IMG/VR virus record: IMGVR_UViG_3300012931_000015
Span: 99,579-163,578 of that record
Origin: a virus
Reading direction: 5' to 3' (one strand)
Length of the DNA stretch: 64,000 nt
In this document: positions 1 to 64,000 of the stretch, piece after piece
Layout: every line of letters begins with the position of its first letter
Numbering within the stretch: position 1 is the stretch's first letter
The notes under the pieces: model-generated
Databases searched by the model: none
Seen by the model: the letters and a program-made list of their open reading frames with translations, nothing else
What the model was told of the DNA's origin: nothing
Position numbers and translations under genes: made by a program

Positions 1-444
1 TAAAAATTCACAATGTTTACATTTTTCCATTTTAGTTGCCTTTTAATTTCGTTAGTTTTTCCACAGTAGTTAGTTCATACTTGGCTTTTGGTCTTTGTCT
101 ATTCAATTCACTTATTTTGTCATCAATCATTATATCTTTTTTAAAGTCTTCACAACCACATTCATAATATTGTTCAAACTCTTCATAGCTTCTATCAATT
201 TCTTTTCCACAATATAAACAATAAACTTTACCATTCAGTCTTGTGTATCTTTTCATAACAATTTATCCTTTTTTATTCTCAAATAAAATTTTTGACTTAT
301 AAATGTTTGGAGCAAAAGGTTTTCTATGTTCTATTACATCAATAATTTCATAATCCATTTTATTTGTTTTTTCTGTAATAACTTCTAACCAGTATTCTTC
401 AAATTCCTTCCAGTAAATCATTTTGCAATCCTTTATGTTTTATT

Positions 445-750
445 TTAACCATCACTAAATAACCATTTTGGTTTATCATCAATAACCAAGTCCGGTATTA
501 TATTATAATTATCTTTTAAAAATGGTAACTTAGCTTGTCTATTTGTATAATAAACAGGTATTCTTGTAGCAATATATTTTAAACCATCATCTGCTTCCTG
601 CTCATATCTCATAGTAGCAAGTATTACTTTATAGTTAAAATTTACTTGATTATTTATTATAATATTCATAAGTTCAGGGAATTCAGTATAAGTGCCGTCA
701 TAGTCTAATAAAATTGTTCTCATAATATTTGTTACCTTTTTAACACTCAA
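445..750 (-). CDS. HAD-superfamily-like small phosphatase
   Basis: ILLDYDGT (DxDGT motif I) and C-terminal VIDD; true start probably the MRTILL Met. Confidence 0.6.
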   Translation of the reverse strand: MSVKKVTNIMRTILLDYDGTYTEFPELMNIIINNQVNFNYKVILATMRYEQEADDGLKYIATRIPVYYTNRQAKLPFLKDNYNIIPDLVIDDKPKWLFSDG

Positions 751-1087
751 AATAAAATTTTAAAAAATGTTTATCAGTAATAGGTACAAAAATATACCCC
801 GAAAAATCATCACCCGTATATCCACAACTCTGATCTACATAGACACCTTTAAACCAATAAGGCTCTGTCTGGTATTCTCCAAACACCTTTCTTTTTCTTA
901 CAATACCTTCTATGCTGCAACCACCGGATTCTTCTAAATATTCAAGAAGTTTATTATATCTGTATTTAGTCAAATGTTTTTTAATAACCGATAAATAACA
1001 ATCATTTTCATCTGCTTTCTCGTGTTCTAAATCCATTAATAATCTATTGTAGTTATCAAATACTTCGTGTTCTTCAGCTTCGTTCAT
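740..1087 (-). CDS. hypothetical phage protein
   Basis: 115-aa ORF in a tightly packed minus-strand run. Confidence 0.6.
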   Translation of the reverse strand: MNEAEEHEVFDNYNRLLMDLEHEKADENDCYLSVIKKHLTKYRYNKLLEYLEESGGCSIEGIVRKRKVFGEYQTEPYWFKGVYVDQSCGYTGDDFSGYIFVPITDKHFLKFYFEC

Positions 1088-1095
1088 ACTACTTA

Positions 1096-1479
1096 TTATC
1101 CTTTAAATATTTTTTCAATTGGTTTCCACATTATAATTTGTTCCCATGTATTAATTCTTTTTGACCACGATTCTCCATCAAAAGCAGAAACATCATAAAG
1201 AAATATTCCATCTTCTTTATTTTTATTTTTTACTGCAACTAAAACAAGTTCATCTATATATCCATTATTTAAAGATGGTAAACTATCATTAATATTTATC
1301 CATGATTTATTCTGTGTTTGTTGTGCGAGTTCAAGTTTGGGAATAATCCAATCATATACATCTTTTTGACCAGCTCTAATAAGATTAGAATATATCTGAT
1401 CTGGCTTCTTAGGAGAATCATAATATTTTTGATTATTTTTTTGCTCTTTAATATCTTCAATTATTTTTTCTATTGTCAT
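1096..1479 (-). CDS. DUF551-like phage protein
   Basis: WININDSLP...VLV...W motif pattern typical of DUF551. Confidence 0.5.
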   Translation of the reverse strand: MTIEKIIEDIKEQKNNQKYYDSPKKPDQIYSNLIRAGQKDVYDWIIPKLELAQQTQNKSWININDSLPSLNNGYIDELVLVAVKNKNKEDGIFLYDVSAFDGESWSKRINTWEQIIMWKPIEKIFKG

Positions 1480-1789
1480 ACTATTTACCCATTAAATAAA
1501 CCATAATTCTTCCAAGTATTTTTTAATTTTACTAAATGATAATCACAATATAAACCATTAAGATTTAATATCTCGCAATTCTTTACTTCATTATCATTAA
1601 GTTCTTTTTTGCAATCTATACAATATGCCATACTATTTACCTGCTTTTTCTTTATATTTAAAATAGTCTTTTAAAACTTTTTCAGCACACCCATAATATC
1701 CCATCCATTCAGTTCTTCCGGTATCTTCACACCAAGTAATAAAAGCTTTTATATTTTTATATTCATCTGTGTACATCTTTTATTTCCTT

Positions 1790-2035
1790 TTATATTTTAA
1801 CCGTTTCAAATTTATAAATATTTTCAGGTGTCCAGAATGAATGATAAAGAGGTTTATGATCCGGTAAAGGAAAACTTTCTTTACATTCAATTTCTAATAT
1901 TATATTTCTACCTGTTTTCTTATTCCAATTAATAGCTGATTGTAAATACTTCCAACCTCTAACCGGACTTATTATAAAACCTGTTTGTTTATATCTTAAT
2001 AGTTTTTTATTGGTCGTGCAATGATATAATTTCAT
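1790..2035 (-). CDS. small protein, possible ADP-ribosyltransferase-like fold
   Basis: N-terminal LYHCT, then GF and ILEI; resemblance is weak. Confidence 0.35.
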   Translation of the reverse strand: MKLYHCTTNKKLLRYKQTGFIISPVRGWKYLQSAINWNKKTGRNIILEIECKESFPLPDHKPLYHSFWTPENIYKFETVKI

Positions 2036-2400
2036 ATTATTTTTGTAACTTTGTCTTTGTCTTTTTCTTCTACTTCTGAATTATTATTAACATAATTAAG
2101 AGCTTCTTTTATAAAACTTACCATAGCATCACATTCTTTTTTTGTTTCATAATCATAAACAAAAATTTTATTATCATATTGTTCTTCTACCCCCCTCATA
2201 TAAAAACAATTCGAGGATAAATATGAAAATGATATTGATATTAACTTAAAACCGTCTTTTTCAAAGATACAATCTTTATCTCTTAAATTTTCATCCTGTT
2301 CTAAAATCTTGCCAAACAACACATTTTCATAGCGATACAATTCAATTTTTAATTTTTCTTTTGACATATTATTTCTCCTTTTTATTTTGGTTATTACCAA
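2032..2400 (-). CDS. hypothetical phage protein
   Basis: AGGAG upstream of the internal MSKEK Met, the likely start. Confidence 0.6.
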   Translation of the reverse strand: MVITKIKRRNNMSKEKLKIELYRYENVLFGKILEQDENLRDKDCIFEKDGFKLISISFSYLSSNCFYMRGVEEQYDNKIFVYDYETKKECDAMVSFIKEALNYVNNNSEVEEKDKDKVTKII

Positions 2401-2597
2401 TGATCCTTCACGTAACTTTCAAAATCTTCTATAAGACTATCATTATGAAAAGGGTCAATATTACTTCCTCTTATATGATTAGCTAAATCAGGATTCATAT
2501 CATATAAAGTATTAAAATATGTTTGTCCTAATCTCCATTTAGGATTAGCCATGAAATTATATGATACTCTTTCTTTGTATTCTTCGATAATATTCAT
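2394..2597 (-). CDS. hypothetical phage protein
   Basis: WRLGQ..FN.L...DPF pattern seen in small phage proteins; SD-like GAGG. Confidence 0.6.
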   Translation of the reverse strand: MNIIEEYKERVSYNFMANPKWRLGQTYFNTLYDMNPDLANHIRGSNIDPFHNDSLIEDFESYVKDHW

Positions 2598-2784
2598 ATT
2601 TATTTTTACCTCTACTTTTAAAATGGATTAAAATTTAAATCAGTATAATACTTGCTATGATCTATTCTATTATCTATACCTTTTCTTATTTTTAATATTT
2701 CAAATATATTTTTGTTATTCATATTTATTGTTTTACAAATGTGTTTGTCTTTTAGAAATTTTATAAAAAGCTTTTTATCATCGT

Positions 2785-3198
2785 TCATAATAATTTTAAA
2801 TGTCCTGTTATTTCATTAACATTTTCATTCCAGCCTAAAATAGCACCACAGGTAATAGTTTTAACTCCATGAAATTCTGTTAAACCATTATCTTCAATAA
2901 GTGATGTATAAAGAAAATTTGCTTTTGCTCTATTTATTAAGTGTATGAGTTCCTGCTCTGAATCAACCTGTAAACATATTTTAGTAAATATTCCATTTAA
3001 CCAATCATCCATTAAACTTCTCGAACCTTTAGTTATAATTATAGAATATTCTTTTTCTTTTTCCGTATTTATTCTTCCATCTGCCATTAAATCAAGAATT
3101 AATTTTAGAGAAGCATGACTCCCCATAGCCACCATTTTGCCTTTTCTCATATTGAGATCAGTTCTCATAAGAATTACCATTTTTGATTTACTTTCCAT
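2785..3198 (-). CDS. pth2: peptidyl-tRNA hydrolase, Pth2 type
   Basis: KMVILMRTDLNMRKGKMVA..SHA, KICLQV and DNGLTEF..T motifs. Confidence 0.85.
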   Translation of the reverse strand: MESKSKMVILMRTDLNMRKGKMVAMGSHASLKLILDLMADGRINTEKEKEYSIIITKGSRSLMDDWLNGIFTKICLQVDSEQELIHLINRAKANFLYTSLIEDNGLTEFHGVKTITCGAILGWNENVNEITGHLKLL

Positions 3199-3416
3199 TA
3201 GTCTAATCCTTTAAAAAATATATGTTTTATCATCTTCAATTAATTCACCATTATCTAATTTGGTAATATTAAAAACATCTTTTAGGGTTTTTCCTTTCAT
3301 TTGTGCATAACTTATACTACCTCGTTTTATATCTTTTTCTATATCCATATGAGCTTTGTTTATATTTTCTAATATTGAATTTGCGTGCACTTCATATTCT
3401 TGTTCGTTTAACATTT

Positions 3417-3824
3417 TTACCAGCTTCTATGTTTTTCATGAATAGTTTCAATTCCATCATATTCATCTATTACCCATTCTATATTATCTGGTATTTCAAC
3501 TATTTCTAAATCAGCATATTTTGAATTTGCTTCTCCCCCTAATTCTTCAACAACTTTCACTAAAATAGGGTTTGATCTATTTTCATAACTATTAGCCCAA
3601 GTATCCCAATATCTGCCCAACAAAGAATAAGTTTTACTGCTTTCATTCAAATTATTGTCAAAAATTACTTTTTCATCATACAACGGATTTCTAATAACCA
3701 ATCCGTTTTTATCTCTCTGTTCTTCTTCATATTTTATAACAGGTATTCCATATTCTATAAGCTTTTCATAAGCTTTTTCACTTAACCCAAAACCACCAAA
3801 ACATTTATTCACTACTACCTTCAT
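3417..3824 (-). CDS. conserved phage protein
   Basis: KVVVNKCFGGFGLS...R..P.LV.VVEELG...EYDG.E, a widespread phage family. Confidence 0.7.
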   Translation of the reverse strand: MKVVVNKCFGGFGLSEKAYEKLIEYGIPVIKYEEEQRDKNGLVIRNPLYDEKVIFDNNLNESSKTYSLLGRYWDTWANSYENRSNPILVKVVEELGGEANSKYADLEIVEIPDNIEWVIDEYDGIETIHEKHRSW

Positions 3825-3848
3825 TATCTTTCTCCTTTTTTTCTATTC

Positions 3849-4676
3849 TTACCAGCCATTATAATCAATATTAAATAAATTGTCAACAATTTTTACATTC
3901 ACAACATGATTTATACCTGGTACAGGTACATGAAATAATTTAAGATTTTTATCACATATAGCGTTTATATTACCCGTTATATTTATTATGCTATCATGGC
4001 TTCTATCCAAAACCGTTTGACTTGTACTTCGATACTTCAACTGCAAATCTCGTCTAACTGTTGTCATGTGGTGCATCAATAAATCTTCCGGCTTGAATAT
4101 CCAATGCGGATTATGTCTATCAATATTATATCCTCTAGTTGGATCAATAAAAACATTTTTTAAGCTATTTGTTCCAAGCTTCTTTTTCGGGTCAAGCTTA
4201 CAAATGAAGGGAATATGTATTCTCGATACTTGAGTATTTTGATAGATAGGTAATTTGTGATATTCAATAAGTCTACAATAACTATATTGATATTTAGTTT
4301 CTTCAATAAAGTTTTTTGCTTTTATGAATTGATCTGTTTCAAATAGCTCATCCACATCAAGCATTAAAAAATGGTCATAGCCTCTATTATAGCAATGAGT
4401 TCTTAAATAGTTTCGTTTTTCTATTTCGGTGTTTTTTGCTTCTCTGGAATTGTTAGCAAATAGTTTGATTGGAAAACATAGAAGTTCATCAATTAGTTTT
4501 TGTTTTTTTAAATCTTTTAGTATATCGAGATCGTAAGGGCTTATTTTTGATTTTCCCCACCAATCCTGCTCGGAGTAACTGACAACTATCCAGTCAACAT
4601 TTTCTCGTATTTGTTTTATTGAATAGGGTAATAATTCACAACCACTAAAAACGCTATAAGCTACTGCTAATTTCAT
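3849..4676 (-). CDS. GT-A fold glycosyltransferase-like protein
   Basis: FLMLDVDE DxD motif preceded by EIEKRN; late HHM motif. Confidence 0.65.
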   Translation of the reverse strand: MKLAVAYSVFSGCELLPYSIKQIRENVDWIVVSYSEQDWWGKSKISPYDLDILKDLKKQKLIDELLCFPIKLFANNSREAKNTEIEKRNYLRTHCYNRGYDHFLMLDVDELFETDQFIKAKNFIEETKYQYSYCRLIEYHKLPIYQNTQVSRIHIPFICKLDPKKKLGTNSLKNVFIDPTRGYNIDRHNPHWIFKPEDLLMHHMTTVRRDLQLKYRSTSQTVLDRSHDSIINITGNINAICDKNLKLFHVPVPGINHVVNVKIVDNLFNIDYNGW

Positions 4677-5170
4677 TTAGTTTTTACAAATTCATCAATT
4701 AAGCTATTAACCATTAATGTTAGTTTACTTCTAAAAACCTGATCTTGTTTCATTTGATTTAAAAGTTTGTCAACATTTCCATCAATGCCAGTTATTACTG
4801 TTCTAGCAATTTTATTTAATAATGCTTCTTTAACATTTTCCCTAAACTCTATTGATGCTATTTCACTGCTTACTATATTATCAAAAACTGATTCTATTTC
4901 TTTTTGATATTTTGTTATTATATTTTCTGCATATTTTTTCAAAGGAGAATTATAATCAACCAAAACTTTTTTTAAAGCGTCTCTTATAGAATCATTAACA
5001 GCATAAAGTACATCTTTTTCTAAAGTGATAGGTAATTCTTTTTTATCCACTTTAAGAATAATATCTTCTACTTGTTTTTTTACTTCTGCTTTAAAAAATT
5101 CATTTTCTCGTCTAATGTCTGTCATTAATTGCTGTATTTCTTTTAATGTTTGATTTTCTTTTTCTGTCAT
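4673..5170 (-). CDS. hypothetical helical protein
   Basis: 165-aa ORF with AGGAG SD. Confidence 0.6.
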   Translation of the reverse strand: MTEKENQTLKEIQQLMTDIRRENEFFKAEVKKQVEDIILKVDKKELPITLEKDVLYAVNDSIRDALKKVLVDYNSPLKKYAENIITKYQKEIESVFDNIVSSEIASIEFRENVKEALLNKIARTVITGIDGNVDKLLNQMKQDQVFRSKLTLMVNSLIDEFVKTK

Positions 5171-5574
5171 TCTAATTCTCCTTTTTATCTACCCATACTA
5201 TAACTTCATTACAATCAGGACAATTAGAATCTCCAATATCTATACCTCGTTTTCCTTGACATTTTGGACAAACAACAACATCAAGAAAGGGTATTAATCC
5301 TTTTTTATTTATTTCTATCATTCTATTTGTTTCTCCTTTTGCTTCTAATATATACTACAACTAAAATAACTTTTATTAAAATTGAAATTAAATATTTTTT
5401 CATACTATGAATTAAAAATTATCAAAACAACTGCTGTTACCACAACTAGAGCAATAAGTATTACTCCGGCATGATCTTCTAATTTTCCTATAAACTTTAA
5501 TGTTTTTAGTTTCATACTATTTTCCTTTTCACTCTAAACAATCTTCTGCTTTTATACCGAGTTTACTCTCCCAT

Positions 5575-6042
5575 TTATCTACTATACTTTTTTTGTGAGT
5601 TATTGTTTGTTGATCTGCATAACTCTTTTTGCTCTTCGGAACAATTATTAAACATAAAATCACAACCTTTGCACATATTTTCTGCTTCCATAACTATTTC
5701 CTTTCCCACACATTCAGATTTTTCATCACAGCTTTTACAAATACTACCTGTTAAATTTGCATCTACAAATACTTCCCATCCTGAATCATTGTTACTATTA
5801 ATTGGTATACCACATCTTACACAAAATTTAGTATTTAATGATTGAAATGGTTTTCCTTCTACTCCTAAAGTAAAATTATCCATTTCTTCTTCACATTGTT
5901 TAACATGTAACTCTTCAAATCCTATTTTTATATTTTTTCCACATGTTTTGCATTTACTACAACAAGGTGTAATATGAGTATATCTAATATTCATTCTTCC
6001 TGTTTCATCATGGCAATTACAAGTACATTCATAGAAATCCAT
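5575..6042 (-). CDS. Cys-rich Zn-binding hypothetical protein
   Basis: several CxxC pairs; GGGGG SD-like element upstream. Confidence 0.55.
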   Translation of the reverse strand: MDFYECTCNCHDETGRMNIRYTHITPCCSKCKTCGKNIKIGFEELHVKQCEEEMDNFTLGVEGKPFQSLNTKFCVRCGIPINSNNDSGWEVFVDANLTGSICKSCDEKSECVGKEIVMEAENMCKGCDFMFNNCSEEQKELCRSTNNNSQKKYSR

Positions 6043-6293
6043 TATATTACCCCCCTTTTAATAATTAAATATATATTATTTATTCTATTTTTTCAATATT
6101 TTTAATTATGTAATTAAATAATTTTTTATTCATTTTGTGCCAATCACTATCACATAATAAATCATTAAATCGTAATGTATTCATCGCATCCTTACACTTA
6201 TTAATATTATTTTTTCCCTTATATTTAAAACCTTGTTCTTCTAACTGAACAACTAAAGATTTTGATATTACACCAAAAGATAAATTAATAGTA

Positions 6294-6866
6294 TCACTCA
6301 TAATGTGTATCCTTTTTCTTCCTCTCTAATACATTTATATATCTATTATCTTCATAATTATACATTTTTAATTTATATGTTTCAATCAAACTATAAAGCT
6401 GTTTTTTAAAATTACCAATTATAACTTTTCCACTATAAATACAATTATTTTCATTCATTATAGAATCAAAACCAACCAAGTATATTTTTTCATACCCCCG
6501 ATTCAAAGCTAAATTGATAAGCTCATTTCCAGTGCTAAATCCTAGATAAGTTGTAAGAGGTATTATTTCGTTAGAGGGAATTTTATATCGTTCAATAAAG
6601 TTTGAGGGGCAAGTTATGTCAAAGTGAATATTATTAAGTTGTCGATATTCACTAGCTTTTAATACTGCTCCATAATGAACAGAAGCCATCAATGATATTA
6701 TACAACCAATATTTTTTTCTTGAAAACTATAATTACAAGCCCAGACAGGAATATTTTGATTATATATTTGATTTATAAATTGTTGAATATCAGGCTTTAA
6801 TCGACTTGATCCATTACCTATTATCAATACTGATTTTGTATCTTTTTCATCATTCATATCTTTCAC
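6294..6866 (-). CDS. sialyltransferase/MAF-like (GT29/GT42-like) protein
   Basis: VLIIGNGSS, WACN and STG...ALNRGYEKIYLVGFD motifs. Confidence 0.6.
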   Translation of the reverse strand: MKDMNDEKDTKSVLIIGNGSSRLKPDIQQFINQIYNQNIPVWACNYSFQEKNIGCIISLMASVHYGAVLKASEYRQLNNIHFDITCPSNFIERYKIPSNEIIPLTTYLGFSTGNELINLALNRGYEKIYLVGFDSIMNENNCIYSGKVIIGNFKKQLYSLIETYKLKMYNYEDNRYINVLERKKKDTHYE

Positions 6867-7191
6867 CGCTCATGCTAATTAGTAATTCAAACCATAAAAG
6901 GTTAAAAACACGAATTCTTTATTTAACTTTAATTGAATACTGAATTTTTAAAACATTTTTTGTAAAATATACACATGTTTTATCTTTGTTTATTCTTGCT
7001 ATTTCTTTTCCAGAACCATCTTTAAAAACGCCTTTATTATCTGAAAGAAATTCTAATCCCCAAATAGATAATAAACAATTCTTTAATTTTTTTACTGGTG
7101 TGTAAGATAATTTAATCTCTAGTTCATCTTCTTCTACAACTTCATTTGCATAATACTCTTTTTTCATAGGTTTTCTCCTTTTATATTTGTA

Positions 7192-7641
7192 TCATTCATC
7201 TATTTCAAAGTCAACTACTATTGTCTTTTTAAATTTAAACTCAAAAGACTTATCTAACACACAAATTTTAAAGTTGTGTTTATCAACTTCATTATTATAT
7301 TTTTTTAGATACTCGTAACACTTAACCTTTACGTTGTGCATAAAAGTAGGTTTGAAGTTTAATTTTTCATCAAATATATAATATCTAGGATACTTGTGTT
7401 CCATTATCAAAATACCATTATACTTCATATCAACAGTAATTTCATCTGAATAGCTTATATCATAATTCTCTATTATATTACTATTTTCTTCTTGTTTTAT
7501 TTTTCTATTTATTTCATCTAATCTTCTTTCATTTTCTAACCAAGATATATTTCTTTTCTCATTTACATTATCACATTCAGAAAGGCATTCGTTACAATCT
7601 GAATGTTTTCCACACAACTGAAATAATTTTGCATCGCTCAT
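7192..7641 (-). CDS. hypothetical protein
   Basis: 149-aa ORF with N-terminal Cys cluster and AGGAG SD. Confidence 0.55.
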   Translation of the reverse strand: MSDAKLFQLCGKHSDCNECLSECDNVNEKRNISWLENERRLDEINRKIKQEENSNIIENYDISYSDEITVDMKYNGILIMEHKYPRYYIFDEKLNFKPTFMHNVKVKCYEYLKKYNNEVDKHNFKICVLDKSFEFKFKKTIVVDFEIDE

Positions 7642-7855
7642 ATTTTCTCCTTATTTCTTACTGCCATAGTATAATTTCCATCAGCAGATAATTTATCCAG
7701 TCTATTAGCTTCACCTTCTATTTCAATAGCAAAGTCTTTTTTAGATATTGTATCCTGATGATATGTATTATATTTTTTGCATTCATTAGAGTTACATTTT
7801 ATTTCTTCACATTTGTAACAAGGGGATATTATTTTTAAAGGTTTTTCTGTCATAA

Positions 7856-8158
7856 CTATTTCTCTTTATTTAATTTTGAAAAGTGAAATCTATCACCAAT
7901 ATTATATTGTTCTTTAGTGTATAATACTAATGTTAGTTTATGAATATCACCGCCCTGATAATAGTAAGAATCATTTGATTCTACATATTCCTTCCGATAA
8001 TGTATAAAAGTTACTTCATTTACTTTTACAGAATCAACTTCAACTTGTGTGATACCAACTACCATAAAATAATCATTATCATATAGCTTTAAAGATTCCT
8101 TTGCATCACAACCAATAAAGAATAAAATAACAACAAATAAAAACACTAATTTTTTCAT
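7856..8158 (-). CDS. putative lipoprotein
   Basis: MKK, hydrophobic stretch, then FIGC lipobox-like site. Confidence 0.6.
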   Translation of the reverse strand: MKKLVFLFVVILFFIGCDAKESLKLYDNDYFMVVGITQVEVDSVKVNEVTFIHYRKEYVESNDSYYYQGGDIHKLTLVLYTKEQYNIGDRFHFSKLNKEK

Positions 8159-8389
8159 AATATCTCCTTCTAATTATTTAAATATAAAATTTTTTAATCT
8201 TATTATCTGTATCTGGATATTCTTTTTCTTCTGCTAATAACTGAATAGTATTTAGTTGTCTATCAGAGCTAAAACCATAATCCTTATCTGTTAAATTATT
8301 TTTAACTTTTTCATAAGCTTCAGTTTCATTTTCAGCCACAACATAAAAATTGAAAGAAAATTTTTGACAAGTAACTAAATATAGTTTTT

Positions 8390-8734
8390 TCATTTACTTT
8401 CTCCTGCTTTTATTGCCCCTAAGTAAAAATCAAGTAATTCCTTACCAATATAGCAATTAAACTCACCAAAGTCAATACCGATGTATTTTACTACTTGACC
8501 TTCAAATCCCTTGTGGTAATCATATTCACCTGATCCAATTTTTAGCTTTACAGCATGATTCCAAGTATCAAGTTCAAAAAATAAATCTTTTGTATATTGT
8601 AGTTTTACCCAGTTACCATGTTTTTTACTCTGCATCTCACCGTTTTTGCAAAGATAGTTTACAAACTCATTGTAAAGTTTTTTGATTTCCTCATCACTTT
8701 CATAATTAATGTTGTTCACAATTTTTCTCCTCAT
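8390..8734 (-). CDS. hypothetical phage protein
   Basis: 114-aa ORF directly left of the IS element. Confidence 0.6.
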   Translation of the reverse strand: MRRKIVNNINYESDEEIKKLYNEFVNYLCKNGEMQSKKHGNWVKLQYTKDLFFELDTWNHAVKLKIGSGEYDYHKGFEGQVVKYIGIDFGEFNCYIGKELLDFYLGAIKAGESK

Positions 8735-8741
8735 TTTTTAT

Positions 8742-10204
8742 CATCCTTTTTGCAAGGAAGCCCACGATTTTTGTCAAAGAATGAATTACATATTAAATAT
8801 GTAACTTATTTAAGATTATTTGTCAAATAAATTTACAAATTTTTTAACTACTTTAAAAAATATAAGATACTAATAATAAAAGAAATGTTTTAACTAAATT
8901 ATTTTAGGTAAAAAATGAAAGAAACTAAAAGACAAAACATTATTAAATCTCTTCAAGAAACGAAAGAAAAAAGAAAAACTCAAAAATGTTTGGTTTTTGA
9001 ATTAAAAATAAATTATTCTAAATTAAATAAAGTCCAAAAAGAAACATTAAAAATGTTTTTTGTAGAAGCTAAGTGGTTATATAATTTTTATTTATCAACA
9101 GATGATATTTTTAATCAATCAGATAAAATAGAAAAAGTTATAATTAAAGATAAAGATAAAAAGGATATAGAAAAAAAATTACAATATTTACCCGCTCAAG
9201 TAAAACAAACAATTCTAAAACAATTAAAACAAAATGTTTATAATTTAAGCAGAGCTAAAAAGAAAAATAATAAAGTTGGTAAATTAAAATTTAAATCTGA
9301 AATTAATTCTATTGATTTTAATCAATATGGTAATACTCATAGAATAATAAATAATAATTTATTTAAAATTGGGAGAATAAAAAAATATATTAAAGTTCAC
9401 GGTCTAAATCAAATCAAACCAGAATATGAGATTGCAAATGCAAAATTAATAAAAAAAGCAAGTGGGTATTATATTAAATTAACTTGTTTTGAAAATTTGA
9501 ATAGTAAAGATTTTAACTTTATAAATAATAAAAAAGGAGATGTAGGAATTGATTTTGGAATTAAAGATAATATTGTAACATCTGATGGAGAGTTTTTTAA
9601 TATAAAAATTCAAGAAGATGAACACTTAAAAAGATTGCAAAGAAAATTTGCAAGACAAAAAAAAGGTTCAAAGAATTTTTATAAAACAAAACAAAAAATT
9701 AAAAGATGTTATGAAAAAATATCTAATAAAAAACAAGATCAAGTAAATAAATTAGTAAATTATCTTTGTACTAGTTACACATCAATTTATATGCAAGATG
9801 AGAATTTAAAAGGGTGGCATTTAGGGCTGTTTGGGAAACAAGTTCAGCATTCAGCATTAGGAAGTATAAAACAAAAACTTTTTAAACAAAAAAATGTAAT
9901 AATTATTAATAGGTTTGAACCTACAACAAAACTTTGTCATGAATGCGGAGCTATTAATAAAGATATAAAACTATCTGATAGAATTTTTAAATGTGCCTGT
10001 GGTTATGAAGAACACAGAGATATTAAATCTGCTAAAACAATCAGATTTATAGGTAGATTTAAAAATAATTATATACCTACGGAACATAGGGATTTTAAGC
10101 CTGTGGAGAAATAAACCTCTACTTTTTAGTGAATTTTTTCATTTAAAAGCAAGTTATGTTTCAATGAAACAGGAAGCTCATGAATTTATTCGTGGGTAGT
10201 TCAC
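8742..10204 (+). mobile_element. non-autonomous IS200/IS605-family (IS1341-like) element, tnpB only
   Basis: left end contains GGAAGCCCACG (8756-8766); right end GGAAGCTCATGAATTTATTCGTGGGTAGTTCAC forms a hairpin and ends in TCAC at 10204; no tnpA; left boundary is 8742 or 8753. Confidence 0.8.
8915..10114 (+). CDS. tnpB: RNA-guided endonuclease TnpB
   Basis: RuvC-I GIDFG, RuvC-II region QDENL, Zn finger CHECG..CACG, RuvC-III HRD. Confidence 0.9.
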   Translation: MKETKRQNIIKSLQETKEKRKTQKCLVFELKINYSKLNKVQKETLKMFFVEAKWLYNFYLSTDDIFNQSDKIEKVIIKDKDKKDIEKKLQYLPAQVKQTILKQLKQNVYNLSRAKKKNNKVGKLKFKSEINSIDFNQYGNTHRIINNNLFKIGRIKKYIKVHGLNQIKPEYEIANAKLIKKASGYYIKLTCFENLNSKDFNFINNKKGDVGIDFGIKDNIVTSDGEFFNIKIQEDEHLKRLQRKFARQKKGSKNFYKTKQKIKRCYEKISNKKQDQVNKLVNYLCTSYTSIYMQDENLKGWHLGLFGKQVQHSALGSIKQKLFKQKNVIIINRFEPTTKLCHECGAINKDIKLSDRIFKCACGYEEHRDIKSAKTIRFIGRFKNNYIPTEHRDFKPVEK

Positions 10205-10224
10205 CAATTATAGCGCATTCCTGT
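10060..10224 (+). ncRNA. putative TnpB omegaRNA (scaffold plus flank-derived guide from 10205)
   Basis: overlaps the tnpB 3' end and the right-end hairpin, as established for TnpB reRNAs; 5' boundary is approximate. Confidence 0.55.
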
Positions 10225-10809
10225 ATTATTGCTATTTATTTTACAATTATACCACAAATTTCTATAATGATAATTATTTGCTATCTTTTTATCTAAAGCT
10301 TCCATTTTCATTTTATGAGCTTTTAATTCATATTCATTAGCAAAACTTTTTATCCACGAAATACTTTCTTTCATTTTTAATAACTTATTTTCTTTATCTA
10401 TTTCTTTCTGAATAAGCTTTGCTCTATGACGTTGTATAAACTCTTCTGTTATCCACTTTACATTATTTAGATATTTTTGACATTGGTCAATTGTTAAATA
10501 CTCCATACCTGAAAATAGACCCCTTAAAAAATGAAAGTTCTGTAAATTTTTTTCAGACTTATGCTTTTTAGAAATCATCCATTCATCTAAATGTATTGCT
10601 ATATAACATAATAACTCCCTTTCATATCCTACCCACAATTTAGCATTTGGATGATTTATAACAGATCGCTTAGGTGTAATTAGTTTGTCATTTACATATA
10701 ATAAACTAGCTAGGATATGGATATTTTCATATATGTTAGCTTGAAGTCTTTTTGTATCAAGCATAGAAGCACTTTTATAAAAATCTTTATCTACTATCCA
10801 CGATTGCAT
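10201..10809 (-). CDS. pyrimidine-dimer DNA glycosylase (DenV/Pyr_excise-like)
   Basis: MQSW...DF..SA..LD.KRL....E...IL and NHP..KLW.GYE motifs. Confidence 0.7.
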   Translation of the reverse strand: MQSWIVDKDFYKSASMLDTKRLQANIYENIHILASLLYVNDKLITPKRSVINHPNAKLWVGYERELLCYIAIHLDEWMISKKHKSEKNLQNFHFLRGLFSGMEYLTIDQCQKYLNNVKWITEEFIQRHRAKLIQKEIDKENKLLKMKESISWIKSFANEYELKAHKMKMEALDKKIANNYHYRNLWYNCKINSNNTGMRYNW

Positions 10810-10826
10810 TTTAGTTTATTTCCTTT

Positions 10827-11309
10827 TTAAATCTTTATAATTTCATAAGTATTGTATAACACATTATTTTCAATAAATCTATCATAACTTAATTTTTTTA
10901 AATCTTTATTTATATGTTTCAATCTTACCATTGATTCCTTATAAGCACTTTCTTCTAATTTATTTAATTGTTCAACAAATATTTCAATATCATTATGAGT
11001 ATAATACTTTAATTCATTACTTCCTAAAGTTGTTGCTGTAAAGGCGTGATTTATATTATCCTTTTCTTTGAAGTCCGGTCTCCAATCAATTTGAATACCA
11101 AAATTATATTCTTGATTCACTATTATATAATTGTCTGTTTTGTCTTTATACTTAGATATTATTTTATCAATACCCTTTTTTATAGTATTTATATAAATGT
11201 CTAATGTTTTACCTATTCTTTTATTATACTGCTCTACTGAATGATTTATGTCAATTATTTTTCTATTTTTATAAGCAAAAACTTGTTTATAATATTCTTG
11301 TAAATACAT
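10827..11309 (-). CDS. hypothetical protein, paralog of 11313-11810
   Basis: shares the YLQE, H...R, KG(I/L)DK, RPD, TT.L and IEI.VEQ blocks. Confidence 0.65.
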   Translation of the reverse strand: MYLQEYYKQVFAYKNRKIIDINHSVEQYNKRIGKTLDIYINTIKKGIDKIISKYKDKTDNYIIVNQEYNFGIQIDWRPDFKEKDNINHAFTATTLGSNELKYYTHNDIEIFVEQLNKLEESAYKESMVRLKHINKDLKKLSYDRFIENNVLYNTYEIIKI

Positions 11310-11312
11310 AGT

Positions 11313-11810
11313 TTATATTTTTACCTCTTTAAAATCTTTATAAGACTGCCCGTCTTCAAAATACAAATTAAACCATCTATCAATATAACTGTTCTCTTTG
11401 AAGTATCTAACTTTTTTATAGAATCCTATTTTATTCTGTTCAACTATTATCTCAATTTCATTTTTTAAATTATGTTCATGTTCCGAGTTTTTAAGAACGG
11501 TTGTTATTACTGCAATCAATTTGTTTTTGTTGTGTCTATCTGGTCTTATTTCAATTGGAACTTTAAGATCATATTTTTTATTTATAAATACATAATTTTC
11601 CGCATAACTCTTTAAATTATCTATATTTAATTTGTCAAGACCTTTTGATATGAGCTTATAAAAGATAATGTTTTTTAATTCAGGAAATCTTTCATGTAAT
11701 CTGCCAATGGCGTGTTCTACATCATATATTTCTATATTGTTATGTTTGAATAGTAGTTTAAAATTTTCCTGTAAATATTTACTTTCAAATAATAATGTTT
11801 TCTTTTTCAC
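11313..11810 (-). CDS. hypothetical protein, possible RelE/BECR-like RNase fold
   Basis: EHAIGRLHER helix followed by beta strands ending VITTVL. Confidence 0.5.
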   Translation of the reverse strand: MKKKTLLFESKYLQENFKLLFKHNNIEIYDVEHAIGRLHERFPELKNIIFYKLISKGLDKLNIDNLKSYAENYVFINKKYDLKVPIEIRPDRHNKNKLIAVITTVLKNSEHEHNLKNEIEIIVEQNKIGFYKKVRYFKENSYIDRWFNLYFEDGQSYKDFKEVKI

Positions 11811-11817
11811 AATTATC

Positions 11818-12333
11818 CTACTTATCTTTTACAAAACTAGCAAATTCTTTTAATCCTATTAAAGTATCTATATGATAGCAATCAACATATCTTTCAAGTT
11901 TTATAATTCCTTTATTACATAATTCACTTACTTTCCCAACATAGAGTTCATTTATATCTAAATTTAATTCATTAGCAATTTTTATTAATTCTTCATTAAT
12001 AGGTTGTGCTCCGTATTCATCAGGCGATGGTGCGCCACAATGTCCTCCACTTCTTATAACACTTCCTAGAATTTTTATTCTATCAGAAGGTATAGGATAA
12101 AATTTATTGTGTAATTCTAAAGCATCTTTTAATTTTAAACCATGTTCTTGTAATTTAGTGTATGCAATCCAATAATTCCAACTACGGATAAATATCCAAT
12201 TATTTAGTATACCTTTAAAATTATATGCAACTTCCCCCTTATATTTTTCAGTTTTTACAACAGTAATGCCAGCTAAATATAATTCTTCATTAATATAATC
12301 ATCACAATCCACAACTCCGGCTAGATTTTTCAT
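11818..12333 (-). CDS. hypothetical phage protein
   Basis: 171-aa ORF with GGAG SD; GGHCG and CYHIDT motifs. Confidence 0.65.
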   Translation of the reverse strand: MKNLAGVVDCDDYINEELYLAGITVVKTEKYKGEVAYNFKGILNNWIFIRSWNYWIAYTKLQEHGLKLKDALELHNKFYPIPSDRIKILGSVIRSGGHCGAPSPDEYGAQPINEELIKIANELNLDINELYVGKVSELCNKGIIKLERYVDCYHIDTLIGLKEFASFVKDK

Positions 12334-12825
12334 TTTTTGTCTCCATTTAACCTTTCAAAAACTTTATTAATACCGTCTTCTCTGCCTCTTTGGTACATCT
12401 CTTTTATTTTAAAATATATCTCGTTTGATTTCATTTTTTCTATTTCAGCAATAGTTGGAAATATAATTTCATTTGACATTTTTTCTCCTATTTGCGATAA
12501 TTGATATTATCTTAATTTAATATGTTTGTCAAGAAAAATTTTAACATTATTTACAATTATTTTAATATTATCATTTACAATTTTATATCCACTTCTTAAT
12601 AAATATGAAACATAATAGTAAGATCGTACACTATCACGTGTTTTATAATAAGATATTAAAGGACATTGTATAGTAATTGCTTTGTTTAGCTTTTTATAGA
12701 TTTTGTTAAAACGATATTTTCCGGCAGGGAGAATTAGTTTGCTTTCTTGATATAATAATTGTATAAGATCGTTAAGGTCATCTTGATATATATTTGTGAT
12801 GTGTTTTGAATTAATTTTGTTTAGT

Positions 12826-13425
12826 TTATTTTTTATACTCATCATATTTTTGTATTCCAAATACTATTGCATAAAGACACCAGATAAAATGATATGTTTT
12901 TTCCATACAGGAATCTTCCCAGAAATCAGATAAATCTAAATATTCTGAACTAAAATTTCTATATGCTTCCACACAAGAATATTCATCTTCCGCATAAGCA
13001 AACATATTTCGTATTTCTTCTTTTACTTCTTTTATCTCTTCTAGGCTTGTTAAATTATAACTTAACCAATTCTTATAGTATTCTATAATTCTTTCTTTAA
13101 ATCTTTTTACACTAAACTCTCTTATACCATTACCAAAAACAGATTCAGCTATACATTTTTCAGCCCAATAATAAGAGTTTATTTTTAATTCTTCATTTCT
13201 GAAAAAATTAAACATATCTGTTGTTCTTTGAAATAAGTAACTACCATAATCCCCCGTAATACATAAATGATTATCCCATGTAATTATATCGTATCTTCCA
13301 CAATAATCACCATTTTTGTTTTGTAATCTAATATGACGATTTATGTCATTATCATAAATTATTGTAAGCTTGTGATCTTTTACTACTTCTAAAAATCTTT
13401 CTTTTGTACACTCATTATTATTCAT
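12826..13425 (-). CDS. conserved phage protein
   Basis: 199 aa; ITGDYG...DMFNFFR...YWAEK pattern. Confidence 0.65.
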   Translation of the reverse strand: MNNNECTKERFLEVVKDHKLTIIYDNDINRHIRLQNKNGDYCGRYDIITWDNHLCITGDYGSYLFQRTTDMFNFFRNEELKINSYYWAEKCIAESVFGNGIREFSVKRFKERIIEYYKNWLSYNLTSLEEIKEVKEEIRNMFAYAEDEYSCVEAYRNFSSEYLDLSDFWEDSCMEKTYHFIWCLYAIVFGIQKYDEYKK

Positions 13426-13922
13426 GTCATTATCCTTTTTTATTATGTTTAGGTACTATAACTTTTACTTTCTTAAACCAACCTTGATACCACTTCAAAT
13501 ATTTAATATCATAAAAAACAGAAGGGTTAGAATATTTTTCAAGTATGTTATTTTGTATAAGAATACGCACGAAAGAAGATTTTATAGGAACAAAAATAAT
13601 CACAACTTGTTTTATATAATCATTTATAATGTAATATCTTTTAATTTCAAGTACATTCTCGATATAGTTTTCTATATTTTTTATAGTTATTAAACAATTT
13701 CTCATAATTTTATTCCTCCTATTTTAATGAAATAACTCTTTTAATATATTAAATACTCCTTCTAATTTTTTTATGTTTTTTATAAGTGTTTCAATTTTGT
13801 ATAATTCACTATTGTTTAAATTTTTTAAACCTTCTTCAATTTCTTTTAACAAGAATTCTTTTCTTTCTTTTTCCTGTTGTTTCAGGTCTTCTTCATATTG
13901 TTCAGAATAATGACTCATAATT

Positions 13923-14168
13923 TCATTCTCCTTTTTTATTTCTGTTTTTCCAAATACCGAGTGAACTTGTTATAAAATAAACACTAAACATAAATGCCGG
14001 AGAATAATGTTTAAAATATAAATTATATCCTACCCAGAAAAAATTAGAAATTACCCATAAGATAAAAGCAATAAATCTGTATTTTCTATTTATGCTTGTT
14101 ACTAGAAAATTTCCTATCAAAGAAACAGCAATAAAAATCCATGAGATATATTCTAAAATTTCTTTCAT
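13923..14168 (-). CDS. small membrane protein (PnuC-like fragment)
   Basis: three hydrophobic segments; SLIG and LWVISN. Confidence 0.45.
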   Translation of the reverse strand: MKEILEYISWIFIAVSLIGNFLVTSINRKYRFIAFILWVISNFFWVGYNLYFKHYSPAFMFSVYFITSSLGIWKNRNKKGE

Positions 14169-15417
14169 TATTTTTTTACCTTTTTCTTATTTTTATTTAT
14201 TTTCTTTAATTCTTTTTCTAGTATTTTCTTATCTTCTTCGGATAACCCATTGTAAGCATCATTTACAACTTTACAAATTATATTCCCTAATTTTAAATAC
14301 ATTGTTGCTATTTTTTGCCAAGCTGTTTTTATTGCTTCTATATCTTTTTCGCTCAATTTATTTATTTTTTCTTTTTCCATACTTTTTACCTTTTTAAAAT
14401 AATTTATATTTTGTAATTAATTCATGTATAATATAAATCATAACCGCATTTATTCCTATAAAAATTACAAAGTCTTGAATATATTTTGTGAAGATCAGTT
14501 TTTTATGTCTTAATTGAAAAAACCCTACCATAAATAAACAATCTAGTAAACTTAAAATGATTAAATAAAATATATCCAGAATCATTTTATCTTTCTCCTT
14601 TATCTATTTGCTACCATAGTTTGAAACCTTTAAATTTATGGGTATTGGAAATTAAACATATTATTTCAGTTAGCAACCCAATGTAGCCAGAAAGCCCAAT
14701 AACAATTGCGCATTTCATATCGTGGTAATAATGTTTTTTGGCAAGTGTTGGGTATTCTTTCTGATAATATGCAAAATCCATCATATAAGCTAATAACCCT
14801 GAAAACACATAAAAAATTACTATTAATGTTACAATCATTTATTTCTCCTGTTATAATTTCCACACAAAAATAATAGCTAATACTTCTAGTGAAATACAAA
14901 GCAAAGTAGAAATAGTGCTTGTTATCTTTTCATCTTTTTTGAGTAAGCCTAAATATCTAACAATTGCAAAACTTAACATTACTGTAATAAATATTTTCAT
15001 AATTTCTCCTTTTCACCATTTCCTCTGTTTAAACTCACTACAAAAAGTAATGCTTTTTAATTCGATTTTATCTTTATCATCAAGCCATTCCACAAACTTT
15101 CCACATTTATGCTCACAATTCATACAATCTCTTGTATCTCTGTTAAACTTTAATTCGGATTCAATTTTTTCTATAATTCTTTCAACAATCTTTTTAATAA
15201 AATTATCTATTAGCTTCATTTACTACCTGCTTTTTTAAATGCACTGTAACTTTCATCACATTCATAACAAGCAAACATGTCTGAAACATGAATACAGTTA
15301 TTACAGTTGATCCCATTATTTAATAGTTTTTTAAGTGCATATATTTTTGATGCTTTCTTCTTTATTTCTCTTTCTAGTTTTTCAACTTTTTTAAAAATAG
15401 CCTTATCTCTTAACACT

Positions 15418-15840
15418 TTACTTCCCTTTCCTTCTAGGTGTACCCGTATTACAATGCCATATAGACACACCAGCACCTTTTAACTGAATAAAACTAAAGC
15501 ATTCATCACATTTCCAATTATAGTAGTTTTTTAGTATATTGTCATCAATTTTTATTTCTTTTTTACATTTAGGACACACAATTATTATCTCTTTCTTTTT
15601 AATATCTTTATTCATAACCTTATTATTTTCTCCTTCATTCATTTTCATTTCAATATGCTCCCAAAAAGCCATAGGATCATTCTTACAATTTTTTCCTATG
15701 TGCCAGCCATTACACCTTCTACAATGATATACAGAAGCTTTTATACCATACTTTTTCTGTAATCTTTTTAGAGCTATGTATGCTCCTTCTTTTGATTTAT
15801 GTCTAACTTTTCTTTCACAACAAATATGACGTTTAGGCAT
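15418..15840 (-). CDS. Zn-ribbon hypothetical protein
   Basis: YHCRRCNGWH, CPKC and CDEC. Confidence 0.55.
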   Translation of the reverse strand: MPKRHICCERKVRHKSKEGAYIALKRLQKKYGIKASVYHCRRCNGWHIGKNCKNDPMAFWEHIEMKMNEGENNKVMNKDIKKKEIIIVCPKCKKEIKIDDNILKNYYNWKCDECFSFIQLKGAGVSIWHCNTGTPRRKGK

Positions 15841-15863
15841 AACAACCCGCTTTCTTTTATTTC

Positions 15864-16301
15864 TTAAAGTTTAAAATTTTCAACAATAGAACCTTTTGGT
15901 AATGTTATTTTTATTCTACCTTCTAAATCAAAGTCGGTATTTAATAAATCTAATTCATCATAACTTATTTTACGTATAGAATAACCTCTCATTGTAAATC
16001 TTATATTTGGGATAACTAAATTGTTTTCAATAATTTCACACTTACTTGTTAATAAATTAAATCTTACAAAAGCATTTCCGCTTTTTACAAAACCTGTATA
16101 ATACTCTTTATTATCTATTGTAATTGTGCCTATAAATAGGAAACAACTTCCATAAGCTTTATACTTATCTTTTATTCCAATAGATTTTAATTCATAAGAT
16201 CGAGTATATTCTTTCATTTCTTTTTCTTCAAATAACTCTTTACAAGATACAGCAAACAACAATATATTTGCTGTTACTACAAATAAAAGCAATTTTTTCA
16301 T
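15864..16301 (-). CDS. putative lipoprotein
   Basis: MKK, hydrophobic stretch, then AVSC. Confidence 0.55.
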   Translation of the reverse strand: MKKLLLFVVTANILLFAVSCKELFEEKEMKEYTRSYELKSIGIKDKYKAYGSCFLFIGTITIDNKEYYTGFVKSGNAFVRFNLLTSKCEIIENNLVIPNIRFTMRGYSIRKISYDELDLLNTDFDLEGRIKITLPKGSIVENFKL

Positions 16302-16315
16302 TATTTTTCTCCTTC

Positions 16316-16510
16316 TTATTTCTTATAAAATTTTATCCACAACCATTCATGTGTTGCATAAGCAATAGCATTTATTAAGTTCAAAACAACTGTCAACACT
16401 ACACTCTTAACAAACCCTAAGCCAAAAAACATACCCATGAAATAACTTGTTATTACTGCTAATATTCTCCATGTAATTGACTTATACAGTATAATTTTTT
16501 TACTCGACAA
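16316..16510 (-). CDS. DUF2061-like membrane protein
   Basis: KSITWR...Y..HE..W pattern. Confidence 0.6.
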   Translation of the reverse strand: MSSKKIILYKSITWRILAVITSYFMGMFFGLGFVKSVVLTVVLNLINAIAYATHEWLWIKFYKK

Positions 16511-17373
16511 AATCTTTCTCCGCTTTAACTATAATATTTCTAAATTTTCCGTTTAGTTCAAAATAAAAATACAATTTATCCTCTTCTAACAGTATAATCT
16601 TTTCATTTATATTAATAATTGTCTTATAAGGAATTTTATTAACTGCACAAAAATTTAACAAATAATAAAAATTCTTTTCCGTTAAAACTTGTTGTCTAAC
16701 AGCACCAAAAATAAACCCTACAAACAGTGATATAACTGCGACTAATACATACACCATATTCTTTACTCCTTGTTATTTTTTATAATTTTAATTATCTCAT
16801 AAATAGAAACTACCGGAACAATAATAGTATAACAATACAATATTGATATAACCACTAGCAAAACAATTTTAATCGACATAAAAGCTTTACCTCCTAGTTA
16901 AATTAAAATCTTATCTCCAGTTTAGTATTATATTTTTTCTCATAACTATCAATTGCATCTGCTAAATATCTTTTAGAATTATCTAAGTTCTGATATTTAT
17001 CATTCAAGAGATTGTCGATAGTTTTAACAATTCTTTCCAGTTCAATTATTCTCTCATCCATATATAACTCCAGTATTAGGTAATCTTCTATCAAATTTTA
17101 TTTCAAAAGTTCTATTATTTAAACTTGAAATTGATCTCTTTTCCACTTTATACCAAACATCTTTTAATTCTAAGAAACATAACTTTGATGCTTCCGAAGG
17201 TGAAAATATTTTTAAAGCTATATTATTTTTATCTGTTACTTCTTTGAATAAAAACCAACAATTGTTTTCCCTTAAATTAGGGCTTCTATGTATTGCTGGT
17301 TTAGTTGTTTTTCTAATTTTAAAAACTTTGTTATCATCATTCAAGATATACATTATAAATCATTCTCCAATTT

Positions 17374-18240
17374 TTATTTTCTTTTATAAATTACTTTCGT
17401 CATTAAACAAGTATTATTTTGCTCACAAAATCTATCTCCAAAAGTATAATCATTATAGTATTTTTCATTCACTATATCATAAGGACACTGTATTAATTTA
17501 TACCCTATAAAATAATTAGCAAATCTACATTTATTTATATTACTACATAAGGTACTCTCAAACACCCCTCTTTTAGAAATATGAATTTCACAGTTACCTT
17601 CGTATTTCTTTAAAAATTCATGAACTAACTCTTTATACCCGATCAGAGGCATTGTTAAGTTTGTATCTTCAAAAAAATCACCTTTATCAAGCTCTCTATA
17701 ACTTGAAATAAAAAATACTTTACTATCAAATTTTTTCTCAAAGTAATCACAAGCACTTAATAAATCATCAACTTTTGTTTTTTTGGAAACCATAAAATTT
17801 GGTTCTATTTTGTTTCGTACAGAAGGTATATTATAATTAGGTTTTATATTTAAATAATTTTTAGTTAAAGAATCTATTGATAATCTTATTTTTGCTTTTC
17901 CTATACTTGAATTATCATTTTTAATATTTTTTATTTCTAATCCATTTGTATAGATAGTTGTTTTAAGCTTATAACTTTCATTTATATTAATAAAATCTTC
18001 TATTTGAGGATGAAGTAAAGGTTCACCTCCTAATAAATTTATTTGTTGAACACCTTTTTTAACTGCATCTTCAATACAAGATTTATATTCTTTTATATGA
18101 ATATCAGAATTTTTATCTTTTATAATATTTCTTACAAAACAACCTTTACAGGATAACTGACATTTGTTTGTTATAAATATTTGAAGAGTATTTCTAGTTT
18201 TTACTGGAAGTTCAATATAATCTGTCCACGGAAAATACAT
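17374..18240 (-). CDS. radical SAM enzyme
   Basis: CQLSCKGC (CxxxCxxC), GGEPLLHP, YTNG, SID; extra C-terminal cysteines. Confidence 0.9.
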   Translation of the reverse strand: MYFPWTDYIELPVKTRNTLQIFITNKCQLSCKGCFVRNIIKDKNSDIHIKEYKSCIEDAVKKGVQQINLLGGEPLLHPQIEDFININESYKLKTTIYTNGLEIKNIKNDNSSIGKAKIRLSIDSLTKNYLNIKPNYNIPSVRNKIEPNFMVSKKTKVDDLLSACDYFEKKFDSKVFFISSYRELDKGDFFEDTNLTMPLIGYKELVHEFLKKYEGNCEIHISKRGVFESTLCSNINKCRFANYFIGYKLIQCPYDIVNEKYYNDYTFGDRFCEQNNTCLMTKVIYKRK

Positions 18241-18847
18241 AATTTTTCTCCTTTTATTTTAACTCATATATTTCTTCTATTTCTGCAATCTCATGTTGAA
18301 GTATATCAATTTGCTCTCTTGCATATTTTATATCTTTCATTACTTCGATTCCCTTAATAAAATTATATAAATCATCGAGAGTATCAAAATTCCAAACATC
18401 ATTTTTTTGACTTTTATACTGTTTTTTTTCCTACTCTACATATTCCAAATAAAGTATAATATTCTTCATTTCCGTGATATTTATGATCTACTTTATATAA
18501 AATTGAAGTTCCTTTAGCAATATTCTCATTACCTTTAGTAACAATGTATTTAATATCTTTTTCAATTATGAGTTTTTGTTTTTGTTTTAAAAAGTTTAAT
18601 ATTTTAATTTTATCCATTTTATCCATTTTATTTATCCTCTTACTATTAATTTACTATAATCAATAAAATCATGCTGATCTGTATCTAGCTTATATTTTTT
18701 AACAAATTCCTTTATAGAAATAATAATATTTTTAATATCTTCATTGTTTATATCTGCTTTACTATAAAATAAAATATCATCAAATCGTTCTAGTATTGCT
18801 TTTTCATTACTTGTTACAATCATTTCTATCATAATTTTTCCTTTTCC

Positions 18848-18876
18848 AAAATACTTTATTTTAAATATTTTGTCAA
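18848..18876 (-). promoter_or_regulatory. sigma70-type early promoter
   Basis: TTGACA-N17-TATTTT upstream of 18832. Confidence 0.5.
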
Positions 18877-19106
18877 GATAAATTTCACTTAAAATATTTA
18901 CTTTTTCTTTTTTTAAGTTTTTGCTTTAATATCTCAAGCTCTTCATTATCTTTCATATTTTGAATAATATTAAATATATCCATTTTATCTCTTAGTATCA
19001 ATTCCATTTTTGCTTTTTCTAATTCTTGATTTATTATTCTTTCTATTTCTTTATTACTTTGACTTTTGTAATTATCATTCATACTTTTTTATTATTGTAT
19101 ATCAAA

Positions 19107-19448
19107 CTACTTTTCTATATTTAGAATAGCATGATTTATAACACCTTCACCTTTATATTTTCCATTATGAATTAATCTAAATTCTTCTCCTCTACTATGA
19201 CAAGAAATAACAATTTGAGCTACACAGCCAGCCATAAATCCCGTAATTCCTCCAGCACTTATATTATCATCCGCTTTACAAATTATTCCGTGTGTTGTAT
19301 GAATATCAGGGTAATAACCTTCATGTAAAGGAGTCAAATCCTCATCTAATAATCGCATTACTTCTTTTGCTACATCAACACAACACTTACCATAAGCATC
19401 TTGATTATTACTTTCCCATTCTTTTAATGCTTCTAAGTTATTAATCAT
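19107..19448 (-). CDS. hypothetical phage protein
   Basis: 113 aa, AGGAG SD, GITGFMAG motif. Confidence 0.65.
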   Translation of the reverse strand: MINNLEALKEWESNNQDAYGKCCVDVAKEVMRLLDEDLTPLHEGYYPDIHTTHGIICKADDNISAGGITGFMAGCVAQIVISCHSRGEEFRLIHNGKYKGEGVINHAILNIEK

Positions 19449-19474
19449 AATTTATTCTCCTTTTATATAAAAAA

Positions 19475-19503
19475 TGTATACTAAAAATTATTGTAAAAGT
19501 CAA
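19475..19503 (-). promoter_or_regulatory. sigma70-type early promoter
   Basis: TTGACT-N17-TATACA upstream of 19448. Confidence 0.6.
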
Positions 19504-19696
19504 GAAAAACTTTTAAAAACTTAAAAAATATTTACAATTTACACTTATCACATCTGAATATAAATATTTGATTTCTTTTTTCCCAAACACAACTACTAAG
19601 AATCTCTTTATGGTAATTACAGAAAGGAAAGTTTAATTCATTTTTTGATAGATTAGAACAGACAGGATTACAAAGTTTTGATTTATCCACAACATT

Positions 19697-21100
19697 TTAT
19701 TCTTTAAAAATAGTAAACCTAAAATAATTACCATCATATATATATTTCAATTTACCACCAACTTTACCCCTATTATATTTTAATACTTTGATTTCAATAA
19801 TAGGCAACCCCCCACTTTCAATTTCTAAGTCTTTTAAATCTTCTTCAAGCTGGTCATAATCGCTTATAAAAGCTTGTCTCATATATTCAAAATTCCATAT
19901 ATACAAAACTAATCTACTACCTGACGCTATTTCTGCACCACCTTTTATTGATTGAATAGTAGGTCTGTAATATTGAAGGTCTTTTACTTTTATAGCTTTA
20001 CTATTATTACGCCATATATTTTCATTTTCTTGACATATATTTAAAATGTGTGTTTCTGTACTTTTAACAAGTCTTTGTAATTTATATACACAATTTTTTA
20101 TTACCTTTGCGTCATCACCTTTTTCTGCAAAATCTAATAACATAGTTAATACATCTATTACTATAAAAACATATTTTTTACCAGTAATTGTTTGAACTTT
20201 TTTTATTAACATTTCTACATCTTTTATATATAAATTAGGATCATCAACAAGAAAAAAATTATTATATTGTCTCATTGAATGTGATACTAATTTTACATTA
20301 TTATACTCATCTCTTGTTTTAAAATTCCCCATAGAAATAGTATTAAAGGTAATATCGGAACGCATTGAAGCTATTTTTTCCATAACAATATCTTTTGAAT
20401 CTTCAAGACTTATGTATAATATAGGAATACCAGAAGGAATTAAACCATTTATTAAATGTAAAGAAAAACTTGACTTTCCTGATCCTTTCTGACCAAACAA
20501 CGTTGTCATCTCTTTTGGTCTTGCAGGATAGTTTAATAAAGCATCTAAATCTCTATCACCATAACTTGTTTTTATAGTTATTTTATTTTTTTCTTCGAGG
20601 CTGTTTAAAAAAAAGTCTTGTAATCTATTTGAGTCCCACAATAATTCATCTGTATTTTTAATTTTAACCAGAGCGTCTTTTATATTATCAAGAGATTCTT
20701 CAAATTTATCTAGCCCTGTTGTTTCTCTTAAATTATTTGAATTGGTTAAATTAAATAAATCACTAAGAAGCTCATCATTTATTTTAAATCGAATATGATC
20801 TTTTTTCAGTAAATCAATTGCATTTTCTATATTATCAAAGTTAAGAATATTATTATATATATCAGATATATGATGCTTTTCAATTTCTTTTCCACTTTCA
20901 ATAATATTATTATAAAGTGTATCTATATCAAATTGTTCTATTTTTTTATCATAGAGTAATAGAATACCACTTGATATATTTTTTGATTGGGGAAGATTAA
21001 AATATTCATTGACTTGTAAAAGATCAACCCATTTATCTGGATTGTGCATGAAGTAGCTTAATACTCGTTGTTCATTATCTCTATTAACTGATATGCTCAA
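19697..21100 (-). CDS. DnaB/gp41-like replicative helicase
   Basis: Walker A GQKGSGKS, YISLE, IVID, ICQ, IKGG and K.NR motifs. Confidence 0.85.
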   Translation of the reverse strand: MSISVNRDNEQRVLSYFMHNPDKWVDLLQVNEYFNLPQSKNISSGILLLYDKKIEQFDIDTLYNNIIESGKEIEKHHISDIYNNILNFDNIENAIDLLKKDHIRFKINDELLSDLFNLTNSNNLRETTGLDKFEESLDNIKDALVKIKNTDELLWDSNRLQDFFLNSLEEKNKITIKTSYGDRDLDALLNYPARPKEMTTLFGQKGSGKSSFSLHLINGLIPSGIPILYISLEDSKDIVMEKIASMRSDITFNTISMGNFKTRDEYNNVKLVSHSMRQYNNFFLVDDPNLYIKDVEMLIKKVQTITGKKYVFIVIDVLTMLLDFAEKGDDAKVIKNCVYKLQRLVKSTETHILNICQENENIWRNNSKAIKVKDLQYYRPTIQSIKGGAEIASGSRLVLYIWNFEYMRQAFISDYDQLEEDLKDLEIESGGLPIIEIKVLKYNRGKVGGKLKYIYDGNYFRFTIFKE

Positions 21101-21164
21101 ATTGTGTGATCCTTTATCTTTTACCTTTAAAATAAAACAAGCACTACTATTTCTAATAATGCTT

Positions 21165-21192
21165 ATTATAAACTATAATGCTTTGTTGTCAA
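21165..21192 (-). promoter_or_regulatory. sigma70-type promoter for the helicase
   Basis: TTGACA-N16-TATAAT. Confidence 0.6.
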
Positions 21193-21211
21193 GCAAAAAT
21201 ATTAATTATTT

Positions 21212-21421
21212 TTATTTTCCTCTTTTGCTTTTTAAATCTGACTTAGCTTTTTTAAGTTCTTCGTCATATTGCTTTTTTGTTGCTTCTTCAAACTTTATCC
21301 ATTTCCTATATAATTTCATCATGTCATGCCCTTCGCTACTAGTCTCAACTTTATAACGAATCTTATATACCAACAAAAACTGGAGATTTTCCCACGACTC
21401 TCTGTCCATCGGCAGGTACAA
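21212..21421 (-). CDS. gp51-like baseplate/tail assembly protein
   Basis: short helical ORF overlapping the 3' end of the gp26-like gene; MDRES is the likely start. Confidence 0.45.
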   Translation of the reverse strand: MYLPMDRESWENLQFLLVYKIRYKVETSSEGHDMMKLYRKWIKFEEATKKQYDEELKKAKSDLKSKRGK

Positions 21422-22436
21422 ACAATAAATTTTGAAAAAGTAACCTCCTTGACTTTATTTCATGGCAAACCGAGCATTCAAGCTCATAGTCCTCCTTGAA
21501 ACCCATTTTAAGGTCATCCATTTTCATAAACAAATTAGTTGTTATAGCTGGATCAATTTTTAAAAATTCTTTATATTTTCTTTCTCGTTCTACTTCTATA
21601 TCATTTATATGAGTTAAACATTGTGCTCTTGTATAATGTACTAAAGCTTTTAATTTTTCTTCATCTAACTCTCTCTGCATTTTTTTTGTAATGTCTCTAA
21701 GCTCATCTTTTGTAATTCCTGCTTTAGTAAAGTTATCTATTTTTTTCTGTTTAACACCATACAATTCTTGAACTTTCTGTTTTGCAAAAATTACATCATT
21801 TATTCTAGTAAATCTAAAACTATATTTTATAGGATTAAGTTCTTGCGTATCAGAATTAAATATTTCATCTTCAACTGTAATAGGCTCATGTACATTATCC
21901 GGTACGTTATAAATAATAATGTTTTTAAGATTTAGTGTATATTTTTCAATAACTCTTTCATCATCATATTTAACTTTTTCTTGACATTCACACACCCATG
22001 GAATATCAATAGAAGTTCTCCAAAAATGTGCTAAAATTGTAGCAAGTATTTCTGTAAACTCTTCCTGTGTACAATTACCACAATCAAAATCTTCATAGCA
22101 ATTTTCATTAAGTATTCTAACAAGATTTTCAACTGTATTAACTTCATTAGACAAAGTCAAATCATTAAGTTGAAGCGTTGTATAATCTTTATAGTGAAGT
22201 GTTTGAGGTGCTGAAAACTTACCTAAGCTATGCAGATTAACAGTTATATAACTACTCGGTACTAGATTAACTGATTTAGTATTATCGTAAGCACTGTTGT
22301 TATTAATGTTGTTTCCGGTTTTATTTGTAAAACTTTCTAATACTTTTTGTTTTGTTTCGGGGGGTAAATTTGATTTATTTATAAAATCATTAATATCATT
22401 TTTACCATTATTATTTTTTTTATTATCACCATTCAT
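21363..22436 (-). CDS. gp26-like baseplate hub assembly / tail assembly chaperone
   Basis: L.SLGK, CEC and C-terminal CxxC ribbon; located at the end of the tail module. Confidence 0.55.
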   Translation of the reverse strand: MNGDNKKNNNGKNDINDFINKSNLPPETKQKVLESFTNKTGNNINNNSAYDNTKSVNLVPSSYITVNLHSLGKFSAPQTLHYKDYTTLQLNDLTLSNEVNTVENLVRILNENCYEDFDCGNCTQEEFTEILATILAHFWRTSIDIPWVCECQEKVKYDDERVIEKYTLNLKNIIIYNVPDNVHEPITVEDEIFNSDTQELNPIKYSFRFTRINDVIFAKQKVQELYGVKQKKIDNFTKAGITKDELRDITKKMQRELDEEKLKALVHYTRAQCLTHINDIEVERERKYKEFLKIDPAITTNLFMKMDDLKMGFKEDYELECSVCHEIKSRRLLFQNLLFVPADGQRVVGKSPVFVGI

Positions 22437-22563
22437 ACTTTTTCTTTTCTCCTTAAACTTTTAACCATTTTATTTTAATTTTTTATTTTTTTACCATACT
22501 TTGTTTAGTATAATATATGTCAAATCAACTTGTCTGTATGTTTAAATTTCCATCTATTATTAC

Positions 22564-23337
22564 TCATATAACATATTTCCAAGAAAACCCAAAAATACAT
22601 TTATTTTCTTTAATTGATTTATAAACTCTTCTATAATATTTCTTGTTTCCATATATTTTTTCTGCTCCATAAGCTTGGCAATCAAAAATTTCATTAGTTT
22701 CTAAACATAGAACTTTTTTAGACATTGGATTATTTGCACCGGTATGTTTTCCTTTTTGAGATTTACTCATTTTTTCTAAAACATATTTACTTCGTTTTTT
22801 TCCTCTATTAGCAATTCCTATTTTTTTAGCGTGCTCTTCATTTCTAATAGTATTTCTTATAGTTTCGTGTGCATTCAATAGACCCATTTTCATTCGTAAT
22901 ATTGAAACATCATTCATATTATCATAACCAATTTTTAATTTTCTTTTACGATCCTCACTAAGCTTTTTACCAAACATAGGACTTTTTTCTCCTATTCTCT
23001 TTGAATTATTCTTACTTAATTTATTTCGTATTTCTTTCATTTCTTCTTCTGTTTTTCCTAAAAAAGTATTACCTCCATCTCCACCACTAGCAATATTATA
23101 ACCTATATTTCTATTTGTAGCATTAAGCTCTTTAATCCAGAATTTTTCTAATTCATTTAATATATTATTATCTACTATATTATCTTCTAATATTTCTTTT
23201 TTAAAATTTTCTTTACCATATTTTTTAATAGCTTTATTAATATTAATACCAGACCCAAAATAATCAGGATTACAACAAGAGTCTTTACCAACATAAATTT
23301 TATTATTTATTAAATTTATTATTTTATAAATTTGCAT
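22564..23337 (-). CDS. GIY-YIG homing endonuclease (Seg-like, NUMOD3 repeats)
   Basis: QIYKIINLINNKIYVG, YFGSG, E..WI, GYNI..GG. Confidence 0.9.
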   Translation of the reverse strand: MQIYKIINLINNKIYVGKDSCCNPDYFGSGININKAIKKYGKENFKKEILEDNIVDNNILNELEKFWIKELNATNRNIGYNIASGGDGGNTFLGKTEEEMKEIRNKLSKNNSKRIGEKSPMFGKKLSEDRKRKLKIGYDNMNDVSILRMKMGLLNAHETIRNTIRNEEHAKKIGIANRGKKRSKYVLEKMSKSQKGKHTGANNPMSKKVLCLETNEIFDCQAYGAEKIYGNKKYYRRVYKSIKENKCIFGFSWKYVI

Positions 23338-23341
23338 AATT

Positions 23342-24022
23342 TTACCATATTTTTTCCAATATAGATATAATCAATATTATTTGTTTTTCAGAAAACTTCC
23401 AACGAATCCCATTCACTTTTGAAAACCATTCAAAAGGTGTATTATGTCTCTCCTCACTCATTGAGCAAAAATCTGCACACATTTCAGCAACATAAATATC
23501 AGGCATCTTGGTAGCATCTATCATTCCATTAGGAATAGTAGTTCCATCACGACTATTAATATCTAAAATATTTTCTTTTCTATCTTGCCAATACTCCGGG
23601 TGGTGTGGGCTATTCGTTACGTGGTGCTCCGTTGCTTTATACAAATTTTTTCTAATATCATCTGAAATATCAAACTTAATTTTATTATCGTTGCAATAGT
23701 AATCCCAAGTAATAATTATATAAGGTGTTAATTCAGGTTCTTCTAATTTTAATTTATCGTGATACCTTGCATTTTCAATTAAACCTATAAATCTATCACC
23801 AAATTTATCTTGAATAATTCTACAATATTTTTGAACTAAATTTATATGATTGTGTGTTCTTTTATAATACCAATTAGTCATTTCAGGTGTTATAATTTTA
23901 GAAAGGGGATTATCAACTGAAGATACATAAATAATATCATTTTCTTTTAAATCAATATTATCTAATCGTATATTTTCTTTTATCTTTAATTTATAAAGTT
24001 TTTTCATTTTATAATATTCCAA
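23342..24022 (-). CDS. DUF5662-like HD-fold protein with N-terminal shared tag
   Basis: H...V, HD..K, HH....HHPEYW and MP....EM.AD; N-terminal LYKLKI...LKENDIIYV. Confidence 0.7.
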   Translation of the reverse strand: MEYYKMKKLYKLKIKENIRLDNIDLKENDIIYVSSVDNPLSKIITPEMTNWYYKRTHNHINLVQKYCRIIQDKFGDRFIGLIENARYHDKLKLEEPELTPYIIITWDYYCNDNKIKFDISDDIRKNLYKATEHHVTNSPHHPEYWQDRKENILDINSRDGTTIPNGMIDATKMPDIYVAEMCADFCSMSEERHNTPFEWFSKVNGIRWKFSEKQIILIISILEKIW

Positions 24023-24437
24023 ATTCTCTTATACTTATCCATTTAGAAGTAGTTTTTTCTTTCCCATCATACACATCAAAGTATTTTATTACTTTATTAT
24101 TAATTTCTAAAACATTACAATAGTGTCCTGTATTCAAATAAGGGACTTGAATTGCTAAAAAATTATTTCCTCTTGGCATAGGAATTTGAGGGGATAAATA
24201 TTTTATCATAGAATATCCGGTAGCTTTCTGAAAAGCATTCCAAACAATATAACCATTATCAAAGCAACCACTTTTTTTAAGAAACTCTGCAAAAGTTTGA
24301 GGTGTATAATTGAATCCTTTATTATTAAGCTCATTAGTAATAGTTGTTAATAAACAACCATAAACGCCAATTGAAGTTCCTTTATCATACTCATAATTTT
24401 TCCATAGGGGGTCTGACTGTAAATATCTTGTTATCAT
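24009..24437 (-). CDS. C39-like cysteine peptidase
   Basis: YLQSDP.W, IG..GC, TP, GHY and YFD (Cys-His-Asp). Confidence 0.7.
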   Translation of the reverse strand: MITRYLQSDPLWKNYEYDKGTSIGVYGCLLTTITNELNNKGFNYTPQTFAEFLKKSGCFDNGYIVWNAFQKATGYSMIKYLSPQIPMPRGNNFLAIQVPYLNTGHYCNVLEINNKVIKYFDVYDGKEKTTSKWISIREFGIL

Positions 24438-24662
24438 ATATTTTTCCTTTTATTTTTTTACCATTTGAACATTATACAATGTATTACAAAAGCAACAAAA
24501 CTAAAACCAAATACATAAAACATCCACGGATAAATACTACCATCAATTGTCTTTTTAATGCTCAAATACAAATAAATTGCTGTTGAAAGCATTATACCAC
24601 CAAACAACACTCTTACTAAGAAAGAAAGAATTTCCATAACTTTATTTTACCTCTTTTATACT

Positions 24663-25019
24663 TTAATTTATTTCTTCATAAGTTTCTTTAAAAATATCTG
24701 GTTTACAAGGATAAAATTCTCCGGCTATACCTTTAATTATATAATCTCCAATAGAAGCTAAATGATTCCCTTCCAAAGTAAATATTTTCAACCCGTTTTC
24801 TTTCACAACCTGTTCATAATCTTTCCATGACCATTTTTTTGCAGAATCATGTAAACCTGTAAAAGCAATAATTTCTTTTAAATTATCACCTTTCCAAATA
24901 ATAAACTCTACCTTAACAGGTTTTTTTACAGCTTTGCCTATTTTAATACTACTACAAAACATTTCAATGCCTCTACAGTAGTAATAGGCGGAACAATTTT
25001 TACATTCATAATTAATCAT
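24663..25019 (-). CDS. conserved phage protein (PGDYG-like)
   Basis: TLEG...GDYIIKG..GEFYPCKPDIF..TY. Confidence 0.75.
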   Translation of the reverse strand: MINYECKNCSAYYYCRGIEMFCSSIKIGKAVKKPVKVEFIIWKGDNLKEIIAFTGLHDSAKKWSWKDYEQVVKENGLKIFTLEGNHLASIGDYIIKGIAGEFYPCKPDIFKETYEEIN

Positions 25020-25037
25020 TTTTATATCCTTTATATT

Positions 25038-25502
25038 TTATTCTACACCAAAAATGAATTTTATTCCTTTTGTTGCCAAAGCTTTTTGACCTTCTGAATT
25101 ATCCTTTGAAGATATACGCATCGTGTCAAATTGATCTGGTTCTAACTGTCTAAACCTGTGGTAGTTATCAGTAGTATCTACTTTTCCATATTTATATCCA
25201 TGATCTTTAAGCCAAGCTTTACTTTCACCCACACTAAATTTGTTGACATCAAATAAAATTGATTGAACTTCAGAAGCCTCTTTTAACTTCATTTCAACAT
25301 ATAATACATCGCCTTTCTTCAATGTCAAGCTTTTTTCTAAAAAAATATCTCTATCTGCTATAAGTTTTACTAACTTTTTACTTTCTATCATGCCATCTAT
25401 AACATCTTTTTTCTTCTTTTCTGTGCCTTGATTTTCTGGAACATCCACTGACCCTGTAATATCGCTTGAAACTTCTAATTCATTTAAGTTTTTATTTTTC
25501 AT
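25038..25502 (-). CDS. putative internal head protein with shared tag
   Basis: start moved to MKNKN (AGGA SD); LKKGDVLYV..LKEA tag, then a VQSILF..WL..HGYK..RFRQ domain. Confidence 0.6.
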   Translation of the reverse strand: MKNKNLNELEVSSDITGSVDVPENQGTEKKKKDVIDGMIESKKLVKLIADRDIFLEKSLTLKKGDVLYVEMKLKEASEVQSILFDVNKFSVGESKAWLKDHGYKYGKVDTTDNYHRFRQLEPDQFDTMRISSKDNSEGQKALATKGIKFIFGVE

Positions 25503-25515
25503 AACTTTATAGTCC

Positions 25516-26460
25516 TTATTTATTATTTTGGTTAAAAATGTAATCAAAAACATTAGCAGATATTTTTTCTGGTAGAATATCATACAAATTATATTCTAAG
25601 ACAAAATTCCAATCTAGTTTATCTAGTTTTTCTAAATTTTCTTTTTTAGGTATTAGTCTTAGATTCTTTAAAGACCAACAATTTTTAAAGTCTAAATCAT
25701 TCATAGAAGTATATTCGTATTTTGAATGAGGAATAATATGATCCACGTGCAAAACATCTTTTTTAAGAAAATCATCAACAGTATAACCATAAGGAAGAGT
25801 AGATAATAGATGATTAATTAATTCTTCGGGTGTATAAGACAGAGCTTCAAAAGTTGGTTTTTCTTTTGATTTACCTTTTAGTGCATCTCTTATATTTTTG
25901 GAAGTTCTTCGCTTAATTTTAAACACTAAATCTTCTTTATATTTCTCATTTCTTCGCTTATTGTTTCTTTTATTAACCTCTTTTCTATTTTTCTTTTTAT
26001 ATTCTTTACTTTTTTCTATAAGTTCTTTTCTATTTTTTTGATAATATTTCTGTCTGTATTCTTTTTCTTTTTCTTGAGTTTCTGGACTTTGCCTGTATTT
26101 TCTTTTTCTTTGCAAAATAATTTCTCTATTTTCTTCATAATATTGTTTTGACTTTTCTTTATTATTTTTATGATACTCTCTATCTCTTTCATTTAATTTT
26201 TCTTTGTTTTTTTCTCTATACTGTTTTGCATAATTAAGTTTTTTATCTCTATTATTCTTATAATATTCTTTTTGTTTTTCTGATATTTTATTTTTATTTT
26301 TGTTATAAGATTCTTTTTTCTTTTGTTTTACTTTATCATTATTTTCTAATCTATATTTTTTATTATATTCTTTTGCCCATGCTTTAAGTTTTTCTTTATT
26401 TTTTTCCTTATATTTTTTTTGGGATTCTTTTCTTTTAATTTTTCTTTCTTCTTCTGTCAT
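25516..26460 (-). CDS. Lys-rich HNH-like endonuclease
   Basis: K/E/Y helical repeats, then HVDHIIP...NLR....EN..K. Confidence 0.75.
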   Translation of the reverse strand: MTEEERKIKRKESQKKYKEKNKEKLKAWAKEYNKKYRLENNDKVKQKKKESYNKNKNKISEKQKEYYKNNRDKKLNYAKQYREKNKEKLNERDREYHKNNKEKSKQYYEENREIILQRKRKYRQSPETQEKEKEYRQKYYQKNRKELIEKSKEYKKKNRKEVNKRNNKRRNEKYKEDLVFKIKRRTSKNIRDALKGKSKEKPTFEALSYTPEELINHLLSTLPYGYTVDDFLKKDVLHVDHIIPHSKYEYTSMNDLDFKNCWSLKNLRLIPKKENLEKLDKLDWNFVLEYNLYDILPEKISANVFDYIFNQNNK

Positions 26461-26471
26461 ATATTTTCTCT

Positions 26472-26975
26472 TTAAGGAATTTGAAGAGCACCATATCCAT
26501 TTAAAGGAAACATTGGAAAAATTTCACTGACACTGAAATGCGCTGAAATTAATAATGTATCATCCCCACTATAATCTAAACTTAATGTGTCTCTACCCAT
26601 ATAACGAAGTCCCGTGAATCGAAAAGAAATAGTTGGTATTCCTATATCAAGGTCATCCATCATTAAAATTGCTGTTTGCTTTGCCAGTCTCTGGTTATCA
26701 CGAAACACTTTTGTCTCAAAATTCCATGAAAGGGCTTCCAGTGTCCCCAAAAACATCTGAATAGTTCCAAGTGTATCTTCTATAAATGTAATTGTTATAT
26801 CTTCTAAAAATTCAAAACCTGTAATACATTTAGTTTGTTCATCAACAGTAAAATTATAAGTAGGTATGCTACATTGTGTAATATACGGACTTACGAAAGG
26901 AAAGGTTGGAAAAAGCATAACCCATCTATTTTTATTTTGATCTTGAATGCTATATTGTACATCTAAAATATTCAC
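26472..26975 (-). CDS. tail tube-like / baseplate protein
   Basis: NRW...P, ITITFIED and LDYS pattern of gp19/gp54-like proteins. Confidence 0.5.
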   Translation of the reverse strand: MNILDVQYSIQDQNKNRWVMLFPTFPFVSPYITQCSIPTYNFTVDEQTKCITGFEFLEDITITFIEDTLGTIQMFLGTLEALSWNFETKVFRDNQRLAKQTAILMMDDLDIGIPTISFRFTGLRYMGRDTLSLDYSGDDTLLISAHFSVSEIFPMFPLNGYGALQIP

Positions 26976-27108
26976 AAAATTATACCTTAAAGTAATTATA
27001 TATACTTTTATTAGTATCTAAAAACAAAAAAACTTCCATCTACAAATAAATATAGACAGAAGCTTTTTAAAACATAAAAATACTATTAAACAGAAAACTT
27101 AATCTAAG

Positions 27109-27387
27109 TTAAGCTTTTTCCCAGAAAAGTACCGTTATAATATCACCAGCAGTTAAATTAGCACTACCAGCATCACCAATTGTTATACTACCAGTAGTAG
27201 TAGAAAAACTAGCTGTAAAGCCCGGTATATCAACGCCTGAACGTCTTACCTGCCAGATAAAACTAATATCTGCTATTGTAACATACTCTGTAGGATCATA
27301 TAAATTAATAACGATAGCATTTGCCGAAGCTTCTGCTGAAGTTACTGTGTCCTCAAAAGTAATAATATCTCTATAACTCTTTGCCAT
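27109..27387 (-). CDS. small virion structural protein
   Basis: T/A/G-rich beta protein with late promoter motif and strong SD. Confidence 0.5.
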   Translation of the reverse strand: MAKSYRDIITFEDTVTSAEASANAIVINLYDPTEYVTIADISFIWQVRRSGVDIPGFTASFSTTTGSITIGDAGSANLTAGDIITVLFWEKA

Positions 27388-27467
27388 TTTTATTGTTCTC
27401 CTTAAAATTTTAAATTACAGTTTTTCACTTTGTTATATTAGTAATCTATTTTAATAAAAGTTAAAAA

Positions 27468-27683
27468 CTATTTTTCTTTGTTATCCGAAATAACTCTTTT
27501 TAAATCATCAATAGTTCTTTTGAACTTTCTAAAATTAGTTTTGTAATAAGCATCTTTTTCTTCTTTTGTAATGTCAAGTTCAAAAGCAATCTTTCCATTA
27601 ACTGTCTCATCTGATAAAACATAATCTTTTTTTAAAACTACTACACAATAAGCTACTAAATCTAAATCAGTTGTTGTTACCAT
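27468..27683 (-). CDS. DUF5659-like small protein
   Basis: TTDL.L.AY...F.. pattern. Confidence 0.4.
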   Translation of the reverse strand: MVTTTDLDLVAYCVVVLKKDYVLSDETVNGKIAFELDITKEEKDAYYKTNFRKFKRTIDDLKRVISDNKEK

Positions 27684-27732
27684 TTTTTATTTTCCTTTTA
27701 TCTATTTATTTTAAATATATAATTTTAATATT

Positions 27733-27996
27733 TTATTTTTTTTGAATTTTTTTTGATAAATCAATAGCTTTATTTAATATATCAATTATATTTTTGTATT
27801 TTCCATTAAAATCTGTTATATTTAATCTCATTATAACATAAGTAAGAGTTTCTATCATTGCTGGTATATCACTATACTTAAACAATTCATCTTCAAGTCT
27901 TGCAATAGTATCATAATTTTCTTTTATTCTTAATTTACTTTCGAGTTTATTTATTTCTTCTTTTATTTTGTTGATTTCTTCTAAAGATTTTTTCAT
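27733..27996 (-). CDS. putative internal head protein
   Basis: likely start MKKSLEE (AAGGA SD); KEEINKLESKLRIKE shared with 32098-32706. Confidence 0.5.
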   Translation of the reverse strand: MKKSLEEINKIKEEINKLESKLRIKENYDTIARLEDELFKYSDIPAMIETLTYVIMRLNITDFNGKYKNIIDILNKAIDLSKKIQKK

Positions 27997-28015
27997 ATTT
28001 TTATTTTCCTTTTTG

Positions 28016-28519
28016 TTAAATACCTGTTCCACTAAAATCAACCGTAAGCGGAGTATTATCTAAATCATTACTTGCAATACTTATAGTTGCTGTTTTTAAT
28101 CCTGTTGATAATGGTTTAAATCTAATTTTTAGAATCTGAACACCATCAGGTATAGTCTCTTCCTGTAATAGATCACCACTCTTAACAAAAGTAAAATCGG
28201 TTGTATCTCCAGTCATTGTTACTTTATCGGGTGTTCCTGTAAATTTCAATATACCACTACCAGTATTTGATAATTTTAATTCAACAAAGGTTATAGTATT
28301 AACTTCTTTGCTACCAAAAGCATAACTATCGCCATCAATGATATTTTTATTTCCAATTTCTACTGTAAGTTCCGGTACAACACGAACTACATCACCTACA
28401 AATTTACAATATCCTTCTGTACCTTGTTTTGTCTCCCTATAAGCTGCGCAATTCAGTGTGATACATGAAGCCGTATTGAGAAAAGGGCATCTATAAGTAG
28501 CTGCTACTGTATTTAACAT
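28016..28519 (-). CDS. Ig-like (ASH/choice-of-anchor D type) virion protein with N-terminal Cys motif
   Basis: LSNTGSG.L, F.P.STG.KTATISIASND; N-terminal CPF....C....C. Confidence 0.65.
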   Translation of the reverse strand: MLNTVAATYRCPFLNTASCITLNCAAYRETKQGTEGYCKFVGDVVRVVPELTVEIGNKNIIDGDSYAFGSKEVNTITFVELKLSNTGSGILKFTGTPDKVTMTGDTTDFTFVKSGDLLQEETIPDGVQILKIRFKPLSTGLKTATISIASNDLDNTPLTVDFSGTGI

Positions 28520-28588
28520 TTATTTTTATCTCCTATCATTCTCGATATATAATTATTAGTATTACTTTCTTCAATATATAAAATATGT

Positions 28589-29338
28589 CTAACCTTCACC
28601 TTCAGTATAATGTCCTAATATAGATATTCTAAAAGTAGTTAAAGAACTTAAATTATCATTAACAGTTGTTTGTATAGCATCATTTTGATTTGGTACTATT
28701 CTTACAACTTGTGATATTCCAAAGATACTTTCTATATTAAAATTAATATCAGTAGCATAAGTTCCACCACCAGCTTTATTGCTATAGGTAACTACACCAC
28801 CATAATTTCTAAAATCAGAATTTTGTTTAAAAATACCCCAATTAAAAACATAATTATCAATAAACCTCATTTCTAACCCACTAGTTATAGCGGTTATTCC
28901 TCCGAATTTACTATCATCTGCTTCTGCACTATGAGTCATCGTTAAAACAAAAGTTGTTAAATCTATAGGTATTGAAAAATTATATAATTGACATCTAAAA
29001 ACAACAGGTGTTGAACTTCCATCCACATTTAAGTCAACTTTACCACGAACAATTTTTGTAGTTGCTACCTCAAAATTACAACAAGAACGTCTATCAACAG
29101 TAATAGCATTAGTAGCCACATTTGTAACTTTAGCTTGAAAGAATCTATTGTTCTGCCATAAAGATACCCAATGATTTGTTGTTATACCATGATCTGCTGA
29201 TACATTTAATATATTAGAATCTTGAGCAAATTGAGAAGTTAGAACAATATCTGTTTTCTCTTCGGTCATTAAAAAATATCGGAAAAAGGGTGTGATTTGA
29301 TTTTGTATATTTACATTTGTTTCTGATAACCAAGACAC
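28589..29338 (-). CDS. putative virion structural protein
   Basis: beta-rich 249-aa ORF within the late module. Confidence 0.5.
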   Translation of the reverse strand: MSWLSETNVNIQNQITPFFRYFLMTEEKTDIVLTSQFAQDSNILNVSADHGITTNHWVSLWQNNRFFQAKVTNVATNAITVDRRSCCNFEVATTKIVRGKVDLNVDGSSTPVVFRCQLYNFSIPIDLTTFVLTMTHSAEADDSKFGGITAITSGLEMRFIDNYVFNWGIFKQNSDFRNYGGVVTYSNKAGGGTYATDINFNIESIFGISQVVRIVPNQNDAIQTTVNDNLSSLTTFRISILGHYTEGEG

Positions 29339-29348
29339 TATATTTTCC

Positions 29349-29708
29349 TTACTGTGCTCTTAATAACAATCGTACTGTTCCTGATTCTCTCACAACTCTT
29401 ATAGCTGTACAAGGTGTACTACAATCTTGTGCTGTTACTATTATAGAACCTTTTACCCAATCAACCCATACTATATCAATATTTGCCAAAACATCAGCAA
29501 TTGTGTTTGTACATGTTTGAACTTTTCCAGAACTACTTGTAGCAATTTTTAAAGTTGCGGAAATTAAATGAACATTATCAGGTACAATTATTATATCTCC
29601 CTCTGTACCCGTAGAAATATTTCCTGTATCATATTCATAACCTTCATTATCTTTTTGACCTAATTTATAATTTGTTATGTCAACAGGAGACATATAAACA
29701 ATGGACAT
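29349..29708 (-). CDS. putative virion structural protein
   Basis: beta-rich 119-aa ORF. Confidence 0.5.
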   Translation of the reverse strand: MSIVYMSPVDITNYKLGQKDNEGYEYDTGNISTGTEGDIIIVPDNVHLISATLKIATSSSGKVQTCTNTIADVLANIDIVWVDWVKGSIIVTAQDCSTPCTAIRVVRESGTVRLLLRAQ

Positions 29709-29716
29709 GGTATATT

Positions 29717-30367
29717 TTAAACCTCTTCGCCTAATATTGCAACATCAACTTCCACATCAGTTGTTGAATTAGTTCCAATCTCAATACTATAAATATTATC
29801 TTCAAAACCTGTTGCCGGACTATAAACAAATATATCTTTTACCAGTAATATAACAGGTGAATCACTATTTAAATAAGTATAGTTTATTGTAATATCTTCA
29901 TTTAAATCGGGCGCACTTGAAAAGTTTAATGCTATTGCACTTGTATCATAATCTATCGTACCAAGTAATCCTGTACCACTTATAACACCTAAACCGTCAT
30001 CTGTTGCTGTATAACTTACACCATTTATTGTATAACCGATTGTAACACTTGATTCCTGAATTGAATCATAAGCTAGAGTATCACTAAAACTTATAGAACT
30101 ACCATCACCTGTTGCAAATACTTCACCTGTTATATCATTATAAACAGTCATTCTAATTTTAAACTCTGATTCATCAACAGGAGCATTAAAGATAATAAAC
30201 TTTAAATTACTAACAGTAGAAAAATCAACATTTTTCCATCCATCAGTAGATTTAATTTGATATTTTTTTTCTGTTTTAGAATCTATTGTTGTTCTAATAG
30301 TTTTATCTATTTCGGTTATTACATTAATTCCTTCAACGGAAAGTGAAAATGTGGTATTGTATGACAT
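29717..30367 (-). CDS. structural protein carrying the TGDGS...F..AP module
   Basis: module also present in the sheath and the capsid protein. Confidence 0.6.
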   Translation of the reverse strand: MSYNTTFSLSVEGINVITEIDKTIRTTIDSKTEKKYQIKSTDGWKNVDFSTVSNLKFIIFNAPVDESEFKIRMTVYNDITGEVFATGDGSSISFSDTLAYDSIQESSVTIGYTINGVSYTATDDGLGVISGTGLLGTIDYDTSAIALNFSSAPDLNEDITINYTYLNSDSPVILLVKDIFVYSPATGFEDNIYSIEIGTNSTTDVEVDVAILGEEV

Positions 30368-30377
30368 TCATTATTCC

Positions 30378-30965
30378 TTAGTCAAATTCTTCATCATTAA
30401 ACTTATCTGCTAATTCTTGCCAATTAACTTTATTTAATTCACTAGGGCTATCCATGTCAGGTGAACCTTTTGGGTAAAATTTCATAAACCATTTCTTTAT
30501 GCTATTTTTATCCCAAGATTTAATTTTCTTCTGCATAGCAACTCTGTCTTTATATATTTTTTCTTCATTATCAGCCCATAAAGCCATATTCCAAGTTTCC
30601 CAATTTGTCCAACCATTATATGATTCTTTCAAATTATTTTTAACAGGAATATAAACTATATCACCCTTTTCAAGTTCTATGTTTTCAATTATTTTATTTT
30701 TTGTGATTATTTTTTTAACTAATTTCATTTCTTCCACTTTCATACTCGCAATTCCTTCTATATATTTTTCTTTATTTTTAAAAAATTCATATTCTTCTTC
30801 ACTAGCAAAACCACCCCAAATATCTATATCCATATTAGGATTTTCTTTTTGAAAGACCGAAGCAATAGCATATATATCTTGCTGTGTAACTGCCCCTTTA
30901 AATAGTATTTTTTTATTTGGAGCATCACAAATAGCATAAAATTGAAATTCTTCTTTCAGTTTCAT
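30378..30965 (-). CDS. putative internal head protein (internal tag plus YNGWTNWETW domain)
   Basis: LEKGDIVYI...LKES precedes a conserved phage domain. Confidence 0.6.
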   Translation of the reverse strand: MKLKEEFQFYAICDAPNKKILFKGAVTQQDIYAIASVFQKENPNMDIDIWGGFASEEEYEFFKNKEKYIEGIASMKVEEMKLVKKIITKNKIIENIELEKGDIVYIPVKNNLKESYNGWTNWETWNMALWADNEEKIYKDRVAMQKKIKSWDKNSIKKWFMKFYPKGSPDMDSPSELNKVNWQELADKFNDEEFD

Positions 30966-30970
30966 TTATT

Positions 30971-31495
30971 TTACTTCCACTTATTACCTTCGGTTAAACC
31001 ACTAAACAAAGAATTTTTTTTACTTCCTGAACCGTTTTCAGATATAGCCACTTTTTTCATTCTTTTCTTAGCTTCTTCAACTTTATCAGCAGGTTTTTTT
31101 TCTTCTGCATCTTCTTTATCTTCAATTTCTGTTTCTTCTTTTACTTCTTCATTTTCGTCTTCATCATTATCTTCTACTTCATTTCCAACTTCTTCTTTTT
31201 TAGCACCGCATTTTTCTTGAATACCTGTGTCATCATCTTCTACATTCTGCTCATCACTATCCATAGAAGTATCTTCTTCTTTTTTTGCTCTAGCTTCTTC
31301 AGCATCATCAGCAGTGAACGGCTTCGCTTGTTTTCCCCCGAAGTTTTCTGAATTATCTTCTTCTTTTACTTTAAAGAATAATTCATCTTTTGCTTCAAGA
31401 ACATACTTACCTAACTTTATTTCTCTACCTTCAGGTAATACATATTTTTTTAAAACACTAACCTTTTGTTTTTTTTCTTCTTTTATAATACGCAT
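30971..31495 (-). CDS. acidic prohead core-like protein
   Basis: E/D/K-rich, many xKE/xxE sites, degenerate tag. Confidence 0.55.
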   Translation of the reverse strand: MRIIKEEKKQKVSVLKKYVLPEGREIKLGKYVLEAKDELFFKVKEEDNSENFGGKQAKPFTADDAEEARAKKEEDTSMDSDEQNVEDDDTGIQEKCGAKKEEVGNEVEDNDEDENEEVKEETEIEDKEDAEEKKPADKVEEAKKRMKKVAISENGSGSKKNSLFSGLTEGNKWK

Positions 31496-31540
31496 ATTAT
31501 TTTTCTCCTAATATATTTTTATTTTAAATATTTAATTTTT

Positions 31541-32077
31541 TTATAAATATCCGCGATCGCTCTTACTCAAATATAACATTTCCACATTTGCCTCTAACGG
31601 AGAATCTTTCTCACTATGAGAAAAACTTATTCCGTCAAGTTTAATAATTTTACATTTTCTAAACCTTATTGCATTTCTTGTAGGAACTTCTGCTCCACCT
31701 TCTTCTATATCAATAGGCTGAACAATTACATCAACACGCAAAGAATCATCGGGTAATCTAGCACCTGTTTCAGGATCACAGCTTGCATCTAACCACTGCT
31801 TTAATTGATTATAGCAACTCCAGCTTTTTGGTACATCAAAAGTAAAAGTAAAATGCTTAGTTTCTGTATGACCCCCCGTTTTCTCAAAATCTAAACCATG
31901 ATATGATCGAGTGTAAACTCCTTTTTCTTCACCTGGAACTTCAAAAGTTTTAGCTCTTATAACTAATTGAGTAACTCCATCTCCTTGTGAAAAAGGAAAA
32001 CCATTTGGGAATATCAGATTATAATGACACTTCATCTGGTCATCACCTAGAACATAAGCTGTATCTATACCTGCCAT
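31541..32077 (-). CDS. tail tube protein (gp19-like)
   Basis: size, position downstream of the sheath, and F.VP, FTFTF, L.QW and DP.TG motifs. Confidence 0.7.
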   Translation of the reverse strand: MAGIDTAYVLGDDQMKCHYNLIFPNGFPFSQGDGVTQLVIRAKTFEVPGEEKGVYTRSYHGLDFEKTGGHTETKHFTFTFDVPKSWSCYNQLKQWLDASCDPETGARLPDDSLRVDVIVQPIDIEEGGAEVPTRNAIRFRKCKIIKLDGISFSHSEKDSPLEANVEMLYLSKSDRGYL

Positions 32078-32097
32078 AATTTATTTTCTCCTAAAGT

Positions 32098-32706
32098 TTA
32101 TTTATATGTAATTATATAAGATAAATTTTTACCATCTATAACAACAATTCTTCCATCATCACTTTTTACATTTGCTGAATATTGACTCATTGTTATAGTA
32201 TTAGCACCCTCAACAAAATGTATATTAGAAGCATCACCCTTAACTTTTGCAACAATAGGTATAATTGCTATGATTAAATCACCTTCTGATTTATTTCTTA
32301 CAAAAACAGATTTAGCATCCATTATTTTGTCTAAAACATCATTTGATATTTTTGCTTCTTTTATTTTAAGTTTACTTTCTAATTTATTTATTTCTTCTTT
32401 GATATTTTTAATTTCATTTTTTACTGACATTTTATTTTCCTTAAATTGAGACCAATCTTGAAAAGCATCTTCTTCATCTACTGTTCTTTTTTCAAAATCT
32501 ATATTAATTTCTTTCTTTGCAGTTTTTGTGTCAACATAAGTTATATCTTTTGATATTTTAGGATTTTTATAAGAAGGTGCGCTTTTCATACTATAAAAAG
32601 CTTGAACATATTTTTCATTATTAACAAAAATATAATCACCACCATTAAATATTCCTTGTTTGACTGATTTTTGTAATTCTTCTATATTTTTAAATTTATT
32701 GTTCAT
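32098..32706 (-). CDS. putative internal head protein
   Basis: two domains separated by KEEINKLESKLKIKEA. Confidence 0.5.
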   Translation of the reverse strand: MNNKFKNIEELQKSVKQGIFNGGDYIFVNNEKYVQAFYSMKSAPSYKNPKISKDITYVDTKTAKKEINIDFEKRTVDEEDAFQDWSQFKENKMSVKNEIKNIKEEINKLESKLKIKEAKISNDVLDKIMDAKSVFVRNKSEGDLIIAIIPIVAKVKGDASNIHFVEGANTITMSQYSANVKSDDGRIVVIDGKNLSYIITYK

Positions 32707-32715
32707 TTTCTTTCC

Positions 32716-34590
32716 TTATAAAATAGTATTAACATTAACTTCACCCTGCGGTAGTCTAATAACTTCAAGTTCTGTTTTCTCACTTGTAGGTGTAGCCTGA
32801 AATACTATAACTGCTTTAAATTTTCGCTGTTGCAATATTGAAGTAGTATTAATTCTATCATCATCTGCTAAACCAGCTAAATAAGTACAATATCCATCTG
32901 GATGATTTGCATCTCCACGAAGTATAGGATCAATCATTATTGTAAACTTACTTTCAAAAAGCTGTCTTCTATATCTATCATTAAACTTAAATTCCTGATC
33001 TCTTAAAATATCGTTGACAGTCTGATAAATAATTAAGTTCAACAATCGTCTAGTTCCTATAAAACTTGTATCCGTATTTGTAGTAATAGCTGTTCTATCA
33101 CCATAAGTCATATAACCATATTTTGGGTCATAAACATGAGGATTTAATCTTGCATCATCTAAAGCCTGAAGCTCTCCACCAACTATATCTGTAAACTCAT
33201 GTTCAAGTTCTTTAATACCTGTTCCAAGTTCTCCACCATAATTTCCATCATTTGTTCCGGCAGGAGCAAGACTATTAAATACCGGACTCATTTTTGCCAT
33301 ATTTCTTGCATCTCTTCCAACCAAAGAAGTCCAGAAGTAAGTACCCGAAACATAAGGATTTTCAACTCTACCCCAATTACAATAGAAAGCCATTTGATCT
33401 GTATTTATACTATAACCTGCTTTTGTAGCAATAATAGCAGTTGCACTAGCCTCACCAAAAGGCATTGTAACAACACCGAACGCTTTATATAATTGATAAG
33501 TCGTAACTAAATCATATATTTTTGCTATACATGAAGCTAGACCTGATGTATCGACAAGTAAATCAGCACTGTAAGTATTTTTCTTTTTAGCATAATCCCA
33601 ACTTAAATTACGCTCTGTTGCTGTAATTGCAGAACCTCGTTTACCGCTTGCTAAGTTTGTATAACTTCCTTCAGTTGTAATTGCAGTATGAGCACCTGCA
33701 TAGTTAGTATTTACAACATACGTTAAATACATATCTTCTTCAAAAACTTTTCCGATGTAAACAGGTCTACCAGCATCATTCTTTTTAGTTTCTGTTAAAC
33801 TAAACTCATAACGCCCTACATAAGCTACATTAGAATTATCATCAATTTCTTGTAAATCAACTGTATAAATTCCATCAGCACCAGAAGTTCTACTTATAAG
33901 TTTTGCCTTTAACCAAGTTGCACTTGGACTAATAGGAGTAAGTATAAATCTTATATCATCACAATCATAAGCATACTGAACATATATTTCAGTTCCACTT
34001 GCAGGAGCAGTATCAAAAACTAAAGTTAAAGCTCCCGTACTTCTTACAAGCTGTGATCCTGTATCTAAAACACTTGCTGTTAAAACTTCTGTTGCTACAT
34101 TTGAAGGTGTAACAGTATATTCAGTTTCAACATCATCGCTGTCAATAAGTATTAATTTTGTAAGTGATACATTGACATAAGGTAAATTAGTTAAAGTAGT
34201 TGTAAAAGTAACGGTTGAACCATCACCTGTATCAACTAAATCCCTAACAGGAAATTCATCAAAGTCTAAATTTGTTAAATCAGGTATACCAGCAGTTAAA
34301 GCATGAAAGCCATCAACTTTTGAAGCAACTCCACCAAATTTTGCATCGCTAAAATAAGGAGCACAAATCCAAGCAGGAGCGGTTTTAACGTATTCAATTA
34401 CTTCCATTACTTCATCATAAGTAGAAGATGGTTTTCCCAAAAATTCAATTGCTTCAAATTCTGAGCTTATCTTACGAGGAAGTTTTGTACCTCTTGATGC
34501 TTCTACTACAAAATAACCAATTTCTGTTGCATCTAAAGTATTGTAAGATGCCAAGTCGATTTCCTGTACGCTTGATCTATAAGTTGCCAT
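32716..34590 (-). CDS. contractile tail sheath protein
   Basis: N-terminal VQEIDL; C-terminal APAG...G, L....LNP, YGDRT, FI..RRL, FKFND. Confidence 0.9.
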   Translation of the reverse strand: MATYRSSVQEIDLASYNTLDATEIGYFVVEASRGTKLPRKISSEFEAIEFLGKPSSTYDEVMEVIEYVKTAPAWICAPYFSDAKFGGVASKVDGFHALTAGIPDLTNLDFDEFPVRDLVDTGDGSTVTFTTTLTNLPYVNVSLTKLILIDSDDVETEYTVTPSNVATEVLTASVLDTGSQLVRSTGALTLVFDTAPASGTEIYVQYAYDCDDIRFILTPISPSATWLKAKLISRTSGADGIYTVDLQEIDDNSNVAYVGRYEFSLTETKKNDAGRPVYIGKVFEEDMYLTYVVNTNYAGAHTAITTEGSYTNLASGKRGSAITATERNLSWDYAKKKNTYSADLLVDTSGLASCIAKIYDLVTTYQLYKAFGVVTMPFGEASATAIIATKAGYSINTDQMAFYCNWGRVENPYVSGTYFWTSLVGRDARNMAKMSPVFNSLAPAGTNDGNYGGELGTGIKELEHEFTDIVGGELQALDDARLNPHVYDPKYGYMTYGDRTAITTNTDTSFIGTRRLLNLIIYQTVNDILRDQEFKFNDRYRRQLFESKFTIMIDPILRGDANHPDGYCTYLAGLADDDRINTTSILQQRKFKAVIVFQATPTSEKTELEVIRLPQGEVNVNTIL

Positions 34591-34696
34591 AATTTATTAA
34601 TCTCCTTCTAAAGTTCAATGTTTAATTTATCTATTTTATTTATTCGTTTATTCTAATTTATTCATAATTATTAGTAACTTATTTATGTATAAGTTG

Positions 34697-35896
34697 TTAA
34701 ATCAATTCCTGTTTAAAAACATTTTGACTATTAAAATCTACATAATTACGAGTTAAAAAAATTTCAGTGAAGGGTAAATATTCCTTGCTAATAAGGTGTT
34801 TTGACTGCACGATTACCCATTTACCACTAAATTCTGTTGCTGTTCCTCTTTTCTCATATAAAGAATTAAATTTTGTACTTACTACTTGACCGGATACTGC
34901 TTTTGGAATAGCCCCCTTTAACACCAATCTCATAACTAGCCAAGCCTGTTGATTTTTATAATGACTTGCAATCCATCCATTGTACTCATCAAGTCCGAAA
35001 TCTTTATTTTTATTTACTTCTTTATCTGAATTTACAAAACCAAAAAATCTATGAGATTTAATATCACTTGCATTATTTTTTAAAACAGGCAATTTTCCAC
35101 TTTGAGGAATCATATCATTTATTTTTTTTTCTTCTTTTTTAGATTCACTCGCTTTTAAATCTAAATAGTGATATGCTGAATTATAATTATCCAGATTGCT
35201 TTCTAATTCTTTCCATATAAGCTTTAAATCATTGACTGTGAAAACTTCAAAATTTTCTGCATTACCTTGATTTAAAGTAAACTCCATAATTGATTGATTC
35301 TGTTTTAGCATATTGCTTATAGTTTCAAAATGATAGCCTCCATTAAGGTCTATAAAAGAAAACATAGGTTCTTTTCCATTATTAACACTATAAGCATATT
35401 TTAAAAGTTCATTTATAAAATCTTCATCTCTAATTAAACCTTGACCCCAAATACCATTATTCATAGTATTCTCAATTGTAGTTTTTAAAAAACCATAACT
35501 TTTCATTACTTGAGTTACTACATCACTTATTTTACCTTGATAGCTTTTTGATTTTGGATTATCTTTTAATATATTTTTATCAATGAAGTTTAGTGTGTTA
35601 TGACCAGATACATAATAATTTCTGTAAAAATCAGTTAATTGATTACCTTCCCAGACAGATTTAAATTTTATCTGATTAGAAGCATCTTCATCGTCCCCAT
35701 ATAAAAATTCCCACTCACTACCTTCAACAAAACCTAAAATTTCAGAGAATAATCCTATTTGATCTTTTATATTAACTTCTGCTTTAGGATATAATTCTTT
35801 TATACTATCACCTAAAACAATTCTGTTAAAATTACGAAAAGTATTAAGTTCTATTTGTGATTTTGTTGAAGATTTAAAACTAAATGTAAAAGCCAA
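34697..35896 (-). CDS. baseplate hub protein (gp27-like)
   Basis: SKSY.GKISD.V, FI..L, F..I..M and FSGKW.I....H. Confidence 0.6.
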   Translation of the reverse strand: MAFTFSFKSSTKSQIELNTFRNFNRIVLGDSIKELYPKAEVNIKDQIGLFSEILGFVEGSEWEFLYGDDEDASNQIKFKSVWEGNQLTDFYRNYYVSGHNTLNFIDKNILKDNPKSKSYQGKISDVVTQVMKSYGFLKTTIENTMNNGIWGQGLIRDEDFINELLKYAYSVNNGKEPMFSFIDLNGGYHFETISNMLKQNQSIMEFTLNQGNAENFEVFTVNDLKLIWKELESNLDNYNSAYHYLDLKASESKKEEKKINDMIPQSGKLPVLKNNASDIKSHRFFGFVNSDKEVNKNKDFGLDEYNGWIASHYKNQQAWLVMRLVLKGAIPKAVSGQVVSTKFNSLYEKRGTATEFSGKWVIVQSKHLISKEYLPFTEIFLTRNYVDFNSQNVFKQELI

Positions 35897-35909
35897 TTTA
35901 TTTTACCTT

Positions 35910-36377
35910 TTATTTAATAGTATTTCGTGCTTTTTTTTCTATATAATCTATTTCAGGTAATTTGTTAGAAAAATATATAATTTCCGCATAAAAATTATTA
36001 TATAATTGATCTGTTATTTGTTTTTTCCTATCTGCTAAAAGCAATGGTGATAAAGCATTTTGTTTTGCTAATTTAGGATAATTATGTAATAACATACTTA
36101 GATACATTTTTATATTTGGAGAGGGAAATTCATAACCTTTAAATGTGTACTCTTCTGTTTTACCAATAGTATTACCAGATTCTGGATCATATTCTTGTAT
36201 TTCAACTACTTGATATTTTTCCCATCCACCCCTTCCATCATCTACACGATATACTTTTTTATTAACAATAAAACCTCTCATATCAAATGATTCAATAAAA
36301 ATTGTATCGCCTTTTTTCAATATAGTGTTTCCAATATGCTTCTCTTCTTTCATTATAACTTTTTTTAATTTTTTCAT
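35910..36377 (-). CDS. putative internal head protein with shared tag
   Basis: LKKVIM...LKKGDTIFIES. Confidence 0.6.
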   Translation of the reverse strand: MKKLKKVIMKEEKHIGNTILKKGDTIFIESFDMRGFIVNKKVYRVDDGRGGWEKYQVVEIQEYDPESGNTIGKTEEYTFKGYEFPSPNIKMYLSMLLHNYPKLAKQNALSPLLLADRKKQITDQLYNNFYAEIIYFSNKLPEIDYIEKKARNTIK

Positions 36378-36415
36378 AAATATTTTTTTCCTTTGTTTTA
36401 TTTATACTGTTTTTG

Positions 36416-37180
36416 TTAAAAACTTGTAACACCCATTTGTTTAGGCATAACAATAACTTTTGTAAATTCAGTCCATTTTGCTATAACATTTTCTCTTAAC
36501 TTTTCTGCTTGAGCTCTCATTGTATCAACATTGACATCTATATCTAAATTATTATTTTTAATCATACCAAAAACATCTGCTATGTGATTAAGAACAAAAG
36601 CCTGTGATAATTCTATGGCTTCTTCTTTTCTTTCAAATCTTATCTCACTAAAATTATAGCTAAACTTCGCCCAAATAATACTAAGCTTTGTAGCTGCTCC
36701 AGCATAGCCTACAACTTTTCTGTTTGCTAAATCAACTACTGCTCTTTGATTTTCTCTTCTACTTATTTTCATATTTCTTAAAGTTATATCCATTTCGCGA
36801 GCTCGATCTGAACCATTGAAATTATAACGAGTTCCATAAGCCCCACCATAAGTAGTAGTTTTACTATATTGATTACCAACCAGAATATCTGCTATTCTAT
36901 TTCCTGTAAGTGATCCGGTTATATTTGCTAAACTGTTTGTCATTCTTACATCTAAAGTAGAAAAAGTATAAACATCAGGAAAAGGTACTTCAAACTCTCC
37001 ATTAACCGAAGTTTGATAACGATCTGTTTTTGGAAACCATCTAAAATATTCTTCAAGTGCTGGTTTTATACAAAGTTCTTTTAAATCAGAATCTTCTAAT
37101 ATAACTTTATCTAATAATGGATAACCAATTTTAGATTTAATACGTTTAAAATCACTTTCATTTATTATAATGTTTGACAA
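36416..37180 (-). CDS. neck / head-tail adaptor (gp13-like)
   Basis: IK.KIGYP, AL..YFR and C-terminal N...M..QA..L; adjacent to the portal gene. Confidence 0.65.
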   Translation of the reverse strand: MSNIIINESDFKRIKSKIGYPLLDKVILEDSDLKELCIKPALEEYFRWFPKTDRYQTSVNGEFEVPFPDVYTFSTLDVRMTNSLANITGSLTGNRIADILVGNQYSKTTTYGGAYGTRYNFNGSDRAREMDITLRNMKISRRENQRAVVDLANRKVVGYAGAATKLSIIWAKFSYNFSEIRFERKEEAIELSQAFVLNHIADVFGMIKNNNLDIDVNVDTMRAQAEKLRENVIAKWTEFTKVIVMPKQMGVTSF

Positions 37181-37203
37181 AGTTTATTCCTCAATATTTT
37201 AGA

Positions 37204-39156
37204 TTATGCTTTAAAAAGTTTTCTATTTTTTCTTCCAAAATTTTCTAATAATGCTCGAATGTCTGTGTTATCCATTTCTGTTAATATTTTCTGGTTTTTA
37301 CCTTTCAAAAAAAGACTTTTTGCATTAAGAGAAAATGAAGCATTATTACAGTTAAAAAAATGTCTGTTATCTTTAATACCTTCTAGCCAATTTCTTTTTC
37401 GTCTTTCTTCATACTCTACTTTTTTTATTTCTTTTGTTGTAATAATATTTCTTACATAATTATCTGCTTCTCTTAAACCTCTAGTTCTCAAAATGTTTTT
37501 GTATTTTGATTCAGTTTTAGGTTGGGCTTGGGGTTGATTATTTGTTGGTTGTTCTTCCGGTCTAGGTTTAGCCTTTAAAGCGTCATCAACTAATTTTTCT
37601 ATTTCTTCATCTGTAAAAGGTAAAGAACTCATATAAATCATTTTTAAAACATCAGGAGGTAATGTTGCTTCTCTATCATTTAATACATTATCTTTTAAAG
37701 TTGCAATAATATCATTAGCAAAACGTAATTGATCTCCCTTGTTTCTAATAAGATCAGGATTTTGTTCTGCTTGAGGAAAAGGCATATTTAATTCAAACTC
37801 TGATTCAGGGTCAAGCCCCTTAAATGCTAAATGAATTTTTATCATCAAAGTCAATTCTTCTAATATAGAATTTTGCTGACTAAATACAGCACGACCAAAA
37901 GGCTTATACTGTTGCACTAAAGATATACCTGAATTATACCCACCACTAGAATTCGGGTCAAATATAAATAAAGGAATACCTGAAGCTAAAATTAGATTAT
38001 CTTTTAATAAAGTTACATCTGCTATATCATCAAGATTTTGTCTTGACTCTAAATAACTTACATCATATAATCCCTTAATAGTAAATTCTTTACTTCCCCA
38101 AGTAAACTCTTGTTTTGTATTTTCTTTTTCTGCTAAACCACTATTTTCATATTCAGTTGCAAACTCTAATAATTGTTCCATCATTTCTGTAGGATGAGTT
38201 TTAGGTAAATCAACTTCTATTTTTTCTCTAGGAAATTTTAAACTTCTAGCTATTGTGTGCATAGTCATAGCTGAATCATACATCCTAAAAGGAGCAACCA
38301 TATTTATCATTAATGGCATTCCGAAAGGATCAAACACACTATCATAAACTTTATTTCTAAAATGAAGAACTGACCACGGGCTAACCATAAAATCATTTAT
38401 CTGATAACCTAGTAAATATTTTTTAAATATTGCATTTGAGTCATCATAATTTTCAATATCAGCAATCATCTGTTTTAATCTTATACTATTTTGGGCTAGA
38501 TCAGCCATTGACTGTTGATTTATAAAATCAGTTTCTATCTCTAAAGGGGTAAACTCCATTCTCTGTTTCAAGTGTTCAATTTTAGTTTGGTTTACTTCTA
38601 TTACACCTTGTCCTTCTTTTGTTCCAAGATTCCAGCAAGCATTACCTTTATGAACTAAACTTCTACCAGTTGATCTTATTTTTTCAGGTATAGAAAGATT
38701 AGTAAACATATCATTTATTTCATTTTCAATTTTACTATCAGAAGAAAAGGCTTCTATAATATTCTGTTGACTATCAACCTGTACTATTTCATCAGCATAA
38801 AGTTCTACTGCACGACTATAAATAGGACTATTAAAATACATATAATCCATATCTTTATAAACATCAGTCATTACTTTAAAACTGTCATTACTATCATGAC
38901 ATTGTGATAAAAAGTAATTCCAAAGATTATCAACACGAGAAGAAGTTTTTATAAAAGAAGGAGCAACAGATTTTCTAGCATCTTTATTTATATCAGAATA
39001 AGAAACTTTTGTTTTATCCGGTACTTCAAGTTTAGGTTTAGAACCAGAAACAGTAAGTTTTCTTCCAAAGATACCAGAAAGAGTATTATTTAATTTTTTA
39101 TTATTTGAATTGCTATTACTATCTAATTGAGTTTTTTTCTTATTGTTGTCTGGCAT
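37204..39156 (-). CDS. portal protein (gp20-like)
   Basis: Y.D.D.M, A.ELYADE, W.VLHFR, PFG.P, I.R and GIP motifs. Confidence 0.85.
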   Translation of the reverse strand: MPDNNKKKTQLDSNSNSNNKKLNNTLSGIFGRKLTVSGSKPKLEVPDKTKVSYSDINKDARKSVAPSFIKTSSRVDNLWNYFLSQCHDSNDSFKVMTDVYKDMDYMYFNSPIYSRAVELYADEIVQVDSQQNIIEAFSSDSKIENEINDMFTNLSIPEKIRSTGRSLVHKGNACWNLGTKEGQGVIEVNQTKIEHLKQRMEFTPLEIETDFINQQSMADLAQNSIRLKQMIADIENYDDSNAIFKKYLLGYQINDFMVSPWSVLHFRNKVYDSVFDPFGMPLMINMVAPFRMYDSAMTMHTIARSLKFPREKIEVDLPKTHPTEMMEQLLEFATEYENSGLAEKENTKQEFTWGSKEFTIKGLYDVSYLESRQNLDDIADVTLLKDNLILASGIPLFIFDPNSSGGYNSGISLVQQYKPFGRAVFSQQNSILEELTLMIKIHLAFKGLDPESEFELNMPFPQAEQNPDLIRNKGDQLRFANDIIATLKDNVLNDREATLPPDVLKMIYMSSLPFTDEEIEKLVDDALKAKPRPEEQPTNNQPQAQPKTESKYKNILRTRGLREADNYVRNIITTKEIKKVEYEERRKRNWLEGIKDNRHFFNCNNASFSLNAKSLFLKGKNQKILTEMDNTDIRALLENFGRKNRKLFKA

Positions 39157-39210
39157 TATTATTATCTATCCTTTATATTCAATAGTTCAAAAAAGCTTAA
39201 TCGTTTCCTT

Positions 39211-39219
39211 TTATTAGTA
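39211..39219 (-). promoter_or_regulatory. putative late promoter TACTAATAA (representative copy)
   Basis: core TACTAATA found upstream of ten genes of the virion module. Confidence 0.65.
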
Positions 39220-39323
39220 TTTAAAATCTCATAATATTAAAAACCCTATTAAAAATAGTCGTTTAATAACTTAATTGTAATTGTAAAAAAAGTGTAAATA
39301 ATTAAAATATATTCAAATTATAC

Positions 39324-39352
39324 TTGACTTTTATTCTTAAAAATGGTATATT
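39324..39352 (+). promoter_or_regulatory. sigma70 promoter with extended -10
   Basis: TTGACT-N17-TATATT with TGn, followed by AAGGAG SD. Confidence 0.75.
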
Positions 39353-39381
39353 ATGAATATAGATAATTAAGGAGATTAATT

Positions 39382-39861
39382 ATGAGAAAACTAACAAAAA
39401 CTTTTGTGTTCATTTTATTCTTATCAGCTTTGATAGGATGTAGTGCACCAACAACAACATCAGGAAATGATGACTCAGGTACAACTACTGTCTTCACCCC
39501 CTTTGTACCAACAGGGGCAGTTATAACTCCTGTATCTGGTAATGTGTTTACTATTACTTTTGCAAGCTATGATGTATCAAAACATTATGTTAATCTAACT
39601 TCTTTAACCGGAGGTCAAGCAATTATATCATTAACTATCGATGATGATTACTCATCCGCAGTATTATATTTACTTGAATCTATGAATAATACAAATGGTA
39701 AAACTAAACAGACCGTTGATATGGCAACTCATGGAGGTATAACTTCTAAGTCAAATATTTATACTTATCCTGATGGAACTATATGTTTCCAGATCGTTCG
39801 TGCTGGAGGATTTGCGGAAGCTTTCACAATGACAATTACTATAAATACTTATCAGAAATAA
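39382..39861 (+). CDS. lipoprotein
   Basis: signal peptide with LIGC lipobox, Thr/Ser/Gly linker, beta-rich domain. Confidence 0.75.
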   Translation: MRKLTKTFVFILFLSALIGCSAPTTTSGNDDSGTTTVFTPFVPTGAVITPVSGNVFTITFASYDVSKHYVNLTSLTGGQAIISLTIDDDYSSAVLYLLESMNNTNGKTKQTVDMATHGGITSKSNIYTYPDGTICFQIVRAGGFAEAFTMTITINTYQK

Positions 39862-39873
39862 AAAGGAGAAAAT

Positions 39874-40026
39874 ATGTTAAAAAATATCGCCGGATATTCA
39901 AATATTTCTGCGGAGAATTTTGTAAAACAATTTACTGAGAATGAATTAAAAGAATTAAAACTTGCTGTTCAACTTGAACTAAATCAAATAGCAAGGGCTA
40001 AAGCTTTAGCAAGATTAAAGAAATAA
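39874..40026 (+). CDS. 50-aa hypothetical protein (not in the ORF track)
   Basis: AAGGAG SD; MLKNIAGYSN...ARLKK. Confidence 0.6.
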   Translation: MLKNIAGYSNISAENFVKQFTENELKELKLAVQLELNQIARAKALARLKK

Positions 40027-40065
40027 TAAGCCTTTAAAAATTAAAAGGGAGAAAAACAAAACTAT

Positions 40066-40833
40066 ATGAAAGCTTCACAATTAGCTAAATATAATAAATT
40101 AATGAAGTTGTTCAATTTTGAAAACAAAATAACCGATAAATATGAACAACTAAAAAATTTTACAAAACTTGTATCTGAAGGATCAAAAAATAGTTTAATA
40201 ATTTCAGGAGAAGCTGGGCTCTCAAAAACAACTACTGTAAATAAAACTATCAAAGAATCAGATATAAATTACGTGTGGGCTAATGTTCATATAGGAACAA
40301 TCAACGATCTTTATAAAATACTCTATACTGAAAATGGTAAAGTTATAATATTTGATGATACCGATTACCTCATACACAAAACAAAAGGTAAAAAGTTTAG
40401 GGAGATGTTATTGTCTGCAACAGAAATATCACAGAATAGAGTGTTGCAATTAAAAGATACAAAAGATAAAGAAATAAAAAGCTCTAATCATCCTAAAGGA
40501 AAATATTTGCAGAGCTTCAAGTTCACGGGCAGACTTATATTTATAACCAATCTTGATCAGAAATTTATTGATCCCTCGCTTATATCCCGAAGTCTAAAAA
40601 TAGATATTCGTTTTAATAAGTTTGAAGTCTTAGAACTCATCGAGCAAGGTATAACAACTTATTATACTAACATAGCTTTTGACTTAAAACGAGAAGTAAT
40701 AAAATTTCTTAAAGAAATTGTAAATGATATTGATAAGTTAGACTTTAGACATTATTATGATATTCTTATGTTAAGACAGAAATATAATACTAGCTGGAAG
40801 AAATGGGCTATAAGTTTATTTTTTAATGACTAG
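40066..40833 (+). CDS. AAA+ ATPase
   Basis: Walker A variant GEAGLSKT, Walker B IIFDD, sensor IFITN, arginine finger LISR. Confidence 0.75.
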   Translation: MKASQLAKYNKLMKLFNFENKITDKYEQLKNFTKLVSEGSKNSLIISGEAGLSKTTTVNKTIKESDINYVWANVHIGTINDLYKILYTENGKVIIFDDTDYLIHKTKGKKFREMLLSATEISQNRVLQLKDTKDKEIKSSNHPKGKYLQSFKFTGRLIFITNLDQKFIDPSLISRSLKIDIRFNKFEVLELIEQGITTYYTNIAFDLKREVIKFLKEIVNDIDKLDFRHYYDILMLRQKYNTSWKKWAISLFFND

Positions 40834-40849
40834 ATAAAAAGGAAAAAAC

Positions 40850-40987
40850 ATGATACCAACATTCGCAGAACTATTACTATTAAATAAAGTAATAGAAAAA
40901 CCAAAAACAAAACGTAAGTTTTTAGGTTTCAAATTAAACAAAAAATATTATAATGAATGTTTAAAAAAATTGTCAAAAAACAAATAA
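40850..40987 (+). CDS. 45-aa basic hypothetical protein (not in the ORF track)
   Basis: AAGGA SD; MIPTFAELL... Confidence 0.45.
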   Translation: MIPTFAELLLLNKVIEKPKTKRKFLGFKLNKKYYNECLKKLSKNK

Positions 40988-41011
40988 AAAATTATAAAGG
41001 GGAGTATAATA

Positions 41012-41449
41012 ATGAAAAATATAGACAATAACTTTTTTACTTACAAAGACACACTAAACCTAACAGAAGCTTATAGCATCATAAACAGTAAAACCATATT
41101 TGATATTACCTATGATGAAATAAAAACAGCTTGTAGTATCATATTAAACGAGATAGCAAAAATAAAAGCAATAAACGAAAATGATGATGACCTTCTTTTC
41201 GGTCTAAAAGAAAACTTTGAAACAGTATATGAAAATTGCTACAAAAATAATGAAGTCTTTGATCTAGCGGAAGACGCAATCATAATGTTAAGCAGACACT
41301 TAACAGAATTACATACATGGGCTGAAATGCCAGTTCACAATATTATAATCAAAACACTTAAACGATGCAAAGTCGTAACAACTGAAAAGCTTGAAGAAAG
41401 TAAAAAGGTGTATTTTATTAAACTGAAAAATAAAAGAGGTACAAGATGA
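41012..41449 (+). CDS. hypothetical protein
   Basis: GGGGAG SD, 145 aa. Confidence 0.65.
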   Translation: MKNIDNNFFTYKDTLNLTEAYSIINSKTIFDITYDEIKTACSIILNEIAKIKAINENDDDLLFGLKENFETVYENCYKNNEVFDLAEDAIIMLSRHLTELHTWAEMPVHNIIIKTLKRCKVVTTEKLEESKKVYFIKLKNKRGTR

Positions 41450-41760
41450 AATTAGAAATTGATTTAAACAATGATAAAATACTTGAAATATTAACAATAT
41501 CTATAACACCACGTTATGAAGGTATAGAAGAAAAAGAAATATTTACACAAATAGAACAAACTACTATCGAATTATTAATTTTCTTTTTCCGAAACTTTAG
41601 AGATAACTGGAAAACAATGAATGATAGACTTTTTACATTACATTGTAGATTTCTTTATACCTTTTTACCTGATGATATGGATCAATTATATTTTGAAAAA
41701 CAAGATTTGCAAGAAAGAAGAGATTCATTAAAATATAAATCTATTTTAGATATGAAATAA
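41446..41760 (+). CDS. hypothetical protein
   Basis: ATGA overlap with the upstream gene; GAGG SD. Confidence 0.6.
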   Translation: MKLEIDLNNDKILEILTISITPRYEGIEEKEIFTQIEQTTIELLIFFFRNFRDNWKTMNDRLFTLHCRFLYTFLPDDMDQLYFEKQDLQERRDSLKYKSILDMK

Positions 41761-41789
41761 AAATAGTTATCATAAATTATCCCCCTCTA

Positions 41790-41840
41790 AAAATTGCACT
41801 GATGAAGATAAAAAATTCAAAGGTGCAATTTATTTTTTTA
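41790..41840. terminator. probable bidirectional terminator between convergent genes
   Basis: AAATTGCAC...GTGCAATTT inverted repeat followed by a T-run; the loop is long. Confidence 0.5.
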
Positions 41841-41845
41841 TAACA

Positions 41846-42472
41846 TCAATCAGTAATTTTTTTAATAATGCTAGATTTATTCAACATCGGGAGCAAAACG
41901 TGTGAGCAAATATATAGGGCATGTTTGTCCAGATATGGATAATGCTCAACATTCGTACTTTTTTTAGGTAAACGATTTGTATAATTAATTCCATATAATA
42001 AACCAAAAGCATGAGCAACCGCCATAACATTAAAAAAGTAGTCCATTTGACAGCCATTTCTTATATTACTTTCCGCTATCTGTATTCGTTCTTTTTGAGA
42101 GTATTTTTTACCTGTCTTAGCAATTATAGGACGCTTTAGACTTCCGGTACGCCAGCGAAATGCAGATCGTGTACCCATAGAAATATCTCTAAAAAGAAAA
42201 GTAACCGGATAATTATGTTTTTTTATATTGTCTATTTTTTGATATGATGTAGGTTCAGATATTACATTAAAAATTATCTTGGCTTCTCTGCCGTCTTGAA
42301 TCCAAGTTTTTTTAGAATAATCATAGTGATAGTTTTGACGCTTAGTTATGTAAATTGATTTGCAGTCGAGCTCGCTTCTCCAAAATTTATCATCGAATTT
42401 TTTATAGTACAAAAAACTCAATTGTAATATTTCTTGAAGATTAATATCCCCTTTTTTTAAATTTAATGCCAT
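41846..42472 (-). CDS. hypothetical late protein, degenerate SWIM-like C-terminus
   Basis: DYFF...A...G...P...N....YLDKH. Confidence 0.5.
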   Translation of the reverse strand: MALNLKKGDINLQEILQLSFLYYKKFDDKFWRSELDCKSIYITKRQNYHYDYSKKTWIQDGREAKIIFNVISEPTSYQKIDNIKKHNYPVTFLFRDISMGTRSAFRWRTGSLKRPIIAKTGKKYSQKERIQIAESNIRNGCQMDYFFNVMAVAHAFGLLYGINYTNRLPKKSTNVEHYPYLDKHALYICSHVLLPMLNKSSIIKKITD

Positions 42473-42486
42473 GTGGTTATTAGTAG

Positions 42487-44217
42487 TTAAGAATTATATT
42501 TAAAGACCATATTACCACAGTCCCAGATACGGTCATACTTATTTATTTGCATATTCTGCCATTCAGTTAAATTCTCATTATAGTTATCAAATAATTTTTT
42601 CAACTTGTGTTTCTGATATTTAATTCTTGACTCTAAATATAAATGATTCTTTGTATAAAAATAATTAGGTTTTGTGTTTTCTATGAACTGAAAATTATTA
42701 TTCAAATACAAATTACCTACACTATATCTTTTGTCTGCATAAGTTATGATAGATTTTGAATAATTATTAACAAAATACTTTAAACATTTGCTAAAACCTC
42801 CTATTACTGAATAAAAGGATTTAGAAGCATATCTTATTAATTCATATTCGTAATTTAAATTATATCTTGATTTTCCAAAAATTAAACCTAATACAATTTC
42901 ATTATTATGTTCTAAACAGATATAAACATTATTTTTATTTTTCACAAATCCTTGTAAATGATTATTTTCAAAAAAATCTTTTAAATTATTATCTGAATTT
43001 TTATACAATTTTAAAATACAATTTCTTGCATATATTTTATTTGTTAATAGCCCTAATTTACTTAGAACTATAGACTTTATTATGTTAGGCTTTTCAATCC
43101 ACTCATTCTCAAATACATGAATAAGCTGTATATTATTACTTTCAAAAAATTTACTCTTATTTAAATGATAATATTTATTTTTCTCACCCGACAATTCAGA
43201 GTGCCAATAGATGCCATTATATTCTATTCCAATGTTCTTGCTAGGAACAAATATATCTAACTCATATTCCTGCTTATCTGTTTTAAACCTTTTATGCTTT
43301 TCTATATTTATCACAGAAGATAACCAATCAGCTAATTCATTTTCACCCTTAGAAGAATTATAATCTTTAGGAAAGCAATCTAAACATCTTGGTAAAGTTC
43401 CATTATCTATTGTATCATAAAATTCTTTATTACACTTTAAACATAACCATTTGTAGTTTTTATCTTTAACTCCTTCATATTCATTTATATCAAATAAAGG
43501 TTTAACAAGCTCAAAATATTTTATTTTTTCTATAAAAAATTTTTTATATTGTGTTTTAGTAGCTTTTTCCAGTATTTCTTTATTTTGGGTAACATTTTTT
43601 ACACCATAGCGTTCAATGCAAGTTTGTTCTCTTTTTTCCTTATTACGATAATTTTCATCATTATATCGCTCTAATTTAGTTTTTTTGCATTTTTTTTTAA
43701 TTTTTTCTGATTGAAAAGAACATTCAACATTAAAATTTTTCTTCGTGGTTTCTTTAATTTTATTCTTTACTTCTTCTACTTGCCCTACATTTTCTACACC
43801 ATATTTTTTTAAAGTAGTTTCTTTACACTTTTCTCTATTATTGTTAAATTTTCCGTATCGTTCTATATGTGAATTTTTAATTTTTTGTTTAATTTCGTTA
43901 CTTTTTGAAGGATGATCCACATTATAAATAGTTAATAATTTTTCTTTAATCTTATCTTTTATTTCTTCAGACTGAAAAGGATTTTCTACTCCATACTTTT
44001 TTAAATTTGTATTCTTTGTTCGTTCTAAAACACAACTTCTATTATTGCATTCCATAGCATAGTAAAGTCTGCTGAATTTTCTTGTAATTACCGTATTGCA
44101 AGTATTATGTTTATAAGTTAAAACTTTATTTTCTTTATCTAATTTTATACAAGTATAATCTAAATTACTTTTAAAAAAACTATCAATTCTTTCACTTATA
44201 GAAATTCTTTTATTCAC
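42487..44217 (-). CDS. Hef-like endonuclease with KYGVEN repeats
   Basis: repeats, then ELDIFVP....IEYNGIYWHS, and C-terminal ELIRYA, GGFSK, TYAD.R.S.G.LY, IWDCG. Confidence 0.8.
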   Translation of the reverse strand: MNKRISISERIDSFFKSNLDYTCIKLDKENKVLTYKHNTCNTVITRKFSRLYYAMECNNRSCVLERTKNTNLKKYGVENPFQSEEIKDKIKEKLLTIYNVDHPSKSNEIKQKIKNSHIERYGKFNNNREKCKETTLKKYGVENVGQVEEVKNKIKETTKKNFNVECSFQSEKIKKKCKKTKLERYNDENYRNKEKREQTCIERYGVKNVTQNKEILEKATKTQYKKFFIEKIKYFELVKPLFDINEYEGVKDKNYKWLCLKCNKEFYDTIDNGTLPRCLDCFPKDYNSSKGENELADWLSSVINIEKHKRFKTDKQEYELDIFVPSKNIGIEYNGIYWHSELSGEKNKYYHLNKSKFFESNNIQLIHVFENEWIEKPNIIKSIVLSKLGLLTNKIYARNCILKLYKNSDNNLKDFFENNHLQGFVKNKNNVYICLEHNNEIVLGLIFGKSRYNLNYEYELIRYASKSFYSVIGGFSKCLKYFVNNYSKSIITYADKRYSVGNLYLNNNFQFIENTKPNYFYTKNHLYLESRIKYQKHKLKKLFDNYNENLTEWQNMQINKYDRIWDCGNMVFKYNS

Positions 44218-44250
44218 AAGTATAATCCTTATTTATTTTACTATTAACAA

Positions 44251-45102
44251 TTATAATTCAAAAATTATTAAATATTCTCCTTTAAAAATATTTTTGCTAC
44301 TTCTTTGAAAATGATTTAAATTATTTATACTTCCTAATTTTATTTCTTTAGTATATTTAAGATTTTCTTCTTTACATATTTTAACCATATCATATTTATA
44401 TTTATTATTTATTACAAAACTAAAATATTTATTACAATTAATTAAAGAATTTTTAACAGAAGCTCTCCACCATTTATTCAACCAATCAACATAATTGTTA
44501 TATAATATACTTGAAGTATTTTTGTTATTATATTCTTCAGTATTATAATAAGGAGGGCAGGTAAAAACTGCATCATATTTTTGATTTGGGATAAATTGAC
44601 TTGAATCTTTATTATAAAATATTTTATTCTTATTTGGAAAATCTAAATCATTAAATATAAAAATACAATTTTTATAAGTTCTTTCATCAACATCATTATA
44701 AATATAATTTATATTCATAGCCCCTAACAGTCTATGCCCCCAACCCCCACAAAAATCATAAATTGATTTTATATTATACTCTTCAATAAAAGCCTTAATC
44801 CAATAAGAACTAAAATGTGAAAAACTATTATGAATACCACTTATTTTAAACCCTCTTAAAATTTCTTTATCAGTTAAATCATATTCTGCTTTATTTAAAT
44901 ATTTTATTCTGTTTTCAATAATTTTTCGTCTAATAATAGGATCATTTTTATATAAATAATTTTCATATTCAAAAAAATGAGGCTGATAAGTTAAAATTAT
45001 TTTATTATTACAAGGATTTTTATTATAACTTCCTTTATTATTCTTCAATTTATTAAATTCTTTATTTATTTCTTTTTGAGAATATTTATATTCCAAACCC
45101 AT
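44251..45102 (-). CDS. amino-type (N4C/N6A) DNA methyltransferase
   Basis: SAM-binding YDFCGGWG.RL.G and catalytic FTCPPYY. Confidence 0.8.
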   Translation of the reverse strand: MGLEYKYSQKEINKEFNKLKNNKGSYNKNPCNNKIILTYQPHFFEYENYLYKNDPIIRRKIIENRIKYLNKAEYDLTDKEILRGFKISGIHNSFSHFSSYWIKAFIEEYNIKSIYDFCGGWGHRLLGAMNINYIYNDVDERTYKNCIFIFNDLDFPNKNKIFYNKDSSQFIPNQKYDAVFTCPPYYNTEEYNNKNTSSILYNNYVDWLNKWWRASVKNSLINCNKYFSFVINNKYKYDMVKICKEENLKYTKEIKLGSINNLNHFQRSSKNIFKGEYLIIFEL

Positions 45103-46496
45103 TATAAAACTCTTTTAATTTGAATTATTATATCATTTTCATCCTTAAAACTAAATATTTCTAAATATCTTAAATTATTCTCAATAGCTATTTTTCTTTT
45201 TAAAGGATCAAGAATAGTCCATACATATATAGCTTTTTCATAAAAAATTTTTCTTTTTCCTTTAAAATTTATTTCTTCAAGTTTTTGTGTATATTTTCTC
45301 AATATGTTCTGATGTTCTTCATTTTTAGAATTAAAAGCTTCTTTTCCGTGTGTCCAATTTCCTTGATACTCAATGAATAAATCTTGTGCAGGCAAATAAA
45401 AATCACAAGCGTAAGGATACCTTTTATCATCTCTATACTGTCTTTTTACTTCTTTAAAATTTCTAACTAAAATATCATATATATAGTCTTCTGATGAAGA
45501 AATATTAAAACTGTTGTTTTTCTTTTTTGTATTATATATTTTTTCTTGTACTTCTTTTGTTTGAGTAGGAAATTTAGTTCCATATCTTTCTAAATTTGTA
45601 TTATCTGCTTTTTCTTTAAATTCTTTTATTTGTAAAGCATATTCTTTACCATATTTACCCTTTATTATATTTCTCATTCTTTCTGAATTTTCAAATAAAC
45701 TTTTTACCCCATATTTATTTTCACAAGTATTTTCTTTTTTTATTTTTATATTTTCATTTTGGGATACATTTTCAACTCCATATTTTTCTCTTACAGTATC
45801 TTTTACTTTTTCTTTTATTTCTTCTGCTTGAAAAACATTTTCACATCCGTATTTTTCTAAGTTAGTTTGTTCTCTTTTTGCAATTGTTTCGGGTAAAGAA
45901 AGAGGATATTTTACTCCATACTTTTCTAAATTATTATTTTCTCTAATTTTTTTTATCTCTTTATTTTGCATAGAGTGTTCAACCCCGTACCTTTCTAAAT
46001 TTGTTTTAACAATTTTTTCCCTTATTTCTTCAGATTTTGAGGCATTATCTACTCCATATCTTTCAACACAAGTCTTTTTTCTCTTTTCAATTACATCTTT
46101 ATTTTGTAAACTATATTCTGTTCCATATTTTTCTAAGCAAGTTTCTTTCATTTTTTCTTTAATCTTTTCTGATTTTGCCGGATTATCAACACCAAATTTT
46201 TCTAAATTAACTTTTTTTATTTTGTCTTTAATTTCTTCTGATTGAAAAGCATTTACTACCCCGAATTTTTCTAAAACAACACTATTTCTTTTGCTCACAA
46301 TACAATCTTTATTATTACATCCTATTCTAACTTTAAAAAACAATAATTTCTTAATTAAGATTGTTCCACAATTTAAATGCTTATATGTAATAGTTTGTTT
46401 TTCCCAATCAATATTAATAAATTCATATTCTTTATTATTTACTTCATTTTGTTTAATGAAATGTTTTTTATAATCATCTTCTGTCCATTTTTTCAT
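45102..46496 (-). CDS. repeat-containing PD-(D/E)xK/Vsr-like endonuclease
   Basis: about ten KYGxxN..Q repeats, then CDFYLP..DLFIEYQG.WTHG. Confidence 0.8.
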   Translation of the reverse strand: MKKWTEDDYKKHFIKQNEVNNKEYEFINIDWEKQTITYKHLNCGTILIKKLLFFKVRIGCNNKDCIVSKRNSVVLEKFGVVNAFQSEEIKDKIKKVNLEKFGVDNPAKSEKIKEKMKETCLEKYGTEYSLQNKDVIEKRKKTCVERYGVDNASKSEEIREKIVKTNLERYGVEHSMQNKEIKKIRENNNLEKYGVKYPLSLPETIAKREQTNLEKYGCENVFQAEEIKEKVKDTVREKYGVENVSQNENIKIKKENTCENKYGVKSLFENSERMRNIIKGKYGKEYALQIKEFKEKADNTNLERYGTKFPTQTKEVQEKIYNTKKKNNSFNISSSEDYIYDILVRNFKEVKRQYRDDKRYPYACDFYLPAQDLFIEYQGNWTHGKEAFNSKNEEHQNILRKYTQKLEEINFKGKRKIFYEKAIYVWTILDPLKRKIAIENNLRYLEIFSFKDENDIIIQIKRVL

Positions 46497-46596
46497 TTAT
46501 AACGCTCCTTATGTATTAGTATAACATAAATAATTAAGTTAGCAATATAAATTTATAAAAAAATTAAAAATTTACTAAATTATTACAAAAAAGCAT

Positions 46597-46626
46597 AAAA
46601 AAAGCCCAATAATTGCTTATTGGGCT
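46597..46626 (-). terminator. rho-independent terminator after the capsid gene
   Basis: AGCCCAATAA-GCAA-TTATTGGGCT followed by a U-run. Confidence 0.85.
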
Positions 46627-46647
46627 GTATTTAATTAAGATTTACTC

Positions 46648-48105
46648 TTAATAATTTAAATTAGAAAGTGTCAACATTCTTATATATTTCTTCTCTACTA
46701 CTTTAGCATCGCCGAAATGTGCTAACGCACCTTCAGTTTTAAAGGTCTGAGGATAAGTAAGAGTACCTGCATCAAACATCTGAATCAAAGTTCCAAAAGT
46801 TATTGCTGAATCAGCTTCATTAGCTGGATTCTTATAGATACACATTATCTCATTATTTGCAACTAAGTTAGCATCAGCAGGACATTTATAAACCTCTGCT
46901 CTACCTATCTTACCTACTAAATGCAATCCAATCTCTGGCTGTGAATAATCATCAGTCCAAGTTTTATTGAATGACAAGTAAGTACAAGCACCCGGCCCCG
47001 CAACGATCTTGCTAATAGCACCACGTTTAAGGTCATTAAATATTGCGTTACCAGCTTTGTTAATATAACCAGTAACCATCTGTGCGTGTTCCCACTCAGA
47101 ATCAGCACCAGCGTTAGCAAAGTTAGTATCCATCATGATAGTAGTATTTGATTTTCCACACCATCTACCAAGCTGTACCGCTCTGTAATCTCTTGCTTTC
47201 ATCAACTCTTCCGCTACGGATTTGGTGAGAATTTCTTTCGCATCGCCAAGACCAGTAGTACCTATAATCAATTCAACAAGTTTTGTATAGCTGAATCCTA
47301 ACGGGCTAATTTTTGCTTCAAGTTTATGCTTAACAATATTAATTTTAGCCTGACCGAACTCATCATAGTTACCTGTATTTTCAGAATCCCAGTTATATTC
47401 AACCTGAATTGAAACGCCACTTGCAGGAGCAGTATCAAAAGTAACACTTACCGAACCACTTGAATAAACGATTGTAGAACTTGCAAGTAAAGTTGATTCA
47501 CTAAAAGCACCATCGCCATCATCAAGAGCTTCATAAGCACCATTAACAACTAAAATAACTGATTTTGTTCTTAACGGAGTAGTAGTCATAGTTGCAGTAA
47601 AAGTAACGGTTGAACCATCACCTGTACCTAAAGTCTGTAACTGTTTTTCCGAAGCGAAATATCTATCAGTTGATTCATAGTATTTTGTACCGTCTACGCT
47701 CGGTGATCTTGTAGGTGTACCGTCATAAACAGCATTTACAAAATAGAAAGTATCGTCAGTTGACAACATAGGAATTTCTCTAAAGATATTTCCTAAGTTA
47801 CTATTCGGAGCACTAAGTCTTATTACTTCCAAAACTTTTTCAGGAGTCAAGCTAAAACTAGATGAAATGCTTGTTTCTTTCATCAGGGCTTTCATGTGAT
47901 TTAACTGATTCTCCATATAAACAGCAGTTTTTCTTTTTTCAGAATCAGAAAGCTTATTCCAGTTCTCAAATAATCTAGGGTATTTCTTTTTCTCAACTGT
48001 TTCCCATTTATAGACTATTTCATCATATCTCTGCTCTCTTGATTTCTCGGCTAACATTGCCTGTTCCTGCAATTTGTCAGCACTTTCTCTCATTACTGTA
48101 CGCAT
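46648..48105 (-). CDS. major capsid protein (T4 gp23-like)
   Basis: N-terminal KW...TA..MENQ...LMKE, then IPM....F; downstream of protease/scaffold, with strong terminator. Confidence 0.88.
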   Translation of the reverse strand: MRTVMRESADKLQEQAMLAEKSREQRYDEIVYKWETVEKKKYPRLFENWNKLSDSEKRKTAVYMENQLNHMKALMKETSISSSFSLTPEKVLEVIRLSAPNSNLGNIFREIPMLSTDDTFYFVNAVYDGTPTRSPSVDGTKYYESTDRYFASEKQLQTLGTGDGSTVTFTATMTTTPLRTKSVILVVNGAYEALDDGDGAFSESTLLASSTIVYSSGSVSVTFDTAPASGVSIQVEYNWDSENTGNYDEFGQAKINIVKHKLEAKISPLGFSYTKLVELIIGTTGLGDAKEILTKSVAEELMKARDYRAVQLGRWCGKSNTTIMMDTNFANAGADSEWEHAQMVTGYINKAGNAIFNDLKRGAISKIVAGPGACTYLSFNKTWTDDYSQPEIGLHLVGKIGRAEVYKCPADANLVANNEIMCIYKNPANEADSAITFGTLIQMFDAGTLTYPQTFKTEGALAHFGDAKVVEKKYIRMLTLSNLNY

Positions 48106-48295
48106 ATTATTTTCCTCTTTTTATTTTTTCCATATTATTTTTTTATGAAAATCTTGTTATCGTATTTTTGATTTATCTTTTATCTGTAGGTTCTTCTGCA
48201 TGTCAATGCGAGAGGAAAGTAATTTTTTATTATTACTTTTATAAAATATGCTGTTACTATGTCAATAATAACAGCTTTTATTTAACTTAATATTT

Positions 48296-50221
48296 TTATT
48301 TAAATCCCATCTTTCCAATCCAGTTAGTGGATTTAGTAGATGCTTCGCTTATTTTTGAAAAATTTCTCTCTTTAAACTTAGAAACTTTTTTAGTGGACTC
48401 TTTTATCTCTTCTTCATCCTCTACTTCAATTTCATCTTCTTCAGTCATAGCTTCATCTTCATCATCAACTATTTCGTCTTCTTCGGTTATCCCATCTTTA
48501 TTTTCTTCGTCATCAATAACATCTTCTTCTTCAGAAATTAGTTTTACTTCTTTTAAAGACTTAATACCAAACTTTTTACACAAAGCACTTTCAGAGATTA
48601 TAGAATCGTCTTTATCTTCTTTTTCAGAGTCTTCCGCATCACCTTCTTCTTCTTTAACTTCTACTTCGTTTTTGTCTTTTGTTTCATCTTCTTTATCATT
48701 ATTTACAAGTTCCTGTTCTAATTTCAGGAGTTTTCGTCTTAATGTTTTAATTGACTCTTTTATATTTTCTTCATCTTCAGGTTTTTTCTCATCAGAAACT
48801 TCGTCAGTCTCTTCTTTTTTTACTTCGACTTCAGCGTCTTTTTTCTCATCTTCTTTGTTGTCTTCAGGTTTAACTTCCTCTTCCTCTTTAACTTTCGATT
48901 TAGCTTTTTTTGAAGCTTCCTGTTTTTTCTTAGCGATAGATGCCTTAACAGCTTTAATTGCTTCTTTAACAACAATCTCGTCTTCGTCAACAACATCTTC
49001 AACCGGAACAACCTCTGCACCTATTACGTCAGTCTCTTCGGTCATAGTTCCATTATCAGCCTCACCCTTAGTAACATCATTAGATTCTTCATCAGAACCT
49101 TCAATTTTTGTATTCTCATCTTCTTCTTTAATACTTTTTTTGATCTCTTTAAATACACTAAGAGATTTGTTATATTTTTTTCTCAAATCTTCAAGCATAT
49201 CCTCTGTCATTTCATCTTTCTTTTTAAAATTTTCTATAACAGTAGCCTGCTCCATGATTGTTCTATTTAAATTTTCAACTAAAATATCTATGGATTTATC
49301 AACCTGCTCAACTAAAGATTTAGCTTCAGTAGCTTCTAAAACTTCTTTTATATCTTCTTTAATCTGCAAAAGTTCATCTAAACCTTCTTTTTTATTCGGG
49401 TTTTTTACGGCTTCTTTTATAGCTTTTCTCTTACTTTCTTTATAATTTGCTAATTCTAACTTTTCAGCCATTTTGTTCGTCTCCTTAAAATTTACATTAT
49501 TATTAGTATTCACCTTTTCTGAAAGTGATATATCTTTTGACATTTTTATTTTATCGTTTTTATCTGTGGTTGTTGAAGGGGGAAGGGTTTTTGAGTTTTC
49601 TTTTACAATATTATCAGATGTAGCTCTAACTCCTTGTGAACTGTTATGTACCCAGTCAGCGAGATGGTCGAGGTCGAAAGAATCCCAACATATAACATCT
49701 ATACCTTCTTCTAAATCTTTGTAATTACTTAGTTCTTCTTCCCTGTATTCAAATTCTCCAAATCCGACTGTCGAAAATTCTATGAAATTTGCCCCTGCTT
49801 TTAAAGCATCTAAAAGTAATTTTCCATTTTCCCCAATTAAGTATAAATCTGCTTTACCTGTCTCTTCTCCTGCTTTAAAATTGTGCCAGATACCACAGGT
49901 GAGAAGCACGTTTTGAGAATCTTCTGCATGATTAGCAAAACAAGATGATCCTTCTGAAACACCTTCCTTTTGTATTCTTTCCCATAATTTTTTCGGGTAT
50001 AAACGCTTGTTGGCGTTAGGAACGTAACGGGTCACGTCAACGCCCTCTAAAACAGCTATTGCATCATACTTTTTACCTTCAGACTCTATTAATTTATTAT
50101 TTTTTTCAAGAATTCTTATATTATCAATATTACTAATTCTTAAAGGAAAACTTTCTATTAAAAGTTTTTTACCCTTTTGTTTAGCTATTTCTTCAAAATT
50201 TTTATACATCGTTTTCTCCAA
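48296..50221 (-). CDS. prohead protease (gp21-like) fused to acidic scaffold
   Basis: NANKRLYP, NH, FSTVGFG and DWV..SS, then ~400 aa of E/K/D-rich sequence; true start may be MYKNF. Confidence 0.8.
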   Translation of the reverse strand: MEKTMYKNFEEIAKQKGKKLLIESFPLRISNIDNIRILEKNNKLIESEGKKYDAIAVLEGVDVTRYVPNANKRLYPKKLWERIQKEGVSEGSSCFANHAEDSQNVLLTCGIWHNFKAGEETGKADLYLIGENGKLLLDALKAGANFIEFSTVGFGEFEYREEELSNYKDLEEGIDVICWDSFDLDHLADWVHNSSQGVRATSDNIVKENSKTLPPSTTTDKNDKIKMSKDISLSEKVNTNNNVNFKETNKMAEKLELANYKESKRKAIKEAVKNPNKKEGLDELLQIKEDIKEVLEATEAKSLVEQVDKSIDILVENLNRTIMEQATVIENFKKKDEMTEDMLEDLRKKYNKSLSVFKEIKKSIKEEDENTKIEGSDEESNDVTKGEADNGTMTEETDVIGAEVVPVEDVVDEDEIVVKEAIKAVKASIAKKKQEASKKAKSKVKEEEEVKPEDNKEDEKKDAEVEVKKEETDEVSDEKKPEDEENIKESIKTLRRKLLKLEQELVNNDKEDETKDKNEVEVKEEEGDAEDSEKEDKDDSIISESALCKKFGIKSLKEVKLISEEEDVIDDEENKDGITEEDEIVDDEDEAMTEEDEIEVEDEEEIKESTKKVSKFKERNFSKISEASTKSTNWIGKMGFK

Positions 50222-50259
50222 GTAATATTCTTTAATATTAGTATCAAAAATTATTTTAT

Positions 50260-51282
50260 TTATGTAAAATCAGCATAGTAAAACACAGGACTTTTTTCAT
50301 TTAAAGAATAAATTTTCCAACCTTTATAATTGTTCGTTTTACTTTTTTCATATAAAATATGTTGAAAACCACTCACTGATAATTTTTGTTCTTCACAAAA
50401 ATTTTTTAATCCATAATTAACTTCATACCTTTCATTATTAGGCGAAAAAATAATATAAGTTTCAGTAACTTTACTATTTTTACCTTTTTTTATATTTGAT
50501 AAATGCTCTCTTTGTTCTTTTGTCCAAACTCTTCTTCTATTTGCTTCTCTAATTTTTTCTTTAGCTTCTTCTGAATGTGTTTTACCGTACATACCATTAT
50601 TTTTTCCAAGTAAATTAGGACATTTTTTATTCTTTTTTGAAACTTTTTCTGTTTTTTTAGAATAAAATTTTACTTTTCCTTTTACACCCTCAAGCCAACC
50701 ACTATCTAAATAAGCTTGTAATTCTTCAGCACTAACTAACTTTCTTTCACTACCATTAAAAATCCATTTCAAACCTCTTCTACTATCGCCTGTTTTTGGA
50801 TTTTTTACTCCCTTTTTTGCTTCACTTAACCTTTTTCTGCCCTCTTCTGTAATAAAACTTTTTCCTTTATGTGATTCACTTAATTTAAGTCTAGTTTCTT
50901 TAGAAACTTTTCTATTAGAATTTGCTAAACCAATTTTTTTAAATATAAGCTCTCTATCAGGATGATGGGTAAAGTTATCTTGACCTTCCCCACCTGTTCC
51001 TATATTGTAGCCAACAGGTCTAAAACTATTTAATTCTTTTATCCAGTATCTCTCTTTTTCAATTAATTCTTCTTTAGTCACACAGTTTTCAATTATCTCT
51101 TTTTTAAAGTTTTCTTTTCCATGCTTTTTTATTGCATATTTAATTAATTTTCCAGAACCCCAATAATTCTCAAATTTTACACTTTTTGCATTTCTTTGTA
51201 AATTAAATTTTCCAACATAAATTTTATTATTGATTAGATTAGTTATTTTATAAATAACTCCAAATATTCCTTCATTATTCAA
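50260..51282 (-). CDS. GIY-YIG homing endonuclease with NUMOD3 repeats
   Basis: GVIYKITNLINNKIYVG, YWGSG, GYNI..GG, NGMYGKTHSEE. Confidence 0.9.
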   Translation of the reverse strand: MNNEGIFGVIYKITNLINNKIYVGKFNLQRNAKSVKFENYWGSGKLIKYAIKKHGKENFKKEIIENCVTKEELIEKERYWIKELNSFRPVGYNIGTGGEGQDNFTHHPDRELIFKKIGLANSNRKVSKETRLKLSESHKGKSFITEEGRKRLSEAKKGVKNPKTGDSRRGLKWIFNGSERKLVSAEELQAYLDSGWLEGVKGKVKFYSKKTEKVSKKNKKCPNLLGKNNGMYGKTHSEEAKEKIREANRRRVWTKEQREHLSNIKKGKNSKVTETYIIFSPNNERYEVNYGLKNFCEEQKLSVSGFQHILYEKSKTNNYKGWKIYSLNEKSPVFYYADFT

Positions 51283-51364
51283 CTTCCCGTCTCCCTAAAC
51301 AAAAACACAACCGCTATAACTCATAATCCCCTAAATCATATAAACCTTGATTTATTAAAGGTAT

Positions 51365-51661
51365 TCAAATTCTATTCCTTATCACTGTCGCAAAAGGAAC
51401 AATAAATAAATTTGTTGATAAGCCTTTACTATCTGTAGCTACACACTGATATTCTACAATTTTATTATGTTTTAAACTTCTTACTTCATAAAAATCAACA
51501 ACTTCATTAATTATACTGCTGCCTTGTTTAAATTTATCCCCTATTTTAACACCTTTTATTTCTTCAAAACTTTCCTTCATAACTACATAAATTACATCAC
51601 CTTTTTCAAGCTCAACATTTCCTATTTTTCTGTTTTCTTTAATTATAACTTTTTTTAACAT
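51365..51661 (-). CDS. putative internal head protein with shared tag
   Basis: MLKKVII...LEKGDVIYVVMKES. Confidence 0.65.
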   Translation of the reverse strand: MLKKVIIKENRKIGNVELEKGDVIYVVMKESFEEIKGVKIGDKFKQGSSIINEVVDFYEVRSLKHNKIVEYQCVATDSKGLSTNLFIVPFATVIRNRI

Positions 51662-51677
51662 TATTTTTTCCTTTATT

Positions 51678-54386
51678 TTATTTATATTGTTTTATCACAC
51701 TTCTAACATTGTCAATATAATCTTCCACTTCGGTATCCCCAAATTCTTTCATATCAAACGCAATTCGGTAAATTTCTTCCATCACAGCTAAATTGAGTAA
51801 AGCATTTTTGTTATTCTTTTTTATTGCTATGTCTATTTGCTGATCTACTAAATCTCTATTTCGTTTTAATTTTGCTTTATCAAGTTTTAGTGTTTCATTG
51901 ATTAGATTTACTATTTCTTTATCAGATAAATTTCCATCTTTTGCTACACCGGACTCATTCAATTCATTTTGTTTAGCTTCACTTCTGTAAGTTTTTAAAC
52001 CGCTTTTCATATTTTTGCTACCATATTTTTGTATATAGTCTACAATTTCTTTTTTTATTAAAGCAAGTTCTTTATCATCCATTTTATCAAAATTTCTTCT
52101 TATTATCCTATTTGTTTCTGGTAATGTTCCATTTGTCTGGATACTCATATTACTTGAGTTTGGATATTTGAATCTTACTACTTGATTTCCATTAGCATCA
52201 AGCCCTTCACCTGTTACGGTTATATTTGTACCTTTTAATTCATATTCTTTTTTTGCTTCATTTAATGATTTTCTATCTTTAAATATTTTACTCATAACAT
52301 TATAAGTAGCTTGATCCTTTTCATCTATTTTTTTATTTAACTGTTTATAATTTTTTAATTTAGTTTCTAATGTTAAAAGGTAATGCTCTAAAGTTTTAAT
52401 TGGTGTACTTCTATAATAATCACCCATTTCTTTTTCAACTTCTTTTTCTAAATCAGTTATTTTAGATTCTTTAAAGTTTACATACTTATTTTCTTTTAAC
52501 CAGTCTTTTACTTCAGTATCATACACATTTAATTGTTCTTCAAAAATATCAAACTTTGCAACTAAATTATGTGTTTTTTCTGAATATATTTCTTGCTTGC
52601 TTCCGTTTTTTATTCCCCAAAACTTATAAGGAAAAGCTAATAATTTATCATAATCATTTATTGTGAATCTTATATTTTTAGGTGAAGCTTCTCTTATTTC
52701 TTTTGACTCTTTTACTTTAACAAATTCCCCTGTTCTGGTTGCACGATAAGGTTTAATTTTTTCTTTCTCGTACTTTTCTTTTTCATCTTTTGTAAAAGTC
52801 GTCCAAGTATGCACATTTGAAGAAAAACTACCATTCCTCTTCAGTCCGGCATTACCTGATAAATAATAAAATTTTTCATCTTCTTCTTTCATTTCTTTTG
52901 ATTCTTTATAATATTTTAAAATATTAAACCTTTGTGCGTCATAAAGTTGATCCCACTCTGAATCATGTTCCCCATCTGAATAATCTTTAAATAAATTTTT
53001 ATCATATTTATCAGGAAAATATTTACTAAATTTTTTTCTTTCAGGATGATCTTCAAAAGCAGATAACATATACATCATTACATGCTCTATAGAACTAACC
53101 ACATATTTGTCAGGTTTATTTTCTAATTCAGGGTAATCTTTTAATAATTTTCTATATATTTCTTTTCCATACTGTGTAAATAGTTTTTTAGAAGCAGAAG
53201 ATATGTCTTCTTTTAATTTTGCCTCTCTAAAATTATCCTTTATGCCATTTACTACCGTAACTAAGCTTTCAAATTCCCAATCACCGTTAGGTAGTTTTTC
53301 TCCGAACTGATATATATCTTCTACATCTACTTTATATTTTTTTGCTATATCAACTATCTGATTTTTAGTTAAAGAAAAATAATCTTTTTTACTACCTTTC
53401 TTCATTACTTTTTTAATGTCTAAGGTAATATCACTTTCTTTACTTTCATTTGTCTTTATTCTATCCTGCATACTTTTTAATGCTTCAGTTTCACTTTCAA
53501 GGTCTTTTTTTAATCTTTCAATTAAATCTTTATCATCATCTTCCTGTGCCTGTAAGAGATCACCTTTTAATTTATTTATTGTTTGTTTCTGATCTAAAAT
53601 ATCAGCTTTATCTTGGGCTTCATCTTCTCTCAACTTATTTTCATTTAAATCATTAAAAGGTGGGTTTTCTTTTTCTATACTTTTAATTACAGATTTAAGG
53701 TCTTTATCTTGCAGTTTTGTATCTTTTTCAATAAACTGTAAATCAGAAATCATTAAACTTCTTCTTTCACCGGACTTTACTGGAATATTAAAATAATCTA
53801 AAATTTTTCTTAGTTGACCATCAGAAAACTTATTCCAATTTATAGATTCTTTCAACTTATTTTTTTCATTTTCTTTTATTATGCTTTCACTTTTCTTACT
53901 TAAAATTGTTTTTACTTCATCATCTGTCAAATAGGCATTAAGTTTTACATTCCATTTTTTATCAAAGGATTGTAGCCATCGCTCATAATCCCCGTCTTTA
54001 TTTTTTTGAATAATTTCTTTTACATCTTTCCCATTATATTTTATTTTTCTAGTAATAATACCATTTTTTTCTAAATCCTTAAAAGCGTCTTCTTTCATTT
54101 CTTTTGATTCTTTATAATAAGGTTTAACTCTTACTGCTAAATCTCTCAAGGCATCCTTTGTTATACCATCATTATTCATTACGTTATCATACCAATCTTT
54201 ATATATCGTATAAACACCGGAATAAGGTCTGCCATAATGATATTCTCTGGTTGCCCAATTATAAATATCCTGTAATTCTTTTACATTAAAATCAGCATTA
54301 TATTCTTCAACAAATATTTCTTGACCTTTTTTTAATTCTATACCTTCAATTACACTGTCTTTCTCTACAATTATTTTTCTTAACAT
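51678..54386 (-). CDS. 902-aa multi-module putative internal head polyprotein
   Basis: N-terminal tag; modules separated by KES/xKE/LNE linkers. Confidence 0.65.
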   Translation of the reverse strand: MLRKIIVEKDSVIEGIELKKGQEIFVEEYNADFNVKELQDIYNWATREYHYGRPYSGVYTIYKDWYDNVMNNDGITKDALRDLAVRVKPYYKESKEMKEDAFKDLEKNGIITRKIKYNGKDVKEIIQKNKDGDYERWLQSFDKKWNVKLNAYLTDDEVKTILSKKSESIIKENEKNKLKESINWNKFSDGQLRKILDYFNIPVKSGERRSLMISDLQFIEKDTKLQDKDLKSVIKSIEKENPPFNDLNENKLREDEAQDKADILDQKQTINKLKGDLLQAQEDDDKDLIERLKKDLESETEALKSMQDRIKTNESKESDITLDIKKVMKKGSKKDYFSLTKNQIVDIAKKYKVDVEDIYQFGEKLPNGDWEFESLVTVVNGIKDNFREAKLKEDISSASKKLFTQYGKEIYRKLLKDYPELENKPDKYVVSSIEHVMMYMLSAFEDHPERKKFSKYFPDKYDKNLFKDYSDGEHDSEWDQLYDAQRFNILKYYKESKEMKEEDEKFYYLSGNAGLKRNGSFSSNVHTWTTFTKDEKEKYEKEKIKPYRATRTGEFVKVKESKEIREASPKNIRFTINDYDKLLAFPYKFWGIKNGSKQEIYSEKTHNLVAKFDIFEEQLNVYDTEVKDWLKENKYVNFKESKITDLEKEVEKEMGDYYRSTPIKTLEHYLLTLETKLKNYKQLNKKIDEKDQATYNVMSKIFKDRKSLNEAKKEYELKGTNITVTGEGLDANGNQVVRFKYPNSSNMSIQTNGTLPETNRIIRRNFDKMDDKELALIKKEIVDYIQKYGSKNMKSGLKTYRSEAKQNELNESGVAKDGNLSDKEIVNLINETLKLDKAKLKRNRDLVDQQIDIAIKKNNKNALLNLAVMEEIYRIAFDMKEFGDTEVEDYIDNVRSVIKQYK
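52882..54119. repeat. 32-bp exact direct repeat (52882-52913 and 54088-54119)
   Basis: TCTTCTTTCATTTCTTTTGATTCTTTATAATA, encoding YYKESKEMKE(E/D). Confidence 0.85.
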
Positions 54387-54414
54387 AATGGTTTTTACTT
54401 CCTCTTTTTTATTT

Positions 54415-54786
54415 TTATAAGTAGTTATCTAATAAACTATATAATTTATCTACATCATCATTTTTGAATTTATTCATAACAATATTATTAAATATAGTGT
54501 TATCAAGTAAATTTCTAACAAATTTAGACTTTATTCTATTATTATCTAATAATATCTCATTTTTATATTTATCTTTAAATTTTTTACCTTTCAATATATT
54601 TTCTAAAAAACTGTATAAATCTTTAAAAGACTTTATGTTTTCAAGTTCTAAATCAAATATTTCATCAGAGGTAGTAGCAATATAAGGCATTTCTTTTAAT
54701 TGCTTTTTAGGTTTTATATAAATTGTTTGACCTTTTTTCAGATTAAATTCTTTTATACTTTTAGATAAAATTAACTTTTGTAACAT
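54415..54786 (-). CDS. putative internal head protein with shared tag
   Basis: MLQKLIL...LKKGQTIYI...LKEM. Confidence 0.65.
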   Translation of the reverse strand: MLQKLILSKSIKEFNLKKGQTIYIKPKKQLKEMPYIATTSDEIFDLELENIKSFKDLYSFLENILKGKKFKDKYKNEILLDNNRIKSKFVRNLLDNTIFNNIVMNKFKNDDVDKLYSLLDNYL

Positions 54787-54791
54787 ACTTA

Positions 54792-55334
54792 TTATTTTCC
54801 TTCAGCGTCTTTCTTTACAGCATCTTCTAAATCTTTTAAGAAGGGTAAATAATATTTTGAATCTTTAGGAGATACTTTTTCACCTTTTTTACCTATTTCG
54901 GAAAGATGATCTAATCCCACACGAGGAGCTAAATACTTTGCATAAGGATTTTTAGAGTCAAAATGTTCTAGCTCAACTTCTCGTGAAGCATCAAGTTGTT
55001 TTTTATCAACATCACTTTCAGTTACACCTTTTTCAAAAGCTTTTCCGCCTCTTAAAAAACATTGAACTATTTTATATATTTCAAGCTCTAATTGATGAGG
55101 ATTCATATTTAATTTTTCAGCAAATGAATGTATATCTTTCTCATCATCAGTTATTTCATGTTCTTTTAAATAATCTAGTATTTTAACTCTTATTTCGTCA
55201 GTTATTTTTATATTAGGTAATTCAACTTCTTTTTCAGCTTCTTTTATTTTATTTTTACTTTCAACATAAACAATCTGACCTTTTTCTAAATTCCAATCCT
55301 TTATATTTTCAGTCAATATTATTTTTTTTAACAT
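54792..55334 (-). CDS. DUF5661-like protein with shared tag
   Basis: MLKKIIL...LEKGQIVYVES..IKEA, then VELEH...LDHLSE...YY. Confidence 0.7.
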   Translation of the reverse strand: MLKKIILTENIKDWNLEKGQIVYVESKNKIKEAEKEVELPNIKITDEIRVKILDYLKEHEITDDEKDIHSFAEKLNMNPHQLELEIYKIVQCFLRGGKAFEKGVTESDVDKKQLDASREVELEHFDSKNPYAKYLAPRVGLDHLSEIGKKGEKVSPKDSKYYLPFLKDLEDAVKKDAEGK

Positions 55335-55487
55335 AACAATTTAGTCCTTTAATGAAAAATTTCACGGTTTTAGTAGTATTATTAGTATTGAAATTGATAG
55401 AAAGTTATTGACGAAGTGTAAATAAAAAAAGACGAGAAGTTAATTATATAACAACCCGTCTTCTTATAAAAAAATAACTATGAAAAA

Positions 55488-56153
55488 CTATATAGTAATA
55501 TCTATAACACGCTTATCATTATTTTCTAGTTTTTCCCAATAAAAACCTTTATAAAAACAAAAATTATTTACTGCGGTTTTAAATTTTTTACTTAACGTAT
55601 ATCTATCAATCCCTGTTTTATGAACATCTCTAAGACTAAGAAATGTCTCTATTTTATTGTATTCTTTATCATATTTAATAATTTTATAACTTTTTAAAAT
55701 TTTATGTTTTAAAGAAGTAGCATATTCTCTGAATCTTTTACTTAGACCAGCTCTACTAGAATCACATAAGCCCGTATCCCAAGCATGTTGCATATTATAA
55801 CTTTGTGTACACCATTCCAAATTACATACTTTATTATTACTCTTGTTACCGTCTTTATGATTTACTTGATATAAATTCTCTTTATTATTAATAAAATGTA
55901 AAGCTACTAATCTATGCACATAATAATTTTTTAATTTATTATTTTTACATAAAATTAATCGTAAATACCCATTTTCTTTTATTTCACCTATTCGTAGTTT
56001 TTCTGGCACAAAACGCTGTTGTTTTCCAAAACATACTTCTCTACTTATTGTTTTAACTTTTCCAAAATTAGATATTTTATAATACCCCGTATAATTTTCA
56101 CCGCCCCACGGGGACAAATCAATATCTTTCCATAATTCTAATGTTTCTTCCAT
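55488..56153 (-). CDS. NUMOD4-HNH homing endonuclease
   Basis: WKDI, Y.ISNFG.VK, VHRLVA.HF, VNHKDGNK.NN...NLEW. Confidence 0.9.
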   Translation of the reverse strand: MEETLELWKDIDLSPWGGENYTGYYKISNFGKVKTISREVCFGKQQRFVPEKLRIGEIKENGYLRLILCKNNKLKNYYVHRLVALHFINNKENLYQVNHKDGNKSNNKVCNLEWCTQSYNMQHAWDTGLCDSSRAGLSKRFREYATSLKHKILKSYKIIKYDKEYNKIETFLSLRDVHKTGIDRYTLSKKFKTAVNNFCFYKGFYWEKLENNDKRVIDITI

Positions 56154-56606
56154 CTATTTCATCACCCACTCTAAAATATTTACAATATAATAAATAGGAA
56201 TAGAAATTAATGCCCATAATATTGCATGAACAAGGTCAATTTGCCCCATAACATTTAAAGGAATTTCCTTTCCCCCGATCTCTATTACACTATGGCTATA
56301 ATCCCAAACATTCAATTTTAAAACAATATTATATAAATATCCGAAAGCAAACTCTACAGCAGTACAAATTATACCACCAATTAAGCAAAAAAGCACTATA
56401 AAACTAAGCTTATCAAAAATAGGAATCAAAGTAACCAGATAAACTAAAGACATACCAGTAGCATAAACTGGAATATTCAATAATTGTTTTAAATTCTTAA
56501 TTTTGTCAAGAAAAGTTTTACACTCATCCATTTTTCGCACGGAATAATCCAGAATAAATCCTAGACACCCCCCTAGTATAGCAATTAACAAAAATAATTT
56601 TAACAT
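56154..56606 (-). CDS. membrane protein (putative ABC-transporter type IV family-like)
   Basis: transmembrane segments; T.VEF..G, VWDYS and N..GQI. Confidence 0.7.
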   Translation of the reverse strand: MLKLFLLIAILGGCLGFILDYSVRKMDECKTFLDKIKNLKQLLNIPVYATGMSLVYLVTLIPIFDKLSFIVLFCLIGGIICTAVEFAFGYLYNIVLKLNVWDYSHSVIEIGGKEIPLNVMGQIDLVHAILWALISIPIYYIVNILEWVMK

Positions 56607-56622
56607 TTTTTCTCCTTTATAC

Positions 56623-56925
56623 TTAAAATAAACTTTTTATATAATTATCTATAAAAATATCATCTTCGTCATATAATTTTAGTAACATTAATGTTACAAG
56701 TTGATTTTCTACACTTACAACTTTGCATTTCAACCAATACCAATTGTTCATTTCATAGTTGTTTTTTAAACCTATGCCAACCAGATCATTTTCAATAAAT
56801 ATTTGATTTACTCTTATTTTAATAGTATTACTTGTTATATAAACTAATAAACAATCATGTATTTTATTGTTATAACTGTACTTAATTTGATTATTTTTAG
56901 ATTTCATCACGTTTCTCAAACTCAT
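56623..56925 (-). CDS. hypothetical protein
   Basis: 100-aa beta-rich ORF. Confidence 0.45.
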   Translation of the reverse strand: MSLRNVMKSKNNQIKYSYNNKIHDCLLVYITSNTIKIRVNQIFIENDLVGIGLKNNYEMNNWYWLKCKVVSVENQLVTLMLLKLYDEDDIFIDNYIKSLF

Positions 56926-58066
56926 CTGTAATTACTTGAGCTATTTTATCAGCATTAAATTGAAGTGTTTGGTACACCGGAATCATGTGCTTCGAGGCAT
57001 ATATATCTGTACCATGCAAACTAGCCCAGTATCCTGAATCAGGAAATCCCGGATAAGAATGAATACTAGCATCCAATTCTTCTGCTCTTTTCCACGATCC
57101 TTGAAAAAGCCAAGAAGGTGAACTAGAAAAAAGTTTTACACTATCATAATTTTTTATCATATCTCTTACAAGTTCTATTTTGTCAATTTTTGATAAGCTT
57201 AACCAATCCTCACGAGTTTTAATCCAACTTCTTATATCCTCAAACAATATTTGAAATATATAATATTTACCTTTTGAAGTAGAACCGTCTTTTTTCACAA
57301 TAGTAACTTGTTTTTCAATTTTTCCGTCTTTTTGGGGATTAGGAATACCAATAAAACTAGGAGTTATAGAATATTGAATAAGCAATGATCCTGATTTTTT
57401 ATTATAAGTAATTCTGCTTAAATCTACTTTAGTATTACCTTCATTTTTTCTCTGATTGTAAAATTCCCAATTTCTATCACTTAATCCATTTTCATACCAA
57501 TCACTTAAACTTATCTCATTCAACTTCTCACAATCATTACTTTTATAATAAACATCAAATTTACCTTCTCGACAATCAATAAAATCACTATTGCTACTTT
57601 TCTTGTTTTCATCTAATTGAGTATAATATCTACCTGCTAAATCTAACTTTACAACAATAGCATTACTAGGTATTTTTCCGGTAAACATCGCAAGTGGTAA
57701 AGGGGGAGTAAATATTCTTCGTTCAAGTTTATTATTCTTATTTATAAAACTTTTGTAAAATGTCATATTTCTAAGCATACTTTGAGAAATTGAACGGTTT
57801 AGATGAGTGTCAAAAATTACTTCATAATAAAATTGACTCGATCTTAACATTTTACGAATATAAACATATTTCAAATCAGATAAATCTAACTGATATTTTA
57901 AGAGTAGACCAGAAGGTATATTGTTTGAGAGGATTTTATCTATTTCTTCTTCGGTTTTAATAGTTTCAGGTTTTTTATTTCTAAGAATATAAGGATTTTC
58001 TCTAATAAGTTTTTCAATATCTATACCATATTTTCTTAGAACATATAAAATAATAAATTGTAACAT
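56897..58066 (-). CDS. hypothetical late protein, degenerate SWIM-like C-terminus
   Basis: VKLFSSSPSW..QG...ASKH. Confidence 0.55.
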   Translation of the reverse strand: MLQFIILYVLRKYGIDIEKLIRENPYILRNKKPETIKTEEEIDKILSNNIPSGLLLKYQLDLSDLKYVYIRKMLRSSQFYYEVIFDTHLNRSISQSMLRNMTFYKSFINKNNKLERRIFTPPLPLAMFTGKIPSNAIVVKLDLAGRYYTQLDENKKSSNSDFIDCREGKFDVYYKSNDCEKLNEISLSDWYENGLSDRNWEFYNQRKNEGNTKVDLSRITYNKKSGSLLIQYSITPSFIGIPNPQKDGKIEKQVTIVKKDGSTSKGKYYIFQILFEDIRSWIKTREDWLSLSKIDKIELVRDMIKNYDSVKLFSSSPSWLFQGSWKRAEELDASIHSYPGFPDSGYWASLHGTDIYASKHMIPVYQTLQFNADKIAQVITDEFEKRDEI

Positions 58067-58107
58067 AGTATAGTTATTAGTAATAAAAAATCAAAAAACT
58101 TAATAAA

Positions 58108-58503
58108 CTATACACCCTGTCCCGATATTTTTTTTAATCCACCATAAAGTTCAAGTTTTATTCTTTCTTGAATTTCAGTTGCTTCATTATTCAATACTTG
58201 ATGAATATTTTGCAACAACACTTCAGAAGGTACAAACTTAAATAAAGTATCAAATGAAATACCACCCTTATCTTCTTTTTCCTTAATAGACATAGTTAAT
58301 TCTTTAAAGATATGAGGTATTCTTATTGTTATATCTTCATTTATAAGTACATTATCTTCATAATAATTTTCAACTTTAGAAGATAATTCTAATACAATGT
58401 ATAACACAAATGCAGAAAATACTTTATCTATTATTTCTTTATTTACACCGGACAAATTACTTAAACTATCTATAAACTTTTTTTCTTCAAACGATATTTT
58501 CAC
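58108..58503 (-). CDS. possible HU/IHF-like DNA-binding protein
   Basis: FI..LS..SGV.K..I..V...F...I..EL, then I.IP and F.PS..L. Confidence 0.4.
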   Translation of the reverse strand: MKISFEEKKFIDSLSNLSGVNKEIIDKVFSAFVLYIVLELSSKVENYYEDNVLINEDITIRIPHIFKELTMSIKEKEDKGGISFDTLFKFVPSEVLLQNIHQVLNNEATEIQERIKLELYGGLKKISGQGV

Positions 58504-58580
58504 TTTTTAAATCCTTTAACTTTTTTAATTTTCATAATGACAATTTCTATCATTTTTTGTATATTTATGTCATTATGTTT

Positions 58581-58736
58581 TTACCCAAACATTTTATCTA
58601 ACTTTTTGAACTCTTTTCCATTTTCATCAAGCTGATTCAACTTTATTTTTCCTTTACTTGCATCTTCTTTTAGCTGATTTAATTCTTCCTGTGTTACTTC
58701 TTTTTCGTTTACTTTTATAGTTTCATTATTGCTCAT
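58581..58736 (-). CDS. 51-aa hypothetical protein (not in the ORF track)
   Basis: AAGGAGG SD; MSNNETIK...KMFG. Confidence 0.6.
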   Translation of the reverse strand: MSNNETIKVNEKEVTQEELNQLKEDASKGKIKLNQLDENGKEFKKLDKMFG

Positions 58737-58755
58737 AGTTTTTTACCTCCTTCTC

Positions 58756-60150
58756 TTAAACTTTTAATAAATAATCTTTACCTTCCATAAAATCTTTACC
58801 TTCATAAAAATTTCCATTAAATAAACATTTACCAGCACTAACTAAAATATTATGAATATCTATATTTTCATTAAAAGATTCTACATAACAAAATCCATTC
58901 TGCCAATTTTCTTTTGACTTAACGCTTGGCACTATTCCGTCTAATTTGCATAAACAAGGTATCGAGCACACTGTCATTGTATCACTACCATATCTATCAT
59001 GAACTGTTTTTGAAATCATTTCATTTCTATGTAGATGCCCTTGTATAACAGTTATCTTGTGATTATTTAAAGCAGTAGTCATTTTCAAATATTCACCGTG
59101 TACACATTTTGCATAATCATTAATCCAATATTCATCATTAGGGTAACTTTCCATAACTTCAATACCTAATTTATCTAACCCCAATAAATTTTTTAAACTC
59201 ATTACAGGCATTTTTGAATCATAAGCTTTTATATCATAAGCAAACATCATGTGTTCCATAAACTTTTTTGCCATCCTGTATTCATGATTACCTATCATAT
59301 AAATAATTTTAGAATTAGGACTTGCAATTCTTAATCTTGAAAAATAATAGCCTAATGTATTAATACTAGGTTGCAAGGTAAAATAGTATTCTTTTTTTAA
59401 TAAAAATTTAGAGGCTTCAGTGTGATCTAGCATATCACCAATAATAATTACTTCATCTGGTTTTTCCTGTTCTACTACTTGTAATACAACATCCATTGCT
59501 TTACAATCATGAAAAGCTTTAAAAGAACCACTAGAAAAGTCTCTTTCATATCCTATCTGAGCATCACCAATAATAATTGATCTTTTTATTTTATTTTTAT
59601 TATTTTTAACACTAGGAAGAGATACTTTTTCAACATTAAATATTACTGGTTCGGGTAGTTTAAATTTTGGTATATCTCTTATCTTTTTTTCTATATCAGC
59701 TTTAACCTGAAAAAGAGGGGAAACTACAATAATACCAGAAGCATTTTTAGCTCCTACTTCCCATTTATTAACTTTATATTTATTAACATAATATTTTTCT
59801 AAATCAACTTTTGCAATTGCAAGTAGATCATCCAATGTTAATATTCTTTTTGAAACTAAAGAAATACTATGAGTGTTATCATCTATGTGAACCGATTCTA
59901 TTTTATCAAGCTTAGATAAATTTTCTATATCTTCAAAACTAAAATTAGATAAAACTTCTTCTTTCAACTGTTTAAAACTTCCAAACAAATCATTATAAAG
60001 AGATTCAGAATATTTCCCAAATTTTCTATAAAATGTTCGTGTTATTTCTTTATCAGAACCTTTTTCCTGTAACCACTTTTGCAAGACTTGATAAAAATCA
60101 TCAATTATATCTTCTCGTGTTCCTTTTATTTGTTTACTTGTTTTTGCCAA
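58756..60150 (-). CDS. calcineurin-like metallophosphoesterase
   Basis: GDAQ, GDMLD, GNHE, HG and GHLH motifs. Confidence 0.85.
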   Translation of the reverse strand: MAKTSKQIKGTREDIIDDFYQVLQKWLQEKGSDKEITRTFYRKFGKYSESLYNDLFGSFKQLKEEVLSNFSFEDIENLSKLDKIESVHIDDNTHSISLVSKRILTLDDLLAIAKVDLEKYYVNKYKVNKWEVGAKNASGIIVVSPLFQVKADIEKKIRDIPKFKLPEPVIFNVEKVSLPSVKNNKNKIKRSIIIGDAQIGYERDFSSGSFKAFHDCKAMDVVLQVVEQEKPDEVIIIGDMLDHTEASKFLLKKEYYFTLQPSINTLGYYFSRLRIASPNSKIIYMIGNHEYRMAKKFMEHMMFAYDIKAYDSKMPVMSLKNLLGLDKLGIEVMESYPNDEYWINDYAKCVHGEYLKMTTALNNHKITVIQGHLHRNEMISKTVHDRYGSDTMTVCSIPCLCKLDGIVPSVKSKENWQNGFCYVESFNENIDIHNILVSAGKCLFNGNFYEGKDFMEGKDYLLKV

Positions 60151-60179
60151 AACATTCTCCTACTTTTTATATAAATATT

Positions 60180-60207
60180 ATTTTAACTCTAAATCTTTCA
60201 ATGTCAA
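60180..60207 (-). promoter_or_regulatory. sigma70-type promoter
   Basis: TTGACA-N16-TAAAAT upstream of an AGGAG SD. Confidence 0.5.
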
Positions 60208-60227
60208 GCTTTTTGTTTAACTTTTTT

Positions 60228-62351
60228 TTATTTTATTCCATATAATTTTTTTAACAAATATTGGTCATTACTACCTCCAGCAAAATTATTTAATTTCAAA
60301 GCTTTATTTTTTAACCCTATTCTTCTATTTTCTTCTTCATATAAAGTTACAGGTTTTACTTCTTTATTGTGCATCATTAAATACACCGCTCTACAAGTTG
60401 CATCACTAACATCTTTTTCATATTTTCCAGCAGTTGATAACTCCCAATTTCCATTATACTTGTGAACAGGCGTTCCTTTGGATTTCAATACTTTTTCATT
60501 ACCTTTTAAATCTGTTCCACGATAAAGACTATCAAGATTATTTTTAAGATAAATATTTTTACCACACTTATACAAACCATTATATAATATTCCAACAAAA
60601 TACTGGTAAGGCTCTACTGATAAGTCAACACTAAATTGAATACAGTTTATTCCTGCTCTTTCTAAGTTCTGTTGTGTTTGCTTACTTTGAAATTGATCGA
60701 ATGCTACAACATTTATACTCAAGTGTCCTAACATCATTAAATCTAAAATAAACATATTAAGAGCGTCAAGATTTATTCCGGTTGCATCAGGAGCGATAGC
60801 TAAACTAAAATCATTCACAGCTAAAATTTCTCCATCGTGCCCGATTTCTGGATGAACAACATCAACACCCATTATACACCCTTGTATCGCCACAGCAGTA
60901 TCTATACCTATGAATCTCGGCTCTCTAGGAGCACGAAGTATTTGAAATTGACCATTACCTCTGTCAAGGAAAAACTTTTTGTATATTTGATTCCAGATTA
61001 GTTTGTCAGGTAGTATTTTAGCACCTGCTATTATTTCACCTTCTATGTTGTCTAGGTTTTCATCCCAGATGTTTTCAATGATCCTATAATCTTGCACCAG
61101 TTTAGATTCGTTGGAACTACTTATTCCCCCAATATCTTTTATACTTTCTATTAAATTTCTATTTAATTCATCATAAGTATCTATTGGAAATTTTACAATT
61201 AAATTATTCGGTATTCCTTCTTTTTGTTTTTTTTCTTTAATCAAAAAAGCAGGATGACTTCCATCCCCAACAACCACTTCAAAAGTTTCAAGTGGTCTAT
61301 TTTCCGTAGACCAAGATTTTTTCCAAGTTTTACTTTCAAAAACATTTAAATTTTCTCCTTCTAGTTTATTAGCATTTGCCCATTTTGGAAATTTCTCAGG
61401 TAATAATTCCCATCTTCTATAATATTTATAAAAACAATCTTTATTATTTCTTAAATCTACTTGAACTAATTTTTCAATCGGGGATTCAGCACAATTACTA
61501 CTAGAATCTATCGCTAAAAAACAAGGAAACCGATTCCTCAAAATTGTTCCAGATATTCTTCCATCCAATTTAGTAAATATATTTAATACATCCTCATCTG
61601 ATATATGAGCCATTTCTTTAAAGTGATTTATTTCAGATATTACACCAGAAACAATGTTTGAACCGATTACGTCTCCCACCCTACTTCCACACAAAATTAA
61701 TAATTTTGGAAATGTCAAACCTCCGGTAGTAACAATACTACACGCTTCAGAAAAATGTATAATACCTTCTGGAGTAACACCTTTTTCTCTTACACCATCT
61801 TCATATTTTACATTTTTAAAAAATTTAGAGGCATATAAAATATTTGTTAATGGGCTTAATATTAACTCTTTTGTTTTATCTTTTTTAAATGATACTAAAT
61901 AAATAGATATATTACTTAAAGGATTTAACCCATAATACAAATGAGGAAATCGCATATAATTAATATATATAATTGAATATACTATATATAATTGGTTCAA
62001 AAGAGATTTCCCACATCTCGTACTTCCGTAATTTACAATATATGTATAAGGATTTTGAGTGTTCATAGACTTAATAAAATTATCTTTAATGAAAGGATAA
62101 AGAGAATCTATCATTTCTATCGGTAAATATCCAAATTTAGGATCAATAAATTCTTCAGGAGTAGGACAAGGATGAATCCACATCATTGAGTGTAATAAAT
62201 CATGATACTTTTCTGAATTTTCAGGCTGAGAAAAAAATTTATCAACTATTTCTTTTTGTTTCAAATTCAGAGAATCATACGTTTTAATTAATTCTTCAAT
62301 TTTGTTAGATGGTATATAATTGTCATTTATATTATTTTTTGTTAATATCAT
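60228..62351 (-). CDS. terL: terminase large subunit
   Basis: Walker A GSTRCGKS, Walker B GVISE, RNase H-like FIGID, FDQFQS and KDVSDA. Confidence 0.88.
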   Translation of the reverse strand: MILTKNNINDNYIPSNKIEELIKTYDSLNLKQKEIVDKFFSQPENSEKYHDLLHSMMWIHPCPTPEEFIDPKFGYLPIEMIDSLYPFIKDNFIKSMNTQNPYTYIVNYGSTRCGKSLLNQLYIVYSIIYINYMRFPHLYYGLNPLSNISIYLVSFKKDKTKELILSPLTNILYASKFFKNVKYEDGVREKGVTPEGIIHFSEACSIVTTGGLTFPKLLILCGSRVGDVIGSNIVSGVISEINHFKEMAHISDEDVLNIFTKLDGRISGTILRNRFPCFLAIDSSSNCAESPIEKLVQVDLRNNKDCFYKYYRRWELLPEKFPKWANANKLEGENLNVFESKTWKKSWSTENRPLETFEVVVGDGSHPAFLIKEKKQKEGIPNNLIVKFPIDTYDELNRNLIESIKDIGGISSSNESKLVQDYRIIENIWDENLDNIEGEIIAGAKILPDKLIWNQIYKKFFLDRGNGQFQILRAPREPRFIGIDTAVAIQGCIMGVDVVHPEIGHDGEILAVNDFSLAIAPDATGINLDALNMFILDLMMLGHLSINVVAFDQFQSKQTQQNLERAGINCIQFSVDLSVEPYQYFVGILYNGLYKCGKNIYLKNNLDSLYRGTDLKGNEKVLKSKGTPVHKYNGNWELSTAGKYEKDVSDATCRAVYLMMHNKEVKPVTLYEEENRRIGLKNKALKLNNFAGGSNDQYLLKKLYGIK

Positions 62352-63692
62352 TTATTTTAAATATGTAAATTTTTCTAATAATTTTAAAACATCATTTTCA
62401 TCTTTAAAACTAAAAATTTCTAAAAAATTCAAATTATTTTCTTTTGCTATTTTTCTTTTTAAAGGGTCATTTTCTGTCCAAATATAAACAGCACTATTAT
62501 AAAATGTTTTCTTTTCATTTTTGAAATTAATTTCTTGACTTTTATTTTTCCACTTTTCTAATTTTTTTAAATGATTGGGATTATTTTCATTAAAAATTTC
62601 TCTTCCATGAGTCCAGCATCCTTGATACTCAATAAATAAGTCATATTTTGGAAGATAAAAATCACAATTAAATGGGTATCTTTTTTCGTCTTTATACTGA
62701 AAAATCAAACTACTATCAATTTTTAAAAAATATTCTTTTAATTTTTTCTCAGCTCTTGAACTACTAAAACTATTATTTATTTTTTTTGTTTTATATATTC
62801 TTTTTTGGATTATAGAGGATTGAAGGGGGCTATCAACATTATAATTTTTTCTACATGTTTCAATTTTTTTATTCTTTACTTCTTCAATTTGGCTAGGATG
62901 TTCAACACCATAACGATCTAAAAGTGTTTTTTTAAATTTTTCTTTAGCTGCCTCCGCTTGAAAAGCATTCTCAACGCCATATTTTATTAAGTTAGTTTGT
63001 TTAATTTTTTCTTTAACTTTACTATTTTGAAATGCAGCCTCACACCCATATTTTTCTAAGCAAGTTTGTTTAATTTTTTCTTTTACTTCTTTAGCTTGCC
63101 AATGATAATCCACCCCATAATTTTTTCTACAAGTATCTATTTTCTTTTGCTTAATTTCTTCTGCTTGACTAGGATTCTCTACCCCGTAACGCTCTAAAGA
63201 AACTTCTCTACCTCTTTCTCTAATTTCTTTTAATTGAAGTGTAAATTCTACACCATACTTTTCTAAATTATTTTTTTTCTTTTTATCTTTAACAGATTCC
63301 GCTTGATTAGGGCTTTCTACACCGTATTTCTCTAAAGAAGTCTTTTTTGTTTTTTCCTTTATCATATCAGACTGCATAACACTATCAACACCGTATTTTT
63401 CTCTACAAGTTTTAATCCTTTTTTCTTGGAATTCTAATAATTGAAGGGGGTGCTCTACTCCGTACTTTTTTAAATAATTTTGTTTAATTTTTTTATTAAC
63501 ACATTCTTTGTTATTACAGGAAGGACTATATAAAAATTTATATTTGTTTTTTTTAACTATTTTTCCACACACCAAATGCTTATAAGTTATCTCTCTTTTT
63601 TCTTCGTCATAGCTTATAAACTCATAATCATTGCAACAATCCTGACCAATTATATTTTTGAACTCTTTCTCTAAATCTATTTTTTTACTCAC
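62352..63692 (-). CDS. repeat-containing PD-(D/E)xK/Vsr-like endonuclease, paralog of 45102-46496
   Basis: KYGVE repeats; KRYPFNCDFYLPKYDLFIEYQGCWTHG. Confidence 0.8.
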   Translation of the reverse strand: MSKKIDLEKEFKNIIGQDCCNDYEFISYDEEKREITYKHLVCGKIVKKNKYKFLYSPSCNNKECVNKKIKQNYLKKYGVEHPLQLLEFQEKRIKTCREKYGVDSVMQSDMIKEKTKKTSLEKYGVESPNQAESVKDKKKKNNLEKYGVEFTLQLKEIRERGREVSLERYGVENPSQAEEIKQKKIDTCRKNYGVDYHWQAKEVKEKIKQTCLEKYGCEAAFQNSKVKEKIKQTNLIKYGVENAFQAEAAKEKFKKTLLDRYGVEHPSQIEEVKNKKIETCRKNYNVDSPLQSSIIQKRIYKTKKINNSFSSSRAEKKLKEYFLKIDSSLIFQYKDEKRYPFNCDFYLPKYDLFIEYQGCWTHGREIFNENNPNHLKKLEKWKNKSQEINFKNEKKTFYNSAVYIWTENDPLKRKIAKENNLNFLEIFSFKDENDVLKLLEKFTYLK

Positions 63693-63706
63693 AACAGAAA
63701 CACCCT

Positions 63707-63970
63707 TTAACTCTTGTCAACCAATTTATCTTTTTCATCTTCTTCTTCTTTTGTATATTCATCAACAGGTTTACTTTGCATATCCTGATCCCCAACACCG
63801 TCATTGTAGACAATTCCACTAACTTTTTCCGGTCTTTCAGAACTTATATCACTACTAACTTCAAGCTCTTTAAAAAAATCCTTAACTGATTTATCCGATT
63901 TACAAAAATTATTTACGAGAGTTTTTATATTTGATTTATTTTCAACTTCTTCCAAAAGTGTTTTTGACAT
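63707..63970 (-). CDS. acidic hypothetical protein
   Basis: 87-aa ORF. Confidence 0.5.
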   Translation of the reverse strand: MSKTLLEEVENKSNIKTLVNNFCKSDKSVKDFFKELEVSSDISSERPEKVSGIVYNDGVGDQDMQSKPVDEYTKEEEDEKDKLVDKS

Positions 63971-64000
63971 CTCAATTAAGAAATCATGAGCTTCACCTTG

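Follow-up and report, generated by a model that had tools for sequence, protein, structure and literature searches.

A portable tag on unrelated proteins of an uncultured T4-like phage clade, with a candidate role in head loading

Why would proteins that otherwise share nothing carry the same short stretch of sequence? The question arises from a 64,000-nucleotide stretch of phage DNA (hereafter the window), which is part of a 163,578-bp record. The genome is very AT-rich (26% GC) and belongs to an uncultured, T4-like phage. The original prediction listed nine reading frames in the window that share a motif and proposed that this motif is a tag that sends its cargo into the phage head. The reading that we favor, and that we hold to be probable if far from secure, is that a portable docking tag recruits accessory proteins to the prohead core as it assembles, in an uncultured clade of T4-like myoviruses. 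The observations behind it are the motif statistics, the modularity of the tag, the diversity of its cargo, its predicted fold, and its location near virion genes. To these we add that a gp21-type protease is encoded in the genome and that cut-type sites are enriched after the tag.

The tag, its copies and its cargos

All nine predicted reading frames are present at their coordinates on the minus strand, with the quoted residues in place. A profile built from the eight clear copies was run against every stop-to-stop frame of the record (2,722 segments). It regained all eight at 46-57 bits, and it found a further copy, J, outside the window (46 bits, E 4e-13). The best score below these nine tags was 9.6 bits. 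A clade-wide profile gave nine matches in the genome at 29.7 bits or more, followed by a drop to 9.8 bits. The degenerate copy that had been proposed at 30971-31495 (minus strand) fell away: this acidic 174-aa protein scores below 1 bit, and we rejected it as a tag copy. The motif had also been noted as not seen in the early genes. With both profiles and the whole record searched, no copy was found in the first 21 kb of the window or elsewhere among the non-structural genes, of which there are about 260 ORFs. The motif is confirmed as real. That the genome holds nine clean copies and nothing else shows that the tag is specific, and supports the head-loading reading.

The tag cores have a mean nucleotide identity of 60% (52% at third positions), so the tag is kept at the level of protein, not DNA. 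D and J are the only pair of tag cores at 93% nucleotide identity. The tagged genes and their neighbors are collected in Table 1.

Table 1. Coordinates of tagged genes and other features (window positions, except for J; a slash marks the bond after the Glu of a cut-type site)
Feature	Coordinates	Strand	Details
Tagged gene A, 180 aa	54792..55334	-	Tag aa 1-32 (nt 55239-55334), then I-K-E/A; cargo with a weak DUF5661 match
Tagged gene B, 123 aa	54415..54786	-	Tag aa 1-32, then L-K-E/M; cargo matches no known family
Tagged gene C, 902 aa	51678..54386	-	Tag aa 1-37, then V-K-E/L
Tagged gene D, 98 aa	51365..51661	-	Tag aa 1-30, then M-K-E/S
Prohead protease, T4 gp21-like, 641 aa	48296..50221	-	Protease aa 1-215 plus scaffold-like tail
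Major capsid protein (MCP), gp23-like	46648..48105	-	L18-x-E20 invariant near N-terminus
Portal protein, gp20-like	37204..39156	-	
Tagged gene E, 155 aa	35910..36377	-	Tag aa 1-29, ends F-I-E/S; between portal-side genes and sheath
Tagged gene F, 195 aa	30378..30965	-	78-aa N-domain, internal tag aa 79-114 (nt 30624-30731; up to aa 117), L-K-E/S, DUF7249 cargo
Tagged gene G, 154 aa	25038..25502	-	ATG at 25502; internal tag aa 41-75 (up to aa 80), then L-K-E/A
Tagged gene H, 221 aa	23342..24007	-	ATG at 24007; tag aa 1-28; no hydrophobic-x-E site nearby; cargo DUF5662
Radical-SAM protein	17374-18240		
Tagged gene J	26364-26699 of the record	+	Outside the window

The original prediction held that the remaining sequences of these proteins are unrelated and that the tag can be attached to arbitrary cargo. 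With the tags masked, an all-vs-all BLASTP of the nine proteins gave zero pairs at E<1e-3, so the cargos are indeed unrelated, and the best 120 database proteins with the tag fall into 97 cargo clusters, as portability would lead one to expect. By both measures, nothing but the tag is conserved between these proteins. It is borne by at least 344 metagenomic proteins, on cargos of extreme diversity, most of them orphans. Among the cargos are GNAT and LPD11 domains, small acidic peptides, and, in one relative, a ferritin domain to which the tag is fused. LPD11 is a domain of polyvalent proteins that are predicted to be packaged in the capsid and injected (PMC5512222), and a diverse cargo that includes it lends support to head loading.

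Two features of individual genes deserve mention. The product of gene C is possibly a polyprotein, as its long cargo contains a linker, YYKESKEMKE, that is repeated, along with about 10 more hydrophobic-x-E-[SAN] sites. The sequence TATAAATA lies upstream of D (25 nt) and E (29 nt), and at 24-29 nt upstream across D, E, and the tube gene. We dropped it as evidence of a late promoter, because with 101 copies in a 26%-GC genome it is too common to carry weight.

Form, fold and distribution of the tag

The tag is 27-30 residues long and contains a near-invariant turn, L-[EK]-[KA]-G-D. In relatives whose MCP is about 35% identical, it takes a sharper form, …RIPGTDIILE[KA]GDKIEVLKE, whereas the copies in this genome are of a KIGN…IYV type. 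Its retention across the clade at such distances supports the head-loading reading. AlphaFold2 modeled four short strands (pLDDT ~94 over residues 1-30), after which the chain becomes disordered where the cut site lies. In this confident model, the tag is predicted to be a small, independently folding beta module with its four strands arranged around the turn. When a natural two-tag protein was modeled, each tag was again beta (pLDDT ~76) and the linker was disordered (pTM 0.43, from a four-row alignment).

In F and G the tag is internal; in the other seven (A, B, C, D, E, H, and J) it forms the extreme N-terminus. In database proteins, 61% of 130 tags stand at the N-terminus, 29% lie internally, and 10% stand at the C-terminus, and some proteins consist only of two or three tags with charged linkers between them. 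By comparison with the short N-terminal T4 sequence, the motif had been predicted to be a longer, probably beta-hairpin, targeting module; the beta character stands, with four strands in the model, and the location is not simply N-terminal. Because it may be N-terminal, internal, C-terminal, or repeated, the tag appears to be a docking module, beyond a simple longer N-terminal propeptide.

An autonomous beta module, as modeled by AlphaFold2, would also be expected if the tag were a small domain of general use in binding or oligomerisation (SH3-, KOW-, AbrB-like, or GD-box type), shared by late proteins, that binds nucleic acid, a host factor, or itself and has no part in loading the particle. 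The multi-tag proteins with charged linkers fit this idea. So does a weak likeness to the terminal strands of TrkA_C and to SH3 domains (Z up to 2.8), of which several are domain-swapped dimers. No convincing fold match for the tag came from Foldseek (best E 1.2) or from VIA-align, whose best pairing, with a domain-swapped Nck SH3, had Z 2.8 and an rmsd of 2.9 across 38 residues. Membership of TrkA_C (PF02080) was taken to be a 71-position match above the 27-bit cut-off. A single tag reached 13 bits over positions 37-57, and a two-tag protein reached 29.5 bits only as a sum in which no single stretch passes, within positions 37-60. The tag shares with the TrkA_C hairpin, the GD-box, and SH3-like barrels the pattern P-x-x-D-x-x-L-x-x-G-D-x-hydrophobic-x-hydrophobic and a beta-meander geometry, but it covers about 24 of the 71 TrkA_C positions, with a structural Z of at most 2.8. 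This likeness is that of a common supersecondary element and is not evidence of family membership.

The distribution of the tag speaks against a general domain. Searched against 1.84 billion representatives, the nine-copy profile matched this genome's proteins and four others only, with no convincing match to a cellular protein, and tag-first sampling of IMG/VR returned only this phage clade. One 175-kb NCBI contig carries a 57%-identical MCP and a tagged protein together. Four complete relatives have 6-10 tags each. These all share the strand of the MCP gene, are confined to 13-24% of the genome, and do not occur outside the structural regions. The original prediction had looked to a profile search of this genome and its relatives, and had named equal matches to early and host proteins as the result that would count against it; with no early copies and no convincing cellular matches, such equality was not seen. 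A general domain would find zero tags among the non-structural ORFs hard to accommodate, and would leave the adjacent cut-type site (see below) unexplained. We consider it an unlikely account.

The motif had been put forward as undescribed. Pfam, PHROGs, and the PDB contain no tag-like entries, a search of the PDB sequences with the profile gave only chance-level matches to P450 hairpins, and 50,697 GenBank phage records contain nothing tag-like at tblastn sensitivity, with a two-tag protein included among the queries. A megablast of 10 kb against GenBank phages and a single-protein MCP scan of IMG/VR gave no match, and P0025 and P0016 were not found in IMG/VR. Some relatives' tags are preceded by a conserved N-domain family, of which this incomplete record holds no homolog.

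Gene neighborhood, cut-type sites and the prohead protease

In at least 10 loci, the genes follow the order portal, (tagged gene), protease-scaffold, one to four tagged genes, MCP. Portal, protease, scaffold, and MCP thus stand together as a T4-like head module, a synteny found in at least 10 relatives; the Pfam matches to Gp23 and Portal_T4 are both weak. In T4, the slot between portal and MCP encodes the core proteins gp67, gp68, gp21, and gp22, and the occurrence of tagged genes in this very slot supports the head-loading reading. A 92% complete relative, G005, has the same head module and essentially no tags, as would be expected of accessory cargo rather than of a core scaffold.

Tagged genes also occur outside the head operon. 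Relatives have further tagged arrays immediately upstream of the gene for the sheath and downstream of that for the tube, an array in G006 is about 40 kb from the MCP gene on the opposite strand, and F, G, H, and J here are near tail or baseplate genes, not head genes. Tagged genes beside tail and baseplate genes, and an array so far from the MCP, count against head loading. They could instead indicate that the tag stays in place and serves as an adaptor, anchoring accessory proteins to another part of the particle such as the outside of the capsid, the neck, the tail, or the baseplate; the arrays adjoining the sheath and tube genes, the location of copy J directly upstream of a baseplate-wedge gene, and the tags that lack cut-type sites would all agree with this. 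However, nearly 100 unrelated cargos, among them ferritin, an acetyltransferase, and small acidic peptides, are hard to place on an ordered tail or neck, the strongest synteny is with protease-scaffold and MCP, and 80% of tags have a site of the head-protease type. T4 internal-protein genes likewise lie away from the head genes. An adaptor role therefore seems to us a poor prospect.

The radical-SAM protein encoded in the window raises a different idea, namely that the tag is a RiPP-like leader by which a modifying enzyme, perhaps of the radical-SAM type, recognizes its substrates. We rejected this radical-SAM/SPASM leader reading, which we regard as very improbable, because the enzyme genes do not track the tag across genomes: G003 has six tags and no radical-SAM gene, G005 has three radical-SAM genes and essentially no tags, and where tag and gene co-occur, they are 15-25 kb or more apart.

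What, then, of the cut-type sites? We defined such a site as [LIVMFY]-x-E within 12 residues of the G-D of the tag, for which the background is 0.025 per residue. Eight of nine copies had been said to be followed by hydrophobic-x-E, and eight of the nine true tags are (J counted, the degenerate copy excluded), H being the exception. The site is present in 43 of 54 non-redundant tags, at exactly +7 in 20 of them, and in 103 of 130 tags of database proteins. About 20% of tags, that of gene H included, have no nearby site, which weighs against the head-loading reading. A further point against it is that proteomes so rich in Lys, Glu, and Ile contain hydrophobic-x-E often, and the sequence pattern of the tag's own last strand could account for some of the enrichment.

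The protease domain matches Pfam S77 and PDB 5jbl, both weakly and at the same place, and has an NKRLYPK stretch in common with T4 gp21; His98 and Ser150 are invariant in 11 relatives. The fusion tail is acidic/Lys-rich and scaffold-like, and the whole protein carries no tag. A degenerate tag suspected at its N-terminus was rejected, as the secondary phmmer matches reflect coiled-coil likeness. Judged by sequence, this phage would combine a gp21-type L/I-x-E site after the tag with a gp21-like protease of its own.

The head-loading reading can be laid out as follows; we infer the binding, packaging, cleavage, and ejection of tagged proteins from the observations above. Late in infection, tagged proteins would be made along with the head and tail proteins, and the tag would bind a repeated site in the core or shell, for which the protease-scaffold fusion is the most economical candidate partner. 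The gp21-like protease would then fire and cut at hydrophobic-x-Glu, usually 4-12 residues past G-D. The cut would release the cargo within the head, from which it would later exit together with the DNA. A co-fold of MCP, protease domain (aa 1-215), and tag scored 0.00, with the fold of the partner uncertain, and weighs neither way on binding. The T4 precedent argues for such a scheme; the many tags that are internal or C-terminal argue against it, since a cut after the tag would free no downstream cargo.

The same protease could also be the tag's partner in a narrower sense, if the tag were a substrate-docking (exosite) element that presents the adjacent hydrophobic-x-Glu bond, with head entry set otherwise. 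As the protease is fused to the scaffold, this possibility partly overlaps the main explanation. It would account for the fixed, short distance to the cut-type site (the +7 position noted above) and for the protease-scaffold fusion, which all the tag-bearing loci that we examined retain. However, where the tag is C-terminal or makes up the whole protein, no downstream part is there to be released; invariant L-x-E sites occur without a tag in MCP and at the protease N-terminus, so the enzyme would not need one to cut; and G005 has the protease and essentially no tags. We give this account little credence.

A bolder form of the head-loading reading, which we offer tentatively, is that the tag acts as a folded docking domain whose position in the protein does not matter, and that it either attaches to a repeated site of the protease-scaffold fusion or pairs with further tags by way of the multi-tag linker proteins. 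The prohead core of a whole uncultured phage clade would then be a programmable compartment that loads ferritin, acetyltransferase, and LPD11 proteins in defined amounts for injection with the DNA, by a mechanism distinct from those of the T4 capsid-targeting sequence (CTS) and the encapsulin peptides. Multi-tag linker proteins hint at how the core might be cross-linked. If the tag does load heads, sequence alone would mark which proteins a widespread clade of uncultured phages packages or injects. These number hundreds of orphans, together with proteins that have ferritin, GNAT, and LPD11 domains, and are a likely reservoir of anti-defense and host-takeover functions. The module could also serve as a handle for packaging foreign proteins in phage particles.

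Comparison with known systems

The internal proteins of T4 are diverse except for the CTS, which can also direct foreign proteins into heads (PMC3012670, PMC5694885). IPI, IPII, IPIII, and Alt carry it, and gp21 cleaves it off (PMC3012670; Mullaney and Black 1996, as cited in PMC5694885). The phage described here resembles T4 in that one conserved peptide is found on unrelated, fast-evolving accessory proteins and is followed by hydrophobic-x-Glu, with a gp21-type protease and a T4-like head module in the same genome. In contrast to the CTS, a 10-20-residue N-terminal propeptide, the tag has 27-30 residues, is predicted to be a four-strand beta module, and may be N-terminal, internal, C-terminal, or present in two or three copies; the protease and scaffold are also fused here. 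Judged over the 130 database tags, it is not a 10-20 aa extreme N-terminal propeptide, and alignments inspected by eye showed no T4 CTS pattern (MKTYQEFIAE type) shared with the tag consensus.

Long N-terminal propeptides occur on inner-head and ejection proteins of phiKZ, 201phi2-1, and SPN3US (PMC5694885, PMC10052503). These are targeting-type propeptides, longer than that of T4 as the tag is; some are common to paralogs, and a gp21-related protease cuts them, as is proposed for the tag. They differ in being regions of 80-130 residues found mainly among paralogs and cut after A/S/G-x-E, whereas the tag is a compact module on non-homologous proteins.

The cargo-loading peptides of encapsulins are short, extended, usually C-terminal, and uncleaved, and they load enzymes, classically ferritin-like ones, into an HK97-fold shell. 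Here too a short, portable tag is found on diverse enzymes, including the ferritin domain of one relative, but there is no sequence likeness, and binding of the tag to the shell is putative. The MuF and polyvalent effectors (PMC5512222) likewise join a virion-associated module to exchangeable domains that are predicted to be injected, LPD11 being common to both systems. Their carrier, however, is a large structural domain (MuF or portal) within giant multidomain proteins, whereas here a 30-residue tag is joined mostly to single small cargos.

By analogy with these systems, the tag is most likely a variant of the T4 capsid-targeting principle that is built differently. If the tag does load heads, capsid targeting would have been invented more than once with different physics, in one case as a folded mini-domain that can stand at either terminus or within a protein, and in the other as a short linear propeptide.

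Tag copies and their setting in the phage genome

The window is the final 64 kb of a linear 163,578-bp IMG/VR virus record, estimated to be 74% complete and with a G+C content of about 26%; the minus strand holds nearly all of the window's genes. The original prediction named nine open reading frames sharing a tag, and all nine, with the residues quoted, are present. We built a 32-position profile from the eight clear copies (genes A to H) and scanned all open frames of the whole record with it; these copies scored 46-57 bits. The supposed degenerate copy at 30971-31495 scored below 1 bit and is not a tag. The profile found a different ninth copy, gene J (46 bits), which immediately precedes a gene for a baseplate wedge protein (phrog_219); beyond these nine copies, no open frame of the whole record exceeded the 9.6 bits of the best non-tag match. 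A clade-wide profile gave the same clean score gap in this genome.

Coordinates of features in the window, the whole record (genome) and relatives (L-numbered loci)
Feature	Position	Strand	Basis
Tagged gene A	54792-55334	minus	profile
Tagged gene B	54415-54786	minus	profile
Tagged gene C	51678-54386	minus	profile
Tagged gene D	51365-51661	minus	profile
Tagged gene E	35910-36377	minus	profile
Tagged gene F	30378-30965	minus	profile
Tagged gene G	25038-25502	minus	profile
Tagged gene H	23342-24007	minus	profile
Tagged gene J	genome 26364-26699	plus	profile
Large terminase	60228-62351		family searches
Prohead protease-scaffold fusion, 641 aa	48296-50221	minus	weak matches, Pfam S77, PDB 5jbl
Major capsid protein, gp23-like	46648-48105	minus	family searches
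Portal, gp20-like	37204-39156	minus	family searches
Tail sheath	32716-34590		family searches
Tail tube	31541-32077		family searches
Homing endonucleases (GIY-YIG, HNH, DUF7487-type)	50260-51282, 42487-46496, 55488-56153, 22564-23337		family searches
Opposite-strand island	39382-41760	plus	
Tag-ferritin fusion	L009:13508-14347		Pfam Ferritin, 4e-26
Conserved N-domain before tag	L028:8802-9392, L022:589-1101, L005:6326-7303, L027:8270-8902		

The cargos, that is, the remainders of the tagged proteins, proved unrelated as claimed: tag-masked proteins lack pairwise similarity, and they match different families or none (DUF5662, DUF7249 and, weakly, DUF5661). At the DNA level the tag cores share just 60% identity, so it is the protein that is conserved. 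D and J stand apart: their tags are 93% identical over a 45-nt core despite differing cargos, pointing to a recent duplication of the tag or to gene conversion. The 902-residue protein C carries a YYKESKEMKE linker repeated twice and about ten hydrophobic-x-E-[SAN] sites, features that would suit a polyprotein processed by the head protease.

Genes A-D lie upstream of the protease-scaffold gene, E before the sheath gene and F-H after the tube gene, a layout that fits the clade pattern. The first ~215 residues of the fusion bear a weak yet consistent likeness to the T4 gp21 prohead protease, and the remainder is an acidic, Lys-rich, scaffold-like tail. His98, Ser150 and two N-terminal L-x-E sites are invariant in an alignment with ten relatives, and L18-x-E20 of the capsid protein is also invariant. 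By its protease matches, its tail and its invariant residues, the head module is thus of T4 type, with the protease fused to the scaffold. The relatives' fusions end in a conserved R-E-G-W, preceded by a conserved block (…CKTL.EAQ.TYL.L…), whereas the tail here is much longer and ends differently.

The head and tail module is rich in homing-endonuclease genes: three in succession separate the capsid gene from the portal side, and another stands between tagged operon A-D and the protease gene. Between the portal and capsid regions, the first gene of the opposite-strand island encodes a lipoprotein-type signal (…LSALIGC…), which makes it a candidate moron or exclusion gene. The whole genome contains 37 copies of the word TACTAATA (e.g. 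at window 55379-55387), 25 of them lying in sense orientation no more than 80 nt upstream of a gene. Given this placement, ahead of structural and non-structural genes alike, those for the fusion and the portal included, the word resembles a phage promoter element.

Relatives, tag position and cargo range

Against 1.84 billion representative proteins, a profile of the nine copies yielded four proteins besides those of the phage itself. One of the four shares a 175-kb contig with a capsid protein 57% identical to this phage's; it has a tag much like gene A's and a different cargo. We also compared relatives with capsid proteins ~35% identical, drawn from IMG/VR, together with two contigs from a Woesearchaeota MAG. 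Their motif is diverged yet more sharply conserved than in this genome, reading roughly I-x-I-x-E-[DE]-V-R-I-P-G-T-D-I-I-L-E-[KA]-G-D-K-I-E-V-L-K-E. The search of related phages that had been proposed yielded 6-10 copies in each of four complete relatives, all on the capsid-gene strand and within 13-24% of the genome; a fifth has the same head module and essentially no tags. The recurrent order runs from the portal gene to the protease-scaffold gene, at times with a tagged gene in between, and on through one to four tagged genes to the capsid gene; a second tagged array stands just upstream of the sheath gene or follows the tube gene. On one rival reading, the tag would be an adaptor to some other part of the particle. 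A tag-first scan of IMG/VR gave matches in this phage clade only. The two contigs binned in the Candidatus Woesearchaeota MAG, CAYZJM010000001.1 and CAYZJM010000052.1, carry this phage-type capsid gene and one also bears tagged genes, which either reflects a binning artefact or hints at the host.

A profile search of a clustered protein database returned at least 344 proteins at E<=0.01 among 8,000 candidates scored, nearly all unnamed metagenomic proteins of 80-531 aa. The best 120 of these contain 130 tags, 61% of them at the N-terminus, 29% within the chain and 10% at the C-terminus; two or three tags occur together in nine proteins, and the cargos form 97 BLAST clusters. Thus, the predicted portability and cargo diversity stand, a purely N-terminal signal does not, and the term docking domain suits the module better than propeptide. 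Among the recognisable cargos are a ferritin domain, a GNAT acetyltransferase (tag C-terminal), LPD11 and DUF6934, and some proteins are nothing but two or three tags and charged linkers.

In one relative (IMG/VR 3300026120_000157), two genes after the capsid gene, a ferritin/rubrerythrin-like domain follows the tag, which recalls the ferritin cargo of encapsulins. The sole cargo family common to relatives is a conserved N-domain (…QGNFGG.NE.QM…QLLKGLATSD…), 60-70% identical, whose genes adjoin the portal gene or precede that of the sheath; the present record, itself incomplete (74%), yielded no homolog.

Fold, cut-type sites and possible function

From a 38-row tag alignment, AlphaFold2 predicted four short strands (residues 2-6, 11-13, 16-18 and 23-27; pLDDT ~94), in line with the beta structure proposed, and modelled the stretch bearing the cut-type site at low confidence. 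Structure searches gave weak SH3-like similarity only, and Pfam nothing beyond partial matches, below threshold, to the final hairpin of TrkA_C; another rival reading is that of a generic small binding domain. Searches of PHROGs, PDB sequences and GenBank phages found nothing, and no curated family or solved structure in Pfam, PHROGs or the PDB covers it, so it does appear undescribed.

We scored as a cut-type site any [LIVMFY]-x-E within 12 residues after the G-D of the tag's near-invariant L-[EK]-[KA]-G-D turn. Such sites follow 43 of 54 non-redundant tags, 20 of them at exactly +7, against a background of 0.025 per residue. In this genome the predicted eight of nine holds for the true tags, J now included: seven tags (A, B, C, D, F, G and J) carry hydrophobic-K-E and E carries F-I-E; Glu is followed by Met in B, by Leu in C and by Ser or Ala in the other six. 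A further rival casts the tag as a pure protease exosite. The evidence disfavours a modifying-enzyme leader, since the distribution of radical-SAM genes does not follow that of the tag.

We regard the observation of the module as solid; its function is what we infer. That diverse head-internal proteins share a targeting peptide is established for T4 and, by inference, holds in giant phages. The T4 capsid targeting sequence, the sole conserved part of diverse internal proteins, steers them to the scaffolding core and is cleaved off by gp21 (PMC3012670, PMC5694885). Unrelated cargos, a gp21-like protease and cut-type sites match this logic, and on that analogy we think it most likely that the module would load accessory proteins into the prohead, where the protease would then free the cargo. 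The tag is nevertheless unlike the T4 sequence in its residues, length, predicted fold and, above all, its independence of position.
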